Assembly: GCA_965231005.1 (NCBI GenBank)
Contig: OZ246405.1
Span: 39,204-103,203 of the forward strand
From: an uncultured Gammaproteobacteria bacterium
GTDB lineage: Bacteria > Patescibacteriota > Patescibacteriia > Magasanikbacterales > UBA922
DNA length: 64,000 nucleotides
Reading direction: 5' to 3'
The position numbers and the translations under genes are program-made. This document shows positions 1 to 64,000 of the stretch, in pieces. How positions within the stretch are numbered: the first letter of the stretch is position 1; the number at the start of each line of letters is the position of its first letter. Below the pieces are notes generated by a model. That model had not been told where the DNA came from. It worked only from the letters and a program-made list of their open reading frames with translations, and made no database searches.

Positions 1-1
1 G

Positions 2-460
2 AAAGTCTGTTATTCAAGCACAGATTGCAAAACAACCCAGCAAGTTTGTGAAGATGGAAACTTTCTGTGTGTTGATTGTCTTACGACAGATGACTGCCCA
101 CAGAATCAGGAATGTATAGAAAAAAAATGCCAGGCTGTTGCCACATGCAAGTCTGACAAGGACTGCTCTGCTGTCTGCAACAAGGATAAGGGCTGGTGCG
201 TCGACTGCGTTTCGTCTGCTGACTGCAAGGCTGATGAATTCTGCACGTCCTGGGGAACCTGCGATCCCACTGTTTGTTCTAATCACTCCTGTGCCGAGAC
301 AGCCCTTGGAACAAGATTCTTCAAGTGCAGATCGGATGGAGCAGGTTATCAAAACGTTGCCCCGTGTGACGACAAGGATGAATGCACCATAGACACCTGC
401 GACGTCGTCAAAGGCTGCAGTCACTCTCCCAAGTCAGGTGGCAATTGCGGTAGTGGCTGA
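2..460 (+). CDS. C-terminal fragment of a cysteine-rich (CxDC...DC...C repeat) secreted protein; 5' end lies outside the window
   Basis: Frame +2 is open from the window edge to TGA at 458-460 and contains no Met. Cys/Asp spacing is regular (CVDCLTTDDC, CVDCVSSADC). The track ORFs 14-424(-) and 138-392(+) are other frames of the same DNA. Confidence 0.5.
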   Translation, partial: KVCYSSTDCKTTQQVCEDGNFLCVDCLTTDDCPQNQECIEKKCQAVATCKSDKDCSAVCNKDKGWCVDCVSSADCKADEFCTSWGTCDPTVCSNHSCAETALGTRFFKCRSDGAGYQNVAPCDDKDECTIDTCDVVKGCSHSPKSGGNCGSG

Positions 461-624
461 GGTTTACCTAACAACATGGTCTTATCGCTACTGAACTTCT
501 CATGAGCGAGTACCACATCCGATCCGCGCATTTGCTGCGATCAAGTCCTCACCGGACGAACATCGCGCACGTGCGGATCGGGGACTTTAAAAGAACATCC
601 TTCAAAACGCTTGCCCTGAGCGAC

Positions 625-668
625 CGAGCCGCTCGCGAGCAGCTCGGGAGTCGAAGGGTGTTTTTTTG
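625..668 (+). terminator. GC-rich hairpin (ccgagccgctcgcgagcagctcggg) followed by a T7 run; putative intrinsic terminator of the upstream Cys-rich gene
   Basis: Inverted repeat followed by gggtgtttttttg, read directly. Confidence 0.35.
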
Positions 669-773
669 ATCATTTAAGCAATTCTCCAATCACAATCACA
701 GGCTGGATAATCTAAAAAAGTTGATTAATTCTATAGTTGGTATATACTTAAAAAAGATACATAACTTTTACAC

Positions 774-1004
774 ATGGAAAATATACTTGGACATTATTTT
801 GGTGTTGACTGGTTTGCAATGATTATGACACTTTTATTTCTTTACTTAATTGGAAATAAAAAAAGGTATGGCTTTATTTTTTATTTACTCGGAAATATTG
901 CGTGGATGTATGTAAATGCTACAGCAAAAATATGGCCAGGAGTAATACTAAACATAACTCTTATTATTCTCAACTTTAGAGCGTACATAAAATGGAAAGA
1001 ATAG
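774..1004 (+). CDS. small 3-TM membrane protein (76 aa), possibly a SemiSWEET/PnuC-repeat-like half transporter
   Basis: Three hydrophobic segments; TTGATT-N16/17-TATACT promoter-like sequence upstream; sits 10 nt before a NUDIX gene. Confidence 0.4.
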   Translation: MENILGHYFGVDWFAMIMTLLFLYLIGNKKRYGFIFYLLGNIAWMYVNATAKIWPGVILNITLIILNFRAYIKWKE

Positions 1005-1014
1005 ATTTGAAAAT

Positions 1015-1413
1015 ATGAACAAAATCACACTCACAGCAGACGTAATCATTACATACGACGATGGAAGTATTGTTTTGATAAAACGAGGAACAGAACCTTT
1101 CAAAGGAAAGTGGGCATTGCCAGGTGGAAGACTTGATGGAAATGAAACACTTGAAGAAACTGCTATTCGTGAAGCAAAAGAAGAAACAGGACTTGATGTC
1201 CAGCTGAATAATATTGTTGGAGTATATTCTGATCCAAATAGAGACCCCCGTGGAAGGTATGTAAGCGCGGTTTTTACAGCAACTCCTGTTAGTGGTGAAT
1301 TACATGCATCGTCAGATGCAGCTGAATATCTTCGTACAAAAGATTTTACAACACTCGACTTGGCATTTGATCATGATAAAGTCATTGCTGACTATTTGGA
1401 GACACTTAAATAA
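1015..1413 (+). CDS. NUDIX hydrolase
   Basis: Nudix box GGRLDGNETLEETAIREAKEETGL (Gx5Ex7REUxEExGU). Confidence 0.8.
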   Translation: MNKITLTADVIITYDDGSIVLIKRGTEPFKGKWALPGGRLDGNETLEETAIREAKEETGLDVQLNNIVGVYSDPNRDPRGRYVSAVFTATPVSGELHASSDAAEYLRTKDFTTLDLAFDHDKVIADYLETLK

Positions 1414-1419
1414 AAAAAT

Positions 1420-1449
1420 AAAACAAGACTCTTTCAAGCCTTGTTTTTT
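1420..1449. terminator. hairpin AAAACAAG-loop-CTTGTTTT plus T-run (conserved terminator motif, copy 1 of 3)
   Basis: 8-bp perfect stem. The same stem sequence recurs at 3185-3213 and 37803-37832. Confidence 0.4.
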
Positions 1450-1460
1450 ATTTAACATGT

Positions 1461-2285
1461 TTATTTCCTCTTACAAACTATAATCCTTGTCCTCGTTTTG
1501 TTAAACGTATCATCTGGAAGTTCATCAATAATTTTTAATGATGTTGTAATTGACTTTTGATCGTCTTTCCATTTTTTATTATAATCCCACACTTTTCCAG
1601 GAGGTAAAATACTAAAAATCATTTTGCGATATGTTTTCATGTGCGGCACGTGCTGATATTTATCAAGAATATCAAAAGCAGTCTTTGTAGCAGGATGTTT
1701 AGAATATGGCTGTGTTAAAAACATAATCTGCATCCAAAGATCAGTTACCTTTTGCCATGTTGGTTTGATCTTTGAATATTTTTTTATTATTGGTTCAACA
1801 TCTGCAACAGTAGAAGTTTCTGGAAAATAACTAAACACTCGTTCTACAAACACACCTTTTGGTTTAAGCCACGATGCAATATTTTTATAGAGAATAAATT
1901 GATCTTTAAATTTAAGATTCCCTTTTATATAATCACCAAAAACAACATCAAAAGATGCAGGCGGTAGTGGGGCTGTTAACCAACTTGCTCGTGTCCACAC
2001 TTCCCTATCTGATGATTGTTTCATCAGTTCTGTCATGGCAAGTGTCATTTCTATATTTACATCTACAAGAGTTACCTGCACATTGCGATGCTTTGCAAGC
2101 ATGTCACGAATTTCTGGAGTTGAACCCATGACAAGAACACGTGGATGTTTCTTCCCTTTTGTATATTTTTTGAGTAATGCTTCAAACGTGCGAATATTCC
2201 CTTTTGATGGACGAGGTCCTGGGCCAAGTTTATGCCACGTTTCAGCTATCTTTCGCCATGGTTCTGTATGTGTTTTTTTGGACAT
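1461..2285 (-). CDS. class I SAM-dependent methyltransferase (paralog 1)
   Basis: VLVMGSTPEIRD glycine-rich motif I and DVVFGD motif; 274 aa. Confidence 0.6.
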   Translation of the reverse strand: MSKKTHTEPWRKIAETWHKLGPGPRPSKGNIRTFEALLKKYTKGKKHPRVLVMGSTPEIRDMLAKHRNVQVTLVDVNIEMTLAMTELMKQSSDREVWTRASWLTAPLPPASFDVVFGDYIKGNLKFKDQFILYKNIASWLKPKGVFVERVFSYFPETSTVADVEPIIKKYSKIKPTWQKVTDLWMQIMFLTQPYSKHPATKTAFDILDKYQHVPHMKTYRKMIFSILPPGKVWDYNKKWKDDQKSITTSLKIIDELPDDTFNKTRTRIIVCKRK

Positions 2286-2286
2286 A

Positions 2287-3141
2287 TTATTTTTTCTTAC
2301 AATACCAAAATGGAGTTACATTGGAATATGCATAGTCAGTAGCATGGACTACATCTTCAATAATAAAATATGGATCAATATCATTACGCAAATCTTGCTC
2401 ATACCCTATGTCCCACTTTTTCTCCAGATCTCCCCAAAATGTGTATAAATGAGTAAGTAATGTACTAATATTTGGAATCTCCTCTTGTTTCCACTCACCT
2501 TTTTCCCAAAATGGAGACACAAGCTGCCACACACGCTGCATACTTACATCTTTTGTTTCAGCATCGTATGAGTTTGTTAACAATTCAAAAAATAATTCAA
2601 AGGCAAGTTGGTGGGTATACGTACGTTTTGAAAAATCCTCAAATATAATTTGAGTATCTCGAAACGGCCAATTGTCTGGAACTTTATGTACTCTGTGAAT
2701 ATATGAACCCGAGGATTTAAGGACTCGAAGCAATGTAGTATGAAATTCAGGCCAATCTTTTCTTGGAATATTTGACCAAGAAAAATCTCCCAATACTGCA
2801 TCGAACGTGTTGTCAGGCAAGTCATTACTCACCCAACTTCCACAAATCTGTGTGTCTTGATCTGCATCGTTCACAAAAGAATTCATTGCATGTATCATTT
2901 CTTGATTGATATCAATAATAGTCACATCAAAGCCAAGACTGTGTAAGACATTTCGTGTCTCTGGTGTTGCACCAAGCACAAGTGCATTTTTCCCACTTGT
3001 TTCAGCAACCTGCTCAAGAAGCGCACCATAAATCTCTTGATCTTGGATCGATGGTCGTCCAGGAGGTGTGTAGTATTTTTCCCATGTCGATGCCAAATGC
3101 TTCCATGGTGAGGCAAATACTTCTTTATTTTCTGTATTCAT
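2287..3141 (-). CDS. class I SAM-dependent methyltransferase (paralog 2, tandem duplicate)
   Basis: ALVLGATPETRN and DAVLGD motifs. N-terminus PWKHLASTWEKY parallels PWRKIAETWHKL of the downstream gene. 1-nt intergenic gap. Confidence 0.6.
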   Translation of the reverse strand: MNTENKEVFASPWKHLASTWEKYYTPPGRPSIQDQEIYGALLEQVAETSGKNALVLGATPETRNVLHSLGFDVTIIDINQEMIHAMNSFVNDADQDTQICGSWVSNDLPDNTFDAVLGDFSWSNIPRKDWPEFHTTLLRVLKSSGSYIHRVHKVPDNWPFRDTQIIFEDFSKRTYTHQLAFELFFELLTNSYDAETKDVSMQRVWQLVSPFWEKGEWKQEEIPNISTLLTHLYTFWGDLEKKWDIGYEQDLRNDIDPYFIIEDVVHATDYAYSNVTPFWYCKKK

Positions 3142-3184
3142 ATGTGTGTATTCTACTCTCTAGTGGTATAAATTTCAACTAAAC

Positions 3185-3213
3185 AAAACAAGACTTTTTT
3201 AAGCCTTGTTTTT
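3185..3213. terminator. AAAACAAG...CTTGTTTT hairpin (conserved terminator motif, copy 2)
   Basis: Same stem as at 1420-1449. Confidence 0.35.
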
Positions 3214-3223
3214 AATTATAAAT

Positions 3224-3266
3224 CTTTCCCTAATCCCTGATTTCCGGTTTCCGATTTCTATTCCAG
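3224..3266. repeat. 8-bp tandem array (TTCCCTAATCCC TGATTTCC GGTTTCC GATTTCT) of the TAGTTTCC repeat family
   Basis: Shares the TTCCCTAAT core and TTTCC units with the arrays at 18448-18496 and 52615-52651. Confidence 0.5.
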
Positions 3267-5267
3267 AATTATCCCATCAATCGCCTTAAGAATCTTTTCT
3301 CCAGTAACAACATCTGTTGCTTCAACACGAACTTTTGAACTAAGCTGTGTTTGCCCAGCATTTACTTTGTGAAGTTTTACTTTAAACTGATATGCAAGCA
3401 CATCAAGCTCTGTTGGCATGGTTGGAATTGTCCAAATCAATTTATTTTTTTGTTCATCAACAGTAACTTTTCCAGCAGGAGGAACAAGTGTTGTTTTTTC
3501 ATCAAAACTTACATCTCCAAAAAAGTCAGCACTAATGTTCAAATCTTTAAGTTCATGAAAACTATTATTCAAGAGCCATGTCACTGTGTACATTTTTTGA
3601 TCATTTGGTTCTTTTTTCACATCTGCTCGAACTTCGAGTGAAAGGTCTGACTGAATAGTAAGACCTATGCTATTACTTGAAATAATTTCCTTTTTCGACC
3701 CGAGGTCGACCAGCCTCTGGCTGGCATCCACCTCACCATCGTACTGAACATCACCAAAAATCTTTCCTGTCCATGTTTCAAATGCTGCCAAGTCTGTTAC
3801 ATCACTTGTTTTTACTGGCAACTGAACATCAATAACAACAGACTCCCCTGGCGCAATACTTGCCAATTCTTTTACTTGTCGTTTATCCCATGTAATTTCT
3901 CCACGACGTGTTGTATCATCAAGTTGTTCACCACGGATGGTTCCATCTGCTGGATCTTCTACCTTTGCCCAATGTAAAATACTTTTCTTTTTGATCGATG
4001 GCGCATCAAATACAAGACGAACTTTTGCATTTTTTAATGTTGCTTCTCCAGCATTTTTTGTGACAACACTTACATTCAATTTTTCACCTGGCTCTACTGA
4101 AAGATCACCAACACTTCCATTGATAATGACAGTGGAGACAATTGTTGTTTCTACAAGTTTTAGATCAATAGATTCTTCTGCCAAGACAAATGCATCATCT
4201 ATCCCCTGTCCTTTTGCAATACCAAGAACTTTAGTTTTAAATGAAATCTCTTTTGCACCTTCTTCTGAGTCAAAACTTCCAACAATATTTACTTTAAACT
4301 CTTCATCAAAATCTTTTGTTGTCCATTGCAGCTCGTCTAAAGAATCACTTTCAGGAGTACTACTCTTTTTTGTAAAGACTTCTTCTCCTTCTACAACAAC
4401 TGCAATTCGTTCAATTGAATCTGGAAATCCATCTTCCTTTTTTACGCTTACAGTAAATGGCACGTCAGATCCTTGTGGGACTTCTTTTGGAATACCTATA
4501 GTAAAGGAAATTGGAGAATCAGTTGCTTTTGTATTTAGACTTGTTACTTTTTGAAATTCAGAACTAAAGTTTTCTGGGAAGTAATTTAAGAATACACGCA
4601 CTGATTGTGATTCTCCAAGACTTCCATGAAATGATCCAAAAATATCAATAATACCACCTTCGTCTGATTTGATTTCACCAAGATCCCATTTGTCTTTTGT
4701 ATTGTTGCTCGGCTCTACACTTGCACGATCAAACACAAATCCAGCAGGATAACGAACTTGCAATGTTGCATTGTTCAAAGAAATAGATTGTGTATTTCTG
4801 TATCGAATGCGATACTGCACTTCATCTCCTGCAACAACCTGCTCTTCTCCTGACACAGAAAGAATAACATCTTCTTCTGAAAATTTAGATGGTGACTGCA
4901 GCACAAAAAAACCAACCCATGCGACTGCACCAAGAAATACTAATGCAACAAAGAGAGTTAATAGTGCGCGAAATGTTCCTCTCCCTTTTCTTTTTTTAAA
5001 CTTTGTCATATCTGGCATGGATCCATCACTGTTCTCATAAATTTCTGTCAATTCTTTTTCAATCTTTTTTGAATACTCTTTTCGAGACAATGTTGCTTTT
5101 GAGCGTGACCGTGATGGTGTTTTTTTTGAAGCAGTCTTTGGTCTTTTTATTGTCTTTTTCTTAATTGAAGACCGTGAAGACGTAGGAGATAATTTCTTCT
5201 CTGTAAATGTTTTTCGGCTTCCAGAAGACTTCTTTGCTTTGCCTGTACTCTTCTTTTTTTCTGGCAT
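3258..5267 (-). CDS. membrane-anchored surface protein: Lys/Ser-rich basic N-terminal tail, one TM, large extracellular domain
   Basis: 669 aa; cytoplasmic K/R/S-rich 100 aa; hydrophobic segment ALLTLFVALVFLGAVAWVGFFVL; no recognisable catalytic motif. Confidence 0.55.
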   Translation of the reverse strand: MPEKKKSTGKAKKSSGSRKTFTEKKLSPTSSRSSIKKKTIKRPKTASKKTPSRSRSKATLSRKEYSKKIEKELTEIYENSDGSMPDMTKFKKRKGRGTFRALLTLFVALVFLGAVAWVGFFVLQSPSKFSEEDVILSVSGEEQVVAGDEVQYRIRYRNTQSISLNNATLQVRYPAGFVFDRASVEPSNNTKDKWDLGEIKSDEGGIIDIFGSFHGSLGESQSVRVFLNYFPENFSSEFQKVTSLNTKATDSPISFTIGIPKEVPQGSDVPFTVSVKKEDGFPDSIERIAVVVEGEEVFTKKSSTPESDSLDELQWTTKDFDEEFKVNIVGSFDSEEGAKEISFKTKVLGIAKGQGIDDAFVLAEESIDLKLVETTIVSTVIINGSVGDLSVEPGEKLNVSVVTKNAGEATLKNAKVRLVFDAPSIKKKSILHWAKVEDPADGTIRGEQLDDTTRRGEITWDKRQVKELASIAPGESVVIDVQLPVKTSDVTDLAAFETWTGKIFGDVQYDGEVDASQRLVDLGSKKEIISSNSIGLTIQSDLSLEVRADVKKEPNDQKMYTVTWLLNNSFHELKDLNISADFFGDVSFDEKTTLVPPAGKVTVDEQKNKLIWTIPTMPTELDVLAYQFKVKLHKVNAGQTQLSSKVRVEATDVVTGEKILKAIDGIILE

Positions 5268-5462
5268 ATTTATAACGTAAATAAGATCTAAAGTACTACC
5301 ATTGTAACAGATGGGGTATAAGAGTCAAGGATTTCAAAAAGAAATAGCGAAATAAAGAAATAAAGAAATAAGGGGCTTTGGATAAATGCCGAACGGCTGT
5401 TGAAACATACAATCTTTTTACGTTAACCCCTTATTTCCTGTTTCTTTATTTCTTTTAACAAA

Positions 5463-5512
5463 AAAAGCCTTTATGGCTTTTTTAGCATTTATGGCTTTTA
5501 AGGCCTTTTTAA
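5463..5512. repeat. 9-bp periodic array AAAGCCTTT ATGGCTTTT TTAGCATTT ATGGCTTTT AAGGCCTTT
   Basis: Five tandem 9-mers with consensus A(A/T)GGC(C/T)TTT directly after the stop of the DUF4012 gene. Confidence 0.6.
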
Positions 5513-8055
5513 TTTTTTTCCATAACAACACCAAGCACCTGGTCTTCATGAAGCGTTGTAGTAAACAGTGCCCCATTTACAGCAAGCTGTATGTCACCCC
5601 GAGATCGCCAAACTGGCTGCCACCCATCTGGATACACAATTTGGGAATGAAATGCACTATTGATTCCTGACTGTTTTTGAATAAACAAACTATACCTGCT
5701 TCCATGCCGCTGAGCATCTCCAAAAAATATGTCTCTCCACTTTTCTTGTGTTGTTAACTCTGCTTCTTCTTGCTCCATTTTTACTTGCATTGGAAGTTTA
5801 TAAACAAATGTCACCTCACTTGTTTCTCCAGGAAGAACACTCATCCAATTTCCAAACGTTGTTTTGCCAAATTGTTCTGACACACGCGTACCACTTTGTG
5901 CATGGATTCCTTTTTCTTTTTCAAAATCAGCCAAATGTGGATCTTGTCTATACCATTCTTCTGGAACTTTAAAGACATCTTCTGGCGGATAGGTAAATCC
6001 ATTTGCATCAAGAAGTTCAGACCCTTTTGGAACATATACACGAATATAATCTATATTTGGTCCACCATAAAATTGTTCCCCTGCCACACCAGTGTGTGTT
6101 CGTTTTATATTCACTGTATTGATGATTGATCCATCGTCCATAACTTGTGCTTGGTGTGTAATATCTTGTTCAATTTTTGCATCTGACTTTTGACCACCAA
6201 TATTTGTATTCACAACCATAAGATAATCTTGTGTTGGTGCTGTTTCAACAATTTCACCTGTCCATCCAAAAGATCGAATTTCTTTTTGTAACTCATTATC
6301 AATAAACGATGCTTGTATTTCTTTTTGTTGTGCAGCAGTATGTATTTCTGACAAGAGCCGAATTGCAGAAACAGCATCAATTTCTTTCATTCCTTCAAGG
6401 AGTTGTTCAAGCATGCTTGCAACAACTGCTTTTGGTTTATTTTCTTCTTTATCATAATTCAATTCAACTTCTTCTTGAACTGTCTGAAGTACATTGTCTG
6501 CATCGACGAGCAAATCAAATTCTTCATTTTCCATAGGACCAACAACACGAAGGAATCGTTCTAAAACTGATGCATTAATTGCAATGACTCCATCGACGGT
6601 TGCTCCTCTACCATGCTGATAAAACCATGCCATTTTTTCTGCCGAAGCAGCAAAATCTGGAAACCAATTACTATCTTGAAATTCCCAACGTCCATTTACT
6701 ACTTGTAATGGCTCTGGTGGTTCTACAAATACATTGAGTTGCCCTTTGATATCGTATGTGCCTCCTCCTGGGACTTCAATATTCATAATTTTTCCTTTTT
6801 GAACATCAACAACAGCAAAGCTTCCTAAAAATCCACCAGTTGCACGAAGTTCATGATTGTTCTGGAACATAACAAGGTATCGCTTTAATCCGTCAGCACC
6901 GAAAACCTTATTAATAACATCGACAAGGTCTGCTAAGTCACCCATGTCACTAATAAACGCAGCAAATAATAATTTAAACTCTTCAAATGCATCCTGATAT
7001 TCTGTAGGAAGAGAAGATGATTCAACATGTTGGAGATCTTCAAGTGCAAGTCGGTATTGTGGGACAGAAGCTTGTAAATGATCTTGAATAATATTGAATC
7101 GATCGGTCATATTCAAATCATCATCTTCACTTGCAGCACTCACGCCTTTTACTAAATAGGTATTACCCAATGCCAAATGATGGCCAGCACTGAGTACATG
7201 TTGTCGAGACCGAACTTGTTTTCCAATAACAGGTAGCATACTTGCTACAAAGCCTAATATTTGATGTTCTTGATCGACAAAAGACTGCGCTTCATTGAAT
7301 GATCCAAGTGCACTATTCAAGTCAAATTGTGCTTGGGCAATATTTGCCTGAAGAGCAGCGAGTGTTGAAGACTGAAGAGAAAGAAACGCATTGGTGCTTT
7401 GCTCTACCAGTTCAGCACTGTCTTGTCGAACCTTTTTATAATATCCAAATGCAGGAAATGGTAGGCTTCCAATCAACACAAGAATAACAAAAGAGGCAAT
7501 AAAACGTCGAACAGTAAATCCTTGGACAAACTGTTGTGCTCGGTTGTCTACGGCATTGAATGCACCATTCCATTTTTGTTTTACAGATGAGGCAACAGTG
7601 CGATGAAATGTTATTCGACGTCGTGCTTTTTTTACAACAATACGATCGTCTCTTTGTAAAATTGGTTGAGATACCACTCCTTGTGTTTGTTGTTTTCTAA
7701 CCATATTTCGAAGCTGAACAACCTCTTGCTCAAGACGTTCGATTTTTGTTTTCTGATTTGCTTTGCGAACCATGCTTGCCAAATCAATTCCCTCTCGGAT
7801 TGGAGCAACTTTTTCATATGCTTCTCGAAATGCTTTTACGCGCTCTGGCGCGACCTTCTTTTCTGGGCGCAAATCAACAATATGTGGTGATTGTTTTTTA
7901 TCGTGGCAAACATGAACAACGACAGATGGTTTTGTCGTTCTTTTTTTCCTCTTTTTGACATGAGGAGTACTATTGAGCGATGCTCGTTTACATGTCCGTT
8001 TTGTGTGTCCAGGACGTCTGCAAACTGAGCATTTTCGCTGCTTTTTTTCTGCCAT
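5509..8055 (-). CDS. DUF4012 domain protein with N-terminal zinc-ribbon-like CxxC...C and one TM
   Basis: 848 aa; HNHELRATGGFLGSFAVVDV block characteristic of DUF4012; CSVCRRPGHTKRTC near the N-terminus; adjacent to the GT4 cluster. Confidence 0.6.
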   Translation of the reverse strand: MAEKKQRKCSVCRRPGHTKRTCKRASLNSTPHVKKRKKRTTKPSVVVHVCHDKKQSPHIVDLRPEKKVAPERVKAFREAYEKVAPIREGIDLASMVRKANQKTKIERLEQEVVQLRNMVRKQQTQGVVSQPILQRDDRIVVKKARRRITFHRTVASSVKQKWNGAFNAVDNRAQQFVQGFTVRRFIASFVILVLIGSLPFPAFGYYKKVRQDSAELVEQSTNAFLSLQSSTLAALQANIAQAQFDLNSALGSFNEAQSFVDQEHQILGFVASMLPVIGKQVRSRQHVLSAGHHLALGNTYLVKGVSAASEDDDLNMTDRFNIIQDHLQASVPQYRLALEDLQHVESSSLPTEYQDAFEEFKLLFAAFISDMGDLADLVDVINKVFGADGLKRYLVMFQNNHELRATGGFLGSFAVVDVQKGKIMNIEVPGGGTYDIKGQLNVFVEPPEPLQVVNGRWEFQDSNWFPDFAASAEKMAWFYQHGRGATVDGVIAINASVLERFLRVVGPMENEEFDLLVDADNVLQTVQEEVELNYDKEENKPKAVVASMLEQLLEGMKEIDAVSAIRLLSEIHTAAQQKEIQASFIDNELQKEIRSFGWTGEIVETAPTQDYLMVVNTNIGGQKSDAKIEQDITHQAQVMDDGSIINTVNIKRTHTGVAGEQFYGGPNIDYIRVYVPKGSELLDANGFTYPPEDVFKVPEEWYRQDPHLADFEKEKGIHAQSGTRVSEQFGKTTFGNWMSVLPGETSEVTFVYKLPMQVKMEQEEAELTTQEKWRDIFFGDAQRHGSRYSLFIQKQSGINSAFHSQIVYPDGWQPVWRSRGDIQLAVNGALFTTTLHEDQVLGVVMEKN

Positions 8056-8099
8056 GTTCTTCGCTATTTATAGATATATTATACCATGAATCTGTAATA

Positions 8100-8290
8100 A
8101 ATAGCAGAAGAATTGGGTATAAACCGACTGCATTCAACACACCTCTCATTCTGTCATTGCGAGGAATGAAGCGAAAGCGTAATGACGAAGCAATCTAGTG
8201 GGAACTGCTAGAAAAATTCCAATGAGATTGCTTCGTCGCCCTACTGCCTATCGGCAAGTAGGGCTTCTCGCAATGACAGGAATCTTTTAA
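8100..8290. other. nested-palindrome structured element (possible cis-regulatory RNA or REP-like DNA element) in the leader of the DUF4012 gene
   Basis: Perfect 13-bp inverted pairs CTGTCATTGCGAG/CTCGCAATGACAG and GACGAAGCAATCT/AGATTGCTTCGTC, plus an internal hairpin GCCCTACTTGCC-GATA-GGCAGTAGGGC. Locally GC-rich. Confidence 0.4.
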
Positions 8291-8322
8291 TAAAAAAACC
8301 TCCCCCTGCTAAAGGGGAGGTA
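8290..8322 (-). terminator. intrinsic terminator of the GT4 gene (CCTCCCC-TTTAGCA-GGGGGAGG stem then T7 on the minus strand)
   Basis: The reverse complement reads cctcccctttagcagggggaggttttttt. Confidence 0.55.
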
Positions 8323-8341
8323 GCCGAAGGCTGGAGGGGGT

Positions 8342-9466
8342 TTACTTTTTTACGAGAAACTCCGAATAAACATCCAACGTCTCCTCTGCCATCCTTTTCC
8401 ATGAATATCTTTTCAACTCTTCTACACCTTTTTGTTTTAGTTCAAAACGAATATCCTCGTCTACAAGCGCACGTTCAATTGCAGAAGCAAATTGTTCATG
8501 GTCTTCTGGATCAGCATACAGTGCAGCTTCACCTAAAATTTCTGGGAGGCATGTTCTGTTTGAAGAAACAACAGGAACGCCATGACTCATCGCTTCAAGC
8601 GGTGGCAATCCAAATCCTTCGTACAAACTTGGAAATGTATAAAGTGTTGCATGTTTATAAAGAGTTAACAATTCATCATCACTAACAAAATCCGTATAAA
8701 CAACATTGTTACATTGTTTTATTTCTTCACTTTTTAAAAGTTTTTCATAAAAATAATTTTTCTTTCCAACGAGCACAAGTTGATATTCATCTTCAAATGT
8801 TTTTTCAATAATTTTCCACGCATTTAACAAACCTTTTAAATTCTTGTGTGGAAACGCCACTCCAACATACAACACATACGGCTTGGCAATATTAAACTTT
8901 TTCAAAACAGAATTATTTGTATCTTGTGTCTTATGATTTAAGTAGGCTTCATATGTGACACTCATCTTATCAAGAGAAACATTAAGTGTTTTGTGCACAT
9001 CTTGTCTTGTAAACTCACTTGGCGTAAAAATATGTTTTGCTTTTTTTACTGCATGAGCAAGCACTACTTTGTATGCAATATATTTGAATGCATAACGAAA
9101 CCACCCAAGCGTGCTTGCTTCACGAGTTGGATAATGCATGAGCAACAAATCATGAACAGTGACAACAAATGGATCATTATAAAACAGAGGTACGTTCCAG
9201 TGTGGAAAATGCATCAAATCTATTTGTTCTTTTTTGAGAATGCGTAAAAATCTGAATTGTTCTTCCCATCCATACCAATGTATGTCTGCAAGAACTTTTC
9301 GAATCTTTGGATGTTCTGGGACAAGCTCCCAATTATCTTTTTTTAAAAATAAAACATACTCATCATCACCAGACAGTGTAATAAGATGATCAATGAGTTG
9401 TTGCGTATACCGACCCAATCCCCCACATTGAGGACCAAGCATTCGTGCGTCTATGCCGACTCTCAT
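8342..9466 (-). CDS. glycosyltransferase family 4
   Basis: EGFGLPPLEAMSHGVPVVSS motif of GT4/RfaB-like enzymes. Confidence 0.8.
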   Translation of the reverse strand: MRVGIDARMLGPQCGGLGRYTQQLIDHLITLSGDDEYVLFLKKDNWELVPEHPKIRKVLADIHWYGWEEQFRFLRILKKEQIDLMHFPHWNVPLFYNDPFVVTVHDLLLMHYPTREASTLGWFRYAFKYIAYKVVLAHAVKKAKHIFTPSEFTRQDVHKTLNVSLDKMSVTYEAYLNHKTQDTNNSVLKKFNIAKPYVLYVGVAFPHKNLKGLLNAWKIIEKTFEDEYQLVLVGKKNYFYEKLLKSEEIKQCNNVVYTDFVSDDELLTLYKHATLYTFPSLYEGFGLPPLEAMSHGVPVVSSNRTCLPEILGEAALYADPEDHEQFASAIERALVDEDIRFELKQKGVEELKRYSWKRMAEETLDVYSEFLVKK

Positions 9467-9533
9467 ACATTGCGTTAATGAATAGAGTCAGCATAGCACT
9501 TGATAGCAGACGAGTCAAAAGAGAATGTGTTGC

Positions 9534-10202
9534 TTATATGTATTCCAATCCATCTGTTTTCTGGCATATGTGATCAAAGACGTCTTCTGGAATGTTCTCA
9601 TATTTTTCAAGAGAAATCATTTTTTTTGCCTGTTGTATCCAAGCAGCGTCATAACTCATGGCATTTTCAATATCTCTTAATTCATTCTTTAATTTATCAA
9701 CAGCATCTTTTGAAAAAAATAGTCCCCAACATTCTTGCTTTGCAATGTCTGCATGCTTCAAAACTCTTTCGTGTACATCTTTTTCTATTATAAGTTCCTC
9801 AATATGATCTTCAGTATTGTCAATCAATTCTTGGTGCTCTGAAATTGCTGATTCTTTTTCAATAACCATTTTTGCCAGAATAAACTGCCTTTTTTCTTCT
9901 TCTGTTTTTGGTGAATAATAATTATCTAGTGCCTCTTCGTATGCAAGACCAGCATACTCAAGTAATTCTACATCTGATTCTCTAAGCATAAACAATTCAA
10001 TCTGATGAACTGATTCTGCAGAACCTTGGTGTGCCCACTGATGCAACATACCTCGAATTGTGTCGGTTGTAGTTGAGTTATTAGAGGTATGATTTTCTCG
10101 TATACTATCTGATTTTTCTGTAGAGAAAGAAGCTGGTGTGTCTTGGATGAGATCTTTTGTGAGAAAAGAATGTTGAGATGTGTATATAATATTTCCCCCC
10201 AT
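9534..10202 (-). CDS. hypothetical protein (acidic, helical) within the polysaccharide cluster
   Basis: 222-aa ORF with no motif recognised. Confidence 0.4.
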   Translation of the reverse strand: MGGNIIYTSQHSFLTKDLIQDTPASFSTEKSDSIRENHTSNNSTTTDTIRGMLHQWAHQGSAESVHQIELFMLRESDVELLEYAGLAYEEALDNYYSPKTEEEKRQFILAKMVIEKESAISEHQELIDNTEDHIEELIIEKDVHERVLKHADIAKQECWGLFFSKDAVDKLKNELRDIENAMSYDAAWIQQAKKMISLEKYENIPEDVFDHICQKTDGLEYI

Positions 10203-10314
10203 ATAATTATTGTTATGAATACTATATCTAACTTACCAAAGAGGAAAAAACATGCAAAAAAATAGCCGAAAAAGGGCCATTTTTATCACTTTTGTTTAAT
10301 TTTATATATAAAAC

Positions 10315-11442
10315 CTACTTCTGAGCCACATCAGTAAGCAAGGAGAAAAAATCGGCTGCAGCATTATTCCAATTAAACTTCTTTGCCTGATCCAAACCTT
10401 TTTCGATGTATGTTTGTCTTACCTCCTTATCTGATGCGAGCAATTCCATACCCTGAATGATCTCTGAAATATTATATGGATTCACCAAATACGCAGCTGG
10501 ACCAACGACTTCTGGAAGCGACGAAAGATGACTGGTAATAACTGGTGTGCCTGCAGCCATTGACTCAAGAACTGGAAAACCAAATCCTTCATACAAACTT
10601 GGAAATACAAATACACTTGCAAGTGAGTAAAGCGTTTGTTTTTCTTCCTCAGTAACAAAACCGACGTAACGAATCCCAGGAGCAACACATGCTCGACGAA
10701 TAATATGTTTGCACTTCCATCCTTTTGGTCCTGCAATAATAAGTTCATACCCTTTACTCCTGAGCGAGCTCTGCTCAAATGCTTGAATTGCACCCAACAT
10801 ATTTTTTCTTGGTTCAACTGTTCCTAAAAAGAGAATAAATTTTTCAGGAAGATTATATTTTTGAATGCACTGTGATTTGTCAGACGTATCAATATCTTGC
10901 ACTGACATACCTGGTTGAACAACTGAAATTTTTTCTGAATCAATGTCAAAATAATCAATAAGATCATGTTTTGTATGAGCACTCGGAACAATAATATGAT
11001 GTGCGTTTTGACATTGTTGTTTTGGTCTTACCATTTTGTGCCACAGCAATCTTTTTTTAGAAAAAAATTCTGGAAAAAGTTCGAATGACAAATCATGAAT
11101 AGTAAGGACATGTTTTGTATTGGAAGAAAATGATGTGAAATGTAAATTTGGAGAAAAAAATAAATCAAATTCCTTTTTCATTATATTGTTGATCCGAGGT
11201 CTTTGAAACAATACCATTGAAGAATGTAGGATCTTGTTTGGAAATCGTGATGCAACAATATGAACATTGTCTTGCAAAAAATTTGGAATATATTCAGATA
11301 CATTTTTAAACGAATTATAGAAAAGATAATAATTATTTTTTTTATCAAGCGCAAACAAGGACTGTAATAGTCCCTGTGTATATTGTCCCACACCTGTTTT
11401 ATGTGGTGTTGCAAGACATCGTATGTCAATCCCGATGTTCAT
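10315..11442 (-). CDS. glycosyltransferase family 4
   Basis: PSLYEGFGFPVLESMAAGTPVITS motif. Confidence 0.8.
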   Translation of the reverse strand: MNIGIDIRCLATPHKTGVGQYTQGLLQSLFALDKKNNYYLFYNSFKNVSEYIPNFLQDNVHIVASRFPNKILHSSMVLFQRPRINNIMKKEFDLFFSPNLHFTSFSSNTKHVLTIHDLSFELFPEFFSKKRLLWHKMVRPKQQCQNAHHIIVPSAHTKHDLIDYFDIDSEKISVVQPGMSVQDIDTSDKSQCIQKYNLPEKFILFLGTVEPRKNMLGAIQAFEQSSLRSKGYELIIAGPKGWKCKHIIRRACVAPGIRYVGFVTEEEKQTLYSLASVFVFPSLYEGFGFPVLESMAAGTPVITSHLSSLPEVVGPAAYLVNPYNISEIIQGMELLASDKEVRQTYIEKGLDQAKKFNWNNAAADFFSLLTDVAQK

Positions 11443-11611
11443 ATTATAGGACTTATCTTAAAGGTGATTTTGTATCAGTTTTAGATCAGTTTTGAGTGAA
11501 AAAAACGAAGATTGAGGAATGATACCCGGTGGTATCACGACGAAATATGAGTTTTTTGCAGCCAACACTGGCTGAAAATGAGTCATGAATCACTTTTAAG
11601 ATAAGTTCTAT

Positions 11612-12742
11612 CTATCTATAAGAAATATCTAGTGCGCATTGGTTTAATCCTTGTTTAAACTCTTCATATCTGTGGTGAACATATTGTTGCATACGTGTAC
11701 GAAATGCATGTTCATCATATCGCGAAGCCCACTGACGAATTTCATGAGGATTCCATGCCTGAGCATCAAAATTAAGAAGAGCATCTAAAAGTGCTTCCCA
11801 TGTTTGTTCATAAAACAATATTCCTGTCTTCCCTGGAATAACTGTTTCTGTTGCTCCGCCAACACCATACGCAATAACAGGACGACCACAGGCCATGGAC
11901 TCAATTGGTGTAATGCCAAAATCTTCAACTTGTGGATGGATAAATGCTTTTGCACGACTGAGCAATTTTACTTTTCCTTTTTCATCAACACGCCCAAGAA
12001 ATTGAATATTGCTTTTCGCTTTCTTTTTTAAGCGCTCAAGTTCTGGTCCATCACCAAAAATTTTTAAATTCCAGCCAAGTCGATTGAACACATGCACTGC
12101 AAGATCAAATCGTTTATATGGAACAAGGCGTCCACCAGTAACAAAATAATTTCCAATGTTTGGTGCTATTGAAAAATCAGAAATAGTAATTGGAGGATAA
12201 ACAATATCACTTTCACGACGATAATACTTTTGGATCCGTTGACGTACGGTTTGGGAATTTGCAATAAAGTGGTCAACTCTGTCTGTGCTCATTTTATCCC
12301 ACAGCCGCAATTTATAAATAAGACGTGGCAAAAATGCTTTAATTGCTCTGTTGTATTTTAAGTCTGCAATATATTTGTGTGTGTCAGTCCACAGATATCG
12401 TGTTGGGGTGTGGCAGTATGAAATATGCAATGTTTCCGGACGAGTAAGGACCCCTTTTGCAAATGCACTTGTAGAAGAAACCACTATGTCAAACTCATCT
12501 AAATTATGACGCTCTGTTGCCAGAGGCATAAGTGGTAAATACCATTGGTAGCGTGTTTTTCCAAATGGAAGTCGTCGAATAAATGATTGACGAACTTTTT
12601 TTTCAGAAAATTGAGGAAGTTTTTTCTTGTCATGAAAAAGGACAAAAATTGGCGCATCTGGCCAAATTTCTTGAAACGCTTGAAGCACACGCTCAGCTCC
12701 TCCATCTTGTGACAAATAGTCATGTACAAGTGCAACTTTCAT
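11612..12742 (-). CDS. glycosyltransferase family 4
   Basis: EDFGITPIESMACGRPVIAYGVGG motif. Confidence 0.8.
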   Translation of the reverse strand: MKVALVHDYLSQDGGAERVLQAFQEIWPDAPIFVLFHDKKKLPQFSEKKVRQSFIRRLPFGKTRYQWYLPLMPLATERHNLDEFDIVVSSTSAFAKGVLTRPETLHISYCHTPTRYLWTDTHKYIADLKYNRAIKAFLPRLIYKLRLWDKMSTDRVDHFIANSQTVRQRIQKYYRRESDIVYPPITISDFSIAPNIGNYFVTGGRLVPYKRFDLAVHVFNRLGWNLKIFGDGPELERLKKKAKSNIQFLGRVDEKGKVKLLSRAKAFIHPQVEDFGITPIESMACGRPVIAYGVGGATETVIPGKTGILFYEQTWEALLDALLNFDAQAWNPHEIRQWASRYDEHAFRTRMQQYVHHRYEEFKQGLNQCALDISYR

Positions 12743-12744
12743 AT

Positions 12745-14163
12745 TTACTCAACTTTCCTTTTTTTCAACAGGATGAAGGGGGTTTTTAAAAAAATAATAA
12801 TATCGAGTGCAAGATTCCACCGTTCAATATATAAAATATCTAATTTCATTTCTTCTTCAAATGATAAATCACTTCGGCCAGAAATTTGTGCAAGTCCAGT
12901 AATACCAGGCTTAAGTGTAAATACATGCGGATACTTATCTTTGTATTGATTTACCTCTCGTGGCTGATGAGGACGAGGACCGACAACACTCATTGATCCA
13001 CCTAGAACATTGAAAAATTGTGGCAATTCATCAATGCTCCAGCGCCGCATAAACCGACCAAACCCTGTAACGCGAGGATCATTTCCTATTTTATAAATAG
13101 GGCCCTTGCGTGTATTTGATTTTTTAATAAGTTCTTGTTCTTTTTTTTCTGCTTCAGCTCCAGCTTTTCCAAATTGTTTTCCAGTAGAGAATTTTTTAAA
13201 CATGGAACGAAACTTGAGTGTATAAAATATTCTCCCACGAAGTCCAACTCGTTCATTTTTGTAAATAATTGGAAATCCAGTTTCAAACAAAATAATAATA
13301 CTGCTGAGTACAGTAATTGGGCTTGTAATAACAATGACAAACATACTTAAGACAATATCGAGCAAGCGTTTAATAACTCTTCCCCACGCGCCAAGTGATG
13401 TGCGTCGAAGTTCTACAATTGGCACACCACCAACAGGGTGAATGATCATGTTGCTTGAATATGTTGCAAATACATCTGCTGAATATTTAAATGTAACATG
13501 AAGCCGATCGCATGCTTCAATTGCCCGTAAAGCCTCTTTTTCATGTGCACGAGGATTTGCGAAGATCATTTCATCGATCTTGGTTTTTTTCATTTTGTTT
13601 TCAGCGTCTTCATTAAATGTTTTATATGTTCCAATGACTTTGAATCCGAGCTCTTTTCTTTTTGAAAGTGTTTGTTCAATTGTTTTTGCAACACTGTCAG
13701 ATCCAATAATAATAACGCGACGAAGACCAATACCCATGCGATACATAAGTCCTTTTAATCCTCGAATAAGAATTCTTCCAAAACTTACATACACAATAGA
13801 AAGAACCCAACCAACAGCAACAAGAAAACGAGAGTCAAACAATTCTTGTGTAAACATGATGTAGACTGCAACAGCACCAAGCCCTGCTGAGCATGCAAAT
13901 AAAATGCGTGTAAGATCATGACTCAATTTTCTGTTTGGATCAGGACGGTAGAGTCCAATGAGGGCAAACAACACAAGCCAGCTTAGTGCTACCCACGATG
14001 CAATCGATGTAAAATCAAAAAGACTCAAATCAAATAACACTGGTTTGAGTGAGACTGCCCAATCTGAAAAACGAAGTGCATATGCTGTAACTGCAGCTGC
14101 CACGAGCATGAAATAATCAACTGGAACCTGCAAAATCATCAATAAAATTTCAGAACGTTTCAT
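12745..14163 (-). CDS. polyprenyl-phosphate sugar phosphotransferase (WbaP/bacterial sugar transferase family; priming enzyme)
   Basis: N-terminal TM helices; C-terminal [18 protein letters not shown] ... [21 protein letters not shown] signature. Confidence 0.8.
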
Positions 14164-14232
14164 AGAGAATCAATAATATAATTATGTTTATTTTACGCAA
14201 AAAAATGACTTTGGTCAACACAGTAACCCACC

Positions 14233-14261
14233 TTGACAAAAGGTATAAACTATGGTATATT
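14233..14261 (+). promoter_or_regulatory. sigma70-like promoter of rnpB (TTGACA-17nt-TATATT)
   Basis: Consensus -35 hexamer at 14233-14238, 17-nt spacer, -10 at 14256-14261. Confidence 0.55.
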
Positions 14262-14267
14262 CTTATG

Positions 14268-14672
14268 GTCTTGTTCATTACAGATGATCGATTTGGCCTC
14301 TGGCCAGATAGGAAAGTCCGAACTCTTCTCAATTTTATTGAGGTCGTGGAAGTGGGTAACACCCACCCACTGCATTGTGAAATGTATGTGAGGGACAGTG
14401 CCGCAGAGACAATACTAGTCCCGTCGCTCGTGAGCGACAGGACAAAAGGTGAAAAGTGTATAGAGGTTTTTGATCTCGAGTCAAAAGTTACTATACTCTA
14501 TCCTGTGGTGACACAGGTTAGTGGTAAACCCTTCCTAGAGAAAGAGCAGCGTTTTCCGTTTACGGGATTCGAAAAGTTAGCTCGTTACAGGTGTTTGGTA
14601 ACAAACATCGCAGAGAAATGATCATCACCCGCAAGGGTACAAAATTCGGCTTACGTAGTGGACAAGACAACA
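14268..14672 (+). ncRNA. rnpB: RNase P RNA (bacterial type A)
   Basis: P4 strands AGGAAAGTCCGAAC and ACAAAATTCGGCTTA show compensatory CCGAA/TTCGG changes relative to the E. coli GUCCGGGC/CCCGGCUUA. GGTAACACCCACC and CAGTGCCGCAGAGACAA match conserved RNase P blocks. P1 pairing GTCTTGTTCATTAC with GTAGTGGACAAGAC. Confidence 0.75.
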
Positions 14673-14675
14673 AAA

Positions 14676-14700
14676 AAACACCATGATTGGTGTTTTTTTG
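14676..14700 (+). terminator. intrinsic terminator of rnpB (AACACCA-tgat-TGGTGTT then T7)
   Basis: Hairpin and U-run read directly. Confidence 0.55.
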
Positions 14701-14781
14701 ATACCCTCCGAACTTCACAGTTGCGTAGCCCGAAGGGCACACATTTGTTTGGTTCGGAGTTTGTTCTCCTAGTTCTTGCAG

Positions 14782-15399
14782 CTAGGCTGCGGTGGGCTCG
14801 GACGCGACGTGGTCCTTGCAGACCGGGCAGGCTTCGTCGGTGTAGCCGTTGCTACTGCAGTGATTGCATCGGTCAAAGGTTCCTCCTCTGCTGTGCTTCT
14901 CCAGACCGCTACCACCACAGGGCTCGCACTTCTTTTTGCGGATGTTCTTGCATGCCATGCAATAAAGCTCGGCACTCACATGCTCTGCGCTGATGGTCCA
15001 GCCGTTTTTCTCGAGCCTTGCGACCACGGAGTGACGCGTCGAACACGTGTTCTTGTCGAGCATGCCATGATGACCGCCGTACGAGTAGCGCTGCATCTTG
15101 ATGGTTGCCATGTCCCAGGCAGACCTTTCAATATAGACCCTTGCCTCGAAGAAGATGTGGTACCGATCGCCATCACTGCCGGCATAGCCGAGGACGCACG
15201 AAAAGTTCCGCAGTTCTCCGTCTGGAGCACCATCGAAGTCAGGCCGACCCCACCAGGCCGCAAGACCGAAGTCTGCGTCGGTGTAGATCCTGCCGTGAAT
15301 CGCAGCGAACTCCTTGACTGCTGCGATCGCGATCGGGATCATTTGCAGACAAAAAGCCAGTCCTTGTGTGACTTTCAGGTCTTTTCCTTTCTTTGCCAT
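14782..15399 (-). CDS. hypothetical protein with C-terminal multi-CxxC zinc-ribbon region; strongly GC-atypical (~57-60% GC)
   Basis: The minus frame gives a non-repetitive protein with RBS gggggaaacaATG (start MAKKGKD). The opposite-strand ORF 14776-15456 is Ala/Val/Arg-rich low complexity typical of an antisense frame in GC-rich DNA. Confidence 0.45.
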   Translation of the reverse strand: MAKKGKDLKVTQGLAFCLQMIPIAIAAVKEFAAIHGRIYTDADFGLAAWWGRPDFDGAPDGELRNFSCVLGYAGSDGDRYHIFFEARVYIERSAWDMATIKMQRYSYGGHHGMLDKNTCSTRHSVVARLEKNGWTISAEHVSAELYCMACKNIRKKKCEPCGGSGLEKHSRGGTFDRCNHCSSNGYTDEACPVCKDHVASEPTAA

Positions 15400-15595
15400 T
15401 GTTTCCCCCATCTGAAGGGAACTCCTGGACAACATGTCCACGAGGCTGCCATCTGAGCAGCGCCCTACTTCTCACATTTGAGAGTTAAAGCGCTACTGAG
15501 ATGGATACTTGATCCTAGTATATATTGAAACATTTGTCAAGTATAGACCAAAAAACAGCCCAAAGGCTGTTTTTTTGTAAAAAAATTAAATTTTT

Positions 15596-16390
15596 TTAAT
15601 CCAAAAAATAATCCTTTTCAAGCTGCTGCACTACAGAGCCTGGTATAGTTTTTTCTAGTGAAAGTGGACTATCTCTGTGATAAAACACCTCCACAAAAAT
15701 TTCTAAAGCATCAGAGGTTCTTTCAATCTTCTCTTCACCCTCAACAGCCTCCCCCATTTCAAATAACTGCTCACTAGACTCACTTCTATCTGGATCTGTT
15801 GCTCGAGTTTGAAGTAATTCTGCAAAGGCAGAACGGACAGATTGCAAAAACTCTGGAGTGCGCAAATCATCTACTAATTTTTCTTTTCTTTCTGATGCAT
15901 CTTTTTTCATCTTATCAACATATTCTTTTGGCATTGCCTGAAAAGCAACTGCATATTCAGATTTTGGCTCACTTGAGCTAACCGCATCTATGGCAGCCTC
16001 CATTCCATGCTTGTCACGCATATGAAAAGCACCCAATTCATTACCAACACCATGACTGTCAGTTGTAATACCATGCATCCCCATAACAGCCATGATTGTA
16101 TTCTCTTCTGCGCGAGTTAAATCTCTACCTGGCGTGTTTGCGATCGCTTGTAAAAGTTCAGCAGATCTTTCACTGCTAAATTCTGGCTTGTCAGACCCCT
16201 GCTCCCAGGACAATGGATTTTCAACCAGCCACTGAACATGTCCTAAAACTCTGCCTGCTTCTCCAAAAGCTGCGGCCTCGTCTGGTTCTAAATTTTTAGG
16301 CATGAAAGGACCAGCTTTTAGAACTTTTTCATATATTCCCTCACTTGTCTCTTCCTGAGGAGGATGATGCCTGTCTCTTTTACTATCCAT
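15596..16390 (-). CDS. hypothetical protein (acidic, 264 aa) in the GC-atypical island
   Basis: ORF only. Confidence 0.4.
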   Translation of the reverse strand: MDSKRDRHHPPQEETSEGIYEKVLKAGPFMPKNLEPDEAAAFGEAGRVLGHVQWLVENPLSWEQGSDKPEFSSERSAELLQAIANTPGRDLTRAEENTIMAVMGMHGITTDSHGVGNELGAFHMRDKHGMEAAIDAVSSSEPKSEYAVAFQAMPKEYVDKMKKDASERKEKLVDDLRTPEFLQSVRSAFAELLQTRATDPDRSESSEQLFEMGEAVEGEEKIERTSDALEIFVEVFYHRDSPLSLEKTIPGSVVQQLEKDYFLD

Positions 16391-16548
16391 ATTAAAATTT
16401 TGTTATTATTAAAATGTAGTGTAAAGCTTTTTCAAATAAAAGACAAATTTGAATTTAAGATCAAAAAAACTCGTCTTCGCCATAGGCTACGCCGAGTAAA
16501 CTCTTTCATTCGATAAATCCTCTTGTAGAGTTTACTTGGCGGAGTCCT

Positions 16549-16612
16549 GCCTGCCGGTCCGATGCGCAAGCGATACGGACTCCGTACCTTGCGTCGGAGC
16601 AGGCAGGCCGAA
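16549..16612. repeat. split or degenerate copy of the GC palindrome: CCTGCCTGCCGG + 41-bp imperfect palindrome + GCAGGCAGG
   Basis: Halves of CCTGCCTGCCGGCAGGCAGG separated by tccgatgcgcaagcgatacggactccgtaccttgcgtcgga. Confidence 0.45.
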
Positions 16613-16744
16613 GGACGTAGACAAGTTCTTTTGATCTATCCCGAGCCGCACAGTTGCAGAGCTTTCGTCCGGAGGGACGATCGTTGCAGGGTAGTACGAG
16701 TCGGGTGACAGGCATATATGACAAGAACATTTGAGGAGGGTATT

Positions 16745-17149
16745 CTAGGACAGCCTAGGCTTGAGTCCATTTGTAACAGCGATCCGAAACAGATCTGCAC
16801 GAGTACTAACACCCAGACGTCTACTGATCTCCCTTGAATGTGATTCGACTGTCCGGTGGCTCACACCAAGAATTTCTCCTACTTCGCCACACGTATGACC
16901 ACTAATGATCCATGACAAAACTTCGAGCTGTCGTTTTGTCAGAGACTTGAGAGGACCTCTAGCAACAATCTGTGACATAGGACCTGAAGCAGGCTGAACT
17001 ACTCTGCTGGCGAACCTGAGTGACACACCACCAGATCTATTTCTTGAAACCTCAATTGAGAGAATAACCTTCTGACCTTCTTCCGGAATATCCAGCTCAA
17101 AGGAGTCAGCAGCGACTTTCACAGAAATTGTCTTTGTTTTAGGAGCCAT
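16745..17149 (-). CDS. LuxR/GerE-family HTH transcriptional regulator
   Basis: C-terminal LTKRQLEVLSWIISGHTCGEVGEILGVSHRTVESHSREISRRLGV is a LuxR-type HTH; GC ~50%. Confidence 0.7.
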   Translation of the reverse strand: MAPKTKTISVKVAADSFELDIPEEGQKVILSIEVSRNRSGGVSLRFASRVVQPASGPMSQIVARGPLKSLTKRQLEVLSWIISGHTCGEVGEILGVSHRTVESHSREISRRLGVSTRADLFRIAVTNGLKPRLS

Positions 17150-17205
17150 GCTACCTCCTTGTTCTTGTGTAGCCTGTTTATATCAGCAAACGCTTAGTTT
17201 GTCAA

Positions 17206-17232
17206 TTCAAAAACCCGGCTTTTCACCGGGTC
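17206..17232 (-). terminator. intrinsic terminator (CCCGGTG-aaaa-GCCGGG then T5 on the minus strand)
   Basis: The reverse complement reads cccggtgaaaagccgggttttt. Confidence 0.5.
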
Positions 17233-17239
17233 TTTTCTG

Positions 17240-17328
17240 TGCTCAGGAGAGGACTTGAACCTCCACAGGAAAAAATTCCCACAAGGCCCTCAACCTTGCG
17301 CGCCTGCCTGCCGGCAGGCAGGTCTACC
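17240..17328 (-). pseudogene. 3' portion of a degenerate tRNA-Leu(GAG) paralog (D-loop GGTAGAC to acceptor end), interrupted by the 20-bp GC palindrome
   Basis: Minus strand reads GGTAGAC-[CCTGCCTGCCGGCAGGCAGG]-CGCGC AAGG TTGAGGG CCTTG ... GGAGGTTCAAGTCCTCTCC TGAGCA. The T-arm and anticodon loop are identical to the intact tRNA-Leu at 18199-18285. Confidence 0.5.
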
Positions 17329-17574
17329 AAATCTGTTTAATAAAGTTATTTTTATCCATTCCTTCCCTGATCCAGACTTTAGATATTTCTCCCGTTTTCT
17401 AGCTTCAATTCTTGTCGAATATTTTTCGTAATATATCAAAAGAAAAGGTCTGTAAAAACGTGTCACTCTTTCTTTTCCACGCTCATGTTCTAAAACCCGT
17501 CGCTCAAGGTCATTCGTTAGACCAACATAAATATAATTCTTTTGAAGACTTTTTAATACATACACATGGTACAT
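17290..17574 (-). CDS. GIY-YIG nuclease family protein
   Basis: YVYVLKS...YIYVGLTNDLERRVLEH GIY-YIG motif. The last ~8 codons (PACRQAGAQG) are encoded by the GC palindrome and tRNA fragment. Confidence 0.7.
   Translation of the reverse strand: MYHVYVLKSLQKNYIYVGLTNDLERRVLEHERGKERVTRFYRPFLLIYYEKYSTRIEARKREKYLKSGSGKEWIKITLLNRFGRPACRQAGAQG
17303..17322. repeat. perfect 20-bp palindrome CCTGCCTGCCGGCAGGCAGG (copy 1)
   Basis: Exact self-complementary 20-mer. Identical copies at 18312-18331 and 52500-52519. Confidence 0.8.
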
Positions 17575-17627
17575 ATTCCACTCCTTAATTCACTGTGCGG
17601 AGTTAAGGACCAGATTGCAACCTTAAT

Positions 17628-18197
17628 CTACTTTTCAACCTGATAACCATGCAGGAGAGGACGATCCGGTCGAGGGATGAGCCATTTAATATTTGTCTTT
17701 TGTAGCCTTATCGCTCGTATTTCTTCCAAAGAACTCCATGCAGTAAGCAATTGGTCTGATGCTCCTTCCACGTATAATCCAAAGATGTATGAATGATCTG
17801 CAAGAGCTCCAAGCCTAGTAACCATTGCAGTAGAAATCTGATCCGAGCAAGTGTCTTTCGTTTTTCCACCAAGACTCACAAGTCCACTACCAGACTCTTC
17901 TCCAGAATAACTAAGTCCAGTTATATTTAAATCAAAATCTCTACAGAGTATTGTAAAAAATTCCGAATGTGAAGAAAGTGATTTGTTCAGTGCTATCCCA
18001 GCCCTAAGAGTAGTCCCGATACTATCACCAGAAGCGTCTTGTATCTCTTTCCTCATCTCCTCGATCGCTTCTTTATCTTGATCTGCTATTGACTGAGGTT
18101 CAACTGAGAAAATGGCACATCCAGACAAAAAGAAAATAACTAAAATAAGGCCGCAAAGAGCAGTAACAGATGAAATTTTCTTGGCTTGTAATAACAT
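17628..18197 (-). CDS. putative lipoprotein
   Basis: Signal peptide with lipobox LSGCAI; 189 aa; start codon directly abuts the tRNA-Leu 3' end. Confidence 0.5.
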   Translation of the reverse strand: MLLQAKKISSVTALCGLILVIFFLSGCAIFSVEPQSIADQDKEAIEEMRKEIQDASGDSIGTTLRAGIALNKSLSSHSEFFTILCRDFDLNITGLSYSGEESGSGLVSLGGKTKDTCSDQISTAMVTRLGALADHSYIFGLYVEGASDQLLTAWSSLEEIRAIRLQKTNIKWLIPRPDRPLLHGYQVEK

Positions 18198-18198
18198 G

Positions 18199-18285
18199 TG
18201 CGCAGGAGAGGACTTGAACCTCCACCCTGTATAACCAGGACCAGGCCCTCAACCTGGCGCGTCTACCGATTCCGCCACCTGCGCG
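18199..18285 (-). tRNA. tRNA-Leu (anticodon GAG), class II with long variable arm
   Basis: The minus strand reads GCGCAGG TG GCGG AATCGGTAGA CGCG CCAGG TTGAGGG CCTGG TCCTGGTTATACAGGGT GGAGG TTCAAGT CCTCT CCTGCGC A. All four stems pair. No encoded CCA. Confidence 0.85.
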
Positions 18286-18306
18286 TGTTTTGAATATTTT
18301 TTATTT

Positions 18307-18384
18307 TTAAATGTTGCGCGCCTGCCTGCCGGCAGGCAGGTCTACCAATGGAGTTTACCTGCCGGAGCTTTAGCGTAGGCAGGC
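18307..18384 (-). pseudogene. 5' portion of the degenerate tRNA-Leu paralog (acceptor GCTCAGG through the D-arm), containing two GC-palindrome-type insertions
   Basis: The minus strand reads GCTCAGG TG GC[CTGCCTACGCTAAAGCTCCGGCAGG]TAAACTCCATT GGTAGAC[CCTGCCTGCCGGCAGGCAGG]CGCGC. Acceptor GCTCAGG is complementary to CCTGAGC at 17241-17247. Confidence 0.45.
18312..18331. repeat. perfect 20-bp palindrome CCTGCCTGCCGGCAGGCAGG (copy 2); part of the 31-bp direct repeat GGTAGAC-palindrome-CGCGC shared with 17298-17328
   Basis: Exact match. Confidence 0.8.
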
Positions 18385-18389
18385 CACCT

Positions 18390-18496
18390 GAGCATATCTA
18401 GAAATTAAAAATTGGAAATCAGGGGTTAGGGAATACTGACAGTAATATCTTATTTAGTTCCCTAATTTCTAGTTTCTAGTTTCCAGTTTCCAATTT
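18390..18496. repeat. inverted pair of TAGTTTCC-family 8-mer arrays (GAAATTAAAAATTGGAAATCAGGGGTTAGGGAA ... TTCCCTAATTTC TAGTTTC TAGTTTCC AGTTTCC AATTTC) around a 24-bp core
   Basis: Read directly; left arm is the reverse complement orientation of the right arm. Confidence 0.6.
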
Positions 18497-18502
18497 CAAT
18501 TT

Positions 18503-19282
18503 TTAAAATCTTCTTCCCTTTCCAACAATCATCTTAATTCTACTCTTTGCCAATTTTATTGTAATCTTTGTTTCTTTTGATTCCTTTCCATCGGCCTGCA
18601 CAACAAAGGGTTTTGTGCTACTTACAATCATTTCTTCAAATGGGAACACACTTGGATCTTCGTATACTGGACGAATAATTTTCTTTCCAAGTACTGGACG
18701 TAAAAACGCTTCTAACTTTCCATCTTGCGGATGAACTGTTACACGATCCTGCTTTCTCATTCCTCTCCATTCAAATGGCTGTAAGTTACACACAACCAAT
18801 TCAATTTTTGCACCTTGTCGTGCCGATACTTTAAACCGTTCATCGTACTGCACAGTCACATCACTTGCAGGAATATGCAGACGAGAAATAAAATATCTAT
18901 TATTGAACCAACCTACATCTAACTTTACTTTTCTTCTTCGTGAAAGAACATCACATGCTTCTACACCAACTGGAATACCAAGCACATCTGCGATTGAGTT
19001 ATCCGATCCTATAGGGAGAAAACCAAAGAGCGTATCGCAAATTGCTGCGCGAGAAAGAACATGACCAAAGGTCTCATCATTTCCAACAATCACAATAGCG
19101 GTCGCGCCACGTTTTATTTCTTCCTCTACAATTGCATGTGCATTTGTATAGTTTTGAAGTCGGATTATTTTACCAGCAATACCAAAGTCTGTCAACCGTG
19201 TCTCCATGGTCTTAATGGTACTTGCAAACTTTTTTTGCTTTAAAAAGTTGTCGTATAAATATACGTACATAATAGATAACAA
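18503..19282 (-). CDS. diacylglycerol kinase catalytic-domain (YegS/DagK-like) lipid kinase
   Basis: IVIVGNDETFGHV and LPIGSDNSIADVLGIP motifs of the DAGK_cat / NAD-kinase-like fold. Confidence 0.6.
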   Translation of the reverse strand: MLSIMYVYLYDNFLKQKKFASTIKTMETRLTDFGIAGKIIRLQNYTNAHAIVEEEIKRGATAIVIVGNDETFGHVLSRAAICDTLFGFLPIGSDNSIADVLGIPVGVEACDVLSRRRKVKLDVGWFNNRYFISRLHIPASDVTVQYDERFKVSARQGAKIELVVCNLQPFEWRGMRKQDRVTVHPQDGKLEAFLRPVLGKKIIRPVYEDPSVFPFEEMIVSSTKPFVVQADGKESKETKITIKLAKSRIKMIVGKGRRF

Positions 19283-19299
19283 ATTGAATCTGAGAAAAA

Positions 19300-19755
19300 T
19301 TACTCAGACAATGCTTCCTCTGTTTTTATACGACTTTTTGATGTTCCCTTTTTTCTCGTTACACCACCCTTTACCATCTCAATTCCTTTCATAGTAATTT
19401 TTCCATGAACAAGTGCACCAGCTTCAACAGAAAGAACTTTACATGCAATATCTCCAGCAATACGCGCTGTTGCCTTTAAATCAATTCTATCACTCACTTT
19501 TACATTTCCAGAAATTTCACCAGCAACCACTGCTTCACCTGCACGAACATTTGCAGAAATTTTTGCTCCTTCTTGGACAGTAAGCAAGCGGCTTGTTTTT
19601 ACATTTCCAGCAACACTTCCTCTGACAAGGATATCACCTTCAGAAGAAAAGTCTCCTTCTACATGGACAGAAGGGCCGACAACAGTCTCTACTGTATCTG
19701 GTTCTTTGTTTGTTTCTGGATCTTCATAAATTGGCTCTGGAGTTTTTTGAAACAT
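19300..19755 (-). CDS. bactofilin family cytoskeletal protein
   Basis: Repetitive beta-helix pattern (GDILVRGSVAGNVKT..., AVVAGEISGNVKVSDRIDL..., GDIACKVLSVEAGALVHGKI) typical of DUF583/bactofilin. Confidence 0.7.
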   Translation of the reverse strand: MFQKTPEPIYEDPETNKEPDTVETVVGPSVHVEGDFSSEGDILVRGSVAGNVKTSRLLTVQEGAKISANVRAGEAVVAGEISGNVKVSDRIDLKATARIAGDIACKVLSVEAGALVHGKITMKGIEMVKGGVTRKKGTSKSRIKTEEALSE

Positions 19756-19882
19756 ATATACTTGTTATAAGTAGGATAAAGATTGTCTATAGGTTTGTAT
19801 ATAATAGCGCATGTCTCAAAAAAATTCAAATCCTTGAATACAATATGTGGTCAAAGAAAAACAGGCTATTATAGCCTGCTCT

Positions 19883-22834
19883 TTATGATGGTTGTTCTTG
19901 TTCTCGAAGCTCTTCCCAGCGCGTTTGAATGTCAACCATAATTTGCTCAGACTCATCCAACCCCTGCCCGCTCGATAACTTCTCCATAATAGCCAGCTGC
20001 TTTCTACTTGCTTCTGCAAACAAAGATTCCATGGTATGCATAAATGCAGGATCATGATCCATAGATTGATTATGTGCAACTTCGTGTGTCATAGTGCGCC
20101 AAGCTTCGTAAAAACCGTGATTGATAGTCTCGCTGTTTAACCCAATTGCTTTCCGCGCAATGTTCAAACCTTTTGATCCTGTGCCATTGTAAATAAACAT
20201 CTCATTTTGAATTGCAACTCCTGTTGACGCATGAACATATACTTGTAACAATGCAAGTCTTGCAAGCTGTTCCTTTGTTGGTGCTAGTTCAATTTCAAAA
20301 TCATTAATGTTTGCATCTTCTGGTGTAAGTCTATCTGCGATCCTTTTAATTTCATTACTGATTATTGCAACTGCACTCGCCTTTTTACTATCCTTTAATT
20401 TTGCAGAGACCGTATCAATTTCTGCACGACTGTGCTCTTCAATAATTTCTGCAAGATTTTTTCCTGTCAAATACCCTGCACCAACTTCTGCTGCTCCATA
20501 AAAATCACTGGACTCTCTCCATAAAAGATATTTATCAATCCGGCTTAACCCTTCTTTTTCATTTTCTGTACTTTCGCCTGCTTCAATTTCTTTTGTGATT
20601 GTTTTAAGCTTGTCTACTACTTCTGTTAGTTCAGGAACTTTTTCAGCCACACGCGAAATCTTTTCTTGGACTTTATCTGATGCTTCGACCACTTTGTGTT
20701 CTCCGCGTAGTCGTGGATCACGAAGATCTTGCTCTACTGGAACGTCTTCTAGTGATCGCTTTTCTTTTGTAACAACCTTTTTATCTGTTTTTTCTTTATT
20801 CTTTGCTCCTACAGCAGGTGTTTCTTTTTGAGTCAATCCTTCTACTGGCGCAGAAAGCAAATCTCTAAGTACTTTTGCTGATTGTTCGTCCAAATCAAAC
20901 TCAAAAAATAATCCGCCTTCTTGCTTAGACTCAGTAGTCCGTGAAAGCAACATATCCTCTCCTACAACATTATCTTTCTCAACACCAAATGTTGCAACAT
21001 ACTCACCTTGAGAAAGAAACGCACGATCATCTCTAAAATAAGAATTTGAAAGTCCTTCTTTAGCTACACCTCGTAGGAACGAAAGAGCCTTCTGATCATC
21101 TGTCTTTACACGAACCAATGGATGGGATAACAATTCTTTTGAAATCTTTACATCAGAATAAATTCGAAAGGAGCCTGGCCGATCTGGTCGTTCTATACAA
21201 TTTCCTTTTATACTCGCAAGCCTACTTACTATCATTTTTAATAATGCTTCTGAAGAATCAACATCATCAAATTCTTCAAAAGAAACTTCTACACCACTTT
21301 CTTTTGCTGCAGCTTCTCTTGCAATTTTTGCATTATATCTCTCTGGCTTTGCATTTACTGCCACATCAAGTGAATCGAGTTTTGAACTTGCCTCTGGCAT
21401 ACCAATTTTAGCAAAATAAGGAGGACACAACACATATCCCTGTTCTCTCAGTTCACGTGCGTTGTTCTGATTGACTGAATTATCCATTGCTAAATATTTT
21501 TTTCCTCCAAAATGCTCGTCAAATTGTGTTGGTGAATAATCTTTAATACGATACGAAGCTCCAAGACGACGAACCATTTCTTCAATGACAACAAAACAAC
21601 CAGGACGCCCTGAACTGGAAAACATACCACCATCTGAAAGTGTGCTCCACAAATGTTCAGATGCTTTTAATTGAGCAAGTAAATTATCTTTATCCATTGA
21701 ATTCACCAGCTCACGAGTATATTTTTCAAGTTCATAAGCCTTCACTGGCGGTCGATCAACATTCATTGCATATTTCACATTATTTAACTGCAATGTCATA
21801 AATTCAGGACCAACCCAAAAATCTTCTTCTGTTTCACCTTTTTTTTCATAACTCATCACTTGTCCATTCAAAAAGAGTCGACCTCGTTCTGTTTTACCAA
21901 GTGCATGGAGTGGAAGCCATTTAATTGCGCCATGTTTATTCTCAAAATCAGGATCTTGCAAAAAAGGATTCTCTTTTGAAACACCAATTGACTTAAGCTG
22001 ATCCATTATTGCAAAAATTTTAGGATCAGAAGTATCAATCACATATGCATTTGATCCTCTAGATTCTGTTTGTTGCAAATCTGCCAATAACCAGTCATGT
22101 TGCACATCTTTCATCGGTGACTGGCCTTTTCTTGCTAAGCGCTCTCTCATGTCAGCATTCACATCTTCTGCTCTATTTAAACTATAATCAACCTTCCATC
22201 CTTCACCATGAATTTCAAACGTTTCTACATCAAAATCACGCAATAACCGTATCGCTGCTTGCTTTAATCCAATCCCATTTCCACCTGCAGTATTTCTATC
22301 ATCAGGTTTTTCCGAATGTGGACTCAGCACACCTGTAGGATCGTTAAATTCCCAATTTCCTCTAATAATATACCGCCGCTTTCCTGGGCTAATTTCTTCA
22401 CTAACAATAGATACACCATTTAACGTACCAGGATCTTCTGGATTGTGATCAACAAAATTCTGAACTAATTCTCGAGAAAGCCATGCTGCATTGTATTGAT
22501 CCTTTGATTTATCTAAAAATTTATCTGTTGTAACAGGATTTGCATCTTTTCCATATTCACTTTCATAAAACCAGCGAATCATCTTTTGATCTGTTACAAA
22601 TCCTGATGGACCAGTCTTTTCTAGCTCTCTAGCAGGCACATCTGGGACATTAGCCGAAGCTGGCTCAGTCTGGACAGGCCTGTCAACTTGTTTTTCCCTT
22701 CTTTCCCTAGATGGAGGCGTTTGTACTTCTGGAGGTGTCGACGCTGACTTATCCCCTTTCCCTATACCAAAAAAACGCTTCCAACCTGGTTTGGAGTGTG
22801 AAATATCTAGATTAGGTCTCCTATGAACCCCCAT
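19883..22834 (-). CDS. large hypothetical protein (983 aa) with an N-proximal GHKL/Bergerat-fold ATPase-like region and a C-terminal HExxH motif
   Basis: N-box-like ELVQNFVDH and G1-box-like GGNGIGLKQAAIRLL; C-terminal MTHEVAHNQSMDHD; proline-rich basic N-terminus. Confidence 0.45.
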   Translation of the reverse strand: MGVHRRPNLDISHSKPGWKRFFGIGKGDKSASTPPEVQTPPSRERREKQVDRPVQTEPASANVPDVPARELEKTGPSGFVTDQKMIRWFYESEYGKDANPVTTDKFLDKSKDQYNAAWLSRELVQNFVDHNPEDPGTLNGVSIVSEEISPGKRRYIIRGNWEFNDPTGVLSPHSEKPDDRNTAGGNGIGLKQAAIRLLRDFDVETFEIHGEGWKVDYSLNRAEDVNADMRERLARKGQSPMKDVQHDWLLADLQQTESRGSNAYVIDTSDPKIFAIMDQLKSIGVSKENPFLQDPDFENKHGAIKWLPLHALGKTERGRLFLNGQVMSYEKKGETEEDFWVGPEFMTLQLNNVKYAMNVDRPPVKAYELEKYTRELVNSMDKDNLLAQLKASEHLWSTLSDGGMFSSSGRPGCFVVIEEMVRRLGASYRIKDYSPTQFDEHFGGKKYLAMDNSVNQNNARELREQGYVLCPPYFAKIGMPEASSKLDSLDVAVNAKPERYNAKIAREAAAKESGVEVSFEEFDDVDSSEALLKMIVSRLASIKGNCIERPDRPGSFRIYSDVKISKELLSHPLVRVKTDDQKALSFLRGVAKEGLSNSYFRDDRAFLSQGEYVATFGVEKDNVVGEDMLLSRTTESKQEGGLFFEFDLDEQSAKVLRDLLSAPVEGLTQKETPAVGAKNKEKTDKKVVTKEKRSLEDVPVEQDLRDPRLRGEHKVVEASDKVQEKISRVAEKVPELTEVVDKLKTITKEIEAGESTENEKEGLSRIDKYLLWRESSDFYGAAEVGAGYLTGKNLAEIIEEHSRAEIDTVSAKLKDSKKASAVAIISNEIKRIADRLTPEDANINDFEIELAPTKEQLARLALLQVYVHASTGVAIQNEMFIYNGTGSKGLNIARKAIGLNSETINHGFYEAWRTMTHEVAHNQSMDHDPAFMHTMESLFAEASRKQLAIMEKLSSGQGLDESEQIMVDIQTRWEELREQEQPS

Positions 22835-22835
22835 A

Positions 22836-24533
22836 TTACATTTCTTCTACTGTTTCTATAGTTAGTAAGCGAAGCCCTTCTTCTAAAACTTCCTTTACTA
22901 CTGAGCTAAGCGCAAGTCTTGCATTAACCACATCTTTACTTTCTGCCTGGAGTACAGAATGGTTGTGATAAAAATCATTAAACGCATGTGCAAGATCAAA
23001 ACAATATTTTGAAATAACAGAAGGATTATATTGCTGCAATGCCTTTTCAACAACGGTTGGGAATGATGCAAGCATTTTGAGTACCTTTTTTTCTTCATCT
23101 TCTTTTATAGCATCAAAATCGACCTTGGAAATTTTTCCAGCTTTTTTTAATAAACTATTAATACGCGCAACAGCATACAAAATATATGGTGCACTGTATC
23201 CATCAAAGCTTGTTGCTTCTTTAAAATCAAACGTAATATTTTTCTTAGCCTCATGCTTTTGCATGGTAAGTTTGAGTGAAGCAAGAGCCAATGTGCGAGC
23301 AGTTGAATTAATCTGCTCTTCACTCCAATCTTCATGACGCTCTGCAGTTTCTTTTTCTAATTTTTCTACAATCTCATTTCGTAAATCTTCATATAAAATT
23401 ACTTGCCCAGTACGAGAAGACATTTTTCCACTTGCTAAATTTACAAGACCATGTCCAATATGTGTCATCTTATGTGTAAAACCAGATAATTCCAACACTT
23501 TAAATAGTTGTTTGAAATAAAAATCCTGTTCAAGTCCAGTTAAATTAATGCTTTCTTCAACATTGTGTTTTTTGAATTTTTGCCGTGCAAGTTCTAAATC
23601 ACTTGTCATGTATAATCCAGCCCCGCTTGATTTTCTTAAAAGTGCAATATCCAAATTATATTCATTTAAATCAACAATAACAGCACCCCCTTCTCCAACT
23701 TGCGCTACCTTGTCTTTTAAAAGTTTATCTACAACTTTTTGTCCTCCATCTTTTACTTGATTTTCTAAAAATAATTCAACGTGCTCGGCTTTTAATTCTT
23801 TGTGAAGAATTTCAAACCCTGCCAAGCTTGCGTCTCTGGTTTTTTCATATAAATCCCAGATTTCAGGATCACGAGATTCAAGTTTTTGTTGTAATGCTTC
23901 AAGTTCTGGTTTAAGTTCTTCATTGTCTTTAATATGCTGACTTGCCTCGGCATAGACTTTGCCAAGCCATTGCTGAGTATTTTTTTCTTCTATGTTACCG
24001 TCATGCAAATTTAAAATTCCCCACAAACATCTTACAACATTTGTTCCAAAATCATTGATATAATTTATTGGAACAACAGTATATCCACTTTTTCTATAAA
24101 GCTGAACCAAAGTATTTCCAATGGCAACATTTCGCAAATGTCCAACATGAAATTCTTTATGTGTGTTTTGCGATGGATATTCAATCATCATTTTCTTTCC
24201 TTTTCCAATATTGTTTGATCCGTATTTGCTCCCCTGTTTTTGAATGTCAGTAATAACTAATTTAGCCAGTGCTGATGTATTGATATAAAAATTTACATAT
24301 GGACCAAATGCTTTTACATCTGTAAAAAGATCTGAAGAACTAATATCTATTTTCTCAATAAATTCTCCTGCAAGTTCAACTGGATTCTCCCCCTGCTCTT
24401 TTGCAAATGAAAAAACAGGAAACGCTAGGTCTCCCATTTCAGATTTTGGTGGAGGAGCTAAAGAAATATCACCAGAAATTCCAGCTTTCTTTAATACGCT
24501 CTTTATTTCTTTCTCTATCTGGCTGTGCATCAT
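22836..24533 (-). CDS. argS: arginine--tRNA ligase
   Basis: Class I HVGHLRN (HIGH) and MSSRTG (KMSKS-like) motifs; DALR-type anticodon-binding C-terminus ending in ...ETVEEM, typical of ArgS. Confidence 0.85.
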   Translation of the reverse strand: MMHSQIEKEIKSVLKKAGISGDISLAPPPKSEMGDLAFPVFSFAKEQGENPVELAGEFIEKIDISSSDLFTDVKAFGPYVNFYINTSALAKLVITDIQKQGSKYGSNNIGKGKKMMIEYPSQNTHKEFHVGHLRNVAIGNTLVQLYRKSGYTVVPINYINDFGTNVVRCLWGILNLHDGNIEEKNTQQWLGKVYAEASQHIKDNEELKPELEALQQKLESRDPEIWDLYEKTRDASLAGFEILHKELKAEHVELFLENQVKDGGQKVVDKLLKDKVAQVGEGGAVIVDLNEYNLDIALLRKSSGAGLYMTSDLELARQKFKKHNVEESINLTGLEQDFYFKQLFKVLELSGFTHKMTHIGHGLVNLASGKMSSRTGQVILYEDLRNEIVEKLEKETAERHEDWSEEQINSTARTLALASLKLTMQKHEAKKNITFDFKEATSFDGYSAPYILYAVARINSLLKKAGKISKVDFDAIKEDEEKKVLKMLASFPTVVEKALQQYNPSVISKYCFDLAHAFNDFYHNHSVLQAESKDVVNARLALSSVVKEVLEEGLRLLTIETVEEM

Positions 24534-25711
24534 ACTATTTTTGCAAAAAACCTTTTTCCTTTTTGAATAATATCTCCAGCATTTGCTGTGTGATCATGAG
24601 CATCAACCTTTTCATCATTTACTTTAATAGCATCACTATCAATTAAGCGACGAGCATCTGATTTACTTTTTGCAAATCCTGCTTCAACTAATACCTCTAC
24701 AATTGTTTTTCCAGCTGCTTTCAATTCTTCCATATCTTCTGGTTTTTCATTTGATTGAATCACACTTGCAAAATGATTTTTTCCTTGCTCGGCTGCTGCT
24801 TCTCCAAGAAATGTTTTTGTCACTTCAAATGCAAGACGCAATTTTGCATCTCGAGGATTCTTAGCACTTGTAATTTTTTTGACTTCTGCAATATCCACAT
24901 GCGTACACAATTCAAATCCAAGCATAATTGATTCATCTGACCAACGCATTACTTTCCCAAACATATCTTCTGGAGAATCGTTTAATGCAATCATATTCCC
25001 TTCGCTCTTTCCCATTTTCTTCCCAGCACCATCAACAAGCAATTTAGTTGTGAGAACAAACTTTTCCTTTTTCTTTAAATCTTTTAACAATGTTCTTCCT
25101 GCAAGCATGTTAAATGTTTGATCATTTCCACCAACTTCTCCATCAACGTCCATTGCAACAGAATCATATCCTTGCATAACAGGATATAAAAATTCATGAA
25201 GATAAATTGTTTTTCCTTCTGATAATCTATTTTGAAACATATCACGCTCCAAAAGTTGCGGAACAGTAAAGTTTGTACTTAACTCAACCACGTCTGCAAA
25301 TGACATACTTCCAAGCCATTCACTATTATATTTAAGCTCCACTGGATTATCACCCTTAAAATCAAGAATCGCAGATGCTTGTTCTTGGTATTCTTTTGCG
25401 TTTTCTAGCACATCTTCTTTTGTAAGTTTTTTTCTTGTAGAAGATTTGTCAGTTGGATCACCAATCATTCCCGTAAAATCTCCAATAAGCATGATGACTT
25501 TATGCCCAAGATCTTGGAACTGACGTAGCTTTAGCATGGTAATTCCATGACCAATGTGAAGTGTAGGCGCAGTCGGGTCATACCCAGTATAGAGTGTTAG
25601 CTGTTTTCCAGAAAGTAATTCTTTTTCCAAAAACGCACGCTTGGGATATACATGCTCTACTCCTCTGTCTAAAAGTTCTTTAATTTTTTTCTTGTCTTTT
25701 GATACAGCCAT
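24530..25711 (-). CDS. tyrS: tyrosine--tRNA ligase
   Basis: TLHIGHG (HIGH), KMGKS, and C-terminal S4 RNA-binding domain (ARRLIDSDAIKVNDEKV); overlaps the argS start by 4 nt. Confidence 0.85.
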   Translation of the reverse strand: MAVSKDKKKIKELLDRGVEHVYPKRAFLEKELLSGKQLTLYTGYDPTAPTLHIGHGITMLKLRQFQDLGHKVIMLIGDFTGMIGDPTDKSSTRKKLTKEDVLENAKEYQEQASAILDFKGDNPVELKYNSEWLGSMSFADVVELSTNFTVPQLLERDMFQNRLSEGKTIYLHEFLYPVMQGYDSVAMDVDGEVGGNDQTFNMLAGRTLLKDLKKKEKFVLTTKLLVDGAGKKMGKSEGNMIALNDSPEDMFGKVMRWSDESIMLGFELCTHVDIAEVKKITSAKNPRDAKLRLAFEVTKTFLGEAAAEQGKNHFASVIQSNEKPEDMEELKAAGKTIVEVLVEAGFAKSKSDARRLIDSDAIKVNDEKVDAHDHTANAGDIIQKGKRFFAKIV

Positions 25712-25712
25712 A

Positions 25713-28391
25713 TTATTTTTTTAATGTATTGAGTTGTTGTTCTAATTTTTCAAATTTATCTTTTGCATCTGCTAATTTTCTTTTTTCTGCATTAACAACA
25801 GATTCTGGTGCACTTTTTGTAAATCCTTTGTTACTCAACTTTCCTTCTAAACTTTTTACAAATGGTGCAACCTTTTTCATTTCTTTTTCAATACGCGCTG
25901 TTTCTTTTGCAATATCTACTGTCCCCTTTAGATCAATAAATACTTCAATACCTTTTTCAACAAAACCTACAAGTCCATCTTTATCTTTTATTTTTTTCTT
26001 TATATCAATGTCTTGAACGCGAGCCAATCCTTGAACAATATGTTGATTATCTTTCACAATATCTTCATCATCTCCTGTAACAATAATATCAATCTTTTTT
26101 CCAGCCTCAATTCCATATTCATTTCTAAGTGAACGAATGCCCACGACAATATTTTGAATTGCATCAAATCCATGAGTAGGATATACCATTGCTTGCGCTG
26201 GCCATTTTTCTACCATAAGGAATTCTTCCTTCCCATAAACTTCTTGCCAAATCGCTTCTGTAACAAATGGCATAAACGGATGCCAAAGTTTTAATACATT
26301 GTTCAATATATAATTAAGTATATCACTTTTCTTCCCTTCTATCTTTGCAATTTCCAAATACCAATCAGCAAGTTCATTCCAAGTGAAATCACGAAGTTTT
26401 TCTCCAGCAAGTGACAAACGAAATTCTTGAATATCATCGCTTACTTGATCTATCAAATCATGAAGGCGAGAAAGAATCCACTTATCTGCAAGTGTCTTTC
26501 CTTCTGGTTCTTTTATATCAATAACAGGTTTATCAATGTTGAGCAATGTAAATCGTGAAATGTTCCAAAGTTTATTTGTAAAATTTCTAAAACTTGCAAT
26601 CTTTTCTTCACTGAGTCGAGAGTCATTTCCTGGTGTTGCGCCAATAATTAATGAAAGTCGGACAGCATCGGTTCCAAATTTTTCTGAAACATCGAGTGGG
26701 TCAATAATATTATCAAGTGACTTACTCATTTTTCTTCCTTTTTCATCCCGAACCAGTCCATGAAGATACACTGTTTCAAATGGAATTTGTCCACGAAGAT
26801 ATGTGGTCATTAAAATCATTCGGACCACCCAAAACGTTAAAATATCATATCCTGTTTCAAGAACACTTGTTGGGTGATAGTTAGCTAAATCATGTTCAGG
26901 ACCTAATTCTCCTTTTTTAGGATTTTCCTGGACGGGCCAGCCCATCGGAGAAAAACTAAACATGCCAGCACTAAACCATGTATCAAGCGTATCTGGATCT
27001 TGTTCCCATCCTTCCCCTTCTGGTGGTTCTATACCAACATACACCTCCTTGTCTTTATACCAAGCAGGAACTCTATGTCCAAACCAGAGCTGTCGAGACA
27101 AACACCAATCTAATAAATTATCAACCCATTGAAAATAAGATTTTTCAAAACGTGCTGGCAAAATCGTAATATGTTTTTTCCGGACAACATGTTGCAAAAT
27201 AGATTGAATACTAACTTCTTCGCCTTTTTTGATTCCTTCAATCTCTGAATGTGGCATTTTAAATGTTTGTTTTACATTCAGCCACCACTGTTTCATAATT
27301 TGCGGTTCAATCACACCACCACCACGACTGTTTGTTGCAAGCTGATGTTTGTAGTTTTCATCAACTCTGTTAAGCAATCCCTTTTTATCTAATTTTTTTA
27401 CAATCTTTTTTCTTGCCTCTTCAATATGCATGCCAGCAAACTCTCCTGCAATTGGTAAAAGCTTTCCATCAAAATCAATCACTTGTTCTTTATCCAAATC
27501 CCAACGTTCTGCAATAAAAAAGTCAGTCGTATCATGCCATGGCGTAATTGTCATAACTCCAGACCCAAATTCTGGATCTGCTGCCTCATCCTTTATAACA
27601 GTTGCAATAATTGGACCATTGATCCATTCACATTCAAACGTATCTCCATGTTTGTAATCAGCGTACCTATCATCATCTGGATGCATAACAACATATTTGT
27701 CACCAAACTTTGTTTCAGGACGAGATGTACCAATTTCAAATGGTCCGTATTGAAAATAATAAAACGGTGCTTGTTCTTCTTTTCTTACCACTTCAACATT
27801 TGAAACATTCGATTGCATTTTTGGATCCCAATTTACGATTCTATCTCCTCTATAAATGAGGCCAGCATCATACATTGTTTTAAATGCAGTACGAACTGCA
27901 AGATTTAAATTCTCATCAAGAGAATAATATTCTCTTGACCAATCCATTGATGTTCCCATTTTTTTCGCTTGCTTCACAATTCTGTCATGACTGTTCTGTG
28001 CAAACTCTTCTACACGACGTAAAAATTTTTCCCTTCCTAAATCATGTCGAGTCTTTTTTTCTTCATCCCACAATATTCTTTCAACTTTTTCCTGTGTTGC
28101 AATTGCCGCATGATCTGTTCCTGGAACCCACAATGTTCTATCGCCTTTCATTCGATGATAACGAATCATAACATCTTCAACTGCAAGCATCACTGCATGA
28201 CCAATGTGAAGTGTTCCTGTAACATTTGGTGGCGGAAGAACAATTGAAAACGGCTCTGCATTTTTATCTGTCCCCCCTTTTTCAATACAAACATCTGGAT
28301 TAAAAAATCCGCTTTCTTCCCAGCGTTTGTAAATATCATCTTCGTATTGTTTTGGTTCGTATGCCTTTGAAAGTTCTTTTTTATTTGCCAT
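25713..28391 (-). CDS. valS: valine--tRNA ligase
   Basis: PPPNVTGTLHIGHA, KMSKSLDN, editing domain, C-terminal coiled coil; 892 aa. Confidence 0.9.
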   Translation of the reverse strand: MANKKELSKAYEPKQYEDDIYKRWEESGFFNPDVCIEKGGTDKNAEPFSIVLPPPNVTGTLHIGHAVMLAVEDVMIRYHRMKGDRTLWVPGTDHAAIATQEKVERILWDEEKKTRHDLGREKFLRRVEEFAQNSHDRIVKQAKKMGTSMDWSREYYSLDENLNLAVRTAFKTMYDAGLIYRGDRIVNWDPKMQSNVSNVEVVRKEEQAPFYYFQYGPFEIGTSRPETKFGDKYVVMHPDDDRYADYKHGDTFECEWINGPIIATVIKDEAADPEFGSGVMTITPWHDTTDFFIAERWDLDKEQVIDFDGKLLPIAGEFAGMHIEEARKKIVKKLDKKGLLNRVDENYKHQLATNSRGGGVIEPQIMKQWWLNVKQTFKMPHSEIEGIKKGEEVSIQSILQHVVRKKHITILPARFEKSYFQWVDNLLDWCLSRQLWFGHRVPAWYKDKEVYVGIEPPEGEGWEQDPDTLDTWFSAGMFSFSPMGWPVQENPKKGELGPEHDLANYHPTSVLETGYDILTFWVVRMILMTTYLRGQIPFETVYLHGLVRDEKGRKMSKSLDNIIDPLDVSEKFGTDAVRLSLIIGATPGNDSRLSEEKIASFRNFTNKLWNISRFTLLNIDKPVIDIKEPEGKTLADKWILSRLHDLIDQVSDDIQEFRLSLAGEKLRDFTWNELADWYLEIAKIEGKKSDILNYILNNVLKLWHPFMPFVTEAIWQEVYGKEEFLMVEKWPAQAMVYPTHGFDAIQNIVVGIRSLRNEYGIEAGKKIDIIVTGDDEDIVKDNQHIVQGLARVQDIDIKKKIKDKDGLVGFVEKGIEVFIDLKGTVDIAKETARIEKEMKKVAPFVKSLEGKLSNKGFTKSAPESVVNAEKRKLADAKDKFEKLEQQLNTLKK

Positions 28392-28647
28392 ATTTCTTAG
28401 TCCACCATTTTTTTATAAAAGGAATAGAAAGTGTTGAAAGATACCACCCTACAGCTGGGACAAGTGCTGTGCGCCACGCATCTGCACTTTCAATCATAAT
28501 AAGCCAGACAGCTGCAATAAGATATGTAAGAACAAAAATGGTTACCTTGCGAAATCCACTTGTTTCCCAGGCCTTATCTGCTTCAACTTTTTTATTTCTT
28601 CCTTCAATTTTTTCTACCCTTTGTTCAAGGTTAATATTGTCTTTCAT
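28381..28647 (-). CDS. small membrane protein (88 aa), overlaps the valS start by 11 nt
   Basis: Two predicted TM helices; operon position. Confidence 0.4.
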   Translation of the reverse strand: MKDNINLEQRVEKIEGRNKKVEADKAWETSGFRKVTIFVLTYLIAAVWLIMIESADAWRTALVPAVGWYLSTLSIPFIKKWWTKKYGK

Positions 28648-28697
28648 AACTACTAGTGTAGTAAAAAAAAGCTAAAAAAGCAAGATTTCTACAAAAT

Positions 28698-28758
28698 AAA
28701 GAAAAGGCGAAAAAGCTAAAAGGCGAAAAAGCTAAAAATTCTGAAAATGCTCTAAATT
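28698..28758. repeat. 9-bp periodic array (AAAAGGCGA AAAAGCTA AAAGGCGA AAAAGCTA AAAATTCTG AAAATGCTCT), reverse orientation
   Basis: Tandem units of the AAAGCCTTT-family read on the complementary strand. Confidence 0.55.
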
Positions 28759-28821
28759 AAGTCAAAATCTCCCTAAAATTGATCTTTCTTTAGTGGACAA
28801 TCCACTGTGGGTATACAATGA

Positions 28822-28850
28822 TTGACAAAATTCGGCTGAGTTGATACAAT
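28822..28850 (+). promoter_or_regulatory. sigma70-like promoter TTGACA-17nt-TACAAT driving the GC-rich 4-gene cassette
   Basis: ttgacaaaattcggctgagttgatacaat. Confidence 0.45.
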
Positions 28851-28899
28851 AATTAACTTCCTAAACCTAGGAAGCCAAACGAACAACAAGGGGGTAACC

Positions 28900-29211
28900 A
28901 TGTCGCTCATTCGAAAGGCAAGCATCACGTGTTTGGGCGCATTAACTTGCGTCTCAGCTGCCGTAATCCTCAACTCGCTTTTGGCTCTGGTCTTGATTGG
29001 CTTTTTGCCCATGATCCCATTCGCGTACGGTTTGGCCAAGAAAAAGCCATACTTGACTTTTTTGGGCCTGGGCGGAATGATCGGCATTTCCCTGCTGCAT
29101 TTGAGTGTGCACTTGGAAATCCATCCATCACAGATCATTGAGACACTTTTCTTTGCTCAGGTTGCAGCTGTAGTTCTCTGGGTGATCGAGAAGGTCCGGG
29201 AGGACAAATGA
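28900..29211 (+). CDS. small membrane protein (cassette gene 1)
   Basis: RBS AAGGGGGT 5 nt before the ATG; 2-3 TM helices; GC ~50% vs ~33% background. Confidence 0.5.
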   Translation: MSLIRKASITCLGALTCVSAAVILNSLLALVLIGFLPMIPFAYGLAKKKPYLTFLGLGGMIGISLLHLSVHLEIHPSQIIETLFFAQVAAVVLWVIEKVREDK

Positions 29212-29525
29212 GCATTCGCAAAAAAGCCAAATGGTTAGTCGCGCTGCCGTTTCGTGTTGCAAGGGGCATTGTTCGACTCAACTTGGCAGCAGTAGACGCT
29301 GCAGCCGAGATATGGCTTGACCTTCGCGAGTCAGATACGACAAACGCATACCAGGTATACCGCCAAATCGTACGGCTGGAAGATCCTGTTGAAGCACTTT
29401 GTCGCTCACAGAACATTGACCACCAAACCGCAAGTGTTCTGTGGCACCAACTGGTCACTGAATTCCACCCCGATCCGAAAAGATATTGGGAACTTTACCC
29501 AGACGAGCAGCCAGATCTGAACTGA
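29208..29525 (+). CDS. hypothetical protein (cassette gene 2)
   Basis: ATGA stop/start overlap with gene 1; RBS GGGAGGA. Confidence 0.45.
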   Translation: MSIRKKAKWLVALPFRVARGIVRLNLAAVDAAAEIWLDLRESDTTNAYQVYRQIVRLEDPVEALCRSQNIDHQTASVLWHQLVTEFHPDPKRYWELYPDEQPDLN

Positions 29526-29621
29526 ATGAGACAACACACAAAAAAGGAGGAGCTCCCTGCTACCACGCGGGGTCTCACATAGGTACAGTTAATAAAAGTG
29601 TATCTGTGTGAGGAGGACACA

Positions 29622-29927
29622 ATGATCACATTCACAAAGCTCTTTTTGTACATGTGCACAGGTGCGTTCCTCGGAAGTGCCTTGTACATATTTGGGATGG
29701 ACACAAATACCATCTCAATGATTGCTGCGTTCTACCTTTTCATGGGAATCGTAGTATATCGTGGGAATCTGTTAGGATGCGGCATAGGCACTGCCTTCTC
29801 AAGCATTCTCTTGACAGACAAACACTCACCCAAAACCATTGCCATGTACGCTTTCATCATGCTGCTGGCAACACTCGTCTGGATGACCATGACGAGACAA
29901 ACAGAACGACAAAGGGGGGAACCATGA
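29622..29927 (+). CDS. small membrane protein (cassette gene 3)
   Basis: RBS GAGGAGGA before the ATG at 29622 (internal Met of track ORF 29598-29927); 3 TM helices. Confidence 0.45.
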   Translation: MITFTKLFLYMCTGAFLGSALYIFGMDTNTISMIAAFYLFMGIVVYRGNLLGCGIGTAFSSILLTDKHSPKTIAMYAFIMLLATLVWMTMTRQTERQRGEP

Positions 29928-30295
29928 CTTTTCTCGAGGTGCTCGGCATCATTACTGTCATCATGACCATTACGTACGGAGCAATCTGGTTCAAGCTCAT
30001 TCCGTGGGTAGAGAAACCAAAAGGCCCAGTTGAATTTCTGGCATACCCACCACGTCTGCCAGGAGATATCTTCGGGATGATCGTGTTTGGCATGATTTCA
30101 AGAGATTGGCTACACGTACTGTTTCTATTGCCGCTGCTCTTGCTCTCGCTCGTCCCTGCACTTGTCGTGATGGTGATAGGAGTTGTTTCACTCTTCCTGA
30201 TCATCATCTTCTGGTTCACCATCGATTTCGTATCGTACTACGGAGTCGTATTCATTGACTGGGTTGCACGGGCGTGGAGTTCGTGGAGAAAATAA
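29924..30295 (+). CDS. small membrane protein (cassette gene 4)
   Basis: RBS AAGGGGGG before the ATG at 29924; ATGA overlap with gene 3. This is the in-frame C-terminal 123 aa of track ORF 29654-30295. 4 TM helices. Confidence 0.5.
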   Translation: MTFLEVLGIITVIMTITYGAIWFKLIPWVEKPKGPVEFLAYPPRLPGDIFGMIVFGMISRDWLHVLFLLPLLLLSLVPALVVMVIGVVSLFLIIIFWFTIDFVSYYGVVFIDWVARAWSSWRK

Positions 30296-30395
30296 TAAAC
30301 AACAAAGGCGCAACAACAAGGGGGTTTGTCCTGACACTGTCGGGACTCACCATCAACGTATATATAATTGTGCGTTCATGGTGGGAAGAACAATA

Positions 30396-30486
30396 TTAGT
30401 TACTAGATAATAGTTAATAGACAACTAGGCTGGAAACTTCTTACAAAGCACAATAAATAATAACTATTAGCTAATAGCTAATAAAC
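30396..30486. repeat. inverted pair TTAGTTACTAGATAATAGTTAATAGACAA ... ATAACTATTAGCTAATAGCTAATAAACT (inner arm of the TIR element family)
   Basis: 29/30 identity to 35252-35281; read directly. Confidence 0.55.
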
Positions 30487-30487
30487 T

Positions 30488-31642
30488 ATGGCCCTTAATG
30501 TAAATGAACAAATCAAAAAACTAATTGACGATAAGAAGCATGTCCTTATTACATTTAGTCCAAAAGGAAAAGGCGATGCACTTGCTAGTGCAGTTGCGCT
30601 ATCTTTGTATTTGAAAAAACTTGGAAAACGAGTGGACATTGTATCAGACGGATTTGTTCTTCCCCGTCAATATAAATTTTTGAAAGGATCAGAAACAATT
30701 GCATCTTCATTTTCACATTTACAAAAATTTATTATTACGATTGATGCAAAAGATGCTGGTGTCCAGGAATTAAGTTATGATGTAAAAGATGGAAAACTTC
30801 GCATTTTTGTAACACCGAAAAAAGGATTCTTTACAAAAGAAAAATTGCGCACTGCACAATCTGATTTTAAATATGATTTGATTGTTACGCTCAACACGCA
30901 GGACTTAGAATCACTTGGCTCACTCTATGACAACAATGTAGAACTCTTTTACAAAGTTCCAATTATTAATATTGATCACAATCCTAGCAATGAACATTTT
31001 GGTCAAGTAAATCTTGCGGATTTAACAACAACGACAACAGCAGAAGTTATCTTCAACATGATTAACAAAATAAATCCTGAAACGATTGATGAACATATTG
31101 CAACAGCACTTCTTACAGCGATTGTTGCAAAGACACGTAGCTTTAAGTCAGACAATATAAAACCACATACATTACATCTTGCAAGCAAGTTAATCACACT
31201 TGGTGCTGATCGTGATTTTATTGTTAAAAATCTTTTTCACACAAGATCAATTGCTGCATTAAAATTGTGGGGGCAAGCACTCACAAATTTGAATAGTGAT
31301 CCTGATATTGGACTTGTTCATACTTCAATAACTCGTGATGATTTAACAAGAACTGCTGCAGAAAAAGATGACATTCCAGATATTATTGATGAATTAATTA
31401 GTAATTCACCAGAAGCAAAATTAACATTGCTCTTATTTGAAGATCCTGAAAAGACAACTCCATACACTGTGCATGGTATGCTTGTGACAGATCGCGGATA
31501 CAATGCACTTCAATTGTTAAAAGAATATAACCCAGTTGGAAGTATTAATTACGCATCATTTGTTATTACAGATGTTCCAATGCAAGTTGCAATAAAAAAT
31601 ATCCGCGAACAATTGCGGAGTCAGCTTATAAAAAATGTCTAA
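30488..31642 (+). CDS. DHH-family phosphoesterase (NrnA-like nanoRNase / pAp phosphatase)
   Basis: INIDHNPSNEHFG DHH motif and C-terminal DHHA1-like region. Confidence 0.65.
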   Translation: MALNVNEQIKKLIDDKKHVLITFSPKGKGDALASAVALSLYLKKLGKRVDIVSDGFVLPRQYKFLKGSETIASSFSHLQKFIITIDAKDAGVQELSYDVKDGKLRIFVTPKKGFFTKEKLRTAQSDFKYDLIVTLNTQDLESLGSLYDNNVELFYKVPIINIDHNPSNEHFGQVNLADLTTTTTAEVIFNMINKINPETIDEHIATALLTAIVAKTRSFKSDNIKPHTLHLASKLITLGADRDFIVKNLFHTRSIAALKLWGQALTNLNSDPDIGLVHTSITRDDLTRTAAEKDDIPDIIDELISNSPEAKLTLLLFEDPEKTTPYTVHGMLVTDRGYNALQLLKEYNPVGSINYASFVITDVPMQVAIKNIREQLRSQLIKNV

Positions 31643-31646
31643 GACA

Positions 31647-32789
31647 TTATTCTTTTTTTAATCCAGCTGCTGAATATCGATTACTTGCATTCCAAAGTAA
31701 CCAACCACCATCAGTATATTTTTCAACCGCGTCAATCTGGGCGCGTATTTTATTTGCATCATATACTGCACCAATATTAAAGGCTTGAATCCAGGGACGA
31801 GACTGTGCTCGTTTTCCTTCAAAATACGGAGATCCTGCTTTCATTCCATTTTCAATAACCAACCCAGGATGCGCTGCTGGATTTTCCAAACCAATGTGGC
31901 CTGCAGGATAGTGGGATGGATACATCATTGGACAGATATAGTCGATAGAATCTACAGCATCTTCAAGACGTTGCCCAATAGACATACCATCATGACGCTC
32001 CATAACAAATCCAAACATATCAATAGAAATCCATGCGGGCCAAGATGAAAGCTTTTGATCCAAATATGCAAAAAATTCACGCATAACCTCTGCACGCGAT
32101 CTGTCACCATTTGTATAGACTACTTGACTCATGTTTCCATCTGAAGGAAACCTAACATAGTCAAAATTAATTTCATCAAATCCCAATCCAATTGCTTCTT
32201 TTGCTATACCAACATTGTAATCCCACACAGATTTTTGCGTTGGATCAACCCAAGCAAGTCCTTTATGATCACGCCACAGTCCCCCACCTTTTTTGTGAAT
32301 TGCCCATTCTGGTTTTCGTTCTGCAAGAATTGGATCTTGAAACACTGTTTGTCGCGCGATTACGTAAATGCCATTGTCATGAAACTTGCGAATCATTGCG
32401 CGTACATCTTTTATCCTATGTTTCTCCGTTTTAAATTCATTGACCCAAAGCAAATTACTGTCGTACAAAACATATCCTGAGTAATCTTTGATATCAACAA
32501 CAACAGCATTTAATTCTGTGCTATTAATTAAATCAATAATTGCATCTACCTTTTTAGGCAAATTTGCAGAATATGCTGTAAGGTAGAGTCCTTTGATTTC
32601 TTTTTTAATTGGTTTGGATATAATTCTTTTTCCAGGAATCGCCGCATCGTGCGATACCATTGCCAAGCCATCTTGTGTGTGACTTGTTACATTCCACTGC
32701 CACCCAACACCAAGGAGCGCAAACATACCTATACCAATTGCTAGAATAAGATATAAATGCGGATGTTTGTAATTTGGTTGATTAAGCAT
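31647..32789 (-). CDS. putative glycoside-hydrolase-like TIM-barrel protein (DUF4015/COG1306-like), N-terminal TM anchor
   Basis: 380 aa; the family call is an overall sequence-pattern resemblance, so it is tentative. Confidence 0.45.
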   Translation of the reverse strand: MLNQPNYKHPHLYLILAIGIGMFALLGVGWQWNVTSHTQDGLAMVSHDAAIPGKRIISKPIKKEIKGLYLTAYSANLPKKVDAIIDLINSTELNAVVVDIKDYSGYVLYDSNLLWVNEFKTEKHRIKDVRAMIRKFHDNGIYVIARQTVFQDPILAERKPEWAIHKKGGGLWRDHKGLAWVDPTQKSVWDYNVGIAKEAIGLGFDEINFDYVRFPSDGNMSQVVYTNGDRSRAEVMREFFAYLDQKLSSWPAWISIDMFGFVMERHDGMSIGQRLEDAVDSIDYICPMMYPSHYPAGHIGLENPAAHPGLVIENGMKAGSPYFEGKRAQSRPWIQAFNIGAVYDANKIRAQIDAVEKYTDGGWLLWNASNRYSAAGLKKE

Positions 32790-34008
32790 TACTTTTGGTT
32801 TTCTTTTCTAATCGATGCAACTGTAAGAATAATAACACAATCAAAGAGAGGAAGAAAGAAAAAATGTATGGATATCGCATATCCTTAGCAACGAGTAGGG
32901 CTGCAGCAAATAAAATTGGATATTCAAGCACATTGTGTAATAAATTTGACAATGACATTGTTGTTGCCCGATTGTACGAATGAAATCGTTTGTGAAATAG
33001 TTCGGAAAATAGTGGAAAACGGAACGCTTCGACAAGCGTAAGTAATATATACAAAAGAAGGAGAATGTATGGTTGTGGCCATACAAACATAAATACAACA
33101 AAAAACAATGCAAATACTGTATAGAGATAATTCAATCTATCAATCCGAAGTCCAACAGGATATTTTGTATGAAAATGTCCTACATACCAATACCAAATAA
33201 ACTTTGCAAGATGACTAAATGACCAAGCAAAACCAATGAAGACAATACTTATTCCCAGATCTACAAAGAACTTTTGATAATATGACCACAACATAAATAA
33301 AGCAAAAAACAAAATTTCCTTATTTAATAATGCACGCAATAATTCTTTGTCATTAATAAGCAATTTCCATCCATCTTTAATTACTCCTGCCTCGGTTTTC
33401 TCAACATCCATTTTATGATCTGGCTCGACAATACGCAGCGCAACAATAAAGGCAACAATTGTACCAAGGACATCAATCAAAAGAAGAGAAATAAATTGAC
33501 TATCTGTCAAATCTTTGGCGATAAGTACTCCAATAATAGGAGTTATTATTTTGAAAATACTGTGTGATGCACGATACTTCCCAAGTCGAGATAACGAATC
33601 ATGTTCTTGACCTAACTCACGCTCTGTATCGTACACTAATGCTTCGTCTGTTCCAGAAAGACTTGCATACGAAAGTCCCATGAATAATATACCAACACCC
33701 ATCCAAAAAAAGCCGTGAGCAAAAATAAAAATATTCCACTGGATACAAGCAAATATAATGCCTAAGATAATCGTTTTCTTCCTGCCCCAGCGATCTGCAA
33801 GATAACTTGATGGTATTTCAAAAATAAGAGAGGCTGTTGCCCAGACCATGCTTACATAAAGAATCTGAGAAACTGTTAAACCACGATGGATATAAAATAG
33901 TGCAATAACAACATTGATGACTTTTGTATTTAAAAAAGCACGAATCCAAAACATTCTGCGAAAATTCTTTTCTAGTTGTTTTCTTCTTTTCTTTGTCATG
34001 ACAGGCAT
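32782..34008 (-). CDS. MFS transporter
   Basis: 12 predicted TM helices; ADRWGRKKTIILG-type motif A between TM2 and TM3. Confidence 0.7.
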   Translation of the reverse strand: MPVMTKKRRKQLEKNFRRMFWIRAFLNTKVINVVIALFYIHRGLTVSQILYVSMVWATASLIFEIPSSYLADRWGRKKTIILGIIFACIQWNIFIFAHGFFWMGVGILFMGLSYASLSGTDEALVYDTERELGQEHDSLSRLGKYRASHSIFKIITPIIGVLIAKDLTDSQFISLLLIDVLGTIVAFIVALRIVEPDHKMDVEKTEAGVIKDGWKLLINDKELLRALLNKEILFFALFMLWSYYQKFFVDLGISIVFIGFAWSFSHLAKFIWYWYVGHFHTKYPVGLRIDRLNYLYTVFALFFVVFMFVWPQPYILLLLYILLTLVEAFRFPLFSELFHKRFHSYNRATTMSLSNLLHNVLEYPILFAAALLVAKDMRYPYIFSFFLSLIVLLFLQLHRLEKKTKSNA

Positions 34009-34565
34009 TATTCAAAAATCAAACTTGCAAAAAACATTTCTGCTTCACCAAGCATAATACTTCCCTCTTTTCCAACTCCTTCTGCACCAAGAACAATGGT
34101 CTTCCCATCGTGAATATATCGAGCGTGACTATTCCCAATAATGACAAAAGGAATGCCTTGTTTATTTTTTGAATGACGAACTAATGTTTTATCATTAATT
34201 TTTGGAAGATACTCAAATTCTTTTTCTGCAACTAAAATATAAAAATGAGATATTTTATTTCGTGGATCTTGAAAATGAATATATTTTTCAAATGCTCCAT
34301 CTAGATCAATTGAATCGAGTAGTGTTGAGTCTCCATCTCGACTACTGACTTGCATCCATGCTCCAAACGGTTCACCCCAAGAATATGTAACAGAAAATCC
34401 ATATTCAGTATCCATGTATTGTTCAGCATATGGTTCAACATACTTATCTAAATCATTTTCTAACAGTCCTGTATCAGTAGCAGATTTATATAAATAAACC
34501 CCAACAATCAATACAACAAAAAGAAGTATGAATAATGGCCAATAAAAATAAACACGTAATTTCAT
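34008..34565 (-). CDS. hypothetical membrane-anchored protein
   Basis: N-terminal TM helix; 185 aa. Confidence 0.4.
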   Translation of the reverse strand: MKLRVYFYWPLFILLFVVLIVGVYLYKSATDTGLLENDLDKYVEPYAEQYMDTEYGFSVTYSWGEPFGAWMQVSSRDGDSTLLDSIDLDGAFEKYIHFQDPRNKISHFYILVAEKEFEYLPKINDKTLVRHSKNKQGIPFVIIGNSHARYIHDGKTIVLGAEGVGKEGSIMLGEAEMFFASLIFE

Positions 34566-34567
34566 AC

Positions 34568-35182
34568 TTACACTGTTGAGTTGACAATGACTTCTCCTTG
34601 TCGGAGAACGATCATTTCTCCATGTTCTATTTTAATAATAGTTGATGGACTTTGGTGAGGAAGCGTTCCTGCATCTATAAATATATCCGGTTGATTTTCT
34701 TCATCCTGAAACATGTTCAAAATACTTTCTGCATCATATGCACTTTCTTGTGCAGCAATATTTGCAGAAGTTGACACAAGTGGTTTTCCTAATTGCTCAG
34801 ACAATTCTGCAGCAAGAGAATGTGCTGTTACACGAAACGCAATTGTATTGTCTGAACCAAAAACACCTGAAACAAACGGATGTTCTGGTACAAGATCAAC
34901 CACAGCTGTAAGTGCTCCTGGCCAGTATCTATTTGCAATCGTTTCTAATGTTGGAGACCATTCAATGTGCTGCATAATCATATCAATGTCAGGAACAACA
35001 ACAAGTACTGGTTTATCTTTTTGACGTTTTTTAATATCAAATATTTTTTGAACAGCAACCTCGTTTGTTGCATCACAACCAAGCCCATAACATGTTTCTG
35101 TTGGATATACTATGACTGCACCATTACGCAATTCACTTGCAATCTCATTTATATCAATGTCCTCTTGTTTGATGACTTTCAT
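34568..35182 (-). CDS. tsaC: L-threonylcarbamoyladenylate synthase (YrdC/Sua5 family)
   Basis: VIVYPTETCYGLGCDATNEVAVQKIFDIKKR...KPV signature of the YrdC fold. Confidence 0.8.
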   Translation of the reverse strand: MKVIKQEDIDINEIASELRNGAVIVYPTETCYGLGCDATNEVAVQKIFDIKKRQKDKPVLVVVPDIDMIMQHIEWSPTLETIANRYWPGALTAVVDLVPEHPFVSGVFGSDNTIAFRVTAHSLAAELSEQLGKPLVSTSANIAAQESAYDAESILNMFQDEENQPDIFIDAGTLPHQSPSTIIKIEHGEMIVLRQGEVIVNSTV

Positions 35183-35190
35183 TCAAAATA

Positions 35191-35412
35191 ATTAGCAACT
35201 AACAATTAGCAATTAACAACTTAGTATAGGATGATTTTACAAGAAAGGAATTAGTTATTAGTTACTAGCTAATAGTTAATAGACAATATAAGAAAGATCT
35301 AAGCCTAATTTGCTAATAAATAGTAACTAATAGCTAATAACTATTAATTCCGATCTTATCTTAAAGAATCTTTCTATACAAGTTTGTTAATTGTTAGTTG
35401 TTAATTGTTTTT
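35191..35412. mobile_element. MITE-like nested inverted-repeat element: outer arms of TTGTTAA-type 7-mer arrays with a CTATACWAGTT core, inner arms TTAGTTACTAGCTAATAGTTAATAGACAA
   Basis: Left arm AATTAGCAACTAACAATTAGCAATTAACAACTTAGTATAG; right arm CTATACAAGTTTGTTAATTGTTAGTTGTTAATTG. Related copies at 45250-45433, 42964-43040 and 30396-30486. The right arm supplies the last codons (KKQLTTNN) of prfB. Confidence 0.5.
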
Positions 35413-36499
35413 TGTTATACCGAAGATATGCCTCAATAAGAGCATCAAGATTCCCGTCTAACACTTCATCTGGGTCCTGTGTTTCAAACTTTGAACGAAG
35501 ATCTTTTACCATTTTATATGGGTGAAGAACATATGATCTGATTTGATTTCCCCATTCTGCACTTTTGTACTCACCACGAAGTTCTTTTGTTTCTTTTGCC
35601 TCCTCTTCTTCGCGCAACGTTTCTAGTCTTGAATGAAGCACACGCATTGCTGTTTCTTTATTTTGTAATTGTGATCGTTCGTTTTGACATTGTACAGTAA
35701 TTCCTGTTGGAATGTGCACAATCCGTACAGCTGAGTATGTTGTGTTCACACTTTGACCGCCTTTTCCTCCAGACATAAATGTATCGATGCGTAAATCTTT
35801 TGGATCAATCTCTATATTCTCATTATGCGCTATTTCTGGAATAACTTCAATTGATGCAAATGATGTATGTCGCATTTTTTCTGCATCAAATGGTGAAATC
35901 CGTACAAGCCGATGCGTTCCATGTTCTGATTTGAGATGGCCAAATGCATATCTTCCTTCTACACGAAATGTTGCTGACTTTATCCCTGCCTCTTGTCCAC
36001 GCGATTCATCTAACATTTCTGTTTTCCACTCCTTCTTTTCACAATAACGAAATACCATGCGTTGTAGCATTTCTGCCCAGTCTTGCGCTTCTGTTCCTCC
36101 ACTTCCTGCATGAATTGAGACGATTGCATTTTTTGCATCATGTTTTCCAGAAAGGAGTAAATAAAATTCAAGTTTTTCAAATTCTGTTTCTAACTCGCCA
36201 ATTCGTTTTACAACACCCTCTTGCATTTCTTCATCTGGATTTTTTTCTAAATCCTTTGCAAGACTTAACAGTTCTTCTACTTCTTCTTTCATCTTTGTCC
36301 ATGTTTCAATTTCTTTTCTATATTCTTCGTGTTGCTGAGAAACATTTTTTGCATTGCCTTGATCATTCCAAAAATCTGGATCCTGCATTTCTTTTTCCAT
36401 GCCATGCATGTGCGCAATCATATCATCAATATCAAGAAGCGCCCATGTGTCTACAATACGCTTTTGTAATGCTTGAAGTTGTTTTATGTAATCTTTCAT
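35387..36499 (-). CDS. prfB: peptide chain release factor 2
   Basis: GGQ motif (SGGKGGQSVNTT) and RF2-specific SPF motif (RISPFD); one uninterrupted ORF with no programmed frameshift. Confidence 0.85.
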   Translation of the reverse strand: MKDYIKQLQALQKRIVDTWALLDIDDMIAHMHGMEKEMQDPDFWNDQGNAKNVSQQHEEYRKEIETWTKMKEEVEELLSLAKDLEKNPDEEMQEGVVKRIGELETEFEKLEFYLLLSGKHDAKNAIVSIHAGSGGTEAQDWAEMLQRMVFRYCEKKEWKTEMLDESRGQEAGIKSATFRVEGRYAFGHLKSEHGTHRLVRISPFDAEKMRHTSFASIEVIPEIAHNENIEIDPKDLRIDTFMSGGKGGQSVNTTYSAVRIVHIPTGITVQCQNERSQLQNKETAMRVLHSRLETLREEEEAKETKELRGEYKSAEWGNQIRSYVLHPYKMVKDLRSKFETQDPDEVLDGNLDALIEAYLRYNKKQLTTNN

Positions 36500-36502
36500 G
36501 TA

Positions 36503-36841
36503 TTAAAATAATTTCTGTCCATTTTCTACTTCTCGTTCTGGCTGAGTCAACACAATACGACCTTCTTTATCTGCAAATCCAGTTATTAAACATTCAGAAA
36601 CAAATGGTCCAATCTGTTTTGGTGCAAAATTTACAACACCCACAACTTGTTTTCCGAGTAGTTCTTCTTTTGTATACAAATCTGTAATCTGCGCTGATGA
36701 CTTTTTTATTCCTATTTCACTACCAAAATCAACCTGCAATTTATATGCAGGCTTTCGTGCTTCTGGAAAATCTTTAACATCAATGATTGTTCCAACACGT
36801 ATGTCTACTTTTTCAAAATCATTGTAAGAGATAACGTTCAT
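36503..36841 (-). CDS. tRNA-binding protein (CsaA/YgjH-like EMAP/Myf domain)
   Basis: 112 aa; VDIRVGTIIDV...LQVDFG...VVGVVNFAPKQIGPFVSE pattern of the tRNA-binding OB fold. Confidence 0.65.
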   Translation of the reverse strand: MNVISYNDFEKVDIRVGTIIDVKDFPEARKPAYKLQVDFGSEIGIKKSSAQITDLYTKEELLGKQVVGVVNFAPKQIGPFVSECLITGFADKEGRIVLTQPEREVENGQKLF

Positions 36842-36848
36842 AACACTA

Positions 36849-37724
36849 TTAATTGACGCTAAATGTTTTCAGCACAACTCGAAGACTATCTCTCAAAGAA
36901 GAATCAAACTGCCAGCGATAAAACGTATCATCATGTTTTGCAATCATTACAGTTTTTTTCTTATCATATAATAATTGACCTCCAGCATTATTCGCAAAGA
37001 CTAAACTTTTTTCTGCTGTAAATCCATACCATGTAATGCCATTGACATTCTCGGTAAATATTGGTGAAACGACTGCTTTAGCATTTACATCGGGATCATT
37101 CTTATTATCATCCCACCATTTTTTTACAAAAGCCTCGGCAGATAGGTCTTCCAATCCTCTAATTTCAGGATGAACCTCTGGATCGTTCATTGCACTTAAA
37201 TTAGCTCTCATATTATTAGGAAAAACAACAGAAAGTTCTATTGCCTCATCAGGATCTATTGGGTATATGACAACGTCTGTATCAACTTTCACACCAATAG
37301 GAGTGACAAAAGAATATCCAAATGCATTATTTTTATATGTTACTCCTTTCTGGACTTTGTGAACAACTTGATTTGTATCATTTTTTACGTCATCTTTTTC
37401 TTCGATGATAGACTCTACAACAGATTCAGAAATATGAAGTGTTACCTCAGCATCACCTCGCAAAAATGCTCTGTAAAAATATACAGGAACGGCTAGGACA
37501 AGAAAAATTGTTGCAACAAGTCCAATTTCCCCTCTCCTCTTAGGCCCTTCTTTGTAAAAGAAAATGATTGATCCAATAGAACCAAGGAAAAGCCAAACAA
37601 AAAACCAAACCGTTCCACTATGTTTAAGATCGTTTCTCCTGATAATAGATAATAGCATCAATGCCCACAAAATAAGATTGACACCTAATGCTACAAAAAT
37701 TAGTACTGAGATAATTGTTTGCAT
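36849..37724 (-). CDS. hypothetical membrane protein
   Basis: Three N-terminal TM helices, then a soluble domain. Confidence 0.45.
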   Translation of the reverse strand: MQTIISVLIFVALGVNLILWALMLLSIIRRNDLKHSGTVWFFVWLFLGSIGSIIFFYKEGPKRRGEIGLVATIFLVLAVPVYFYRAFLRGDAEVTLHISESVVESIIEEKDDVKNDTNQVVHKVQKGVTYKNNAFGYSFVTPIGVKVDTDVVIYPIDPDEAIELSVVFPNNMRANLSAMNDPEVHPEIRGLEDLSAEAFVKKWWDDNKNDPDVNAKAVVSPIFTENVNGITWYGFTAEKSLVFANNAGGQLLYDKKKTVMIAKHDDTFYRWQFDSSLRDSLRVVLKTFSVN

Positions 37725-37802
37725 AAAAAATACAAGCTTAGTAGGAATCTACTATACAGAAAATTTAGCAAATCATCAACTTTCTGACCTATTAAAACAA
37801 GA

Positions 37803-37832
37803 CTTTTTTTCAAGCCTTGTTTTCTTTTAATT
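37803..37832 (-). terminator. AAAACAAG...CTTGTTTT hairpin (conserved terminator motif, copy 3) downstream of groEL
   Basis: Same stem as at 1420 and 3185. Confidence 0.45.
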
Positions 37833-37843
37833 GTTCTTTATCT

Positions 37844-39484
<1,641 letters not shown>

Positions 39485-39499
39485 TTATGTTAAATACTA

Positions 39500-39790
39500 T
39501 TATGAAAGAATTGCTAACACTTTATCTTGTGAAACAATTTTATAATCTTCTCCATTTACTTTTACTTCTTCTCCTCCCCATTTTTCAAATAATACTTTGT
39601 CTCCAACAGAAACTTCCATTTGACTTCTTGTACCAGATTCAAGAACCTTTCCTGGTCCAACAGCTACAATTTCTCCTTCTGCTTTTTTTTCTTTATCAAC
39701 TGTATCTGGAAGAACAATTCCAGAAGCAGTCACTTCTTCCTCTTGTAGAGGTTTAATAACAACGCGATCACCAAGTGGTTTGATATTCAT
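39500..39790 (-). CDS. groS: co-chaperonin GroES
   Basis: Starts MNIKPLGDRVVIKP (internal Met of track ORF 39500-39832); 96 aa. Confidence 0.9.
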   Translation of the reverse strand: MNIKPLGDRVVIKPLQEEEVTASGIVLPDTVDKEKKAEGEIVAVGPGKVLESGTRSQMEVSVGDKVLFEKWGGEEVKVNGEDYKIVSQDKVLAILS

Positions 39791-39821
39791 AATAATATAA
39801 ATATAAATAATAGATGAAATT

Positions 39822-39848
39822 CTGTCACTCATGACTATTGAGTGATAA
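39822..39848. promoter_or_regulatory. CIRCE-like inverted repeat (tgtCACTC-N9-GAGTGata) in the groES leader
   Basis: CACTC at 39826-39830 and GAGTG at 39840-39844 with a 9-nt spacer, matching the core of TTAGCACTC-N9-GAGTGCTAA. Confidence 0.4.
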
Positions 39849-39892
39849 ATAGTATGCTTATCTTACACTAAATAAAAAATGTGTCAAGATTA

Positions 39893-40054
39893 TAAAAGGC
39901 CATAAAAGCCTAAAAAGCTAAAAAGGCCTTAAAGGCCCGGACAATACATCTCTTCTTTTTTAGTGCTTTTTTGTCTTATTTAAGCAAAAAATCAAGTTTT
40001 TAATCCTAAGCATTTAGAGCATTTATGGCCTTTACGGCATTTAAAGCCTTTTAT
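39893..40054. repeat. inverted pair of 9-bp periodic arrays (AAAAGGCCAT AAAAGCCTA AAAAGCTA AAAAGGCCTT AAAGGCCC ... TAAGCATTT AGAGCATTT ATGGCCTTT ACGGCATTT AAAGCCTTT)
   Basis: Left array 39893-39947 in reverse orientation, right array 40006-40054 forward, ~60-bp core between. Confidence 0.6.
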
Positions 40055-40264
40055 TAAAAAAAGCCCACAAAAGGCTACACACTCAACGCACCGACAAGAT
40101 ATGAAACCGTGATGCCTGTCGTAACACGGTTTCGACTTGCGAATACTTGTGTATATAGCCAATTGTAAGCTCTTCCTTTGGTGTATGTACTTTCTCATGA
40201 ATACGAAGAGGTGTCAACCTTGAAAATTTGGCTAATTTAGGACAAATTGTGAACAAAAAGTGGA

Positions 40265-41556
40265 TTAGGTGTGCACAAGTTGGGGAAGCATTCTTATAAC
40301 AATCCCCCAGTAAATGGCTGATAGCATAAGACCAATATATGAAGAAAATAGATAATGATCAAATGTACCTAAAACAAGGTAAATGATAGCAAAAAGAAAA
40401 ATCTCTTTTGAAAAACCTGATAAAGAAAGCCACGAATATATAACTCCACACAAAAGAACAATACCAATCACACCGACTTCTGCTAATAAGAGAAATCCAA
40501 CATTATGAACTGGTTGGTATGCCCAACCAGGCAATCCAGGATGATTTATCGCGAGGGCCAAAGAATAGTTCCCTATTCCAACACCGACTAATGGATTATT
40601 TTTTATCAATGCAAAAGATTCTTCATAACCAGAAATTCTTTCTTCCACTGATTTTATTTCTAAACGCGAATCAGGAAAAAATCTTGTTTGTACAATTGGA
40701 AGATACAAAAGGGTAAGAATAACGAACACTCCAACTCCAATAATAATTGGACGTAAGAATTTTTTCCCATACATGATTAGCAACCCCACAAAGCAAACAA
40801 GAAGTGCGAGCCATGCAGAACGACTGAACGTGAAAAATAATGATATCAATAATATGAAATAACAAATATTGGATAATAAATGATTTTTCTTGTTTTTAAG
40901 AAACATGAGTAAGAAAAGTATAATTGCAATAACTAAAAAACCACCAAACACATTTGGATGAGTAAATCCTCCATACGCACGCAACACTCTACCAATTGCA
41001 TTTCCTGCTACCACAGCCGTTCCTGGTTCAGCAACAACATGAGATGATGTCCCAAGTATTGTCGAAACAAATGTTGACTGGGAAATAAACTGCCAAATAC
41101 CAAGAACACCTTGCACAACTGCACCAAACACAAACCATCTCATAATCTTTTGAAGATCAATTGGTCCAATCAACAGAAAAAGAAACAATAATGCTGCTTC
41201 CATAATACGAAGTGCTTGTTGTTGTGCGACATCTACATTTATTGACCAAAATACAGAAAAGAAAATATATAATAAAAAAATAAAAACACTCAATATAAAC
41301 ATTCTATCCTTTGTCAGATAAAATTCATTCTTTCTTATTTGAGAACCTCTCTTCTTCCAATACCAAAAAAAGAAAAAAACTAATAACATCCATAACAAAA
41401 ACTCTGTTGCATAAAATCCAAGTGTTGCATACTCCAGCTTTGCTCCATTCAAAATATATTCATTGTATATCCAAATCGTATGCCATGGGAGAAGGAAGAC
41501 AAATAGATTGATGGACCACTGTAATAAAGTTTCTATTGAAATTTTTCTTTTGTTTA
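40265..41556 (-). CDS. O-antigen ligase/polymerase-like (Wzy_C family) polytopic membrane protein
   Basis: ~10 TM helices with a large periplasmic loop. Start placed at MNIINKRK (ATG at 41556), which is preceded by a GAGGTT SD-like sequence. Confidence 0.5.
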
Positions 41557-41685
41557 TAATATTCATATTAACTATAACCTCATTATACACCAAAAAAAGA
41601 GGTGATTGACAATAAAAATTAGCAATGCAATAATGAAAAAGCACTGGGGAATTCTGCCTCAGCAGCCACATCAAGGAGCAACATC

Positions 41686-41934
41686 ATGAGCACAGACGGA
41701 CTTGGCGTTTCATTCAACATCAACAAAACAGTCTGGTTCAAGCCCACAGAGCGCGGGTTGGCTGTGATGAGAGAAACCGTGCATGCTCAAAGGGCAGCAA
41801 AGGTAACTCAGAGGAAGCCATGGTGCAGTCTCAACTTTTGCGTCTTCGCAAAGATCTTCGGCCCACACTTGGGCTCTGGCTACTCGATGGTGTACGATGG
41901 CCAAATCCTTCTGACTGAGCCACCAAGGAACTAG
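41686..41934 (+). CDS. hypothetical small protein in a GC-rich (~52%) mini-island
   Basis: Strong RBS AAGGAGcaacatcATG; followed by the hairpin GGAAAGTC-acac-GACTTTCC plus a T-rich run. The opposite-strand ORF 41710-42006 was rejected. Confidence 0.4.
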   Translation: MSTDGLGVSFNINKTVWFKPTERGLAVMRETVHAQRAAKVTQRKPWCSLNFCVFAKIFGPHLGSGYSMVYDGQILLTEPPRN

Positions 41935-41977
41935 CGCAGCCGCACACTTCACAAACCGAATAAGGGGGACGGGAAAG

Positions 41978-42982
41978 TCACACGACTTTCCTTTCTTCTT
42001 TTCCAATCCTTGTCATCCACTCCTGCTTAAAATACTCTCTTCTATCATTGTCATGAAATTTTAACATTTCATCACTAACAATCACATCTGTTTTGTGAGA
42101 GTCAAAATCAATATTCTTTTCTTTTAATTTTTTCAATTGAATATTCCTCAACATTCTTTCTAGTGAATCTCCAATGCTTCCACTGAGCAATGTTTCAAAA
42201 ACTCGTTGAAAGGTATTTGTAAAAACATTGTGTGAAACCTTCCACAAACCAAGCGGATTAAATGCTTCTGATGTATTTGGAAGATACTTTTTTGTCCAAG
42301 CATTTTTCTCTTTTATGACTTGCGAAACATTTGACGGATCAAAAACAGGAATAAGTTGTTCAAGCCAATATGTTAGATAAATATCAGGCTGCTCAATTGC
42401 AACAGAAGAGAGATCAAGATGACTTTCTCCTGCATAAAAACTAAGACAAATTTTATCTTTACTTTGTAAGGTTGTAATGCGTAATTTAAAAAAATGAAAA
42501 AGTAAAATAATAAAAAAACGAGCAAACCACATACGTCCATCTTTTATAACAATAAATGTATCAATATCACTCTCCTCTTTTGTTGAAATAGTGAACTGGT
42601 TGCAAACAAAAAATGCACGAACAAATGGAATAAACCGGATGATCTTTGCTGCACGCTTTGCAATCTTCATTTTTCGACGTAACAGCGAAGGCATGGATTT
42701 ACGGTTTTGAATCGTAGAACTTTGTTGAGGCAAAAAATAAAAACTTTCTTGTCTTTCAATTCTTCCAGACAACACCTCACTATCGAGCATATCCAAAAAA
42801 GCAACATACGAAATTTCCTGATTGCTACCCCACTGCCACTCGTAAAGCTCTTGGGCAGTCAATGGATAATCAAATATGCCAAAGTAAGCAATTGTTTTTG
42901 TAATTGATTCACTCATAGTATCTATAGTGTAACCCAGATCGGTTGTTATGTCACCTATAAAAAAACAACTAACAATTAACAA
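41978..42982 (-). CDS. hypothetical protein
   Basis: 334-aa ORF; possible true start at MSESITK (42913); no motif recognised. Confidence 0.4.
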   Translation of the reverse strand: MLIVSCFFIGDITTDLGYTIDTMSESITKTIAYFGIFDYPLTAQELYEWQWGSNQEISYVAFLDMLDSEVLSGRIERQESFYFLPQQSSTIQNRKSMPSLLRRKMKIAKRAAKIIRFIPFVRAFFVCNQFTISTKEESDIDTFIVIKDGRMWFARFFIILLFHFFKLRITTLQSKDKICLSFYAGESHLDLSSVAIEQPDIYLTYWLEQLIPVFDPSNVSQVIKEKNAWTKKYLPNTSEAFNPLGLWKVSHNVFTNTFQRVFETLLSGSIGDSLERMLRNIQLKKLKEKNIDFDSHKTDVIVSDEMLKFHDNDRREYFKQEWMTRIGKEERKVV

Positions 42983-43040
42983 CTAACAACCTATCTAGGA
43001 ATTGTTAATTGTTAATTGCTAGTTGTTAATTGTTGTTAAT
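42964..43040. repeat. compact inverted pair of TTGTTAA-type arrays (AACAACTAACAATTAACAACTAACAACC tatctaggaa TTGTTAATTGTTAATTGCTAGTTGTTAATTGTTGTTAATC)
   Basis: Read directly; overlaps the yidC stop. Confidence 0.55.
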
Positions 43041-43797
43041 CAACCAACGTTCCTTCAATCACTCCACCACTTTTTCCAGAACCATCATCTTTATTTTTCT
43101 TTCGAAACATCACCCATTGTTGTACACCAGTCAATAGTGTTGAAAGGAACCAGTAAAGCGCAAGCCCCCCTGGGAAACTCAATCCAATGAATACTGTCAT
43201 CACTGGCATAAAGTAAAGCATTTGCTTATTCATCATACTCATCATATTCTCATCCTTTCCACCTTCACCAGCTTCTTTTGGAGGTTTTCTACTTTGCATC
43301 ATTTTTGCCTGCCAATATTGAGCACCACCAGCAAGAACTGCAAGCACAGGACTTGTCTTACTTAAATCAAAAAGACCAAATGATATTGGATTTATATTTC
43401 CAGGACTTGGAACAAATGAATAGAGCAAACTAAAATCAGTTGATGAAAGAGTCTCTCGTAACACCCAATACAGCGCAAGAAATACTGGTAATTGGATAAG
43501 AATTGGCAAACAAGAACCAAGTGGGTTTACCTTGTGCTCTTTATATAACGCCATTGTTTCCTTTGCCATTGCTTGCTGATCATCTTTGTATTTCTTTTTC
43601 AATGCCTCCATTTTTGGTTGAAGATCTGCCAAAGACTTCTGAGCAGCAATTGATTTTTTAGTCAAAGGATACAATGCCAATTTAATCAAAACTGTTAATA
43701 CAAGAATAACAACACCTACGTCCAAGAAGATATTGTAAAAGCCAACAAAAAAGTTAAATATTGGCTGATAAAGGATAAGTTCAAATAATGCTTTCAT
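43036..43797 (-). CDS. yidC: membrane protein insertase YidC (short form)
   Basis: LYPLTKKS...MQ..QPKM..L...YK.........MALYKEHKVNPLGSCLPILIQLPVF signature of YidC/Oxa1. Confidence 0.8.
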   Translation of the reverse strand: MKALFELILYQPIFNFFVGFYNIFLDVGVVILVLTVLIKLALYPLTKKSIAAQKSLADLQPKMEALKKKYKDDQQAMAKETMALYKEHKVNPLGSCLPILIQLPVFLALYWVLRETLSSTDFSLLYSFVPSPGNINPISFGLFDLSKTSPVLAVLAGGAQYWQAKMMQSRKPPKEAGEGGKDENMMSMMNKQMLYFMPVMTVFIGLSFPGGLALYWFLSTLLTGVQQWVMFRKKNKDDGSGKSGGVIEGTLVD

Positions 43798-43882
43798 AGT
43801 GGAACGAGTATATCACAGGTGTGTAAAAAGCTCAACGCCCCGTGTTTGCTTCGCAAACCGGGGCGCTGTTCAAAAATCCTAA

Positions 43883-45241
43883 TTATTTTGATTCTTCAGC
43901 TGAATCCTCTTCAGATTCTTCTTTTGCATCAGTTGGCTCTTCCTCAACTGATTCTTCTTTTTCTTTATCTTCTTCTGAGTCAGGTGCATCTTCTTGTGAT
44001 TCATCTTTGCTTTCTTCTACAACTTCTTCTTTTTCTTCTGATGCTTCTTTCTTTTCATCTTCTGAAATATCTTCGTCTTCGCTGCTGACTACTTTTTCTT
44101 CTCCACCTTCTTGTACAACATCAATCTTCCATTCAGTAAGAGATGCTGCAAGACGAACATTTTGACCATTTCGACCAATCGCAAGTGAAAACTGATCTTC
44201 AGCAACAAACACTTTTGCTTCTTTTGTTTCTTCGTCTAATTCAACACGATCAACTTTTGCTGGAGAAAGAGAATTTTTAATAAATTCTTGTGCATCTTCA
44301 CTCCATGAAATCACATCAATTTTTTCTCCACCAAGTTCAGCAATAATAGTTGTAATTCTACTTCCACGTTGTCCAATACATGAACCAATTGGATCAATAG
44401 ATTCGTCGTCTGTAGATACAGCAACTTTAGAACGTTGTCCTGGATCACGAGCAATACCTTTGATAACAACTGAACCAGATGCAATTTCTGGAATTTCTTG
44501 TTCAAAGACTGCTTCAATCATCTTTTTACTAGATCGAGAAAGTAAAATTTCTGGACCACGTTTTCCCATTTCAACAGAAATAATATAAAATTGTGTTCGC
44601 ATTCCTGGACGCAAAAATTCACCTTGTACTTGTTCTTCTGGTGAAAGAATACCAGTAATTTTTCCTAAATCAACAAGTGTATTTCCACTTCTGTCACGAC
44701 GTTGAATTGTTCCTTGAACAATTTGTCCTTGTTGATCTTTGAAATCTTCAAATACACTGTTACGTTCAGCCTCACGAACTTTTTGAATAATAACTTGCTT
44801 TGCCGTTTGAGCTGCCATACGACCAAAGTCTCCAGGCACATCAAGATCAATGCGAAGTGTTTCACCAATCTTTGCACTTTTTTTATGTTCCTTTGCTTCT
44901 GTAATCATCATTTCTGTTTTTGGATTGAAGTGAGGAATACCTTCCACTTCTTCTTCGGTGATATCTCGCCCTTCTTTTCGTGCTTCTTCACGAAGATCAG
45001 CAAGTTGTTCTTGTGCTTTTTCCAAAACGTCTTCATCAATGTCTTCGACAACAACTTTTTCATCCCACACTTCCATATCTCCAGTTTCAGAGTCAAATTT
45101 TACTTGTACGTTTTGTTGACGATTTCCAAAATCTTTTCTGTATGCTGCAGCAAGCGCGATTTCAAGCGCTTCCATGACAACATCAACATCAAGTCCTTTT
45201 TCGTCAGACAGAAACTTGATTGCTTTTGTAATATCTGAGGC
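43883..45241 (-). CDS. nusA: transcription termination/antitermination factor NusA with acidic C-terminal tail
   Basis: S1 and tandem KH domains; start at MASDITK (track ORF extended 9 codons upstream); Glu/Ser/Asp-rich tail. Confidence 0.85.
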   Translation of the reverse strand, partial: ASDITKAIKFLSDEKGLDVDVVMEALEIALAAAYRKDFGNRQQNVQVKFDSETGDMEVWDEKVVVEDIDEDVLEKAQEQLADLREEARKEGRDITEEEVEGIPHFNPKTEMMITEAKEHKKSAKIGETLRIDLDVPGDFGRMAAQTAKQVIIQKVREAERNSVFEDFKDQQGQIVQGTIQRRDRSGNTLVDLGKITGILSPEEQVQGEFLRPGMRTQFYIISVEMGKRGPEILLSRSSKKMIEAVFEQEIPEIASGSVVIKGIARDPGQRSKVAVSTDDESIDPIGSCIGQRGSRITTIIAELGGEKIDVISWSEDAQEFIKNSLSPAKVDRVELDEETKEAKVFVAEDQFSLAIGRNGQNVRLAASLTEWKIDVVQEGGEEKVVSSEDEDISEDEKKEASEEKEEVVEESKDESQEDAPDSEEDKEKEESVEEEPTDAKEESEEDSAEESK

Positions 45242-45249
45242 CATAAATA

Positions 45250-45433
45250 AATAATTAACAATTAACAACTAACAATTAACAAATTTAATAGGGAAAGAAT
45301 ATTTAATACGAGTACGAGAACGATATCACTATCTATTATCTAATATAGAGAATAAATCAGATAAGACTGACGTCCTTTTCTAACAAAGCCTTTCTATACT
45401 AAGTTGCTAATTGTTAATTGCTAATTGTTTTTT
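45250..45433. mobile_element. MITE-like inverted-repeat element (TTGTTAA-array arms with a CTATACTAAGTTG core)
   Basis: Left TAATTAACAATTAACAACTAACAATTAACAAATTT; right CTTTCTATACTAAGTTGCTAATTGTTAATTGCTAATTG. The right-arm core is near-identical to 35371-35400. Confidence 0.5.
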
Positions 45434-45510
45434 GATTAAAGAAAAGCAGCTTTAGTAAGCTACTTTATTGTTAATATAATACCATATTATGTACGTTTTG
45501 TCAATAGCAA

Positions 45511-45897
45511 TTACTCAACTGGGATAATATAATGCCTAATTATAGGCGATTTATCATAAAAATCTACATACACACCAATATGTTCAAATTGAATTGGTGT
45601 ATCTTCAATGTTTATCCCTTTTATTATGCAATACTCCTGAGCTGTTCGTTTAAGACGGAGAATCTTCTGCCTTCCAGTTGCTCGCTCAGCACTCCCAACC
45701 TGTCCATTTCTTGTTTTGACTTCAATAAAGCAGAGTGTTTTTTGGCCACGTTTTGTATGCCAAGCAATAATATCAATCTCTCCTCTTCGTGTTTGAAAAT
45801 TTTTTTCAAGGATGCTGTAGCCTTCCTTTTGTAAAAAAAGAACGCTTTGCTGCTCCCCCCACGCACCAAGACGTTTCTTTTTGTTCCCTCCTTTCAT
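45511..45897 (-). CDS. YraN-family (UPF0102) endonuclease
   Basis: GAWGEQQSVLFLQKEGYSILEKNF..GEIDIIA......FIEVKTR pattern. Confidence 0.75.
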   Translation of the reverse strand: MKGGNKKKRLGAWGEQQSVLFLQKEGYSILEKNFQTRRGEIDIIAWHTKRGQKTLCFIEVKTRNGQVGSAERATGRQKILRLKRTAQEYCIIKGINIEDTPIQFEHIGVYVDFYDKSPIIRHYIIPVE

Positions 45898-45908
45898 ATT
45901 TTAAAATG

Positions 45909-48827
45909 TTATTGACATGAGCCATTTATACAACTCTTTCCAGCAGCACATCCATCAATACAAAGCTGTGAACAAACACCTGCTGCAGATCCTGTGTAAT
46001 TCTTAATTGCGCGACAAAGTGTTCGTTCATTTCCTAATCCATACACTCTTGACTTTTCTGTAATCTTATTAAATGAATGCATGAATTTTTTTGAAATATC
46101 CATAACAGATATTCTTGTTGCTTTCAAAAGATTTGCAGAACCAGTATTTGAATGCGTTCCTCCACCAAAGTTACATCCAACTTCCTGATCAAAACCAGGA
46201 TCATTGAATGAACAATCCAATACACCATCTTTTCCACAGCCATTTCCAATTAAATCTGACCAAGAAGATTGTGAACATGCATTTGCTGGTGCATCATCAC
46301 ATACAATCTCGTTTACAAAATGTCCGCCTCCACTATATTTAAATTGTTTACAATAATTATCAAGATCGAGTGAAGAAGAGTGATATGTGTTTGGTCGAAA
46401 GTTTGGGGTATAACTCATTTTATTTTCCTTTACATATTCATCTACATTGAATAAATCGAAAGTATCAACGTATTCTTCACCTAAAAATCCAAGTTCATGG
46501 CCTAATTCATGAAGAACAACACGTCCTACTTGAAATTCTTTGAAACAAGTTGGAGCTGTTTTTGAAGCAAGACAATTCTTGAGTGGTTGACTTGCAATGC
46601 CAAATGTTACACCCTTGTTAAACGTACACTGTCCACTGACTGCTCTTGTCTGTACCTGTGTCAGTGAGTCATCATCAATCATTGCATAGAAAATTGTTTT
46701 TCCTTTGAAATTATGGCTCAAATACATTTCCTGACTCTTGGAAAGTTTTTCCCAGCCAAAAAAGATACTACTAAAATTCCCAAACTCCCATGTCGCTTCG
46801 TCGACTGTGAGTTTAGTATTGTACTTCCAAAAATTAAACTTATTCTTATTTGATTTTATTGGTTCAACATTTAGCAAGCTCAATTTTGCATCTGTTGTAA
46901 CGTATGAAAGGATTTGTTGGAACAAATTATCATCAAAACCAATATTTAAAAATACAATATTAACCCTGTTTTCATTTGAATTATTCTGCCCTTGCAGGAC
47001 TGGTGAAAATGTTCCTACGTTCATTGCAGGATAGACAAGGACATTTCCTCTGTACCGCCAACTGTCAAACTTTTCTACATCTGGATGATTCACTGGTGTT
47101 AATCCCCATCCAACATATGATGGATAAAAATCATATGTTTGTTTTGTTCCATTATTATTTGTAACAGTAAATGTAAAGTAAAAATAATATGCACCTTCGT
47201 CCAGTGTATATTTAAACGAATGGATCTGACCAATCTTAATATTGTTTAATGTTTGTTCATAGTAAAAATTCTCATCTGCAAATTTTGTTAAGCCAGCGGG
47301 GACTTCTGTTCCATTAGCAGCCGTTGGCTGATCCACAATCTTCATCGTTAGATCAATCTGTTTACTATTTGCAAGAATATCGTCTCTTACAATAGGAGTA
47401 AATGGCAAAATAATTTCACGACCTGCCACTTCGTACTGTGACCAATATGTTCCATTTGTATCAACCCGAGCTGGGAGCCTATTTTGTTGTGCAGCACTGC
47501 TTGGACTTTTCTTGAACGACTGTAGTGAATAAAGAGAAAGTGTTGTGTCTTGAACTAAATTACAATACCTATTTGGAATAAATTTTGTTATGTAGCCTGG
47601 TGCAGACGCAACAATAGTATGAATCTCGCTTTTTAATAAATTCCCATCCAACACAGCTTTCCCCTGACTGTTAGTTTTTGCAGTCATTTCAATATTTGAA
47701 TTTCCAAATGCAATATTAAATGGTGTTACATGCAATGGATCCATTTCACTATCGCGTCCATATACAGTTACAAGCGCATTTGAAACAGGTTGACCATTTG
47801 ATACAACTGTTATTGTTCTATTTGTCCACGGACAGCCCGTCTGATTCACAACAAACTGTTGATTGCTAGTCTGCTTTGTTCGTGTATCTTTAATTTGAAT
47901 TGTTGGTTGTGGTGTATCTACTTTGGTTGGTGGAGAAATTGTTTGTGTTGTCTGCGGCTTTTGCACCACACTTTTGTCTGCTGTGTTCGTAGATTTTTTA
48001 GCAGGAGTATTTTTGACCTGCGGTGTAGATTTTTGGACAACCGGCTGTTTTTTGACAACAGTCTTTTGTATTGGCTGAACCGTCTTTTGTGCAGGCTGTG
48101 TTGTTTTTACAAAACTTGAACCACCAGATCCAGTGTTATATTGTTCTGTCTTATCAATTACAACAATACGATCCCAACGAAACCCAAAAGAATTAAATTC
48201 TTTTTCATCTTTAATATGTTTTTTAATTTGTTTTGATGCATCTGTTGGATCTGGTTCAAGGCGATACACATCTGCAGAGTCAGGATATTTTACAATTGTA
48301 TAATTTGGATGACGATTCGTATAATTAATTTCTGAACCAGTAAAGTAATTATTTAATAATCTCTGATCAATATCCTCAATCCAATTCCATGAATATCCTA
48401 ATTTGTTAAATACTGACTCATCAGTAATCCAATATTTTTCATTTCCCAAAAGAAGATATACTTTTGGGTCATCAACCGTTTTTACAAGTGCCCCATATTT
48501 TGGATCATACAATGGCCCGGCCGGCATAAATCCTAGATGATCTTTTGGAATAGAAGCAAGCTCATAAGATGAAACGTGTGTGACTTCATTCCAAGAATAA
48601 AAATATGTGAAGTATTTCTTTGCTGAGCGGAATGGACGCTTTGTACATTGTTTTGTTATGTAATAGACTGCACTGCTATTTGGCGCCTTATATGCATTTT
48701 GCTCTGGCAATGGGCAGCCAACAGCTTGTGTTGATTGAAAAAAATACCCAAAAAACAAAAAAAGGCCTGAAGTAAAAAGAAGCCAATAAAAATATACTAT
48801 TTTTTTGCTTAAATTAGTCAAAAACAT
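45909..48827 (-). CDS. secreted large protein with a peptidase M64 (IgA-peptidase-like) zinc-binding motif, Thr/Pro/Gln-rich linker and Cys-rich C-terminus
   Basis: Signal/TM at the N-terminus; HELGHELGFLGEEY matches the M64 HExxH...DEY signature; 972 aa. Confidence 0.5.
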   Translation of the reverse strand: MFLTNLSKKIVYFYWLLFTSGLFLFFGYFFQSTQAVGCPLPEQNAYKAPNSSAVYYITKQCTKRPFRSAKKYFTYFYSWNEVTHVSSYELASIPKDHLGFMPAGPLYDPKYGALVKTVDDPKVYLLLGNEKYWITDESVFNKLGYSWNWIEDIDQRLLNNYFTGSEINYTNRHPNYTIVKYPDSADVYRLEPDPTDASKQIKKHIKDEKEFNSFGFRWDRIVVIDKTEQYNTGSGGSSFVKTTQPAQKTVQPIQKTVVKKQPVVQKSTPQVKNTPAKKSTNTADKSVVQKPQTTQTISPPTKVDTPQPTIQIKDTRTKQTSNQQFVVNQTGCPWTNRTITVVSNGQPVSNALVTVYGRDSEMDPLHVTPFNIAFGNSNIEMTAKTNSQGKAVLDGNLLKSEIHTIVASAPGYITKFIPNRYCNLVQDTTLSLYSLQSFKKSPSSAAQQNRLPARVDTNGTYWSQYEVAGREIILPFTPIVRDDILANSKQIDLTMKIVDQPTAANGTEVPAGLTKFADENFYYEQTLNNIKIGQIHSFKYTLDEGAYYFYFTFTVTNNNGTKQTYDFYPSYVGWGLTPVNHPDVEKFDSWRYRGNVLVYPAMNVGTFSPVLQGQNNSNENRVNIVFLNIGFDDNLFQQILSYVTTDAKLSLLNVEPIKSNKNKFNFWKYNTKLTVDEATWEFGNFSSIFFGWEKLSKSQEMYLSHNFKGKTIFYAMIDDDSLTQVQTRAVSGQCTFNKGVTFGIASQPLKNCLASKTAPTCFKEFQVGRVVLHELGHELGFLGEEYVDTFDLFNVDEYVKENKMSYTPNFRPNTYHSSSLDLDNYCKQFKYSGGGHFVNEIVCDDAPANACSQSSWSDLIGNGCGKDGVLDCSFNDPGFDQEVGCNFGGGTHSNTGSANLLKATRISVMDISKKFMHSFNKITEKSRVYGLGNERTLCRAIKNYTGSAAGVCSQLCIDGCAAGKSCINGSCQ

Positions 48828-48837
48828 ATGAAAATCA

Positions 48838-48887
48838 AGCTTTTATGGCCTTCATAGCTTTTAAAGCCTTTACGGCCTTTTTACGAT
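48838..48887. repeat. 9-bp periodic array (AAGCTTTT ATGGCCTTC ATAGCTTTT AAAGCCTTT ACGGCCTTTTT)
   Basis: Read directly. Confidence 0.6.
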
Positions 48888-49432
48888 TGCTTGAACAATA
48901 CCAGCCCTTTATGAAATTGTCCAACTGGGAACTCCTCTTGCAATACAAATCCGTGTGTTGTTGCCCATTTCTTAATATCTTCAAAATCAATAAAATGTTC
49001 GTCTGATGGTCCAAAAGTTAATCCTTTTTTTGACCAATCAACAATAATGAGACGGGCTTTATCTTTTAGTAAACGATGCGTTTCATCTAAGACTGCATGT
49101 CTATCTTTTGACTGAACCAATGTATTTACAAGAAAACCAACATCAAGACTATTTGCTGGAATAGCAGTCTTTCCTGTCCGTTCTAAATCTGCCCAGATGG
49201 TTTGAATATTATTTAACTTACTTAGCTCTGCACGTTTATGAACTATCTCGAGCACTGATTTCATAATATCAATCCCATACATAATGCCATGATCACCTAA
49301 AATATTTGCCGCAGGAAAAAGAATATGTCCAGTTTTTCCACATCCAAAATCTGCAACATGCATGCCTGGCTGAAGCTGTGCTTTTTCAAAAAGCAAGTGT
49401 GGATCTACCATTTGATTCCCACTGTGATACAT
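48881..49432 (-). CDS. class I SAM-dependent methyltransferase
   Basis: VADFGCGKTG motif I. Confidence 0.65.
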   Translation of the reverse strand: MYHSGNQMVDPHLLFEKAQLQPGMHVADFGCGKTGHILFPAANILGDHGIMYGIDIMKSVLEIVHKRAELSKLNNIQTIWADLERTGKTAIPANSLDVGFLVNTLVQSKDRHAVLDETHRLLKDKARLIIVDWSKKGLTFGPSDEHFIDFEDIKKWATTHGFVLQEEFPVGQFHKGLVLFKQS

Positions 49433-49441
49433 AATGCAAAA

Positions 49442-49681
49442 TTAATTTTGAATGCCAAACATACGACCAAATACATTTAAAATCAATGGTCCTAATAGCC
49501 CTGTCATACCCATCATGGCAACGAAAATAAAAACAATGCCTAGTACTTTATAAAAAAAACGGGATCCACCAAAATGCTGCTCAGCCCAGTCACTTCTCCC
49601 AAACATTTGCAATACCCATTCTGTTTTTAACACCATAAAAACTCCGACTGCAATAGCTAATAAACCTACAAAATATTTCAT
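49442..49681 (-). CDS. small membrane protein (79 aa)
   Basis: Two TM helices. Confidence 0.4.
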   Translation of the reverse strand: MKYFVGLLAIAVGVFMVLKTEWVLQMFGRSDWAEQHFGGSRFFYKVLGIVFIFVAMMGMTGLLGPLILNVFGRMFGIQN

Positions 49682-49714
49682 ACAATATTATTTTAAACAC
49701 TACTAGTATACTTC

Positions 49715-49768
49715 AAAAGGCTAAAAAGGTCTAAAAAGTGAAAAGGCAAAAAGGTCTTTTAGACCTTC
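49715..49768. repeat. 9-bp periodic array, reverse orientation, ending in the hairpin AAGGTC-tttta-GACCTT
   Basis: AAAAGGCTA AAAAGGTCT AAAAAGTGA AAAGGCAAA AAGGTCTTTTAGACCTT. Confidence 0.55.
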
Positions 49769-49799
49769 TCGCTTTCAAAAATCTAATAACTAATAGCTA

Positions 49800-50084
49800 T
49801 TAACTAGTAACTAATGGCATCAACTCACCCTTTGCATGAAGTGCTGCCAAGTCATCATATCCACCAATAAACTTTTCTCCAATAAAAATCAACGGTACGG
49901 TCATATGACCAGTTTCTTTAATTAGTTTGTCACGAACATCTGGGTTTGCTTGCACATCGGTATCTTCAAATGGAATGTTCAGTGATGCAAAAAGTTCTTT
50001 TGCTCTGTGACAGTACGGGCAATATGGTGTTGTATATATTTTTACTTGTTTCATATTGTAGATTTCTAGGTACGGATTTTCCAT
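49800..50084 (-). CDS. glutaredoxin-family protein
   Basis: CPYC active-site motif (YTTPYCPYCHRAKELF). Confidence 0.7.
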   Translation of the reverse strand: MENPYLEIYNMKQVKIYTTPYCPYCHRAKELFASLNIPFEDTDVQANPDVRDKLIKETGHMTVPLIFIGEKFIGGYDDLAALHAKGELMPLVTS

Positions 50085-50827
50085 CCGATTTTAAATAAAT
50101 ACCAGACAAGAGAACCAAGGACAATAATTGATCCAAAAATCACTGCAAGCCCAATAGTAAAGCTACCTTCTTGGATCCCAATCATAGAATACCGTAATCC
50201 ATCAACAAAGTAGAAGAACGGATTAAATTTTACAAATATCTGTGCTTTTTCTGGCAACATGGTGATTGAATTAAACACGCCGCCCAAAAACGTAAGTGGT
50301 GTTATGATGAATGTGTTTAAAAGTGCAAGTTGTTCAAAACCATCTGACCAAAGACCAATAAGCAATCCAATAAGAGAAAAAATAAGTGCAACAGAAATAC
50401 TATAAAAAAGAAATAACCCAAGGTTTGCCATGTTTGCTGCACTAAATAAAATAGCAATAATATAGACACCAAATCCAACAATTAATCCACGCGTCACACC
50501 GCCAATCACATATCCCAAAACAATTTCCAAATGAGAAAGTGGTGCAACTAATACTTCTTCGATGTGCTTTGCAAAACGCTGAAAGTACAAAGACGAAGAT
50601 GTTTGAGAATACGTTGAAGAAATAAGATTTAACATGACAATTCCTGGAAGGACAAAGTCAATGTAACTCACACCAACAATGAGATCAATGCGTGAACCAA
50701 CAATATATCCAAATACTAAAATGTATAAAAGCGCATTAATCCATGGACTCACAAGTGTTTGTGTACCAACACGAAGAAAGCGCTGCACTTCTTTATAAAC
50801 ATGTGTTTGTAATCCTATAACATTCAT
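50066..50827 (-). CDS. ABC-2 type transporter permease
   Basis: Six TM helices; overlaps the ATPase gene stop. Confidence 0.7.
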   Translation of the reverse strand: MNVIGLQTHVYKEVQRFLRVGTQTLVSPWINALLYILVFGYIVGSRIDLIVGVSYIDFVLPGIVMLNLISSTYSQTSSSLYFQRFAKHIEEVLVAPLSHLEIVLGYVIGGVTRGLIVGFGVYIIAILFSAANMANLGLFLFYSISVALIFSLIGLLIGLWSDGFEQLALLNTFIITPLTFLGGVFNSITMLPEKAQIFVKFNPFFYFVDGLRYSMIGIQEGSFTIGLAVIFGSIIVLGSLVWYLFKIGWKIRT

Positions 50828-51546
50828 ATACGTTCTTTGGTAATTTCAAGATATCTTTTTTCAAGTGTTTTTCCCCCTTTTGTAAATTCTTCTTTCTTCC
50901 CAACAGCAACAAGCTTTCCATGATTGATAATTCCTATTCTGTCACAAAGATGTTCTACCTCTTCAAGATAATGAGAAGTAAACAAAATTGTTTTTCCTTC
51001 TTTATTAATTTTCTTTAAATATTCCCAAAGCTCATGTCGCAATTCTACATCAACACCTGCAGTCGGTTCATCAAGAATAAGAAGATCTGGATCATGCATC
51101 ATAGCGCGAGCAAGCATAACACGTCGTTTTAATCCACCAGACAATTCACGGAATTTCTTTTCTGCATGCGCTGTCAGTTCAAAAATCTCCAAGAGTTCTT
51201 TTATTCTTTTTTTCCGTTCTGATCGCTTTACTCCAAAAAAACCAGCATTAAACCAAAGAATATTTTTTACTTTTGCAAATACATCAACATTGTATTCTTG
51301 TGCAGAAATACCAATATTAAATCTGGCTTCTCTATAGTCTTTTTGAACATCTTTTCCAAAAAGTGTTATCGTGCCTTTTGAAAATTTTCCTACGCCAGTA
51401 ATACAACTTATGGTCGATGTTTTTCCAGCGCCATTTGGACCAAGAAAACCAAAAAATTCTCCTTTTGGAATTTCCAAATTTAAATTATCTACAGCAACAA
51501 AATCACCATATTGTTTTGTAAAATTTTTTATTTCTAAAGCTAACAT
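50824..51546 (-). CDS. ABC transporter ATP-binding protein
   Basis: Walker A GPNGAGKTS, signature LSGGLKRR, Walker B LLILDEPT. Confidence 0.85.
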   Translation of the reverse strand: MLALEIKNFTKQYGDFVAVDNLNLEIPKGEFFGFLGPNGAGKTSTISCITGVGKFSKGTITLFGKDVQKDYREARFNIGISAQEYNVDVFAKVKNILWFNAGFFGVKRSERKKRIKELLEIFELTAHAEKKFRELSGGLKRRVMLARAMMHDPDLLILDEPTAGVDVELRHELWEYLKKINKEGKTILFTSHYLEEVEHLCDRIGIINHGKLVAVGKKEEFTKGGKTLEKRYLEITKERI

Positions 51547-51549
51547 AAT

Positions 51550-51668
51550 AAAATGCTTTAAAGGCCATAAAAGCCATAAATGCTGTAAAAGCTCTTGTAT
51601 TAATCAATATCACACCAAGTAAAGCCTTTAAGGCCTTTATGGCTTTTAAAGCTTTTTCAGCCTTTTAA
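51550..51668. repeat. inverted pair of 9-bp periodic arrays (left reverse orientation 51550-51596, right forward 51621-51668) around a 25-bp core
   Basis: AAATGCTTT AAAGGCCAT AAAAGCCAT AAATGCTGT AAAAGCTCT ... AAAGCCTTT AAGGCCTTT ATGGCTTTT AAAGCTTTT TCAGCCTTTT. Confidence 0.6.
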
Positions 51669-52400
51669 GAACTGTTTTATTTTTCTCATTATTCTCCACT
51701 TCATAAGAGAACGAGTACTCAGATGTCCACCTTCTTTTAGAAACAACGTGGCAGAGCCAATATCTTTTGCAAATTGCTTTACAGGTTCTGGCAACACTAC
51801 TTCATCGTCTAGTGCATGGATAATCATAACTTTTTTTCCATCAATACGATCCTTTTGTGCAACTGGATTATAAAATGTACCTTCGCTTAACTTTTTCCAA
51901 TCTGCCATATCATATCTGTACCCTTGTCCAAATGATTTTTGCACTGTTTCTCCTAACCAATCAATTGGTTCATCTCGACTCTCTTGTGTCCAATCAACAA
52001 CAGGAGAAACGCAGATAATTTTTTTGACTCGTGGGTCTTTTGAAACAAGCATTGCAGCTGGACCGCCAAAACTGCTTCCAACAATGTATATTTCTGGTTT
52101 TTCAATCTTATATTCGGCTCCATCCCAAAGACTTATAAAAGATTTGTGAATACCATCAATAACATCAAGAATATCTTTTGTTGGTTCGTCTTTTAAAAAT
52201 GTACCACTACTTTCCCACGTTCCTCTGTACCTTGGAAAAAATGACCAATAGTTATTCTTATGCATCGCCATCATGGCACGCTTATTCCCTGGCAAACCTG
52301 GCATGCCTTTACAAAAAATCATCACCTTGTTTGATGGTTTCTGTGGAGGTAAAAATTCGCAAATAATGTCCTTTTTAAAACGCGTGCGTAGTGCGTGCAT
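51657..52400 (-). CDS. alpha/beta-fold hydrolase
   Basis: GSSFGG nucleophile elbow. Start moved to MHALRTRF (ATG at 52400) because the track N-terminal 20 codons are encoded by the TAGTTTCC-family repeat arm. Confidence 0.55.
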   Translation of the reverse strand: MHALRTRFKKDIICEFLPPQKPSNKVMIFCKGMPGLPGNKRAMMAMHKNNYWSFFPRYRGTWESSGTFLKDEPTKDILDVIDGIHKSFISLWDGAEYKIEKPEIYIVGSSFGGPAAMLVSKDPRVKKIICVSPVVDWTQESRDEPIDWLGETVQKSFGQGYRYDMADWKKLSEGTFYNPVAQKDRIDGKKVMIIHALDDEVVLPEPVKQFAKDIGSATLFLKEGGHLSTRSLMKWRIMRKIKQFLKG

Positions 52401-52404
52401 AAAA

Positions 52405-52651
52405 TCAGAAATTAGAAATTGGAAATTAGGGATCAAACTAGGAACAACTATATAGTACACAGATTACCAAGATAAAAACAGATTTACCAGGATCTGATCC
52501 CTGCCTGCCGGCAGGCAGGTGTGAAAATCCTGGTCGATCCTGGAAATCTGTGTACTATTTAATCGAAACTAGATAATATATAATTCGAAAATTTAAACTA
52601 AAACAACCTAATTTACTTCCCCAATTTCTAGTTTCTAATTTTTAATTTCCT
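52405..52651. mobile_element. compound nested palindromic element: outer arms are TAGTTTCC-type 8-mer arrays, inner arms CAGATTTACCAGGATC/GATCCTGGAAATCTG, centre is the perfect GC palindrome CCTGCCTGCCGGCAGGCAGG (52500-52519)
   Basis: Left arm CAGAAATTAGAAATTGGAAATTAGGGATC; right arm CCCAATTTCTAGTTTCTAATTTTTAATTTCC; additional pair GTACACAGAT/ATCTGTGTAC. Confidence 0.55.
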
Positions 52652-53134
52652 TCTTATATATGGATGCCAATAATGAACAAAAATTACTCCCAATACTATC
52701 CAGAGAAACATGTGCCAAATATCAGTGTGCCCATGAAGATTTAAAGCATTTTCACTATAGTCCCAAAGTCTTCTTCCAAAGAACCATAATCCAATAATTC
52801 CACCAATGTATTCAACAATTGTGAAAATAATTCCTGGCATAATTTCACGAAAAAACGCTGGAAACTTTTCTATAAGAGGCTGAGCTATTATTACAGCAAC
52901 TGCTCCACATCCATAAATAAGTGCAAACGGAACATACACTCCAAACGATATTGCCGCGCCCCCAAATACAAATTCCATTGGTCCTAAGCTCCAAATTGCA
53001 GAATCAATAAACCAACCAATAAATCCGTAAATAAAGAAAAAATAGATAAGAGATTTATAATATTTTTTTTGTTTTTTATTCATAGCAATAATCAAATAAT
53101 AACACAACATCGCCGTTTTGGCGATGTTGTTCAA
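52628..53134 (-). CDS. hypothetical polytopic membrane protein
   Basis: 4-5 TM helices. Confidence 0.45.
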   Translation of the reverse strand: MNNIAKTAMLCYYLIIAMNKKQKKYYKSLIYFFFIYGFIGWFIDSAIWSLGPMEFVFGGAAISFGVYVPFALIYGCGAVAVIIAQPLIEKFPAFFREIMPGIIFTIVEYIGGIIGLWFFGRRLWDYSENALNLHGHTDIWHMFLWIVLGVIFVHYWHPYIRRKLKIRN

Positions 53135-53147
53135 TTTGTACTAATTG

Positions 53148-53534
53148 TTATGCCCAGTATCCCATGTAACTAAGCCAAAGACCAATGATCAGAGTAAATA
53201 AAATTGCAAATCCAGTCCACCAAGATTTCTTTGCTTGTTTTTCAGACCAACGAATAAATGAGTCTGGCCACACCATAAAGATTATTCCTTTGATAACAGC
53301 TCCCCATCCAAATAAGGTAATAAGACCCTTGTAACTCCATTCCCAAATGTTGTGAACATTTACCATTAAGAGTCCAATAAGGAGTGCAAACATAGAAAAT
53401 GTCCAGACAGCCCCATCACTTTTTTTAAAATGAGCGACTAAATCCTTGTACATGTTTTTGTTTACAAGAAATGCAAGCGCAATCACTAAATAAAACGGAC
53501 CAAGGATGCGAGCGAGAAGCATTGATGTTTCCAT
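53148..53534 (-). CDS. hypothetical membrane protein
   Basis: Four TM helices. Confidence 0.45.
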   Translation of the reverse strand: METSMLLARILGPFYLVIALAFLVNKNMYKDLVAHFKKSDGAVWTFSMFALLIGLLMVNVHNIWEWSYKGLITLFGWGAVIKGIIFMVWPDSFIRWSEKQAKKSWWTGFAILFTLIIGLWLSYMGYWA

Positions 53535-53578
53535 AGTTACTTAAATTAAATAATGAATACAAACAAATCTGTTTTAGA

Positions 53579-53628
53579 TGAGAGCTTTTAAGGCCTTTTA
53601 AGCTTTTATAGCCTTTACGGCATTTTCT
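53579..53628. repeat. 9-bp periodic array (GAGCTTTT AAGGCCTTTT AAGCTTTT ATAGCCTTT ACGGCATTTT)
   Basis: Read directly; abuts the stop of the 1742-aa gene. Confidence 0.6.
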
Positions 53629-56600
53629 AGAACCAGTCCATTGCTTTTGTAACAAACATAAATGAGTTTGCAAGGGACTTCATAATCTTGAAGAATTGTG
53701 ATACTCCTGGTGTTTCGTCAAATGGAATACTTGAACCAAGAGAACTGAAACTTGTATTTACAGAAGAATCACTATTTGATGCACAGGAGCTTGATTCATA
53801 ACTGCTCCAGCAATATCCATTACACCATCCATAACCAGCACCAGTACAGTCTGATTCTGTGTAACAATAGTTGTAATTTGATGAACAATCTGTTGATGTC
53901 CACTGAGAACTGTCACCATTAGAAGAACTACTGCCAGAATTAGAGCCGCAGGAGCTTGATTCATAACTGCTCCAGCAATATCCATTACACCAACCATAGC
54001 CAGCACCAGTACAGTCTGATTCTGTGTAACAATAGTTGTAATTTGATGAACAATCACCAGATCCAAAAGTATTACTATCTGATCCACTACCACAGTCATT
54101 TGGACAACTTCCACTGCTCTCTCCTGATTCACAAGTTCCATCATTATCACATGCTGAAGAATATGAGTCTGACGATGTATATGAGCCTTCCTGACAGCCA
54201 GTTGGACAACCATTGTCATCCCACTTACACCACTTGTCAGATGAACTTCCGTATTTACAATCATCACAAGAATTTGGTGAGCTACATGTCACTCCTGCTT
54301 TTACACAGGAACCTGTTTGACTGTTGTACTCCCAGCCATCCCATTCACTACATGAAGTGGACCAACTATCCCCTGTTGAACCTGAACTAGTAGATCCTGA
54401 TGATGAACCAGATGAATCTGAACCTGAGCTGTGAGATCCAGATGTTGAACTTCCGCACCCCGTTGCACAGCCACTACTATCCCAAACACATCCATCAGCA
54501 CATAAAGTTGAGTCACAAATTTTATCACCAGTAAAATTATTATATTGATTCAACTTACATGCAGGAGGTGCCTTACAATCTTTTGGACAATTTTCAACTG
54601 TCTCCCCATCGTCACATGTAAAGTTGTAGTTACATGGATCCTTTGGCGGTTCTTCTACAGGTGGGACATAATCTTTGTACTTACATCCTTCAGAACTAAA
54701 CCATTTACATGATGACTGTGCAAAACATGAAGAGTCTGTTGAGTAATCATCACAGTTTACAGTGGTTGGATCTGGCGTCGTGCTTGTTTCAGATGGACAA
54801 TTATCTTCATGATAATTTGATCCGTTTGTTAGATAGCCAGGATAGTTATAATCACATTTTTTCTCATTATTTAACTGACAATATCGCACGCCTGCGCTAT
54901 CCCATCTACTGTACGCAAATCCTGGACACGAATCTTTATCACCTTCATATACTCCACCAGAACAGTCTGCATAACAAGATTCTTTTGTTTCTCCATTATC
55001 ACATGTGCCATTTCCACAAGAATTTCCTGAAGAATAATCCTGACAACCAGTTGGACAACCATTGTCATCCCACTTACATGTAAGACCAGAAGAAGATCCA
55101 TATTTACAACTGTCACAGGATTTTGGTGCACTACAGGTCACACCTTTTGTAATACATGATTCTGTTTCTTTATTATATTCAAACTTCTCACCACAAGAAG
55201 GTGTGCCACTACAATCACTACAACTATCATATGTTTCTCCTGAATCGCAAGAACCATTATAGTTACAACTACCATTTTCTACAAAGTCCTGAGGACAGTT
55301 TGTTGCATCATAGTTACTTCCATTTGTTAAATAACTTGGATAATTGTAATCACACTTGAATTCAGTATTTAGCTGACAATATCTTTTACCAGCTTTATCC
55401 CATTTACTATATGCAAATCCAGGGCAGGAATTCTCATCACCTTCATATTCAGTCTTCTTACAATCAGAAGCACATGTGTCTAATTCTCCTGGAGAGCAGA
55501 TATTATCTCCACAAACATAGTCGCTAGCCCCTCCTGTACAATTAGGTATACCAAATGTTTTCCAGTTTTTATCATTACCAGCATCTGGCATCCAATAAAA
55601 TTCTGATTTTACAATTTTTTTACACTCTGCTGCAATACCAACAATATAACTGTTGTATTCACTGTCAGTTCTATCTAGAATATATGACGATTCAGAATCA
55701 CCATCGTAGAAATACCATGTATATTTTACCCACGTAGGTTTGTCATCTTTTTTCTCTACTAAAATAACATCAAAATGATCTTTACACGCTTGAATCATTT
55801 TTTCTCCAGCATCAGTTCCTCTTGCTTCACAATGTGCTACACCCTCTTCATTTGAATACACTGTTATTCCATCTGGGAATGTGTATCTAAATGGATCTGG
55901 TTTTATTTCTTCATCTTTTTCACATCTATCTGGAATGGAACAACCTTTCTCATCAGTAGTATATACAGTATGTGTTCCTTCAGGACAATACAACATGGTT
56001 GTATAATTACATACCACTTCTTCTTTAATACATTCTCCAGGAATCCAACAGCCATTGTCACTTTTAACTGGCTCACGATAAAAACCAGGAGCACAAGGAG
56101 CTACATAATATTCTGGACAAGCTAAAATTTCTTTTTCTTCACATTTTTGAGTTTTAAAATTGTAATACTTTCCATATCCACAATCATAGTCCTTTGGTTC
56201 ACATTTGTTTAAATGATCATCATAGTAAAAACCATCATCACAATGCTTATAATCAAATGGAACACAGTCACGAGCTTTTTCATCCCATCGATATCCTTGT
56301 TTACAATCTATTGAAGTTGTTTTATGGCATTCTGGAGGATAAATAAACTTTGCTTCTGCTTCATCATAATATCCTTCACATTTGTCTTTTTGATCTGGGA
56401 CACAGTAAGAAAGATCATAATCCCAGTGCATTCCCCAACCACAATTTTTAAACTCTACTGGTGGAACATAATATGGATCTTTTACACATTGTTTTATTTT
56501 TGCATCATAGTAATGTCCAGGTTGACAATCTATAAGAAAATCATCATACGTGACACAATAGCCTAGTCCATAATCCCAGTACCCTGGTGGCTGACATTCA

Positions 56601-58855
56601 GGATGATCTTCAACTTGAATTGCCCACTCACATCCCTTTACACTAGAATTTGCTTTACAATATGCATCACATTCTTCAGGCGTTTTACATAGACCAGCCA
56701 AAGGATTATTCTCTCTGTGTTGAATTTGTTCTGACTCAATTCTATTACGTTCGCGGATCAAATCGTCTGCTAGGCGCTCTTTTTCATGACGTAAATCTTG
56801 TTCTATAAACTGAAGTTGAATTTGTTGACAGACATCGTCACACCACGGATCAAGTTTGAGACGTTCTTCGAAAATCTTCTTTTGCTCTTCATATTTTTTT
56901 GTTGCAATTTCGTATCTGTCGTCAATTTTCTCTTCCCACAATTTCTTACGCTCTTCAAAATCTTCCCAATCAACATCATTTAATTCTTCCCAAAATTTTT
57001 CTTCTTCTTTTCTTTGCTGTCTATCAAATTCATGATGAAGTTCTCTCTCACGAAAATCAAGGGAAGCTCGTGCTATATCTCTCTCCTTTTCAGCTCGTCG
57101 TTCTTCCATCTTTCTTCTCTTAAATTGGATAGCATCTTGGAACCCATCGTCATTATTTCTAATTTCATTAATCACAAAATCTGGAACATCAAAAAATCGT
57201 TCATGGAACTTGTCAAAATCTTCTGGCTCAACAATATCTTGCATATGTCGTTTGAACCGTTCAGCATTCTTTTTTGCAAACTCATCAACAAACGAATCTT
57301 CAAAGTGCAAATTCTCAAATACTGCTATGTCTTCTGGATCAAGAGTTGTAACACGATTCCAAAACTTATCTCCTTCTCTTTTGAATCGTTCTTCTGTCTT
57401 GTGTTGCATGTCTTGCTCAAGTTTTTCAAGAAATGCTCTTTTTGTTGGATCTGACTTTACTTCTTCTTCCAATTCTTGGAGAAGACGGAATGTTTTTGGC
57501 GTTGGATTTTTTGTCATTTCTTCAGAAAGTTTTCTAAACCGCTCTGCTTGATCTTGTGATTCTGAATCTTTAAATTCACTTACAAATGCATCCAAAGATT
57601 GTTTTTCATACTCTTCCATGATTCGGAATTCTTCTCTTTCTGAATCCATACGAGAACGGATATCACTCATCACATGAAGATCATTTACGTCTTCTCTATC
57701 AAAATTCTCAAAGAATGTTTCTCGAATACTCTCTAATTCAAGCTTTTCTTCAAAATTTCGTACAGCAATTTCTTTTGCTTCTTCTATTGCATCTATCATA
57801 TCGAGCGGAATTTCTGCATTTTGTTTAATATGCTCTAAAATACTCATGAGTCGAACCTCATCAGCACTTGCATGCTCAACATATTGCTCAAACTTATCTG
57901 CGCGAACAGCTGCTGGCAACTCTTTTATACTTACTTCAAATCGTTCAAGTGTTTTTCTTCGTGCGTTTTCAATTGCATCTTTTGCTGAATCTGGCACACG
58001 ATCATGAATTACTTCAAGTACCTCCAGATGTTTCAATTCTTTAAATTCAGATCCTGTTTCCTTTTCTAAAACCTCAGTAATACGATCACTCACATCTTCT
58101 GAAGAATCTTCAACTTCCAAAAGAACCTCTGTCAAATCTTCAATGGCTTCTTCTTTTGTCTCTTGGACTTTTGCAACAACTCGTTCAAGACCTCGCGCAG
58201 CATTTTCACCATCTTCTTGCTTTCTCTGTTCAATTTCCTCAAAAATTCCTTTTCCAATAGTATCTAAGAGTGTTCTCCCCTTTAATTGTTTTTCAGTGTA
58301 GTCATCTAAAAATCTTTCAACATCTTCTGGCTGTTCATCTTTTATGTCTTTGAGTCGTTCTGCTGTTCTAGATGCTGATCCAAGTCTTCTTTCAAACTGA
58401 TCAATCATATCAGCACGAATATTTTCAAATCCTTTTTCTTCTGCCAACTGGTGAACTTCTGCAAGATGTTGATTTGCATGCTTGAACTTTAACTCTGCAT
58501 CCTTTACAGGATCAAACGTGAAAAATTCCTGCATGTTCCAACCAAACCGTTTAAATGCATGAAGTGGACTATCTGGCAAAATACGTGCACGTACAGCATC
58601 TAAGTCTTCAGGCCTTACAAATTCATCTTTAAGAACTTCCGGAGGAGCCTCAGTCGACTCTGATGCCACTACAAGTTCTCCAGCAGTTTCTGTTGCATTT
58701 GCTTGACTAGCTTCATCAGTGGTTTGTGCATGAGCTGGCAATGCAATAAATAAAAACGCAGCAATTATGATGCTGCAAAAAAGAAAATAGCGGGCACGAA
58801 ACAAACAAACGATGAGAGAGTTTGTGTGCCATGCCTTATTCAGACGTAAAAACAT
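53627..58855 (-). CDS. giant secreted cysteine-rich repeat protein (1742 aa): signal peptide, ~650-aa Glu/Arg/Lys-rich helical region, then multiple Cys-rich modules
   Basis: Hydrophobic N-terminus. Repeated C(D/E)xGE(T)xxxCxxDC modules. Duplicated ~130-aa units (PGFAYSKWDKAGKRYCQLN.../PGFAYSRWDSAGVRYCQLN...). Near-identical tandem units DCSSNYNYCYTESDCTGAGYGWCNGYCWSSYESSSC at the C-terminus. Confidence 0.6.
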   Translation of the reverse strand: MFLRLNKAWHTNSLIVCLFRARYFLFCSIIIAAFLFIALPAHAQTTDEASQANATETAGELVVASESTEAPPEVLKDEFVRPEDLDAVRARILPDSPLHAFKRFGWNMQEFFTFDPVKDAELKFKHANQHLAEVHQLAEEKGFENIRADMIDQFERRLGSASRTAERLKDIKDEQPEDVERFLDDYTEKQLKGRTLLDTIGKGIFEEIEQRKQEDGENAARGLERVVAKVQETKEEAIEDLTEVLLEVEDSSEDVSDRITEVLEKETGSEFKELKHLEVLEVIHDRVPDSAKDAIENARRKTLERFEVSIKELPAAVRADKFEQYVEHASADEVRLMSILEHIKQNAEIPLDMIDAIEEAKEIAVRNFEEKLELESIRETFFENFDREDVNDLHVMSDIRSRMDSEREEFRIMEEYEKQSLDAFVSEFKDSESQDQAERFRKLSEEMTKNPTPKTFRLLQELEEEVKSDPTKRAFLEKLEQDMQHKTEERFKREGDKFWNRVTTLDPEDIAVFENLHFEDSFVDEFAKKNAERFKRHMQDIVEPEDFDKFHERFFDVPDFVINEIRNNDDGFQDAIQFKRRKMEERRAEKERDIARASLDFRERELHHEFDRQQRKEEEKFWEELNDVDWEDFEERKKLWEEKIDDRYEIATKKYEEQKKIFEERLKLDPWCDDVCQQIQLQFIEQDLRHEKERLADDLIRERNRIESEQIQHRENNPLAGLCKTPEECDAYCKANSSVKGCEWAIQVEDHPECQPPGYWDYGLGYCVTYDDFLIDCQPGHYYDAKIKQCVKDPYYVPPVEFKNCGWGMHWDYDLSYCVPDQKDKCEGYYDEAEAKFIYPPECHKTTSIDCKQGYRWDEKARDCVPFDYKHCDDGFYYDDHLNKCEPKDYDCGYGKYYNFKTQKCEEKEILACPEYYVAPCAPGFYREPVKSDNGCWIPGECIKEEVVCNYTTMLYCPEGTHTVYTTDEKGCSIPDRCEKDEEIKPDPFRYTFPDGITVYSNEEGVAHCEARGTDAGEKMIQACKDHFDVILVEKKDDKPTWVKYTWYFYDGDSESSYILDRTDSEYNSYIVGIAAECKKIVKSEFYWMPDAGNDKNWKTFGIPNCTGGASDYVCGDNICSPGELDTCASDCKKTEYEGDENSCPGFAYSKWDKAGKRYCQLNTEFKCDYNYPSYLTNGSNYDATNCPQDFVENGSCNYNGSCDSGETYDSCSDCSGTPSCGEKFEYNKETESCITKGVTCSAPKSCDSCKYGSSSGLTCKWDDNGCPTGCQDYSSGNSCGNGTCDNGETKESCYADCSGGVYEGDKDSCPGFAYSRWDSAGVRYCQLNNEKKCDYNYPGYLTNGSNYHEDNCPSETSTTPDPTTVNCDDYSTDSSCFAQSSCKWFSSEGCKYKDYVPPVEEPPKDPCNYNFTCDDGETVENCPKDCKAPPACKLNQYNNFTGDKICDSTLCADGCVWDSSGCATGCGSSTSGSHSSGSDSSGSSSGSTSSGSTGDSWSTSCSEWDGWEYNSQTGSCVKAGVTCSSPNSCDDCKYGSSSDKWCKWDDNGCPTGCQEGSYTSSDSYSSACDNDGTCESGESSGSCPNDCGSGSDSNTFGSGDCSSNYNYCYTESDCTGAGYGWCNGYCWSSYESSSCGSNSGSSSSNGDSSQWTSTDCSSNYNYCYTESDCTGAGYGWCNGYCWSSYESSSCASNSDSSVNTSFSSLGSSIPFDETPGVSQFFKIMKSLANSFMFVTKAMDWF

Positions 58856-58952
58856 ACAAAAAACTTAATTGTGAAAACAATATACTTAGAGTATACCTGA
58901 ATTTATACTTTTTTTATAACGTTTTCGTTAGTTATCCACAACAAAACAAATC

Positions 58953-59240
58953 TTAAAAAAATTTTGAAGTGATTTCCTGCTTGTACTCTGGAAAATACTT
59001 TTCTATAACATCGAGAGAAAAAGATGTTAAAATTAATTCTTTGGGTTCATGTGTTAGCAAAAATTCAAAAGATTGTGTTAGTAATTCTTCTGGAGAAATC
59101 ATTTCATTTGTAAGTTCTTTCCAATAAGCACGAGAAAGTGAGACATGATGTTGAGACATTGAATCTTCATCTTTTACAACTACACCTATTTCCCAACCAT
59201 CAGCTGCCTCATTCTTGATTGTCACAGAAATTTTTTCCAT
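58953..59240 (-). CDS. hypothetical small protein
   Basis: 95-aa ORF. Confidence 0.35.
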   Translation of the reverse strand: MEKISVTIKNEAADGWEIGVVVKDEDSMSQHHVSLSRAYWKELTNEMISPEELLTQSFEFLLTHEPKELILTSFSLDVIEKYFPEYKQEITSKFF

Positions 59241-59286
59241 ATATTTTTTATGTTATACTTTCTTCATCTATTATAAAGTACATGCT

Positions 59287-59799
59287 ATGAAAAATATACT
59301 CCTCCCTATCCTTGTTGTCACAGTATTGCTTCTGCCTGGATGTGGAATAAAAAAACAAACCCAACAGTATTGGACTCTTTATTCAAATGAGACACAAGGT
59401 TTTGCTATCCCCCATCTTGCAGATTGGTATGTAAAAGAATTTACTATTCCTGCTGGTTTTCCATTTGCAGCAATTGGATTTGATCCAGAACCAATTATGC
59501 ATAGTACTCCGATAAATGGGAGTAACAATGGAAAAATTATGGTTCAAGTATATGATGCACCATACATGCAAAAAATAATTAATGAAAATAGGACAAAGCC
59601 AGGCTATATTGGTGTTGTAAAAGAATTTGGTGATGCACTTGGTATTCAAATTTCTTTTGAAACTGATAAACCGAGTTTTCAATTTATGACAGTAGTAGAA
59701 AAAAATAATAAAACCTTTGTCATTGCTTCAGAAGAATTGACTGATCAGGAAGATGTAAAGATTTATCAAAAAATGGTCGAAGGATTTTCTTTAGATTAA
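59287..59799 (+). CDS. putative lipoprotein
   Basis: Start at MKNILLPILVVTVLLLPGCG (lipobox LLPGC); internal Met of the track ORF. Confidence 0.5.
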   Translation: MKNILLPILVVTVLLLPGCGIKKQTQQYWTLYSNETQGFAIPHLADWYVKEFTIPAGFPFAAIGFDPEPIMHSTPINGSNNGKIMVQVYDAPYMQKIINENRTKPGYIGVVKEFGDALGIQISFETDKPSFQFMTVVEKNNKTFVIASEELTDQEDVKIYQKMVEGFSLD

Positions 59800-59815
59800 T
59801 AATCACTAATTAATA

Positions 59816-60244
59816 ATGTCTATGGAAATAAATTACCTTGCAGTTCTCGTGACTGCATTCATTCCAATGGTCCTTGGTGCTCTTTGGTACTCACCAGTTG
59901 GATTTGGAAACACTTGGATAAAACTTACTAAGTGGACTCCAGAAGAAATTAAAAAAGCAAAAAATGATAAGGCTGCAATGAACAAGGCCTATGGTCTTGG
60001 ATTTGTTGGTGCATTGGTCCGTTCCTATGTACTTTACTACATGTTACAAATGCTAGAAGTCAGCAGTTGGCAAGCAGGAGCAATGTCAGCATTTTGGATT
60101 TGGCTTGGTTTTGTAGCAGTTGCACAGTGGAGTATGACGCTGTGGGGAAAGAATAAATCTTTCCAATTGTTTTCAATCAACACTGGTTACGAACTTGTCA
60201 CACTCATTTTAATGGGTGCTGTGCTTGGCGCTTGGATGATGTAG
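59816..60244 (+). CDS. hypothetical membrane protein (DUF-type, 4 TM)
   Basis: 142 aa, hydrophobic. Confidence 0.5.
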   Translation: MSMEINYLAVLVTAFIPMVLGALWYSPVGFGNTWIKLTKWTPEEIKKAKNDKAAMNKAYGLGFVGALVRSYVLYYMLQMLEVSSWQAGAMSAFWIWLGFVAVAQWSMTLWGKNKSFQLFSINTGYELVTLILMGAVLGAWMM

Positions 60245-60245
60245 A

Positions 60246-60385
60246 AAAAGCTCTAAATGCCGTAAAAGCTTAAGAAGCCTAAAAGGCAAAAAAACCTGTT
60301 ACTCATGCAGGTTTTTTGCTTTAACAAACACTATTAGCCAGCCTTTATGGCTTTTATAGCATTTAAAGCCTCTTGCCGCGTGGAT
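60246..60385. repeat. inverted pair of 9-bp periodic arrays flanking an intrinsic terminator (ACCTG-ttactcatg-CAGGT + T6 at 60289-60317)
   Basis: AAAAAGCTCT AAATGCCGT AAAAGCTTA AGAAGCCTA AAAGGC ... CCAGCCTTT ATGGCTTTT ATAGCATTT AAAGCCTCTT. Confidence 0.55.
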
Positions 60386-60410
60386 CGAACGTAGTGAGAT
60401 CTTTACGCGG

Positions 60411-60806
60411 TTACGGCCTTTTTATAACAATATAGGAAAGCGCCCCAATAAACCCAGCAAAAAGGTCTCCTACTGTATCAGCAACACTAACTTGATATTG
60501 AAGAGGAAAATACAGATCATGAATAAATTCATAAAATTCCCAACCAATTGCAAATGCTCCTACAGCGCAAAGAATAAATAAGTGCCACACCCATTGTGGT
60601 TTAATTTCAATATGATATTGTTTGCCAAATATTTTTTTAATGAGTACAACAGTCCATGCAGTCGCAGCCCCTCCTATAATATGCATTGGAATATCAAGAA
60701 ATGGATACAACTCATACAATCCAGTCAAATCAAGAACTGCCTGATTGAAAAGAAACACTCCAATCATTGGAGAAAACGCGTGCAATATTTTTTTAAGACT
60801 ATTCAT
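60411..60806 (-). CDS. hypothetical membrane protein
   Basis: Four TM helices. Confidence 0.45.
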   Translation of the reverse strand: MNSLKKILHAFSPMIGVFLFNQAVLDLTGLYELYPFLDIPMHIIGGAATAWTVVLIKKIFGKQYHIEIKPQWVWHLFILCAVGAFAIGWEFYEFIHDLYFPLQYQVSVADTVGDLFAGFIGALSYIVIKRP

Positions 60807-60812
60807 ATATTA

Positions 60813-61118
60813 TTAAAAATCGTCCTCCAATGAATCATCGGCTGTATTCCCCCAACGCCATTTCATCTTCCCTTTTGCTTTTCCTTTAAAGATAAGCATA
60901 AAGAGTGCAGTAAGAATAATAATATCAAAAAAATATCGCGCTACTTGTTCAAAGGTTGGTTCGTCTGAAAAAAAATTATTTGTATATGCTGAAAGAATAA
61001 TCATTCCAACAAATAACAGTGTCATAAGCCAACCTTGCCAACGTACTGGGACCCAGCCATAGCCATATGTTTTTTGTTTGAACCAATATTTCATATTATT
61101 CAAGAAAAGTGTCATCAC
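60813..61118 (-). CDS. hypothetical membrane protein
   Basis: Two TM helices. Confidence 0.45.
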   Translation of the reverse strand: MMTLFLNNMKYWFKQKTYGYGWVPVRWQGWLMTLLFVGMIILSAYTNNFFSDEPTFEQVARYFFDIIILTALFMLIFKGKAKGKMKWRWGNTADDSLEDDF

Positions 61119-61185
61119 ACAAATATTATGTAAACTAAATAGTAGTTTAGTGAAAGAAAGACAATTTGTCTACTAATTTATAATC

Positions 61186-61455
61186 CTATTTATTTGTTTT
61201 TTTGAATAACGTAAGAAGTTCGTCTACTGCCTTTACCTTACCTTTTTTAATATCATGCATAACACAGCTGTGCAAGTGAGAATCAAGTAATACAATCTCT
61301 GCTTGTTTAATTGCGTTCTTTACAGCTGTTGTCTGTTGCAGGACATCCATGCAATATCTATCTTCTTCAACCATTTCTGTGACTTTGCGAAGATGTCCCT
61401 GAATTGTTTTAAGTCGTTTAATTAATGCTTGTTTGTCGAAATTTTTCTTTGGCAT
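61186..61455 (-). CDS. csoR: CsoR/RcnR-family metal-sensing transcriptional repressor
   Basis: DUF156 pattern: LKRLKTIQGHLRKV...YCMDVLQQ...HLHSC, with the C-H-C metal ligand spacing. Confidence 0.75.
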   Translation of the reverse strand: MPKKNFDKQALIKRLKTIQGHLRKVTEMVEEDRYCMDVLQQTTAVKNAIKQAEIVLLDSHLHSCVMHDIKKGKVKAVDELLTLFKKTNK

Positions 61456-61456
61456 A

Positions 61457-63685
61457 CTATGCTAATTTAATATGTTTAAGACGAAGAGCATTTAATACAA
61501 CAGAGATACTGCTCATTGCCATTGCAGCTGCACTAATTTCTGGATTTAAGAATCCTAATGCAGCAAATGGAATACCAACTGTATTGTAAATAAATGCCCA
61601 AAATAAATTTTGTTTAATATTTTTGAGTGTACGAGCTGAAAGTGAAATAGATTCTGACGCTTTAAATAAATCACCTTTTACTAAAACAATATCGCCTGTC
61701 TCAACTGCCACATCAGTACCTGTTCCCATAGCAATACCAACATCTGACTGGGCAAGTGCAGGAGCATCATTTATTCCATCACCAACCATGGCAACAACCT
61801 GACCACTTTTTTGTAGTTCTTTAATTGCGTTTACTTTGTCTTCTGGCATCACTTCTGCACGGACTTCATCTATACCAACTTGTTTGGCAATTTCTTGTGC
61901 AACAGTTTTATTATCGCCTGTAAGCATGATTGTTTTAATGTCTTGCTTTTTTAAATTGTTAATAGCATCTTTTGATGTTGTTTTGATTCCATCTTGTACT
62001 GCAAAAAATCCTAAAAATTTTGTATCTACAGAAAAGCCAATAATCGTGTGACCTTTTTTTGCATATGAATTAATATCTTTTTCACTTGAATCAAAAGCAA
62101 CAGTATGTTCTTTAAGAAAATTTATACTTCCAACTCGATAAATTCTTTGTTGATGTTCTCCAACAATCCCTCGCCCTGTTACAGCCTGAACATTTTTTAA
62201 AGAAATGCTGTCTTTTATGTTCTTTTCTTTTTCTGCCCATGTAACAATGCTATGTGCCAAAGGATGTTCTGATTGAAGTTCTAAACTGTAGGCAACATTT
62301 AAAAATTTGTCTGCATCTTTAGAAACACCAACCCAATCTTGAACTTCTGGCTTCCCTTTTGTAATTGTACCTGTTTTGTCAAAGGCAACCGTAGTTACTT
62401 TATGCATTTTTTCTAAACTTTCAGCATCTTTGATTAAAATTCCAAGTCCTGCTCCACGCCCAGTACCTACAACAATCGAAATTGGTGTTGCAAGCCCAAG
62501 TGCACAAGGACATGCAATAATAAGAACGCTGACTGTATGTACTAATGCTGTAGGTAAATATCCTGCGACAAAGAACCAACAAGAAAATGTCACTATTGCA
62601 ACAATAATGATTCCCCAGACAAAATATTTTGAAACAGTATCCGCCAATTTTTGAATTGGCGCACGAGACATTTGTGCCTCTTGAACTAGTTTTACAATTT
62701 GAGCAAGCACTGTGTCAGACCCAACCTTTCTTGCCTCCATAGTAAATGTTTGATTTTTATTCATTGTTGCTCCAATAACACTGTCTCCAACATATTTTTC
62801 AACTGGGATACTTTCACCGGTAACCATAGACTCATCTATTGTTGCTGCTCCCTCGATAATGATCCCATCGACTGGAATCTTTTCTCCTGGCTTAACCAAG
62901 AGCTTATCACCAACGACTACCTCTTCAAGAGGAATGTCCTTTATATTATTTTTTCCAAAAACTTTATGAGCAATCTTTGCAGATAACTGCATTAATTTTT
63001 TAATTGCTTCTGATGCCCTTCCTTTTGCCTTCGCTTCTAGATACCGACCAAATAAAATAAAGGTAATAATGATTCCTACATCCATGAAATATTCAGGCTG
63101 AGTTGGATCGAACAGTGTTGTGTATGAAGAATATAAAAATGCAGCACTTACTCCGAGTGAAACAAGCGTATCCATATCTGGCCCAAGCCGCAGCAAAGAA
63201 GGAATTCCTGTTTTGAAAAATTCTTGTCCAACAAATAGCACTCCAATTGAAAGGACAAGCATCAACATCCTGTCATTGCCTGTATCAATGCCGTACATTA
63301 AAAGAAGTATGAGTGCAGACAGTATTGCTGCTATTACGACTTTTTTAAAACGTTTCTTTAGTGCAACTTCTCCTTCAGCTTTTGCATGAGCAGAATGATC
63401 TCCATGATTCATATCGTGATGGGTATGATTTTCTTCTGAGGATTGCTTTCCATGAATCATGGCTGTATACCCCGTCTGCTTTATATTAGAAATAATATCC
63501 TCTGGTGAAAGCGTTCCTTCATCAAATTCAACCTGACCTTGTTCAAGCGCAAAATTAACACGTGCATCTTTTACACCTGGCATTTTTTTCAAGCCAGTTT
63601 CAATCTTTGCAACACAACTAGCACAATGCATGTCTTGTATATGTACTTGTATTTTTCTTGTCATATGCAAATACTTAACCCCCAC
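61457..63685 (-). CDS. copA: copper-translocating P-type ATPase
   Basis: N-terminal HMA domain [14 protein letters not shown] motif ([12 protein letters not shown]), DKTGT phosphorylation site, [10 protein letters not shown] hinge. Confidence 0.9.
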
Positions 63686-63698
63686 CCCCAGGGTATGG

Positions 63699-63718
63699 AT
63701 ATACCATACCTAAGGTCT
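63699..63718. promoter_or_regulatory. candidate CsoR operator: GGTATGG-atata-CCATACC inverted repeat upstream of copA
   Basis: 7-bp perfect inverted arms with a 5-bp spacer 14 bp upstream of the copA ATG; locally GC-rich (cccccaccccca precedes it). Confidence 0.35.
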
Positions 63719-63779
63719 AATAATTTGTCAAGAAATCCAATAAAGGGCCGCTTTCGCGACCCTTTATAACTTTCCCCTC

Positions 63780-63980
63780 TTACCAATCTCTGCAACAAGC
63801 AATTATTTTCTGAACAAAACGCTTGGTGTATGTATTATTTCTATAAAGAAACAATAACACGAACCCACACCAAAGAAATCCTAAGAAAATAAACGTACCA
63901 AGAAAACCATTCCTTACATCTAGGAAAAAGTAAGCAAGAAAGGTCATGGTGAGCAAAAATGGAAGACGAAATATCTGCAT
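63780..63980 (-). CDS. small hypothetical membrane protein
   Basis: 66-aa ORF with two TM helices; weak support. Confidence 0.3.
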   Translation of the reverse strand: MQIFRLPFLLTMTFLAYFFLDVRNGFLGTFIFLGFLWCGFVLLFLYRNNTYTKRFVQKIIACCRDW

Positions 63981-64000
63981 TGATTCAGAAACCTTTTTTT

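What the first reader, a model, noticed from the sequence alone, without database searches (positions are those of the whole stretch)
5463..60412. Dispersed family of 9-bp-period GGCC-core arrays (consensus A(A/T)RGCYTTT), frequently as inverted array pairs
At least nine intergenic loci carry 4-6 tandem 9-mers such as AAAGCCTTT, ATGGCTTTT and AAGGCCTTT. The loci are 5463-5512, 28698-28758, 39893-40054, 48838-48887, 49715-49768, 51550-51668, 53579-53628, 60246-60385 and 60400-60412. At 39893-40054, 51550-51668 and 60246-60385 a reverse-orientation array and a forward array face each other across a short unique core. Each unit is itself nearly palindromic (AAGGCCTT). The arrays sit immediately after stop codons or between convergent and tandem genes, and some bleed into the last codons of ORFs. 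The regular 9-bp phasing suggests either a protein-binding iteron-like array or a family of small MITE/REP-type elements. I do not recognise this as a described repeat class.
Basis: seen in the sequence. Interest (0 to 1): 0.8.

Follow-up and report, generated by a model that had tools for sequence, protein, structure and literature searches.

The report
Five-unit 9-bp arrays flanking genes
A candidate-phylum (Magasanikbacteria-type) bacterium, and at least 15 related genomes, place arrays of five 9-base units directly against the stop and start codons of unrelated genes, a gene-boundary signal that I could not find described anywhere and whose reader is unknown.

Summary
Same-strand RGCHTTT cores 9 bp apart occur 30 times, against 0.03 in shuffles. 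The unit is N-N-R-G-C-H-T-T-T, with GC and TTT about 99% invariant and the other four positions nearly free.

Pooling the window with related Magasanikbacteria loci gives 63 arrays:
- 48 have exactly five units (45 bp) and 13 have four.
- All are intergenic.
- The T-tract end abuts a coding sequence. In mRNA sense the A-rich form starts 0-8 nt after a stop codon, and the U-rich form ends 4-7 nt before a start codon.
- 38 arrays form 19 pairs, always A-rich arm, spacer, T-rich arm.

Partner arms and adjacent units show no covariation, so units behave as independent draws from one motif. The window uses A at unit position 1, where relatives use C/T. Flanking genes are diverse housekeeping genes, the genome lacks Shine-Dalgarno sites, and canonical terminators and promoters sit beside the arrays. 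Families with 7- and 8-bp periods share the same layout.

These are not MITEs, iterons, classic REPs, terminators or coding repeats. My best reading (confidence 0.35) is transcribed gene-flank modules whose paired form is an interrupted stem that clamps stop to start. The main rival is a DNA-binding protein array.

The parts
5464..5508 (+). Single five-unit array that reads NNRGCHTTT on the + strand. In the sense of minus-strand gene 5509-8055 it is (AAADGCYNN)5 and begins at the base after the stop codon.
   Evidence: stop offset 0
39895..39939 (-). Five-unit arm of an inverted pair (A-rich on the + strand). It lies 62 nt upstream of the groES start, just before a TTGACA/TAAGAT promoter-like site that I read by eye.
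39940..40006 (.). 67-bp unique spacer (the loop) of the pair.
40007..40051 (+). Five-unit partner arm, T-rich on the + strand. It is followed by TTATTA, which reads TAATAA on the minus strand.
48836..48880 (+). Single five-unit array that fills the gap between the stop codon of the methyltransferase gene (48881) and the start of the 972-aa gene (48827). Offsets are 0 nt from the stop and 8 nt from the start.
49715..49750 (-). Degenerate array next to a canonical terminator hairpin (49746-49772) and overlapping a promoter-like site. Weak member.
51551..51595 (-). Five-unit arm. In minus-strand sense it is U-rich and ends 4 nt before the ATG of the ABC-ATPase gene (51546).
51596..51620 (.). 25-bp spacer (the loop).
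51621..51665 (+). Five-unit partner arm. The TGA stop of the hydrolase gene (51657-51659) lies inside its last unit.
53581..53625 (+). Single five-unit array that starts 1 nt after the TAG stop of the 1742-aa gene (53627).
60246..60290 (-). Five-unit arm, A-rich on the + strand, starting 1 nt after the TAG stop of the plus-strand DUF1761 gene (60242-60244).
60288..60317 (.). Canonical bidirectional terminator-like hairpin (A7-CCTG ... CAGG-T6) inside the spacer of the convergent-gene pair.
60338..60373 (+). Four-unit partner arm, 38 nt from the stop (60411) of the convergent minus-strand gene.
28698..28758 (.). Not a member of the family. An A-rich GC-core array with an 8/16-bp period, in a stretch without confident genes.

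Best explanation
The arrays are transcribed gene-flank modules of a Magasanikbacteria-type genome that has no Shine-Dalgarno signals.

Each module is five phased 9-nt units whose A/T-tract end abuts the coding sequence. In mRNA sense, (AAA-D-G-C-Y-N-N)5 is a 3' trailer that begins at the stop codon. (N-N-R-G-C-H-U-U-U)5 is a 5' leader that ends 4-7 nt before the AUG.

In 60% of cases both forms lie in one intergenic region. There they pair into a long stem interrupted every 9 bp, and the base of that stem holds the upstream stop codon next to the downstream start codon.

Proposed mechanism (inferred, not shown):
1. The stem, with its U-rich 3' arm, hides the leader and slows or attenuates RNA polymerase.
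2. A ribosome terminating at the flush stop codon melts the base of the stem.
3. This couples transcription and translation of the next gene to translation of the previous one.
4. Because the element reads the same on both strands, it also insulates neighbouring genes from antisense read-through.

The strict per-unit motif, the five-unit count and the genome-wide dialect imply that some trans-acting factor also reads the units one by one.
For: Shown by tool results:
- Placement is exact to the nucleotide against translation signals. Among 49 arrays the T-tract end lies within 15 nt of a CDS boundary in 33, against 9 at the other end (sign test p = 3e-4). Independent gene calls confirm this in the window.
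- There are 19 pairs in the order A-rich arm then T-rich arm, none in the reverse order, and no same-orientation neighbours (p = 4e-6). Of 63 arrays, 38 are paired.
- Pairs fold into long interrupted hairpins, with z = -2.7 to -4.2.
- Promoter-like sites lie 7-24 nt upstream of single U-rich arrays, so the array makes up most of the 5'UTR. Canonical terminators follow single A-rich arrays, so those lie in the 3'UTR.
- Almost no gene in the window has a Shine-Dalgarno site. The anti-SD motif was detected in only about half of Parcubacteria (PMC9297842).
- Unrelated 7- and 8-bp-period families in the window and in relatives have the same layout. In L036 the downstream AUG pairs with a CAU right after the upstream stop codon (z = -7.85). 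This suggests the function lies in the arrangement rather than in one motif.
- Pairs sit inside classic operons: groES-groEL in L095 and just upstream of the ATP synthase epsilon-subunit gene (atpC) in L038.
Against: - Partner arms are no more complementary than non-partners. Duplex energy is -34.5 against -36.1 kcal/mol. Identity at the free positions is 0.42 against 0.47. No compensatory change affects the invariant GC or TTT.
- A and U never swap between arms, so pairing alone does not explain the conservation.
- 40% of arrays are singles without a partner. These are conserved as singles across species (L017, L035, L051).
- Start-side and stop-side arrays have the same motif when read on the same DNA strand. 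This is what a double-stranded-DNA reader would predict.
- Single arms fold on themselves more than shuffled sequence does (z about -3), so they are not simple unstructured landing pads.
- No expression data were available.
Confidence: 0.35

Rival explanations
1. The arrays are double-stranded-DNA binding platforms. A lineage-specific oligomerising protein, for example a ribbon-helix-helix type such as MetJ, omega or ParG, binds one unit per subunit or dimer, five in a row. It marks or insulates the edges of coding sequences as a polar roadblock or boundary element.
For: - Units are independent draws from one motif at a fixed phase, with no covariation between arms or between neighbouring units.
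- Unit number is sharply fixed at five.
- The motif is the same at start-side and stop-side arrays.
- Position 1 shifts genome-wide, A in the window and C/T in about 15 relatives, as expected if it co-evolves with a reader.
- One geometric rule (T-tract end faces the CDS) covers all gene orientations.
Against: - Several different periodic families (7, 8 and 9 bp) share the same layout, which would need several such proteins in a very small genome.
- Periods of 7-9 bp do not match the DNA helical repeat.
- Back-to-back pairs with 0-9 bp spacers sit between co-transcribed genes with no room for a promoter (L060, L069), so the arrays cannot be absolute transcription blocks.
- Nucleotide-exact placement against stop and start codons has no obvious reason at the DNA level.
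Confidence: 0.25
2. The pairs are non-canonical bidirectional intrinsic terminators or attenuators, and nothing more. Each is a long A/U-rich stem in which every GC core is followed by U3.
For: - The exclusive order, A-rich arm then U-rich arm, on both strands is what termination requires.
- The pairs lie after genes and between convergent genes.
- The predicted hairpins are stable.
Against: - Strong canonical terminators lie directly beside or inside the elements (window 60288-60317 and 49746-49772, L091, L017, L035).
- The terminator scan does not call the arrays themselves.
- The U-tract is only 3 nt long, and the stem base is A-U rich and interrupted.
- Singles cannot form the hairpin.
- Pairs sit inside operons that must be read through (L095, between groES and groEL).
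Confidence: 0.12
3. The arrays are selfish dispersed repeats of the REPIN or MITE type, with internally periodic terminal repeats. Singles are decayed half-elements.
For: - The pair is the dominant form, and the outer ends always face the flanking genes.
- The 8-bp family in L036 has two copies with similar arms and similar spacers.
- Dialects also occur in REP/RAYT systems (own knowledge).
Against: - There are no near-identical copies, no target-site duplications, and no spacer similarity among the 9-bp pairs.
- Arms are no more alike than non-partners.
- Five positions are about 99% conserved across at least 15 genomes while four are nearly saturated, which indicates long-term purifying selection.
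- Arrays are retained at orthologous sites (L006/L080; L017/L035/L051).
Confidence: 0.08
4. The arrays are a DNA uptake or self-recognition sequence for the competence machinery of these bacteria.
For: Lineage dialects and inverted pairs downstream of genes resemble the Neisseria DUS (own knowledge).
Against: - These are fixed five-unit arrays rather than one fixed 10-12-mer.
- They are strictly intergenic and polar with respect to coding sequences.
- Other periodic families share the layout.
Confidence: 0.03
5. The arrays are a neutral by-product of replication slippage, or they are coding repeats.
For: The period is a multiple of three. The non-Magasanikbacteria hits to the pattern are homogeneous tandem repeats.
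Against: - Units within an array are heterogeneous. Only 2 of 175 adjacent pairs are identical.
- Unit number is fixed at five.
- Stop codons occur in the reading frames that could otherwise stay open.
- No array lies inside a confident gene.
Confidence: 0.02

Closest known systems
REP / BIME / REPIN elements of Enterobacteria and Pseudomonas
   Same: Both are dispersed and strictly extragenic. Both often occur as inverted doublets that can form hairpins in mRNA between cistrons or after genes, and both have lineage-specific sequence variants.
   Different: A REP is a single 20-40-bp imperfect palindrome with near-identical copies and an associated RAYT transposase. Here each arm is five phased 9-bp units drawn independently from a motif. 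The arms do not covary, copies are not near-identical, placement is flush and polar against stop and start codons, and no RAYT gene was seen.
Translational-coupling or attenuator stem-loops between cistrons (for example MS2 coat-replicase and leader attenuators)
   Same: The base of the stem sits at the upstream stop codon and at, or 4-7 nt before, the downstream start codon. A terminating ribosome would therefore open it.
   Different: Known examples are unique structures supported by covariation. Here a generic repeat family is reused at many unrelated genes without covariation, and it also occurs as single arms.
Tandem operator arrays of ribbon-helix-helix proteins (MetJ 8-bp metboxes, 2-5 copies; omega 7-bp heptads; ParG tetramer boxes)
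   Same: Both are short 7-9-bp units in head-to-tail or inverted runs, read unit by unit and cooperatively, with up to about five units.
   Different: Those arrays are operators at the promoters of a specific regulon or a plasmid locus. Here the arrays lie at both the 5' and 3' edges of diverse housekeeping genes, including positions inside operons.
Mycobacterial interspersed repetitive units (MIRU)
   Same: Both are intercistronic repeats placed flush between the stop and start codons of operon genes.
   Different: MIRU units are 46-101 bp, lie in direct orientation, and carry small ORFs that overlap the flanking codons. The 9-bp units here carry stop codons and no ORF.
Iterons
   Same: Both are phased direct repeats that suggest unit-wise protein binding.
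   Different: Iterons are 17-22 bp long and cluster at one replication origin next to a rep gene. These arrays are 9-bp units dispersed over the chromosome.
DNA uptake sequences (Neisseria DUS, Pasteurellaceae USS)
   Same: Both show dialects between related lineages and inverted pairs downstream of genes.
   Different: A DUS or USS is a single fixed 9-12-mer that is also common inside genes. It is not a five-unit array.

Membership tests
REP/BIME/REPIN | Each copy is a 20-40-bp imperfect palindrome, and copies within a genome are near-identical | tested here: not met
   Units are independent draws from a motif. Only 2 of 175 adjacent units are identical. Partner and non-partner arms are equally dissimilar at the free positions.
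REP/BIME/REPIN | Extragenic location, frequently as inverted doublets | tested here: met
   All arrays are intergenic, and 38 of 63 lie in inverted pairs.
REP/BIME/REPIN | Associated RAYT (TnpA_REP) gene in the genome | not testable with these tools
   Only a 64-kb window and 8-kb loci were available. No transposase-like Pfam hit appeared among the window proteins I scanned.
MITE | Terminal inverted repeats, target-site duplication, and a homologous internal sequence among copies | tested here: not met
   Spacers range from 0 to 231 bp and showed no resemblance by eye. Reading the flanks showed no duplications. Arms match only through the generic motif.
Iterons | 17-22-bp direct repeats clustered at a replication origin or next to a rep gene | tested here: not met
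   Units are 9 bp. The window has at least 6 strong loci, and relatives have dozens, next to dnaB, groEL, infB, secA, ABC transporter and other genes.
Intrinsic (Rho-independent) terminator | Uninterrupted G+C-rich stem followed by a run of at least 5 U within 8 nt | tested here: not met
   The consensus scan calls none of the arrays. Canonical terminators lie beside them. The stem is interrupted every 9 bp, and each unit carries only U3.
Translational-coupling / attenuator stem-loop | The stem base abuts the upstream stop codon and the downstream start codon | tested here: met
   Stop offsets are -9 to +8 nt, mostly 0. Start offsets are mostly 4-7 nt.
Translational-coupling / attenuator stem-loop | Base pairs maintained by compensatory change | tested here: not met
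   There is no partner-specific complementarity.
RHH-type tandem operator arrays | Runs of 7-9-bp units, direct or inverted, each conforming to one motif | tested here: met
   
RHH-type tandem operator arrays | Bound by a cognate repressor, and located at the promoters of a defined regulon | tested here: inconclusive
   Binding cannot be tested with these tools. The flanking genes are functionally diverse, and half the arrays lie at 3' ends, which argues against a regulon operator.
DNA uptake sequence | One fixed 9-12-mer, highly over-represented and also found inside genes | tested here: not met
   The motif is degenerate at 4 of 9 positions, occurs as five-unit arrays, and is intergenic only.
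MIRU | 46-101-bp units carrying ORFs that overlap the flanking stop and start codons | tested here: not met
   Units are 9 bp, and reading the frames directly showed stop codons and no ORF.

The most novel reading that the evidence does not exclude
Magasanikbacteria-type CPR bacteria, which lack Shine-Dalgarno pairing, may use a dedicated gene-boundary code. Five phased short units are set flush against every marked stop and start codon. A multimeric factor (about one subunit per unit) reads them on RNA or DNA, and its specificity has shifted between lineages (A versus C/T at unit position 1). Any polymerase or ribosome entering a gene would meet the U-rich form, and any leaving it would meet the A-rich form. 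Such a system would take over tasks that SD sites, Rho loading sites and REP hairpins perform in model bacteria.
Probability: 0.25. Interest if true: 0.9.

Novelty: new variant of a known kind. Interest (0 to 1): 0.7.

Why it matters
CPR/Patescibacteria make up a large share of bacterial diversity, yet there is almost no experimental knowledge of how their genes are punctuated. An anti-Shine-Dalgarno motif was detected in only about half of Parcubacteria (PMC9297842).

This family gives a concrete sequence signal that is conserved across at least 15 genomes and sits with single-nucleotide precision at stop and start codons. It makes several questions directly testable:
- how translation start sites and operon coupling are specified without SD pairing;
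- how transcripts are insulated in very compact genomes.

It also offers a practical marker for gene-boundary annotation and for binning in these lineages. MAGs labelled Gammaproteobacteria carried the same arrays, and at least L036 is Magasanikbacteria-like by protein similarity and synteny. If a five-fold reader protein exists, it would be a new kind of repeat-reading nucleic-acid-binding factor.

Tried and rejected
- **Chance or base composition.** Rejected by shuffles.
- **Coding repeat.** The period of 9 and the apparent synonymous wobble (X-Ala-Phe) suggested a peptide repeat. Stop codons occur in the frames, no array lies in a confident ORF, and start offsets show no frame relation.
- **Known RNA family.** The Rfam gathering scan of the window returned only RNase P and tRNA-Leu.
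- **Partner-arm covariation.** Tested by duplex energy and by identity at the free positions. Neither showed any.
- **Mini-hairpins between adjacent units within an arm.** No covariation.
- **Unstructured-leader idea.** Single arms fold more than shuffled sequence does.
- **Regulon idea.** The flanking genes are unrelated housekeeping genes.
- **Spacer phasing.** I saw no preferred spacer length by inspection.
- **tRNA association.** No array lies next to a tRNA gene.
- **Strain comparison.** Public contigs L115-L117 are identical to the window, so they show no microevolution.
- **Metagenome scan for the window's A-dialect.** Hits were almost all homogeneous tandem repeats, with only four heterogeneous loci.
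- **16S 3'-end check** for complementarity to GCCUUU. No 16S is present in any locus I held.
- **Literature.** Five searches found no description.

Full report
**1. Observation**

- Same-strand RGCHTTT cores lie 9, 18 and 27 bp apart 30, 23 and 13 times. The means in 100 dinucleotide shuffles are 0.03-0.05.
- A four-unit IUPAC pattern matches 12 times, against 0 in shuffles.
- The unit, read on the T-rich strand, is N-N-R-G-C-H-T-T-T. G4, C5 and T7-9 are essentially invariant.
- Strong arrays are 5464-5508, 39895-39939 with 40007-40051, 48836-48880, 51551-51595 with 51621-51665, 53581-53625, and 60246-60290 with 60338-60373.
- 49715-49750 is degenerate.
- 28698-28758 has an 8/16-bp period and is not a member.
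- 60400-60412 is a single unit.

**2. Source and context**

The window has 36% G+C, and almost all its genes are on the minus strand. Proteins such as DUF4012, DUF11 and Wzy_C are ones I associate with candidate-phyla-radiation (CPR) bacteria (the association is my own knowledge).

Its DNA is about 70% identical, with shared gene order, to two Candidatus Magasanikbacteria MAG loci. It is 100% identical to ENA metagenome contigs from PRJEB17505, and the independent gene calls on those contigs confirm my gene ends.

Almost no gene has a Shine-Dalgarno site. The two that do encode a GerE-type regulator and a GIY-YIG protein, and both lie in a G+C-richer stretch. Published work reports that the anti-SD motif was detected in only about half of Parcubacteria (PMC9297842).

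**3. Distribution**

- Heterogeneous-unit arrays were concentrated in at least 11 Magasanikbacteria or 'Patescibacteria group' MAGs.
- They also occurred in four MAGs labelled Gammaproteobacteria. One of these, L036, shares 55-72% identical proteins in the same gene order with a Magasanikbacteria contig. The other three gave weaker matches or none.
- Other hits are homogeneous tandem copies of one 9-mer, which is a different thing.
- A few Bacteroidales-labelled loci have analogous inverted 9-bp arrays.

**4. Anatomy across 63 arrays (window plus relatives)**

a. After relaxed extension, 48 arrays have exactly five units, 13 have four, one has three and one has six. The neighbouring 9-mers are at background.

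b. All arrays are intergenic.

c. Polarity (tested on 49 arrays with at least four strict units). The T-tract end lies within 15 nt of a CDS boundary in 33 arrays. This is a start codon on the same strand in 17-21 cases and the stop codon of an opposite-strand gene in 12-16. The other end abuts a boundary in only 9 arrays, mostly doubtful ORFs (p = 3e-4). In mRNA sense, the A-rich form therefore begins -9 to +8 nt (mostly 0) from the stop codon, and the U-rich form ends mostly 4-7 nt before the ATG.

d. 38 arrays form 19 pairs, always A-rich arm, spacer, T-rich arm on either strand. None are in the reverse order or the same orientation (p = 4e-6). Spacers run from 0 to 231 bp.

e. Start-side and stop-side arrays have indistinguishable motifs (chi-square p > 0.18 at every position).

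f. Dialect. In the window, position 1 is A in 27 of 32 units and never C. In about 15 other genomes it is C/T, and A appears once.

g. Orthologous arrays (L006/L080; L017/L035/L051) keep their place while only the free positions change.

h. Flanking genes are unrelated housekeeping genes: dnaB, groEL, infB, secA, clpB-like, era, cysS, atpC, pilT and an ABC transporter.

**5. Structure tests**

Pairs fold into long stems interrupted about every 9 bp, with z = -2.7 to -4.2.

Partner arms are nevertheless no more complementary than arms taken from other loci. Duplex energy is -34.5 against -36.1 kcal/mol. Identity at the four free positions is 0.42 against 0.47.

Adjacent units within an arm do not covary either, and identical neighbours are not enriched (2 of 175). 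Statistically, an array is five independent draws from one motif at a fixed phase.

Single arms fold on themselves more than shuffles do (z about -3).

**6. Relation to promoters and terminators**

Canonical hairpin-plus-T terminators lie directly beside or inside the elements:
- window 60288-60317;
- window 49746-49772;
- L091 3597-3630 and 7287-7313;
- L017 and L035.

The consensus scan does not call the arrays themselves as terminators.

Good sigma-70-like promoters end 7-24 nt upstream of single U-rich arrays (L047, L014, L062). These arrays therefore make up most of the 5'UTR.

**7. A wider layout**

The window also holds 7-bp-period families (TTARCAA/TTGYTAA and GAAAYTR/YARTTTC). Relatives hold 8-bp TACGAAA/TTTCGTA and 7-bp AAATCAA/TTTTGAT families. 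All are arranged the same way, with an A-rich arm after the stop and a complementary T-rich arm just before the ATG, and with about 4-5 units per arm.

In L036 the downstream AUG pairs with a CAU immediately after the upstream stop, within a nearly perfect 40-bp stem (z = -7.85).

By my inspection, most of the longer intergenic regions between 30 and 61 kb of the window are built this way.

**8. Interpretation**

*Shown:* a conserved, fixed-size, polar motif array family, flush with coding sequences, found in many Magasanikbacteria-type genomes. It is transcribed by inference from promoter and terminator positions, and it can form interrupted stems when paired.

*Excluded:* chance, coding repeats, MITEs, iterons, classic REPs, canonical terminators and a regulon operator.

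*Inferred:* I favour an RNA-level gene-flank role (confidence 0.35). It rests on three observations:
- exact placement against translation signals;
- the exclusive order of A-rich then U-rich arm;
- reuse of the same layout by unrelated motif families in a genome without SD sites.

In this reading, the paired stem clamps stop to start so that a terminating ribosome opens it. This couples downstream expression to upstream translation and insulates neighbouring genes.

The main rival (0.25) is a double-stranded-DNA array for an oligomeric protein. It better explains the per-unit motif statistics, the five-unit count, the dialect, the singles, and the identical motif at both gene ends. The two readings are not mutually exclusive: a factor may read the units whatever the stem does.

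No expression or binding data exist, so the mechanism remains open.

**9. Novelty**

Five literature searches found no description. The closest known things are REP/BIME doublets and intercistronic coupling hairpins. The family fails defining tests for each, so I file it as a new variant of dispersed extragenic hairpin-forming repeats. I give about a one-in-four chance that it is a distinct gene-boundary code with its own reader.

Noticed in passing
window 42964-43034, 45253-45427, 35190-35417, 30393-30484, 49783-49815, 52402-52429, 52623-52649, 18462-18497: Arrays with a 7-bp period (TTARCAA/TTGYTAA, a CTAATAA type, and GAAAYTR/YARTTTC) have the same layout as the 9-bp family. An A-rich arm follows a stop codon and a complementary T-rich arm lies just before the next ATG, with about 4-5 units per arm. 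One case (35190-35417) is nested, with one pair inside another.
   Followed up: partly
L036 937-1062 and 2314-2435; L051 7714-7770; L102 1084-1232 and 7130-7220; L100 4563-4601: Relatives carry further periodic families. The 8-bp TACGAAA/TTTCGTA family in L036 has two copies with similar spacers and a near-perfect stem that pairs the downstream AUG with a CAU right after the upstream stop. L102 has a 7-bp AAATCAA/TTTTGAT family. In L100, TTGTTAA x5 lies directly before an ATG.
   Followed up: partly
window 17303-17322, 18321-18340, 52500-52519; L071 549-568 and 4000-4019: A perfect 20-bp G+C-rich palindrome, CCTGCCTGCCGGCAGGCAGG, occurs three times in the window (0 expected). It recurs in another Magasanikbacteria MAG, exact at one site and with one variant base at the other. 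This looks like a second dispersed element of unknown role.
   Followed up: partly
window 28392-30487: About 2.1 kb with higher G+C (0.43) holds only overlapping ORFs on both strands. None has a convincing Pfam hit, and no Rfam match reaches significance. It could be an unannotated non-coding RNA or foreign DNA. The 8/16-bp-period array at 28698-28758 lies at its edge.
   Followed up: partly
window 14000-18300: This is a G+C-richer stretch (0.43-0.45) that contains RNase P RNA (14272-14668), tRNA-Leu (18198-18284), and the only two genes in the window with strong Shine-Dalgarno sites. Those genes encode a GerE/LuxR regulator (16745-17149) and a GIY-YIG protein (17290-17574). Part of the stretch may be horizontally acquired.
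   Followed up: partly
whole window (gene starts): Essentially no gene has a Shine-Dalgarno motif. Upstream regions are A/T-rich and usually have T at position -1 (TATG). Many neighbouring genes overlap by 4 nt (ATGA).
   Followed up: partly
L058 1270-1360, L107 1458-1700, L198 200-345, L220, L129: Loci labelled Bacteroidales, and some metagenome contigs, carry inverted 9-bp arrays with units ACAGCCTTT/ATAGCATTT. Position 1 is A, as in the window. One lies upstream of hisS and one next to a tRNA gene. This could be an independent analogue in another lineage I believe lacks SD sites (own knowledge), or mis-binning.
   Followed up: partly
L008, L036, L046, L100: MAGs deposited as 'uncultured Gammaproteobacteria' carry the same arrays in the C/T dialect. 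L036 has proteins 55-72% identical, and in the same order, to a Magasanikbacteria contig, so its taxonomic label is probably wrong. L008 and L100 gave only weaker protein matches, and L046 gave none.
   Followed up: partly
window 53784-54055: A 107-bp segment is repeated at a 165-bp offset inside the 1742-aa gene. The public assembly L115 collapses this region, giving a 1687-aa product.
   Followed up: no

Follow-up and report, generated by a model that had tools for sequence, protein, structure and literature searches.

The structured element upstream of the DUF4012 gene is probably a gene-less inverted pair of a CGTC/TGTC-tagged, Ssn-type REP repeat that, judging from its sequence and setting, was inserted between the terminator of one gene and the promoter of the next. 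The element is one copy of a short palindromic DNA repeat that is found across many phyla and in phage contigs, and the working unit of this repeat is each ~45-55-nt half of the element, not the long nested fold. Small genes encoding a single GIY-YIG domain are bracketed by the same repeat in three loci, the two products compared are related to the gonococcal orthologue of the SsnA nuclease, and the determinants of SsnA binding and cleavage have counterparts in the repeat.

Structure of the element and its genomic setting

The structured part of the locus covers 129 nt (8151-8279 of the window, by which we mean the whole 64-kb stretch of DNA analysed), rather than the ~170 nt of the original prediction, and is built as an inverted pair of two REP/SRM-type hairpin units with their tags outermost. 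The two perfect nested stems of 13 bp that had been predicted were borne out. On the plus strand, CTGTCATTGCGAG (8151-8163) pairs with CTCGCAATGACAG (8267-8279) to form the outer stem and GACGAAGCAATCT (8184-8196) pairs with AGATTGCTTCGTC (8225-8237) to form the inner stem, with 13 of 13 positions complementary in each case; the inner stem lengthens to 21 nt at 86% pairing. The third, GATA-containing hairpin, previously quoted from the minus strand, was likewise located (8238-8264; arms of 12 and 11 nt forming 11 pairs, with one bulged T), and a fourth, small hairpin with the sequence GC-GAAA-GC occupies 8171-8178.

Folding of the element as RNA gave -72.6 kcal/mol for the plus strand (z = -10.1) and -71.6 kcal/mol for the minus strand (z = -8.1), and folding as DNA gave -39.2 kcal/mol (z = -9.9). 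None of 200 shuffled sequences reached the energy of the native element. The predicted enrichment in GC was real but modest: G+C was 0.42-0.48 over 8100-8350, compared to 0.34-0.36 in the left flank (8000-8149), and further right, inside the GT4 gene, it was mostly 0.23-0.35. Hammerhead, kink-turn and box C/D motifs were considered for the GA-rich junctions and rejected on inspection of the sequence, as neither their spacing nor their conserved bases fit.

Unit A (8152-8198, plus strand) consists of a T-GTC tag, the foot ATTGC, GAG, a tip, CGA-A, the foot GCAAT, a C and the tail TAG. Its tip, GAATGA-AGCGAAAGCG-TAATGA, holds the GC-GAAA-GC hairpin, and positions 8153-8195 are an exact match to GTCATTGCGAG...CGAAGCAATC. 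Unit B (8223-8278, minus strand) has the same succession of T-GTC tag, ATTGC, GAG, tip, CGA-A, GCAAT and C, followed by the tail TCA; its tip, AA-GCCCTACTTGCC-GATA-GGCAGTAGGGC-GA, contributes the hairpin at 8238-8264, and its anchor match spans 8226-8277 on the minus strand. Both units thus read TGTC...GCAATC, with tails that are CTA and CTC when the C is included. The hairpin that had been singled out as the third one stands out because the tips of units A and B are unusually long. The units are separated by a spacer of 30 nt (8196-8225) whose ends pair and so prolong the inner stem. Folded alone as DNA, unit B reached -13.4 kcal/mol (z = -3.8) and unit A a z-score of -0.9, with typical units of the family at z ~0. 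No direct repeats indicative of a target-site duplication were seen to flank the window copy.

All of the neighboring features lie on the minus strand. The GT4 gene (8342-9466) ends in an intrinsic terminator (8298-8321; a 10-bp stem followed by TTTTTTT) that, on the gene strand, directly precedes the element and lies outside the repeat. The DUF4012 gene (5509-8055) starts at 8055, and its predicted extended -10 promoter, TGGTATAAT, is found at 8078-8086, downstream of the element and again outside the repeat. The element was therefore correctly placed between the GT4 terminator (8321-8298) and the DUF4012 start, but it had also been assigned to the leader of the DUF4012 gene, and this assignment does not hold: with the predicted promoter downstream of it, the element falls outside the 5' untranslated region. 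No sigma-70 or sigma-54 promoters were recognized inside the unit itself, where the hexamer spacing is wrong and a promoter scan found none. Searches near the element yielded no tRNA or tmRNA.

The promoter prediction draws on an alignment of the GT4-DUF4012 spacer of the window with those of four orthologous loci, which have the same gene order and 50-59% protein identity. An extended -10 box, TGnTATAAT, is common to five of five DUF4012 loci, ~20-30 nt before the start codon, and TG-TATAAT/TATACT is invariant in all five spacers. With the terminator upstream and this conserved box downstream, the element sits between the two signals. It is absent from all four of the orthologous spacers, which measure 80-153 nt compared to 286 nt in the window. 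Judged from these spacers, the pair at this locus is a lineage-specific insertion between the GT4 terminator and the DUF4012 promoter; at such distances (50-59% protein identity), loss in the four relatives may instead account for the difference.

The same repeat could have been co-opted at this site as a transcription barrier or RNA-stability element that backs the GT4 terminator and shields the DUF4012 promoter from read-through. Placed right behind a terminator and ahead of a promoter, it would suit such a role, and units of the family are often found no more than 60 nt from a stop codon. REPs elsewhere act at 3' ends: Di Nocera 2013 (PMC3733652) places most REPs just after stop codons, and the abstract of a 2026 preprint calls the REPs of E. 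coli dual 3'UTR regulators. However, a canonical terminator already precedes the element, the relatives manage without the element, and no run of T follows the element on the gene strand. We consider co-option at this locus rather improbable, and the pair probably has no gene-specific regulatory role here.

Distribution and unit architecture of the repeat family

To define the family, we used the search pattern GTCATTGCGAG-N(0-30)-CGAAGCAATC, which contains 21 core bases; in degenerate notation the unit takes the form YGTCATTGCGAG...CGNNGCRATC. The pattern matched at least 120 stretches in a collection of viral contigs and at least 120 in a collection with one genome per species, the latter from more than 12 phyla. 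Among the matches listed, the hosts were Alpha-, Gamma- and Deltaproteobacteria, Chloroflexota, Bacteroidota, Cyanobacteria, Melainabacteria, Patescibacteria, Planctomycetota, Zixibacteria, Latescibacterota, Ignavibacteria, Firmicutes and Helicobacter. The commonest form of the unit is GTCATTGCGAG-CGAAG-CGAAGCAATC, usually followed, past a variable spacer, by its reverse complement. A matching 3' half was present within 70 nt of the 14-mer GTCATTGCGAGGAG in 166 of 220 distinct matches, so GTCATTGCGAG and CGAAGCAATC belong together and are not chance neighbors.

A 1.76-Mb Novosphingobium replicon carries at least 40 copies, and one 13-kb phage contig carries seven units, versus a single pair in the 64-kb window, in which the element is the sole copy when up to two mismatches per anchor word are allowed. 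BLAST of the window element against plasmids produced only a weak match in Calothrix, and a search with a typical pair recovered a few cultured phages (prophage-like records of Helicobacter canis) and some alphaproteobacterial megaplasmids. In a metagenome scan for units sharing the outer bases of tip B, none of 74 loci had a tip identical to that of unit B, so that a recent burst of the exact window copy is not demonstrable. Literature text searches with DNA and RNA words of the repeat returned only primers and siRNAs. The repeat is presumably the source of many spurious 'hypothetical proteins' in database entries.

Related phage contigs provide examples of occupied and empty sites: a unit precedes the capsid gene in L003 and is missing from L036, L119 and L001, and a pair found in L008 is missing from L066 and L093. 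In viral contigs, single units within 60 nt after stop codons were oriented in sense (26) about as often as in antisense (29). All seven units of one phage contig are antisense to the genes; some other contigs carry theirs all in sense.

Each unit has the order YGTC-ATTGC-GAG-[variable tip]-CGA-A-GCAAT-C: an unpaired YGTC tag, a 5-bp foot (ATTGC/GCAAT), a bulged A and an unpaired C behind the foot, with a GAG/CGA module that could form tandem G.A pairs. The middle piece ranges from 0 to 30 nt; tips of 3-30 nt differ wholly in sequence between copies, are nearly always self-complementary and often have GAR...YGA flanks. When the search fixed only the 5' half and left the 3' half unconstrained, the two sides of the foot were found to covary: 5' halves with ATTGC were accompanied by GCAAT at a ratio of 166:1, and those with ATCGC by GCGAT at 12:1. 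In mixed pairs (for example L253, L282 and L318), a change of the foot in one half breaks the long-range stems and leaves that half's own hairpin intact. The covariation that had been suggested as a check therefore speaks for the DNA repeat unit and not for the nested fold as originally drawn. The possibility raised with the original prediction, of a lineage-specific accident with neither other copies nor covariation, was contradicted by hundreds of copies elsewhere and by the covariation of the foot.

The flanks are the most conserved part of the unit. Among 64 distinct units, at positions that the search left free, the tag bases G, T and C were retained in 63, 64 and 63 units, respectively, the C behind the foot in all 64, and the first base of the foot in 56. 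In 355 units, the base before GTC was C in 53% and T in 42% (T in both window units), and, with the first C of the tail fixed by the search, the base that follows it was C in 53% or T in 44% and the next one A in 41% or C in 46%. Pairs with tags outward predominated (188), compared to 15 with tags inward and 26 in direct orientation; because the tags face outward in an inverted pair, each DNA strand holds one forward unit. Single halves are common, and halves also form tandem arrays (for example L046, L020 and L130). Together, the occurrence of halves on their own, tips that vary and still pair, covariation of the foot within a half and the greater conservation of the flanks point to the half as the unit. 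On a single strand the nested fold (-39 kcal/mol) is much more stable than the unit hairpins, which nearest-neighbor models do not predict to be stable in isolation, and its outer stem would conceal the GTC tag.

Relationship to known repeats and to GIY-YIG nucleases

One close parallel to this anatomy is the target of SsnA. Chenal 2025 (PMC11893778) describes SsnA as a small nuclease with a single GIY-YIG domain whose binding and cleavage are confined to single-stranded DNA and to one orientation; its target, the 28-nt NTS (CGTCATTCCCGCGMAVGCGGGAATCYRG), is an extended form of the Neisseria repeat. Binding depends critically on the C that follows the palindrome and cleavage on the three bases that precede the palindrome; the loop is not required. 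Genes for Ssn homologues, taken in that study at a blastp E < 1e-10, are often arranged as repeat-gene-repeat, and such hairpin repeats were named SRMs.

Compared to these published features, the window's family has the same oriented hairpin with a 5' (C/T)GTC tag, a foot beginning with AT, and a C behind the palindrome followed by YRG-like bases; the end of unit A, AATCTAG, fits AATCYRG. In both cases the loop or tip is free to vary, copies are many and often form inverted pairs, and a small gene for a single-domain GIY-YIG protein (~90-105 aa) is found between repeats. The determinants of SsnA binding and cleavage have one-to-one counterparts in the family, namely its invariant 3' C, its invariant GTC tag and its free tips. 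The stems differ: that of the NTS and SRMs is described as a perfect palindrome of 8-9 bp, whereas that of the family combines a foot of 5 bp with a bulged A and a GAG/CGA module, into which a tip hairpin of up to 30 nt is inserted. The published SRM pattern, HGTCWYN(0-2)YYVSBRHN(0-5)WNVSBRGN(0-2)RNCYNB, matched none of 461 distinct units of the family, neither window unit among them, and did match the NTS used as a control; the SRM counts in PMC11893778 consequently omit the family. The family is also abundant in phage contigs and Patescibacteria, on both of which the sections of Chenal 2025 consulted are silent.

A second parallel comes from the classification of REPs into GTAG-tagged and CGTC-tagged superfamilies (Di Nocera 2013, PMC3733652). 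Repeats of the CGTC class, which includes dRS3 of Neisseria and RPE-4 and RPE-6 of Rickettsia, have a CGTC tag that is often TGTC (variants TGTC and CCTC), a stem that opens with A-T and T-A pairs, and a short CCA-like tail; one kind of inverted dimer prevails, the other kind is rare and direct dimers are negligible. The window's family likewise has a YGTC tag, A-T and T-A as the first stem pairs, and an unpaired tail that opens with C. Its predominant inverted dimer has the tags outward, and the peptides encoded by intragenic dimers in PMC3733652 show the same order. Most copies are intergenic and separate genes that are co-directional or convergent, intragenic copies occur occasionally, and, as reported for the CGTC class, no transposase adjoins the copies. 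The four families detailed in the same source have stems of 8-9 bp and loops of 4-5 nt, whereas the stem of the window's family is interrupted (5 bp, bulged A, GAG/CGA) and its middle piece measures 0-30 nt. The ranges also differ, with more than 12 phyla plus phage contigs among the matches listed for the window's family versus five phyla in PMC3733652. The sequence of the window repeat was not found in the text and supplements of PMC3733652 that were searched.

Association with a nuclease gene was examined by searching every open frame of the fetched repeat loci for GIY-YIG domains; one further case, L532, was found from the protein side. In L187, from a planctomycetotal MAG, and in L281, a PF01541 gene of ~100 aa fills the spacer of a family pair with tags outward, and in L532, a viral contig, a GIY-YIG gene is flanked by seven family units. 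These are the only three strict repeat-gene-repeat cases that were found among ~430 repeat-bearing loci. The L187 and L532 proteins are each 44% identical over their full length to a GIY-YIG protein of N. gonorrhoeae, the SsnA orthologue (pairwise E = 2e-26 and 6e-26, respectively), and tblastn of the L187 protein against a plasmid collection identified two N. gonorrhoeae chromosomes filed as plasmids (E = 1e-16). The gonococcal gene is flanked by NTS copies, and its product (M-QPAVY6...LY17IG...RE64) has Y6, Y17 and E64, the residues mutated in PMC11893778. In Planktothrix and Spirosoma, the genes for homologues have sister repeats on their flanks that contain the same GAG...CGA module.

Two other loci were set aside as family-flanked nuclease genes: inspection of the sequence showed that the flanks of L192 are a sister, NTS-like repeat, and the gene in L280 has a different flanking repeat of its own. 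Clustering of neighboring genes around 240 repeat loci returned only phage structural genes and ABC transporters; the nuclease gene was missed because it is rare. A loose pattern, with two mismatches, for gene-sized gaps between units gave too many false positives in GC-rich DNA.

The window contains a single GIY-YIG gene, at 17290-17574 on the minus strand, 9 kb from the element. It encodes a single-domain protein of 94 aa (PF01541, E = 3e-15) that lacks the C-terminal NPxWxDL region and, across 64 aa, is 38% identical to the gonococcal SsnA orthologue, and it adjoins a different palindrome of 20 nt and tRNA-Leu gene sequences. Going by its sequence, this protein is a distant relative of the Ssn nucleases and no more than a possible trans-acting partner of the element.

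The inverted architecture is also that of REPINs, and a REPIN-type element mobilized by a RAYT (REP-associated tyrosine transposase, of the IS200/IS605 HUH family) has to be weighed here. REPINs (Bertels & Rainey 2011; Ton-Hoang 2012) share with the window's family hairpin units arranged as inverted doublets that fold into one larger hairpin, an unpaired 5' tag, the absence of a target-site duplication, and the occurrence of singletons and clusters; in both systems one gene for a trans-acting enzyme is bracketed by units, with presumed action on single-stranded DNA. In REPINs, however, the tag is GTAG and the enzyme an HUH tyrosine transposase, whereas the tag of the window's family is YGTC and the gene that it brackets encodes a GIY-YIG nuclease. 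A phmmer comparison, a single-sequence search of limited sensitivity, of 25,966 open frames from ~530 loci detected no homologue of the E. coli RayT at E <= 10, and PMC3733652 reports no tyrosine transposase beside CGTC repeats. Mobilization by a RAYT is accordingly very unlikely.

Leader RNAs, transposons and a model for the repeat family

Three candidates had been put forward for the element: a cis-regulatory RNA or riboswitch, an sRNA, and a REP-type element. Only the last of these stood. In the first, a riboswitch or protein-binding leader would have its nested stems in the 5' untranslated region of the DUF4012 gene, where they would gate transcription or translation, a proposal favored by the very stable fold and by the location of the element, which on the coding strand precedes the DUF4012 start codon. 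However, the TGnTATAAT box between the element and the ATG predicts an untranslated region of ~16 nt, an intrinsic terminator lies directly upstream of the element, and the four orthologous leaders lack the element. In many phyla the same sequence also neighbors unrelated genes, in either orientation, and its conservation, with constant stems and flanks and free tips, is the reverse of that of a ligand pocket. Lastly, Rfam, proposed earlier as a check, offered no family above noise; generic hairpin and miRNA hits were all that appeared for the window region (E <= 10), for ten repeat-rich loci (gathering score) and for a typical pair (E <= 1). The position of the promoter, the four empty orthologous spacers, the occurrence in both orientations and the lack of an Rfam match dispose of the sRNA candidate as well, and we give a leader RNA hardly any credence.

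Hardly credible either is a MITE that stems from a DDE insertion sequence and has GTCATTGCGAG for its terminal inverted repeat, to which the terminal inverted repeats, the short length and a Mutator/IS256-like transposase gene between two copies in L171 might point: target-site duplications are absent at the window copy and at 70 listed copies, the L171 insertion sequence has different terminal repeats of its own and simply has a complete pair on either side, units also occur singly and in tandem arrays, and the interior of the unit is conserved, not its ends alone.

For the Ssn-type REP repeat, the association of genes and repeats suggests a most likely mechanism by analogy with SsnA. We infer from this association that an Ssn-type enzyme would bind and cut the window's repeat family; the window genome may encode a cognate Ssn enzyme, and any account of how the copies of the family spread is conjecture. 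The unit would fold where DNA is single-stranded, for example during replication, DNA uptake or the entry of phage DNA, and the folded unit would then be bound by a small single-domain endonuclease of the Ssn family of GIY-YIG proteins. The C behind the foot would serve binding and the GTC tag cleavage, with a nick made beside the hairpin. Several observations weigh against this model: isolated unit hairpins are not predicted to be stable and would have to compete with the nested fold, strict repeat-gene-repeat cases number only three, the SRM pattern misses the family, and the window has a single pair and, as its one GIY-YIG gene, a distant relative. A nuclease gene bracketed by two units would look like the autonomous form of such an element, and gene-less pairs, like that in the window, would resemble its miniature derivatives.

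A bolder proposal is that the hairpin and the GIY-YIG nuclease form a distinct selfish element that spreads horizontally, in which the nuclease gene in the spacer of a pair seeds gene-less pairs and single units, carried by phages, over more than 12 phyla, and that in Patescibacteria the repeats and the nuclease govern recombination of incoming single-stranded DNA. Patescibacteria are thought to depend on DNA uptake. We regard this proposal as possible, though the odds are against it. If it were true, the near-identical 21-base core across phyla would reflect the specificity of one enzyme moving between hosts and not ancient inheritance.

For the window itself, the analysis removes a false lead, since no candidate riboswitch is left ahead of a cell-envelope gene of the DUF4012 family. 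More broadly, a repeat that litters the genomes of many phyla and phage contigs has the anatomy of an Ssn target and brackets Ssn-like genes, and the published pattern misses it. If confirmed, these observations would place both substrate and enzyme sequences at hand, with a possible new cutting specificity for single-strand DNA tools, and would extend the Ssn/SRM system to Patescibacteria, Planctomycetota and phages.

Predicted promoter of the DUF4012 genes

The DUF4012 gene of the window and its four orthologues at loci that lack the repeat pair (L245, L321, L322 and L323) share a predicted promoter element. An extended -10 box, TGnTATAAT or TGGTATACT, is invariant at all five loci and lies about 20-30 nt before the DUF4012 start codon in each case; in the window it occupies positions 8078-8086 on the minus strand, upstream of the gene. 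Farther upstream than this box, the window and L245 also have TTTATACCCARTT in common.

Placement of the repeat units in other genomes

Units of the repeat occur singly in tailed-phage contigs (L015, L003, L036 and L051), where they fill many of the short gaps between structural genes and keep a constant orientation within each contig. The seven units of L015 are antisense to the genes; those of L003, L036 and L051 are in sense, directly 5' of the ribosome-binding site. Head-to-tail tandem arrays of units were found at three further loci, with periods of 33 nt (L046, 2695-2818), 43 nt (L020, 28-101) and about 50 nt (L130, 1372-1506).

Complete pairs of inverted units were also seen next to a mobile element. 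L171, a Patescibacteria contig, carries at 556-1840 two repeat pairs with a Mutator/IS256-like transposase gene placed exactly between them. The insertion sequence has its own 24-nt terminal inverted repeats, and its ends abut the outer stems of both pairs. At L008 a pair occupies positions 3134-3222, and the related contigs L066 and L093 have at the same place a shorter alignable stretch that resembles coding sequence. The L008 pair may be an in-gene insertion, as with the Rickettsia palindromic elements.

GIY-YIG genes in plasmid records and in the window

Among plasmid records, p1 of Planktothrix agardhii (L546, record positions 18350-19613) carries an Ssn-like GIY-YIG gene between an MmeI-type restriction-modification gene on one side and DISARM drmA on the other. 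A sister repeat, TGTCATTCTGAG...CGAAGAATC, is present in several copies on the flanks of this gene. The SsnA orthologue used for protein comparison came from two 2.17-Mb Neisseria gonorrhoeae chromosomes listed as plasmids in PLSDB (NZ_CP119140.1 and NZ_CP119142.1).

The window itself encodes a 94-aa GIY-YIG protein (17290-17574, minus strand). The gene end, GGTAGA, is followed by a 20-nt palindrome, CCTGCCTGCCGGCAGGCAGG (17303-17322), and then by a 5'-truncated tRNA-Leu-like copy. A second palindrome copy lies just upstream of an intact tRNA-Leu(gag) (18198-18284), likewise between GGTAGA and CGCGC (the D-arm of tRNA-Leu), and a third is found at 52500-52519; the set as a whole involves 17240-17574, 18198-18340 and 52500-52519. 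The same 20-mer forms the tip of one unit, the partner unit, of the repeat pair in the metagenome contig L296. GIY-YIG homologues in three other Patescibacteria contigs (L533, L543 and L544) are arranged in the order partial tRNA copy, palindrome, GIY-YIG gene and intact tRNA. The arrangement looks like a nuclease element that resides in tRNA-Leu genes.

Follow-up and report, generated by a model that had tools for sequence, protein, structure and literature searches.

A probable lineage-specific mosaic gene islet at the RNase P RNA/tRNA-Leu(GAG) junction of a Magasanikbacteria genome

The window, the whole 64-kb stretch of DNA that was analysed, carries at positions 14702-17239 what is most probably a lineage-specific mosaic gene islet of 2.5 kb, inserted at a hot spot, the junction of the RNase P RNA and tRNA-Leu(GAG) genes. 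On one side of the islet is the terminator of the RNase P RNA gene, which runs convergently, and on the other the ancestral tRNA-Leu(GAG) gene with its 3' end; the islet contains three genes, all on the minus strand and each with its own promoter-like site. These three genes (for a LuxR-type protein, ORF2 and ORF1) and a frame antisense to ORF1 are the only ORFs of at least 100 aa in 14702-17239.

Boundaries of the islet and its site in sister genomes

The features of the islet and of its left flank are the following.

14233-14261: promoter-like site of the RNase P RNA gene, TTGACA-17-TATATT
14272-14668, plus strand: RNase P RNA gene (bacterial class A), full-length match to Rfam RF00010 (151.5 bits, E 8e-47), 45% GC
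14670-14700, both strands: bidirectional terminator hairpin of the RNase P RNA (A-run, stem, T-run), from the terminator scan
14706-14759, minus strand: long hairpin CTCCGAAC...GTTCGGAG shortly after the stop codon of ORF1, from sequence reading and folding
14782-15399, minus strand: ORF1, GC-rich orphan gene, 205 aa, supported by GC, codon usage and an open-frame test
15512-15540, minus strand: promoter-like site of ORF1, TTGACA-17-TAGGAT, in AT-rich DNA
15547-15578, both strands: bidirectional terminator hairpin between ORF2 and ORF1, host style (A-run, stem, T-run)
15596-16390, minus strand: ORF2, acidic orphan protein, predicted all-helical, 264 aa
16458-16637, no strand assigned: GC-rich imperfect palindrome of 180 nt, highly structured, in the spacer between the LuxR-type gene and ORF2 (fold z, inverted repeats I6 and I12)
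16745-17149, minus strand: LuxR/FixJ-type helix-turn-helix (HTH) protein, 134 aa (Pfam GerE)
17177-17205, minus strand: promoter-like site of the LuxR-type gene, TTGACA-17-TATAAA, from direct sequence reading
17213-17231, both strands: islet-borne bidirectional terminator hairpin adjoining the tRNA 3' end, the right edge of the islet

On the left the native boundary is the RNase P RNA gene, and its terminator hairpin is the final native sequence ahead of the islet; in the closest relative (locus L002, whose flanking genes are 72-80% identical in amino-acid sequence) the equivalent hairpin lies directly against the 3' end of tRNA-Leu. The native right boundary is the 3' end (17240) of an ancestral, disrupted tRNA-Leu copy. 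The original prediction of an island beside tRNA-Leu is thus correct for this disrupted copy, which the islet abuts, but not for the intact tRNA-Leu gene, which does not adjoin it.

In 17 loci of sister Magasanikbacteria the gene order is bactofilin, DAGK, tRNA-Leu(GAG), RNase P RNA and sugar transferase, and in L002 the junction is empty, tRNA-Leu abutting the RNase P terminator across a gap of about 32 nt; the window therefore has a lineage-specific insert at 14702-17239. None of the three islet genes occurs in 46 sister loci (covering +/-10 kb), and this comparison, in which the islet is missing from L002 and the other sister loci alike, bears out the prediction that the segment is foreign to the lineage. 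The same site holds unrelated cargo in other Magasanikbacteria, namely a 2.5-kb Eco57I-type methylase pair of 27% GC (L004), 3.8 kb of 51% GC with RNHCP and two radical-SAM genes (L018, where the host has 45% GC), and ArsR, thioredoxin and ArsP (L021); the tRNA-Leu/RNase P junction is therefore an insertion hot spot.

Composition and coding content

The GC content of the window is 37.0% and that of the flanking genes 34-39%, not the background of about 33% previously assumed. The most GC-rich 600-bp window of the 64 kb lies at 14751 (57.5%, against a mean of 36.9% and an sd of 3.8%), and a further GC rise at 14.2-14.7 kb comes from the RNase P RNA gene, the presence of which at 14272-14668 marks the overlapping ORF at 14184-14621 as spurious. 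Against a host reference set of 36 genes (GC 35.8 +/- 2.1%, GC3 23.4 +/- 3.9%), ORF1 has 56.6% GC and 68.4% GC3, with z scores of 9.9 (GC), 11.6 (GC3) and -11.9 (synonymous codon likelihood); the LuxR-type gene has 46.7% GC and 37% GC3 (z 5.1, 3.5 and -6.9, respectively); and ORF2 has 41.5% GC and 28.7% GC3 (z 2.7, 1.4 and -2.0). ORF1 is the sole extreme outlier, the LuxR-type gene is moderate, and ORF2 is nearly host-like and no clear outlier. A GC-atypical segment had been predicted with 57-60% GC for ORF1 and 45-50% for the other two genes. The segment exists and is non-uniform in GC and codon usage at ORF1 and the LuxR-type gene, the latter falling within the expected range; ORF1 keeps its outlier status at a slightly lower value, but ORF2 lies below the range and close to the host, which makes the segment narrower than was claimed.

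ORF1 (217 aa in the database call, from an ATG at 15435) has a hydrophobic helix at its N terminus, is predicted to be rich in beta structure in its middle part and carries four CxxC motifs in a row towards its C terminus (CMAC, CEPCGGSG, CNHCSSNG and CPVC). Its open frame is equalled in only 7 of 5000 shuffles, and its codon positions follow the pattern GC3 > GC1 > GC2; the antisense frame at 14776-15456 (plus strand) and other overlapping frames were rejected as coding on their GC1/GC2/GC3 pattern and have no family match. The hairpin at 14706-14759 belongs to the same foreign GC-rich segment. ORF1 resembles the DnaJ cysteine-rich domain (PF00684) in having four CxxC motifs in about 50 residues with DnaJ-like spacing, and the repeat CEPCGGSG fits the consensus exactly; it differs in that three of the four repeats lack the GxG part, in that there is no J domain, and in that the remainder of the protein has no known relative. 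The "zinc ribbon" of the original prediction consists of these four CxxC motifs; with 13.8 bits (E 0.072) the match to the Pfam DnaJ_CXXCXGXG model falls short of the cut-off of 32.7. A k-mer search of 5.8 billion clusters and an exhaustive phmmer search of 1.84 billion representatives each returned ORF1 itself only, tblastn against phage and plasmid collections and a search of its DNA against plasmids gave no match, and an AlphaFold2 single-sequence model reached a pLDDT of 45.6. ORF1 may be a zinc- or disulfide-stabilised, possibly membrane-anchored, accessory protein, which we propose with low confidence.

ORF2 starts in an AT-rich TATG context as in the host, with no Shine-Dalgarno motif. 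It too matched only itself in the 5.8 billion clusters and had no match in Pfam, PHROG, PADLOC, NCBIfam or PDB, and its AlphaFold2 single-sequence model has a pLDDT of about 43. Neither ORF1 nor ORF2 has a homologue among about 15 billion proteins or a significant match among PDB sequences. The 180-nt element upstream of ORF2 folds with z scores of -8.6 (minus strand) and -6.5 (plus strand), has no Rfam match, and has no counterpart, either as a whole or for its 41-nt insert, in any fetched locus. The split copy of a 20-nt GC palindrome that had been predicted within the island is present there: CCTGCCTGCCGG at 16546-16557 is followed by a 41-nt nested hairpin and then by GCAGGCAGG at 16599-16607, the 9-mer half-sites having a chance expectation of 0.05 per strand.

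The LuxR-type regulator was likewise correctly recognised, its HTH (residues 68-124) scoring 54.1 bits against Pfam GerE (PF00196; cut-off 23.5, E 1.2e-14). The GerE match likens it to stand-alone GerE/LuxR HTH proteins and to FixJ/NarL effector domains such as the HTH of EL222, which is its best PDB match (3.9e-08), and over the HTH and linker it is 36-45% identical to alphaproteobacterial and actinobacterial regulators. It aligns with a 314-aa Azospirillum REC-X-HTH regulator only over residues 193-307 of the latter (36% identity), and its matches to QscR, RhlR, SdiA and LasR, to plasmid-borne regulators (32-45% identity) and to PHROG families (sigma-factor and regulator) are all confined to the HTH. 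In contrast to the LuxR, FixJ, NarL and EL222 regulators, the protein has no receiver, LOV or autoinducer-binding domain: there is no Response_reg match, and residues 1-65 contain no Pfam domain. These residues instead form an N-terminal extension with no recognised fold, of which 18 residues weakly resemble part of the middle region in the Azospirillum protein (E 0.007). The k-mer search of 5.8 billion clusters again gave a self match only. A canonical AAGGAGG Shine-Dalgarno motif precedes the gene at 17160-17154; a Shine-Dalgarno core of at least 4 nt is found in 1 of 36 host genes. The protein may bind DNA as a regulator without a sensor, its targets probably being its own promoter and those of its neighbours, although our confidence in this role is low. 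As had been anticipated, no function can be assigned to any of the three proteins; Pfam, PHROG, PADLOC and NCBIfam recognise only the HTH of the LuxR-type protein.

The neighbouring tRNA-Leu and GIY-YIG/palindrome element

Beyond its right edge the islet is followed by an element that has split the ancestral tRNA-Leu gene.

17240-17339, minus strand: 3' two-thirds of the ancestral tRNA-Leu(GAG) (tRNA-Leu #2), by alignment to the L002 tRNA
17290-17574, minus strand: GIY-YIG nuclease gene, 94 aa (Pfam GIY-YIG, 3.2e-15), outside the islet
17628-18197, minus strand: putative lipoprotein, 189 aa, LSGC lipobox, outside the islet
18198-18284, minus strand: intact tRNA-Leu(GAG) (tRNA-Leu #1), by ARAGORN, Rfam (54 bits) and alignment
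18314-18393, minus strand: 5' fragment of the ancestral tRNA-Leu #2, by repeat D1 and alignment

The 3' fragment, which is not called as a tRNA by ARAGORN or Rfam, bears a 20-nt palindrome (17303-17322) in its D stem and overlaps the GIY-YIG gene, whose final 17 codons and stop codon lie within it. Its acceptor, anticodon and T stems are identical to those of the L002 tRNA-Leu; the intact tRNA-Leu #1 is a different allele. Judged by sequence, the split copy and not the intact one is ancestral, since it alone matches L002 in all stems. The 5' fragment contains two palindromic insertions, including the 20-nt palindrome at 18321-18340, and has a 44-nt direct repeat partner at 17296-17339 (D1). 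The tRNA-derived repeats D1, D4 and D6 bracket 17.3-18.35 kb and not the islet. The start codon of the lipoprotein gene abuts the intact tRNA-Leu; the lipoprotein has no family match (Pfam, PHROG, PADLOC, NCBIfam) and no relative in metagenome contigs. A group I intron was rejected as an explanation for the 1 kb that interrupts tRNA-Leu (cf. PMC13011429), there being no Rfam intron match, a flanking 44-nt direct repeat and a complete tRNA within the segment.

REP/RAYT are palindrome systems, and the neighbouring element is like them in that a perfectly conserved 20-nt palindrome accompanies its GIY-YIG gene; the partial tRNA duplications that flank it are a further likeness to GIY-YIG/REP systems. 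A literature search for the palindrome sequence found nothing. Relatives of the GIY-YIG gene adjoin tRNA genes, and the small gene itself sits tight beside them, as do free-standing GIY-YIG homing endonucleases in tRNA gene clusters, for which SegB of phage T4 is an example (PMC2330249). In contrast to both kinds of system, the GIY-YIG protein here consists of a 94-aa catalytic domain only and is known from sequence alone.

Origin of the islet

The islet is real, but as horizontally acquired islets go it is of an ordinary kind. No donor or homologue was found for ORF1 or ORF2, so that we infer its horizontal origin from composition and absence from relatives and not from phylogeny; ORF2, taken by itself, could be an old or fast-evolving lineage-specific gene and not a transfer. 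The composition and start signals of the islet genes are so different that at least two acquisitions would have been needed to assemble it. Their order and timing are tentative, as the closest relative compared is only 72-80% identical in its proteins: ORF1 may have entered last, its donor being unsampled and having a GC content of roughly 55-60%, and the LuxR-type gene would derive from a bacterium that, unlike the host, uses Shine-Dalgarno motifs. Entry would have proceeded without a site-specific integrase, rather by illegitimate or short-homology repair of taken-up DNA, at a locus that may have been repeatedly broken and rearranged; such a repair-type insertion is proposed because the neighbouring tRNA-Leu is occupied and split by the GIY-YIG/palindrome element.

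Genomic islands are reported to be frequent in Patescibacteria (PMC12455944). Like islands at tRNA genes (PMC12455944), the islet abuts a tRNA 3' end, is atypical in composition and absent from relatives, and holds orphan or accessory genes at a site whose cargo differs among related genomes. It differs in being only 2.5 kb long, in having no integrase, flanking repeat of the tRNA end or mobility genes, and in its heterogeneous composition, which suggests that it is probably several small insertions and not one element. The prediction of a "classic" tRNA-integrated island does not hold: the islet ORFs have no integrase or recombinase match in Pfam, PHROG or NCBIfam, and no repeat connects 14.67-14.80 kb with 17.15-17.30 kb, i.e. 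the tRNA 3' end does not bracket the islet. The direct repeats D3 (14692 and 16625, 71%) and D5 (the terminators at 14670 and 15547, 74%) were rejected as att sites, both being low-complexity, terminator-style matches.

For these reasons it is unlikely that the islet is what remains of one integrative element (prophage, ICE or IME) that once targeted tRNA-Leu and has lost its integrase and most of its genes. Its place directly after the tRNA 3' end, its small HTH regulator, its three genes on one strand and its PHROG matches (to the HTH only) are consistent with such a remnant, but an integrase and a far-side repeat of the tRNA 3' end are lacking, phage or plasmid similarity does not extend beyond the HTH of the LuxR-type protein, and GC3 values of 68%, 29% and 37% together with different start signals argue against one source. 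IMG/VR scans yielded no relative of any of the three proteins. We regard as improbable, too, the gain in one event of a coherent three-gene regulatory or defence module, a possibility raised in part by the original prediction. The genes are adjacent, on the same strand and include a regulator, and the site holds defence-type cargo (a restriction-modification system) in a relative; however, the composition is heterogeneous, the genes have separate promoter-like sites and are mostly separated by terminator hairpins, the trio is not found elsewhere in the 5.8 billion clusters, and in PADLOC-DB 2.0 the HTH alone matches (CARF-HTH models at E 2e-4), with no match for ORF1 or ORF2 at the default E of 0.001.

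There is a slim chance that the islet is a by-product of gene capture driven by the resident GIY-YIG/palindrome element. The element would repeatedly break the tRNA-Leu(GAG) locus, where the ancestral tRNA is already split, and break repair would trap foreign DNA, including the unameliorated 57% GC gene; one of the element's palindromes, apparently re-invaded by a nested hairpin, sits within the islet. An episymbiotic lifestyle has been inferred for the phylum Patescibacteria, so the 57% GC gene might stem from the bacterium's own high-GC host or its phage. If true, a selfish tRNA-targeting nuclease would make an insertion hot spot and a host-to-symbiont route of gene flow in an ultra-small genome. 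The link of the islet to GIY-YIG-induced breaks is a conjecture: the tie consists of proximity and the one palindrome copy, no GIY-YIG gene lies within +/-10 kb of the sister loci with inserts (L004, L018 and L021), and the loci with the GIY-YIG element (L050 and L052) have no islet.

GC-rich patches in AT-rich genomes are often structured RNAs, and the GC-rich segment at 14.7-15.5 kb adjoins another GC-rich RNA gene, that of RNase P, has long open frames on both strands and has no protein homologue. That it is a structured non-coding RNA and no protein gene is nevertheless very improbable, and this reading was rejected: there is no Rfam match even at E 0.1, the fold z scores are only -1.9 and -2.1 against -8.6 for the neighbouring 180-nt element, and the significant open frame of ORF1, its codon-position pattern and its four regularly spaced CxxC motifs fit a protein. 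Scarcely credible is an assembly chimera that placed a 0.8-kb piece from another organism of the metagenome here, for which the extreme composition jump, the metagenome source and the want of any database likeness might speak, because it would require two breakpoints within 0.8 kb, the piece is bounded by an AT-rich promoter and terminator and, at its other end, by the RNase P terminator, and a 29-kb MEGAHIT contig, assembled independently, agrees with the 1.23-Mb contig over 12 kb at 100% identity. The two short-read MEGAHIT contigs, from different runs, agree at 100% across all junctions (L001, run ERR2281800, window 4782-16919; L048, run ERR2281801, window 16274-22525), although they may share reads or sample with the 1.23-Mb genome and only L001 covers ORF1; a chimera, against which the original prediction had cautioned, is thus unlikely.

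The GIY-YIG/palindrome element that splits the ancestral tRNA-Leu is a more unusual feature than the islet, and this arrangement of nuclease, palindrome and tRNA is the part likeliest to reward further study. The islet itself is a well-documented small case of gene gain in a streamlined Patescibacteria genome, and comparison with a relative fixes its insertion point to the nucleotide. In practical terms it is of modest value, with ORF1 and ORF2 as true-orphan candidates for work on structure and function. Even genomes of 1.2 Mb acquire and retain compositionally alien genes without integrases, and the tRNA-Leu/RNase P junction, as a natural landing site, deserves to be followed in population data.

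Boundaries and composition of the islet

The window contains one intact tRNA-Leu(GAG) (18198-18284) and a second copy in two pieces, a 5' piece running 18393->18314 and a 3' piece running 17339->17240, which is called as a tRNA by no tool. A 44-nt direct repeat occurs in both pieces (17296-17339 and 18314-18357; 35 nt identical). The split copy matches the tRNA of the closest sister locus, L002, in its acceptor stem (GCTCAGG), anticodon stem (CAAGG) and T arm; the intact gene is a different allele (GCGCAGG, CCAGG). This indicates that the ancestral tRNA ends at 17240; since the RNase P terminator ends at 14700, the islet spans 14702-17239 (2,538 bp), near the island originally predicted at 14700-17200. 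The 1,018-bp insert that divides the tRNA halves, flanked by the 44-nt direct repeat, is an insertion separate from the islet and carries the intact tRNA-Leu(GAG), a putative lipoprotein gene (17628-18197) and a GIY-YIG gene (17290-17574).

Elements of the islet in minus-strand order from the tRNA end (z-scores relative to 36 long host genes; codon, synonymous codon likelihood)
17231-17213, terminator hairpin, the first element after the tRNA end
17205-17177, minus strand, TTGACA-17-TATAAA promoter-like site, followed by AAGGAGG and the LuxR-type gene
16745-17149, minus strand, LuxR-type gene; GC 46.7%, GC3 37%; z GC 5.1, GC3 3.5, codon -6.9
354-nt spacer between the LuxR-type gene and ORF2, containing a 180-nt GC-rich imperfect palindrome (16458-16637)
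Weak promoter-like site, minus strand, ending 7 nt upstream of the ORF2 start codon
15596-16390, minus strand, ORF2; GC 41.5%, GC3 28.7%; z GC 2.7, GC3 1.4, codon -2.0
15578-15547, host-style bidirectional terminator
15540-15512, minus strand, TTGACA-17-TAGGAT promoter-like site, followed by a 100-nt leader and ORF1
14782-15399, minus strand, ORF1; GC 56.6%, GC3 68.4%; z GC 9.9, GC3 11.6, codon -11.9
14759-14706, long hairpin, followed by the RNase P terminator

The GC content of the window is 36.98%; 600-bp windows average 36.9% (sd 3.8%), reach a maximum of 57.5% at start 14751 and exceed 45% in only three stretches, 1-850, 14251-17400 and 28751-30450. The z-scores of the three genes against the 36 host genes (GC 35.8 +/- 2.1%, GC3 23.4 +/- 3.9%) show that the anomaly is real and far above chance, with ORF1 as its main carrier. 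The GC-atypical segment of the original prediction therefore stands (z up to 11.6), with two of its figures corrected: the background had been put at 33% GC and ORF2 at 45-50%, both at odds with the measured values. The rise in GC at 14.2-14.7 kb lies outside the island: it is the class A RNase P RNA gene on the plus strand at 14272-14668 (151.5 bits, 45% GC), and because this gene occupies the stretch, the overlapping ORF at 14184-14621 is spurious.

Elsewhere in the window, patches at 28751-30450 and 41686-41934 (45-52% GC, GC3 0.49-0.64) contain short ORFs, several of them membrane-like and none with a Pfam match, and may be further foreign mini-inserts like the islet. At the window edge, positions 1-850 (43-49% GC) lack both a convincing ORF and an Rfam match; after them comes a 76-aa fragment (774-1004) similar to the N-terminal end of an NMN transporter. 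The stretch 1-850 could be a truncated feature or an uncharacterised RNA.

That the islet is an assembly chimera is unlikely, with a small residual doubt. The three islet proteins occur on the 1,232,850-bp contig at NCBI and on a pair of ENA MEGAHIT contigs, each from its own run of PRJEB17505, L001 (ERR2281800; window 4782-16919) and L048 (ERR2281801; window 16274-22525), both of which reproduce the window at 100% identity and together cross every islet junction. A chimera would moreover require two breakpoints within 0.8 kb, in DNA with host-style signals on either side.

The tRNA-Leu/RNase P junction in relatives

Species-representative genomes were scanned with the flanking sugar transferase, yielding 46 sister loci, nearly all from Magasanikbacteria or Patescibacteria. 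The order bactofilin, DAGK-like kinase, tRNA-Leu(GAG), RNase P RNA, sugar transferase and glycosyltransferase is kept in 17 of them. In L002, whose flanking genes share 72-80% amino-acid identity with those of the window, position 9521 is the last of the tRNA and 9554 the first of the RNase P RNA, with the RNase P terminator alone between them; the corresponding distance in the window is 3.5 kb. ORF1, ORF2, the LuxR-type gene and the lipoprotein gene were undetectable in all 46 sister loci. This, together with the foreign composition, supports the horizontal transfer that had been suggested for the islet.

The gap between the tRNA-Leu and the RNase P RNA is below about 350 bp in 11 of 18 relatives, and the remainder hold unrelated cargo, of which five sister loci provide examples.

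Cargo at the tRNA-Leu/RNase P junction of sister loci (coordinates those of each locus)
L004, 6807-9301, 2.5 kb, 27% GC in a 35% genome, Eco57I/N6-methylase gene and a partner gene without family assignment, presumably a nuclease
L018, 5678-9511, 3.8 kb, 51% GC in a 45% genome, RNHCP protein and two radical-SAM/SPASM genes
L021, ArsR, a thioredoxin-like protein and an ArsP permease
L020 and L044, membrane proteins outside known families

The junction is thus a recurrent insertion hot spot. With the same flanks, the RNase P RNA gene lies on the minus strand in L002, L004, L018 and L021 and on the plus strand in the sister loci L003, L005 and L010 (Rfam scores of 104-192 bits in these relatives), implying in-place inversions of an essential RNA gene.

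Islet genes and their signals

The only islet product with an assignable activity is the LuxR-type protein, which has a GerE helix-turn-helix (HTH) domain (residues 68-124, E 1.2e-14) with the EL222 HTH as its best structural relative. It shares 32-45% identity with response regulators on Azospirillum, Sinorhizobium and Rhodococcus plasmids, and in a 314-aa Azospirillum REC-X-HTH protein it aligns with residues 193-307; neither a receiver nor a ligand-binding domain was found in it, and its N-terminal 64 residues alone give only weak similarity (E 0.007 over 18 residues). Judged from its sequence, it would be a sensor-less protein with sequence-specific DNA-binding activity, and its most likely role, proposed with low confidence, would be regulation of its own and its neighbours' promoters.

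ORF1 and ORF2 matched only themselves in a word-indexed search of 5.8 billion clusters, as did ORF1 in an exhaustive phmmer search of 1.84 billion representatives, and neither gave a match in Pfam, PHROGs, PADLOC, NCBIfam, PDB, phage and plasmid records or IMG/VR. Single-sequence AlphaFold2 gave unusable models (pLDDT 45.6 for ORF1 and 43.3 for ORF2). ORF1 is most likely a real gene because of its open frame, equalled in 7 of 5000 shuffles of the GC-rich segment, its GC3 > GC1 > GC2 pattern, which is the order of genes from high-GC genomes, four regularly spaced CxxC motifs at its C-terminal end, and the unremarkable folding of the segment (z about -2). The CxxC motifs match the DnaJ CXXCXGXG model below threshold (E 0.072). 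ORF1 begins with MAKKGKDLK and then a run of 16 hydrophobic residues, which resembles a signal or anchor. The protein may be accessory in function and stabilised by metal or disulfides.

The 180-nt palindrome between the LuxR-type gene and ORF2 (fold z -8.6) adopts a three-way hairpin structure with 22-nt terminal inverted repeats, and has neither a match in Rfam nor a counterpart across the fetched loci. The contigs L001 and L048 both end within 300 bp of this structure, a possible sign of a repeat or of a population variant.

It had been suggested that the three genes could form one module, a view that their features do not favor. Along the islet GC3 passes from 37% (LuxR-type gene) to 29% (ORF2) and 68% (ORF1). 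A Shine-Dalgarno core of at least 4 nt occurs in 1 of 36 host genes, and host starts are typically AT-rich with a terminal TATG; of the islet genes, the LuxR-type gene carries a perfect AAGGAGG, ORF2 a host-type context and ORF1 neither. Each gene has its own promoter-like site, and the terminator after ORF2 shares its design with native ones. These differences lead us to read the islet as a mosaic of at least two acquisitions. ORF2 would be old, or derived from a donor of similar composition, possibly another CPR bacterium; the LuxR-type gene would come from a bacterium using Shine-Dalgarno motifs; and ORF1 would be a recent arrival from an unsampled donor of roughly 55-60% GC. No donor of the islet genes was found in our searches. 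The GIY-YIG gene also carries AAGGAG, unlike the Shine-Dalgarno-poor host genes, and the type of start signal may help to recognise foreign genes in this genome.

The GIY-YIG/palindrome element and the route of insertion

The 94-aa GIY-YIG protein has relatives at 35-67% identity in 80 metagenomic loci (L050-L129). A tRNA gene lies within 300 bp of the relative in 50 of the 80, always on the same strand; it is 1-93 bp downstream of the ORF in 37 loci, is overlapped by the ORF in two, and is a tRNA-Leu in 23 of the 50. Of 42 testable loci, 22 have the 5' part of the adjacent tRNA partially duplicated immediately before the GIY-YIG start codon. A copy of the 20-nt palindrome CCTGCCTGCCGGCAGGCAGG with 100% identity is found in 15 of the 80 loci, usually 25-45 bp ahead of the start codon, and the palindrome is also present in six sister genomes, once within the tRNA-Leu/RNase P gap.

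Copies of the 20-nt palindrome in the window
17303-17322
18321-18340
52500-52519

Three of the metagenomic loci (L050, L051 and L052) come from Magasanikbacteria and are orthologous. The GIY-YIG ORF of L050, of L052 and of the window runs into tRNA-Leu(GAG), whose D arm and anticodon loop supply its last codons and TGA stop; in the window this stop lies in the anticodon loop of the disrupted tRNA. The GIY-YIG gene and the palindrome together look like a tRNA-inserting unit. A literature search found no description of the palindrome sequence or of the GIY-YIG/palindrome/tRNA arrangement; the closest precedent is the phage T4 homing endonuclease SegB in a tRNA cluster (PMC2330249). L050 and L052 have the element and lack the islet, indicating that the islet is an independent addition. 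A further palindrome copy within the islet (16546-16607), with a 41-nt hairpin inserted at its centre, shows that the element has colonised the islet.

The islet had been described as a classic tRNA island, a description left unsupported by its having no integrase or recombinase among its genes and no detectable repeat of the tRNA end on its far side. With integrase and att site absent, the most economical reading is that illegitimate or short-homology recombination of incoming DNA would have inserted the islet. The locus is clearly recombination-prone, since the ancestral tRNA-Leu(GAG) is split, its D arm has taken up two palindromic insertions, and the orientation of the RNase P RNA gene is reversed between relatives. 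We consider it improbable that the GIY-YIG/palindrome element, by breaking the DNA here, gave rise to the hot spot and led to the capture of foreign DNA, perhaps of host origin.

Genomic islands have been described as common in Patescibacteria, accounting for up to 13% of genome length (PMC12455944). The islet is a small, integrase-less and orphan-filled example of this known kind, and the stronger pattern, reached through the GC palindrome of the original prediction, is that of the GIY-YIG/palindrome element outside it.
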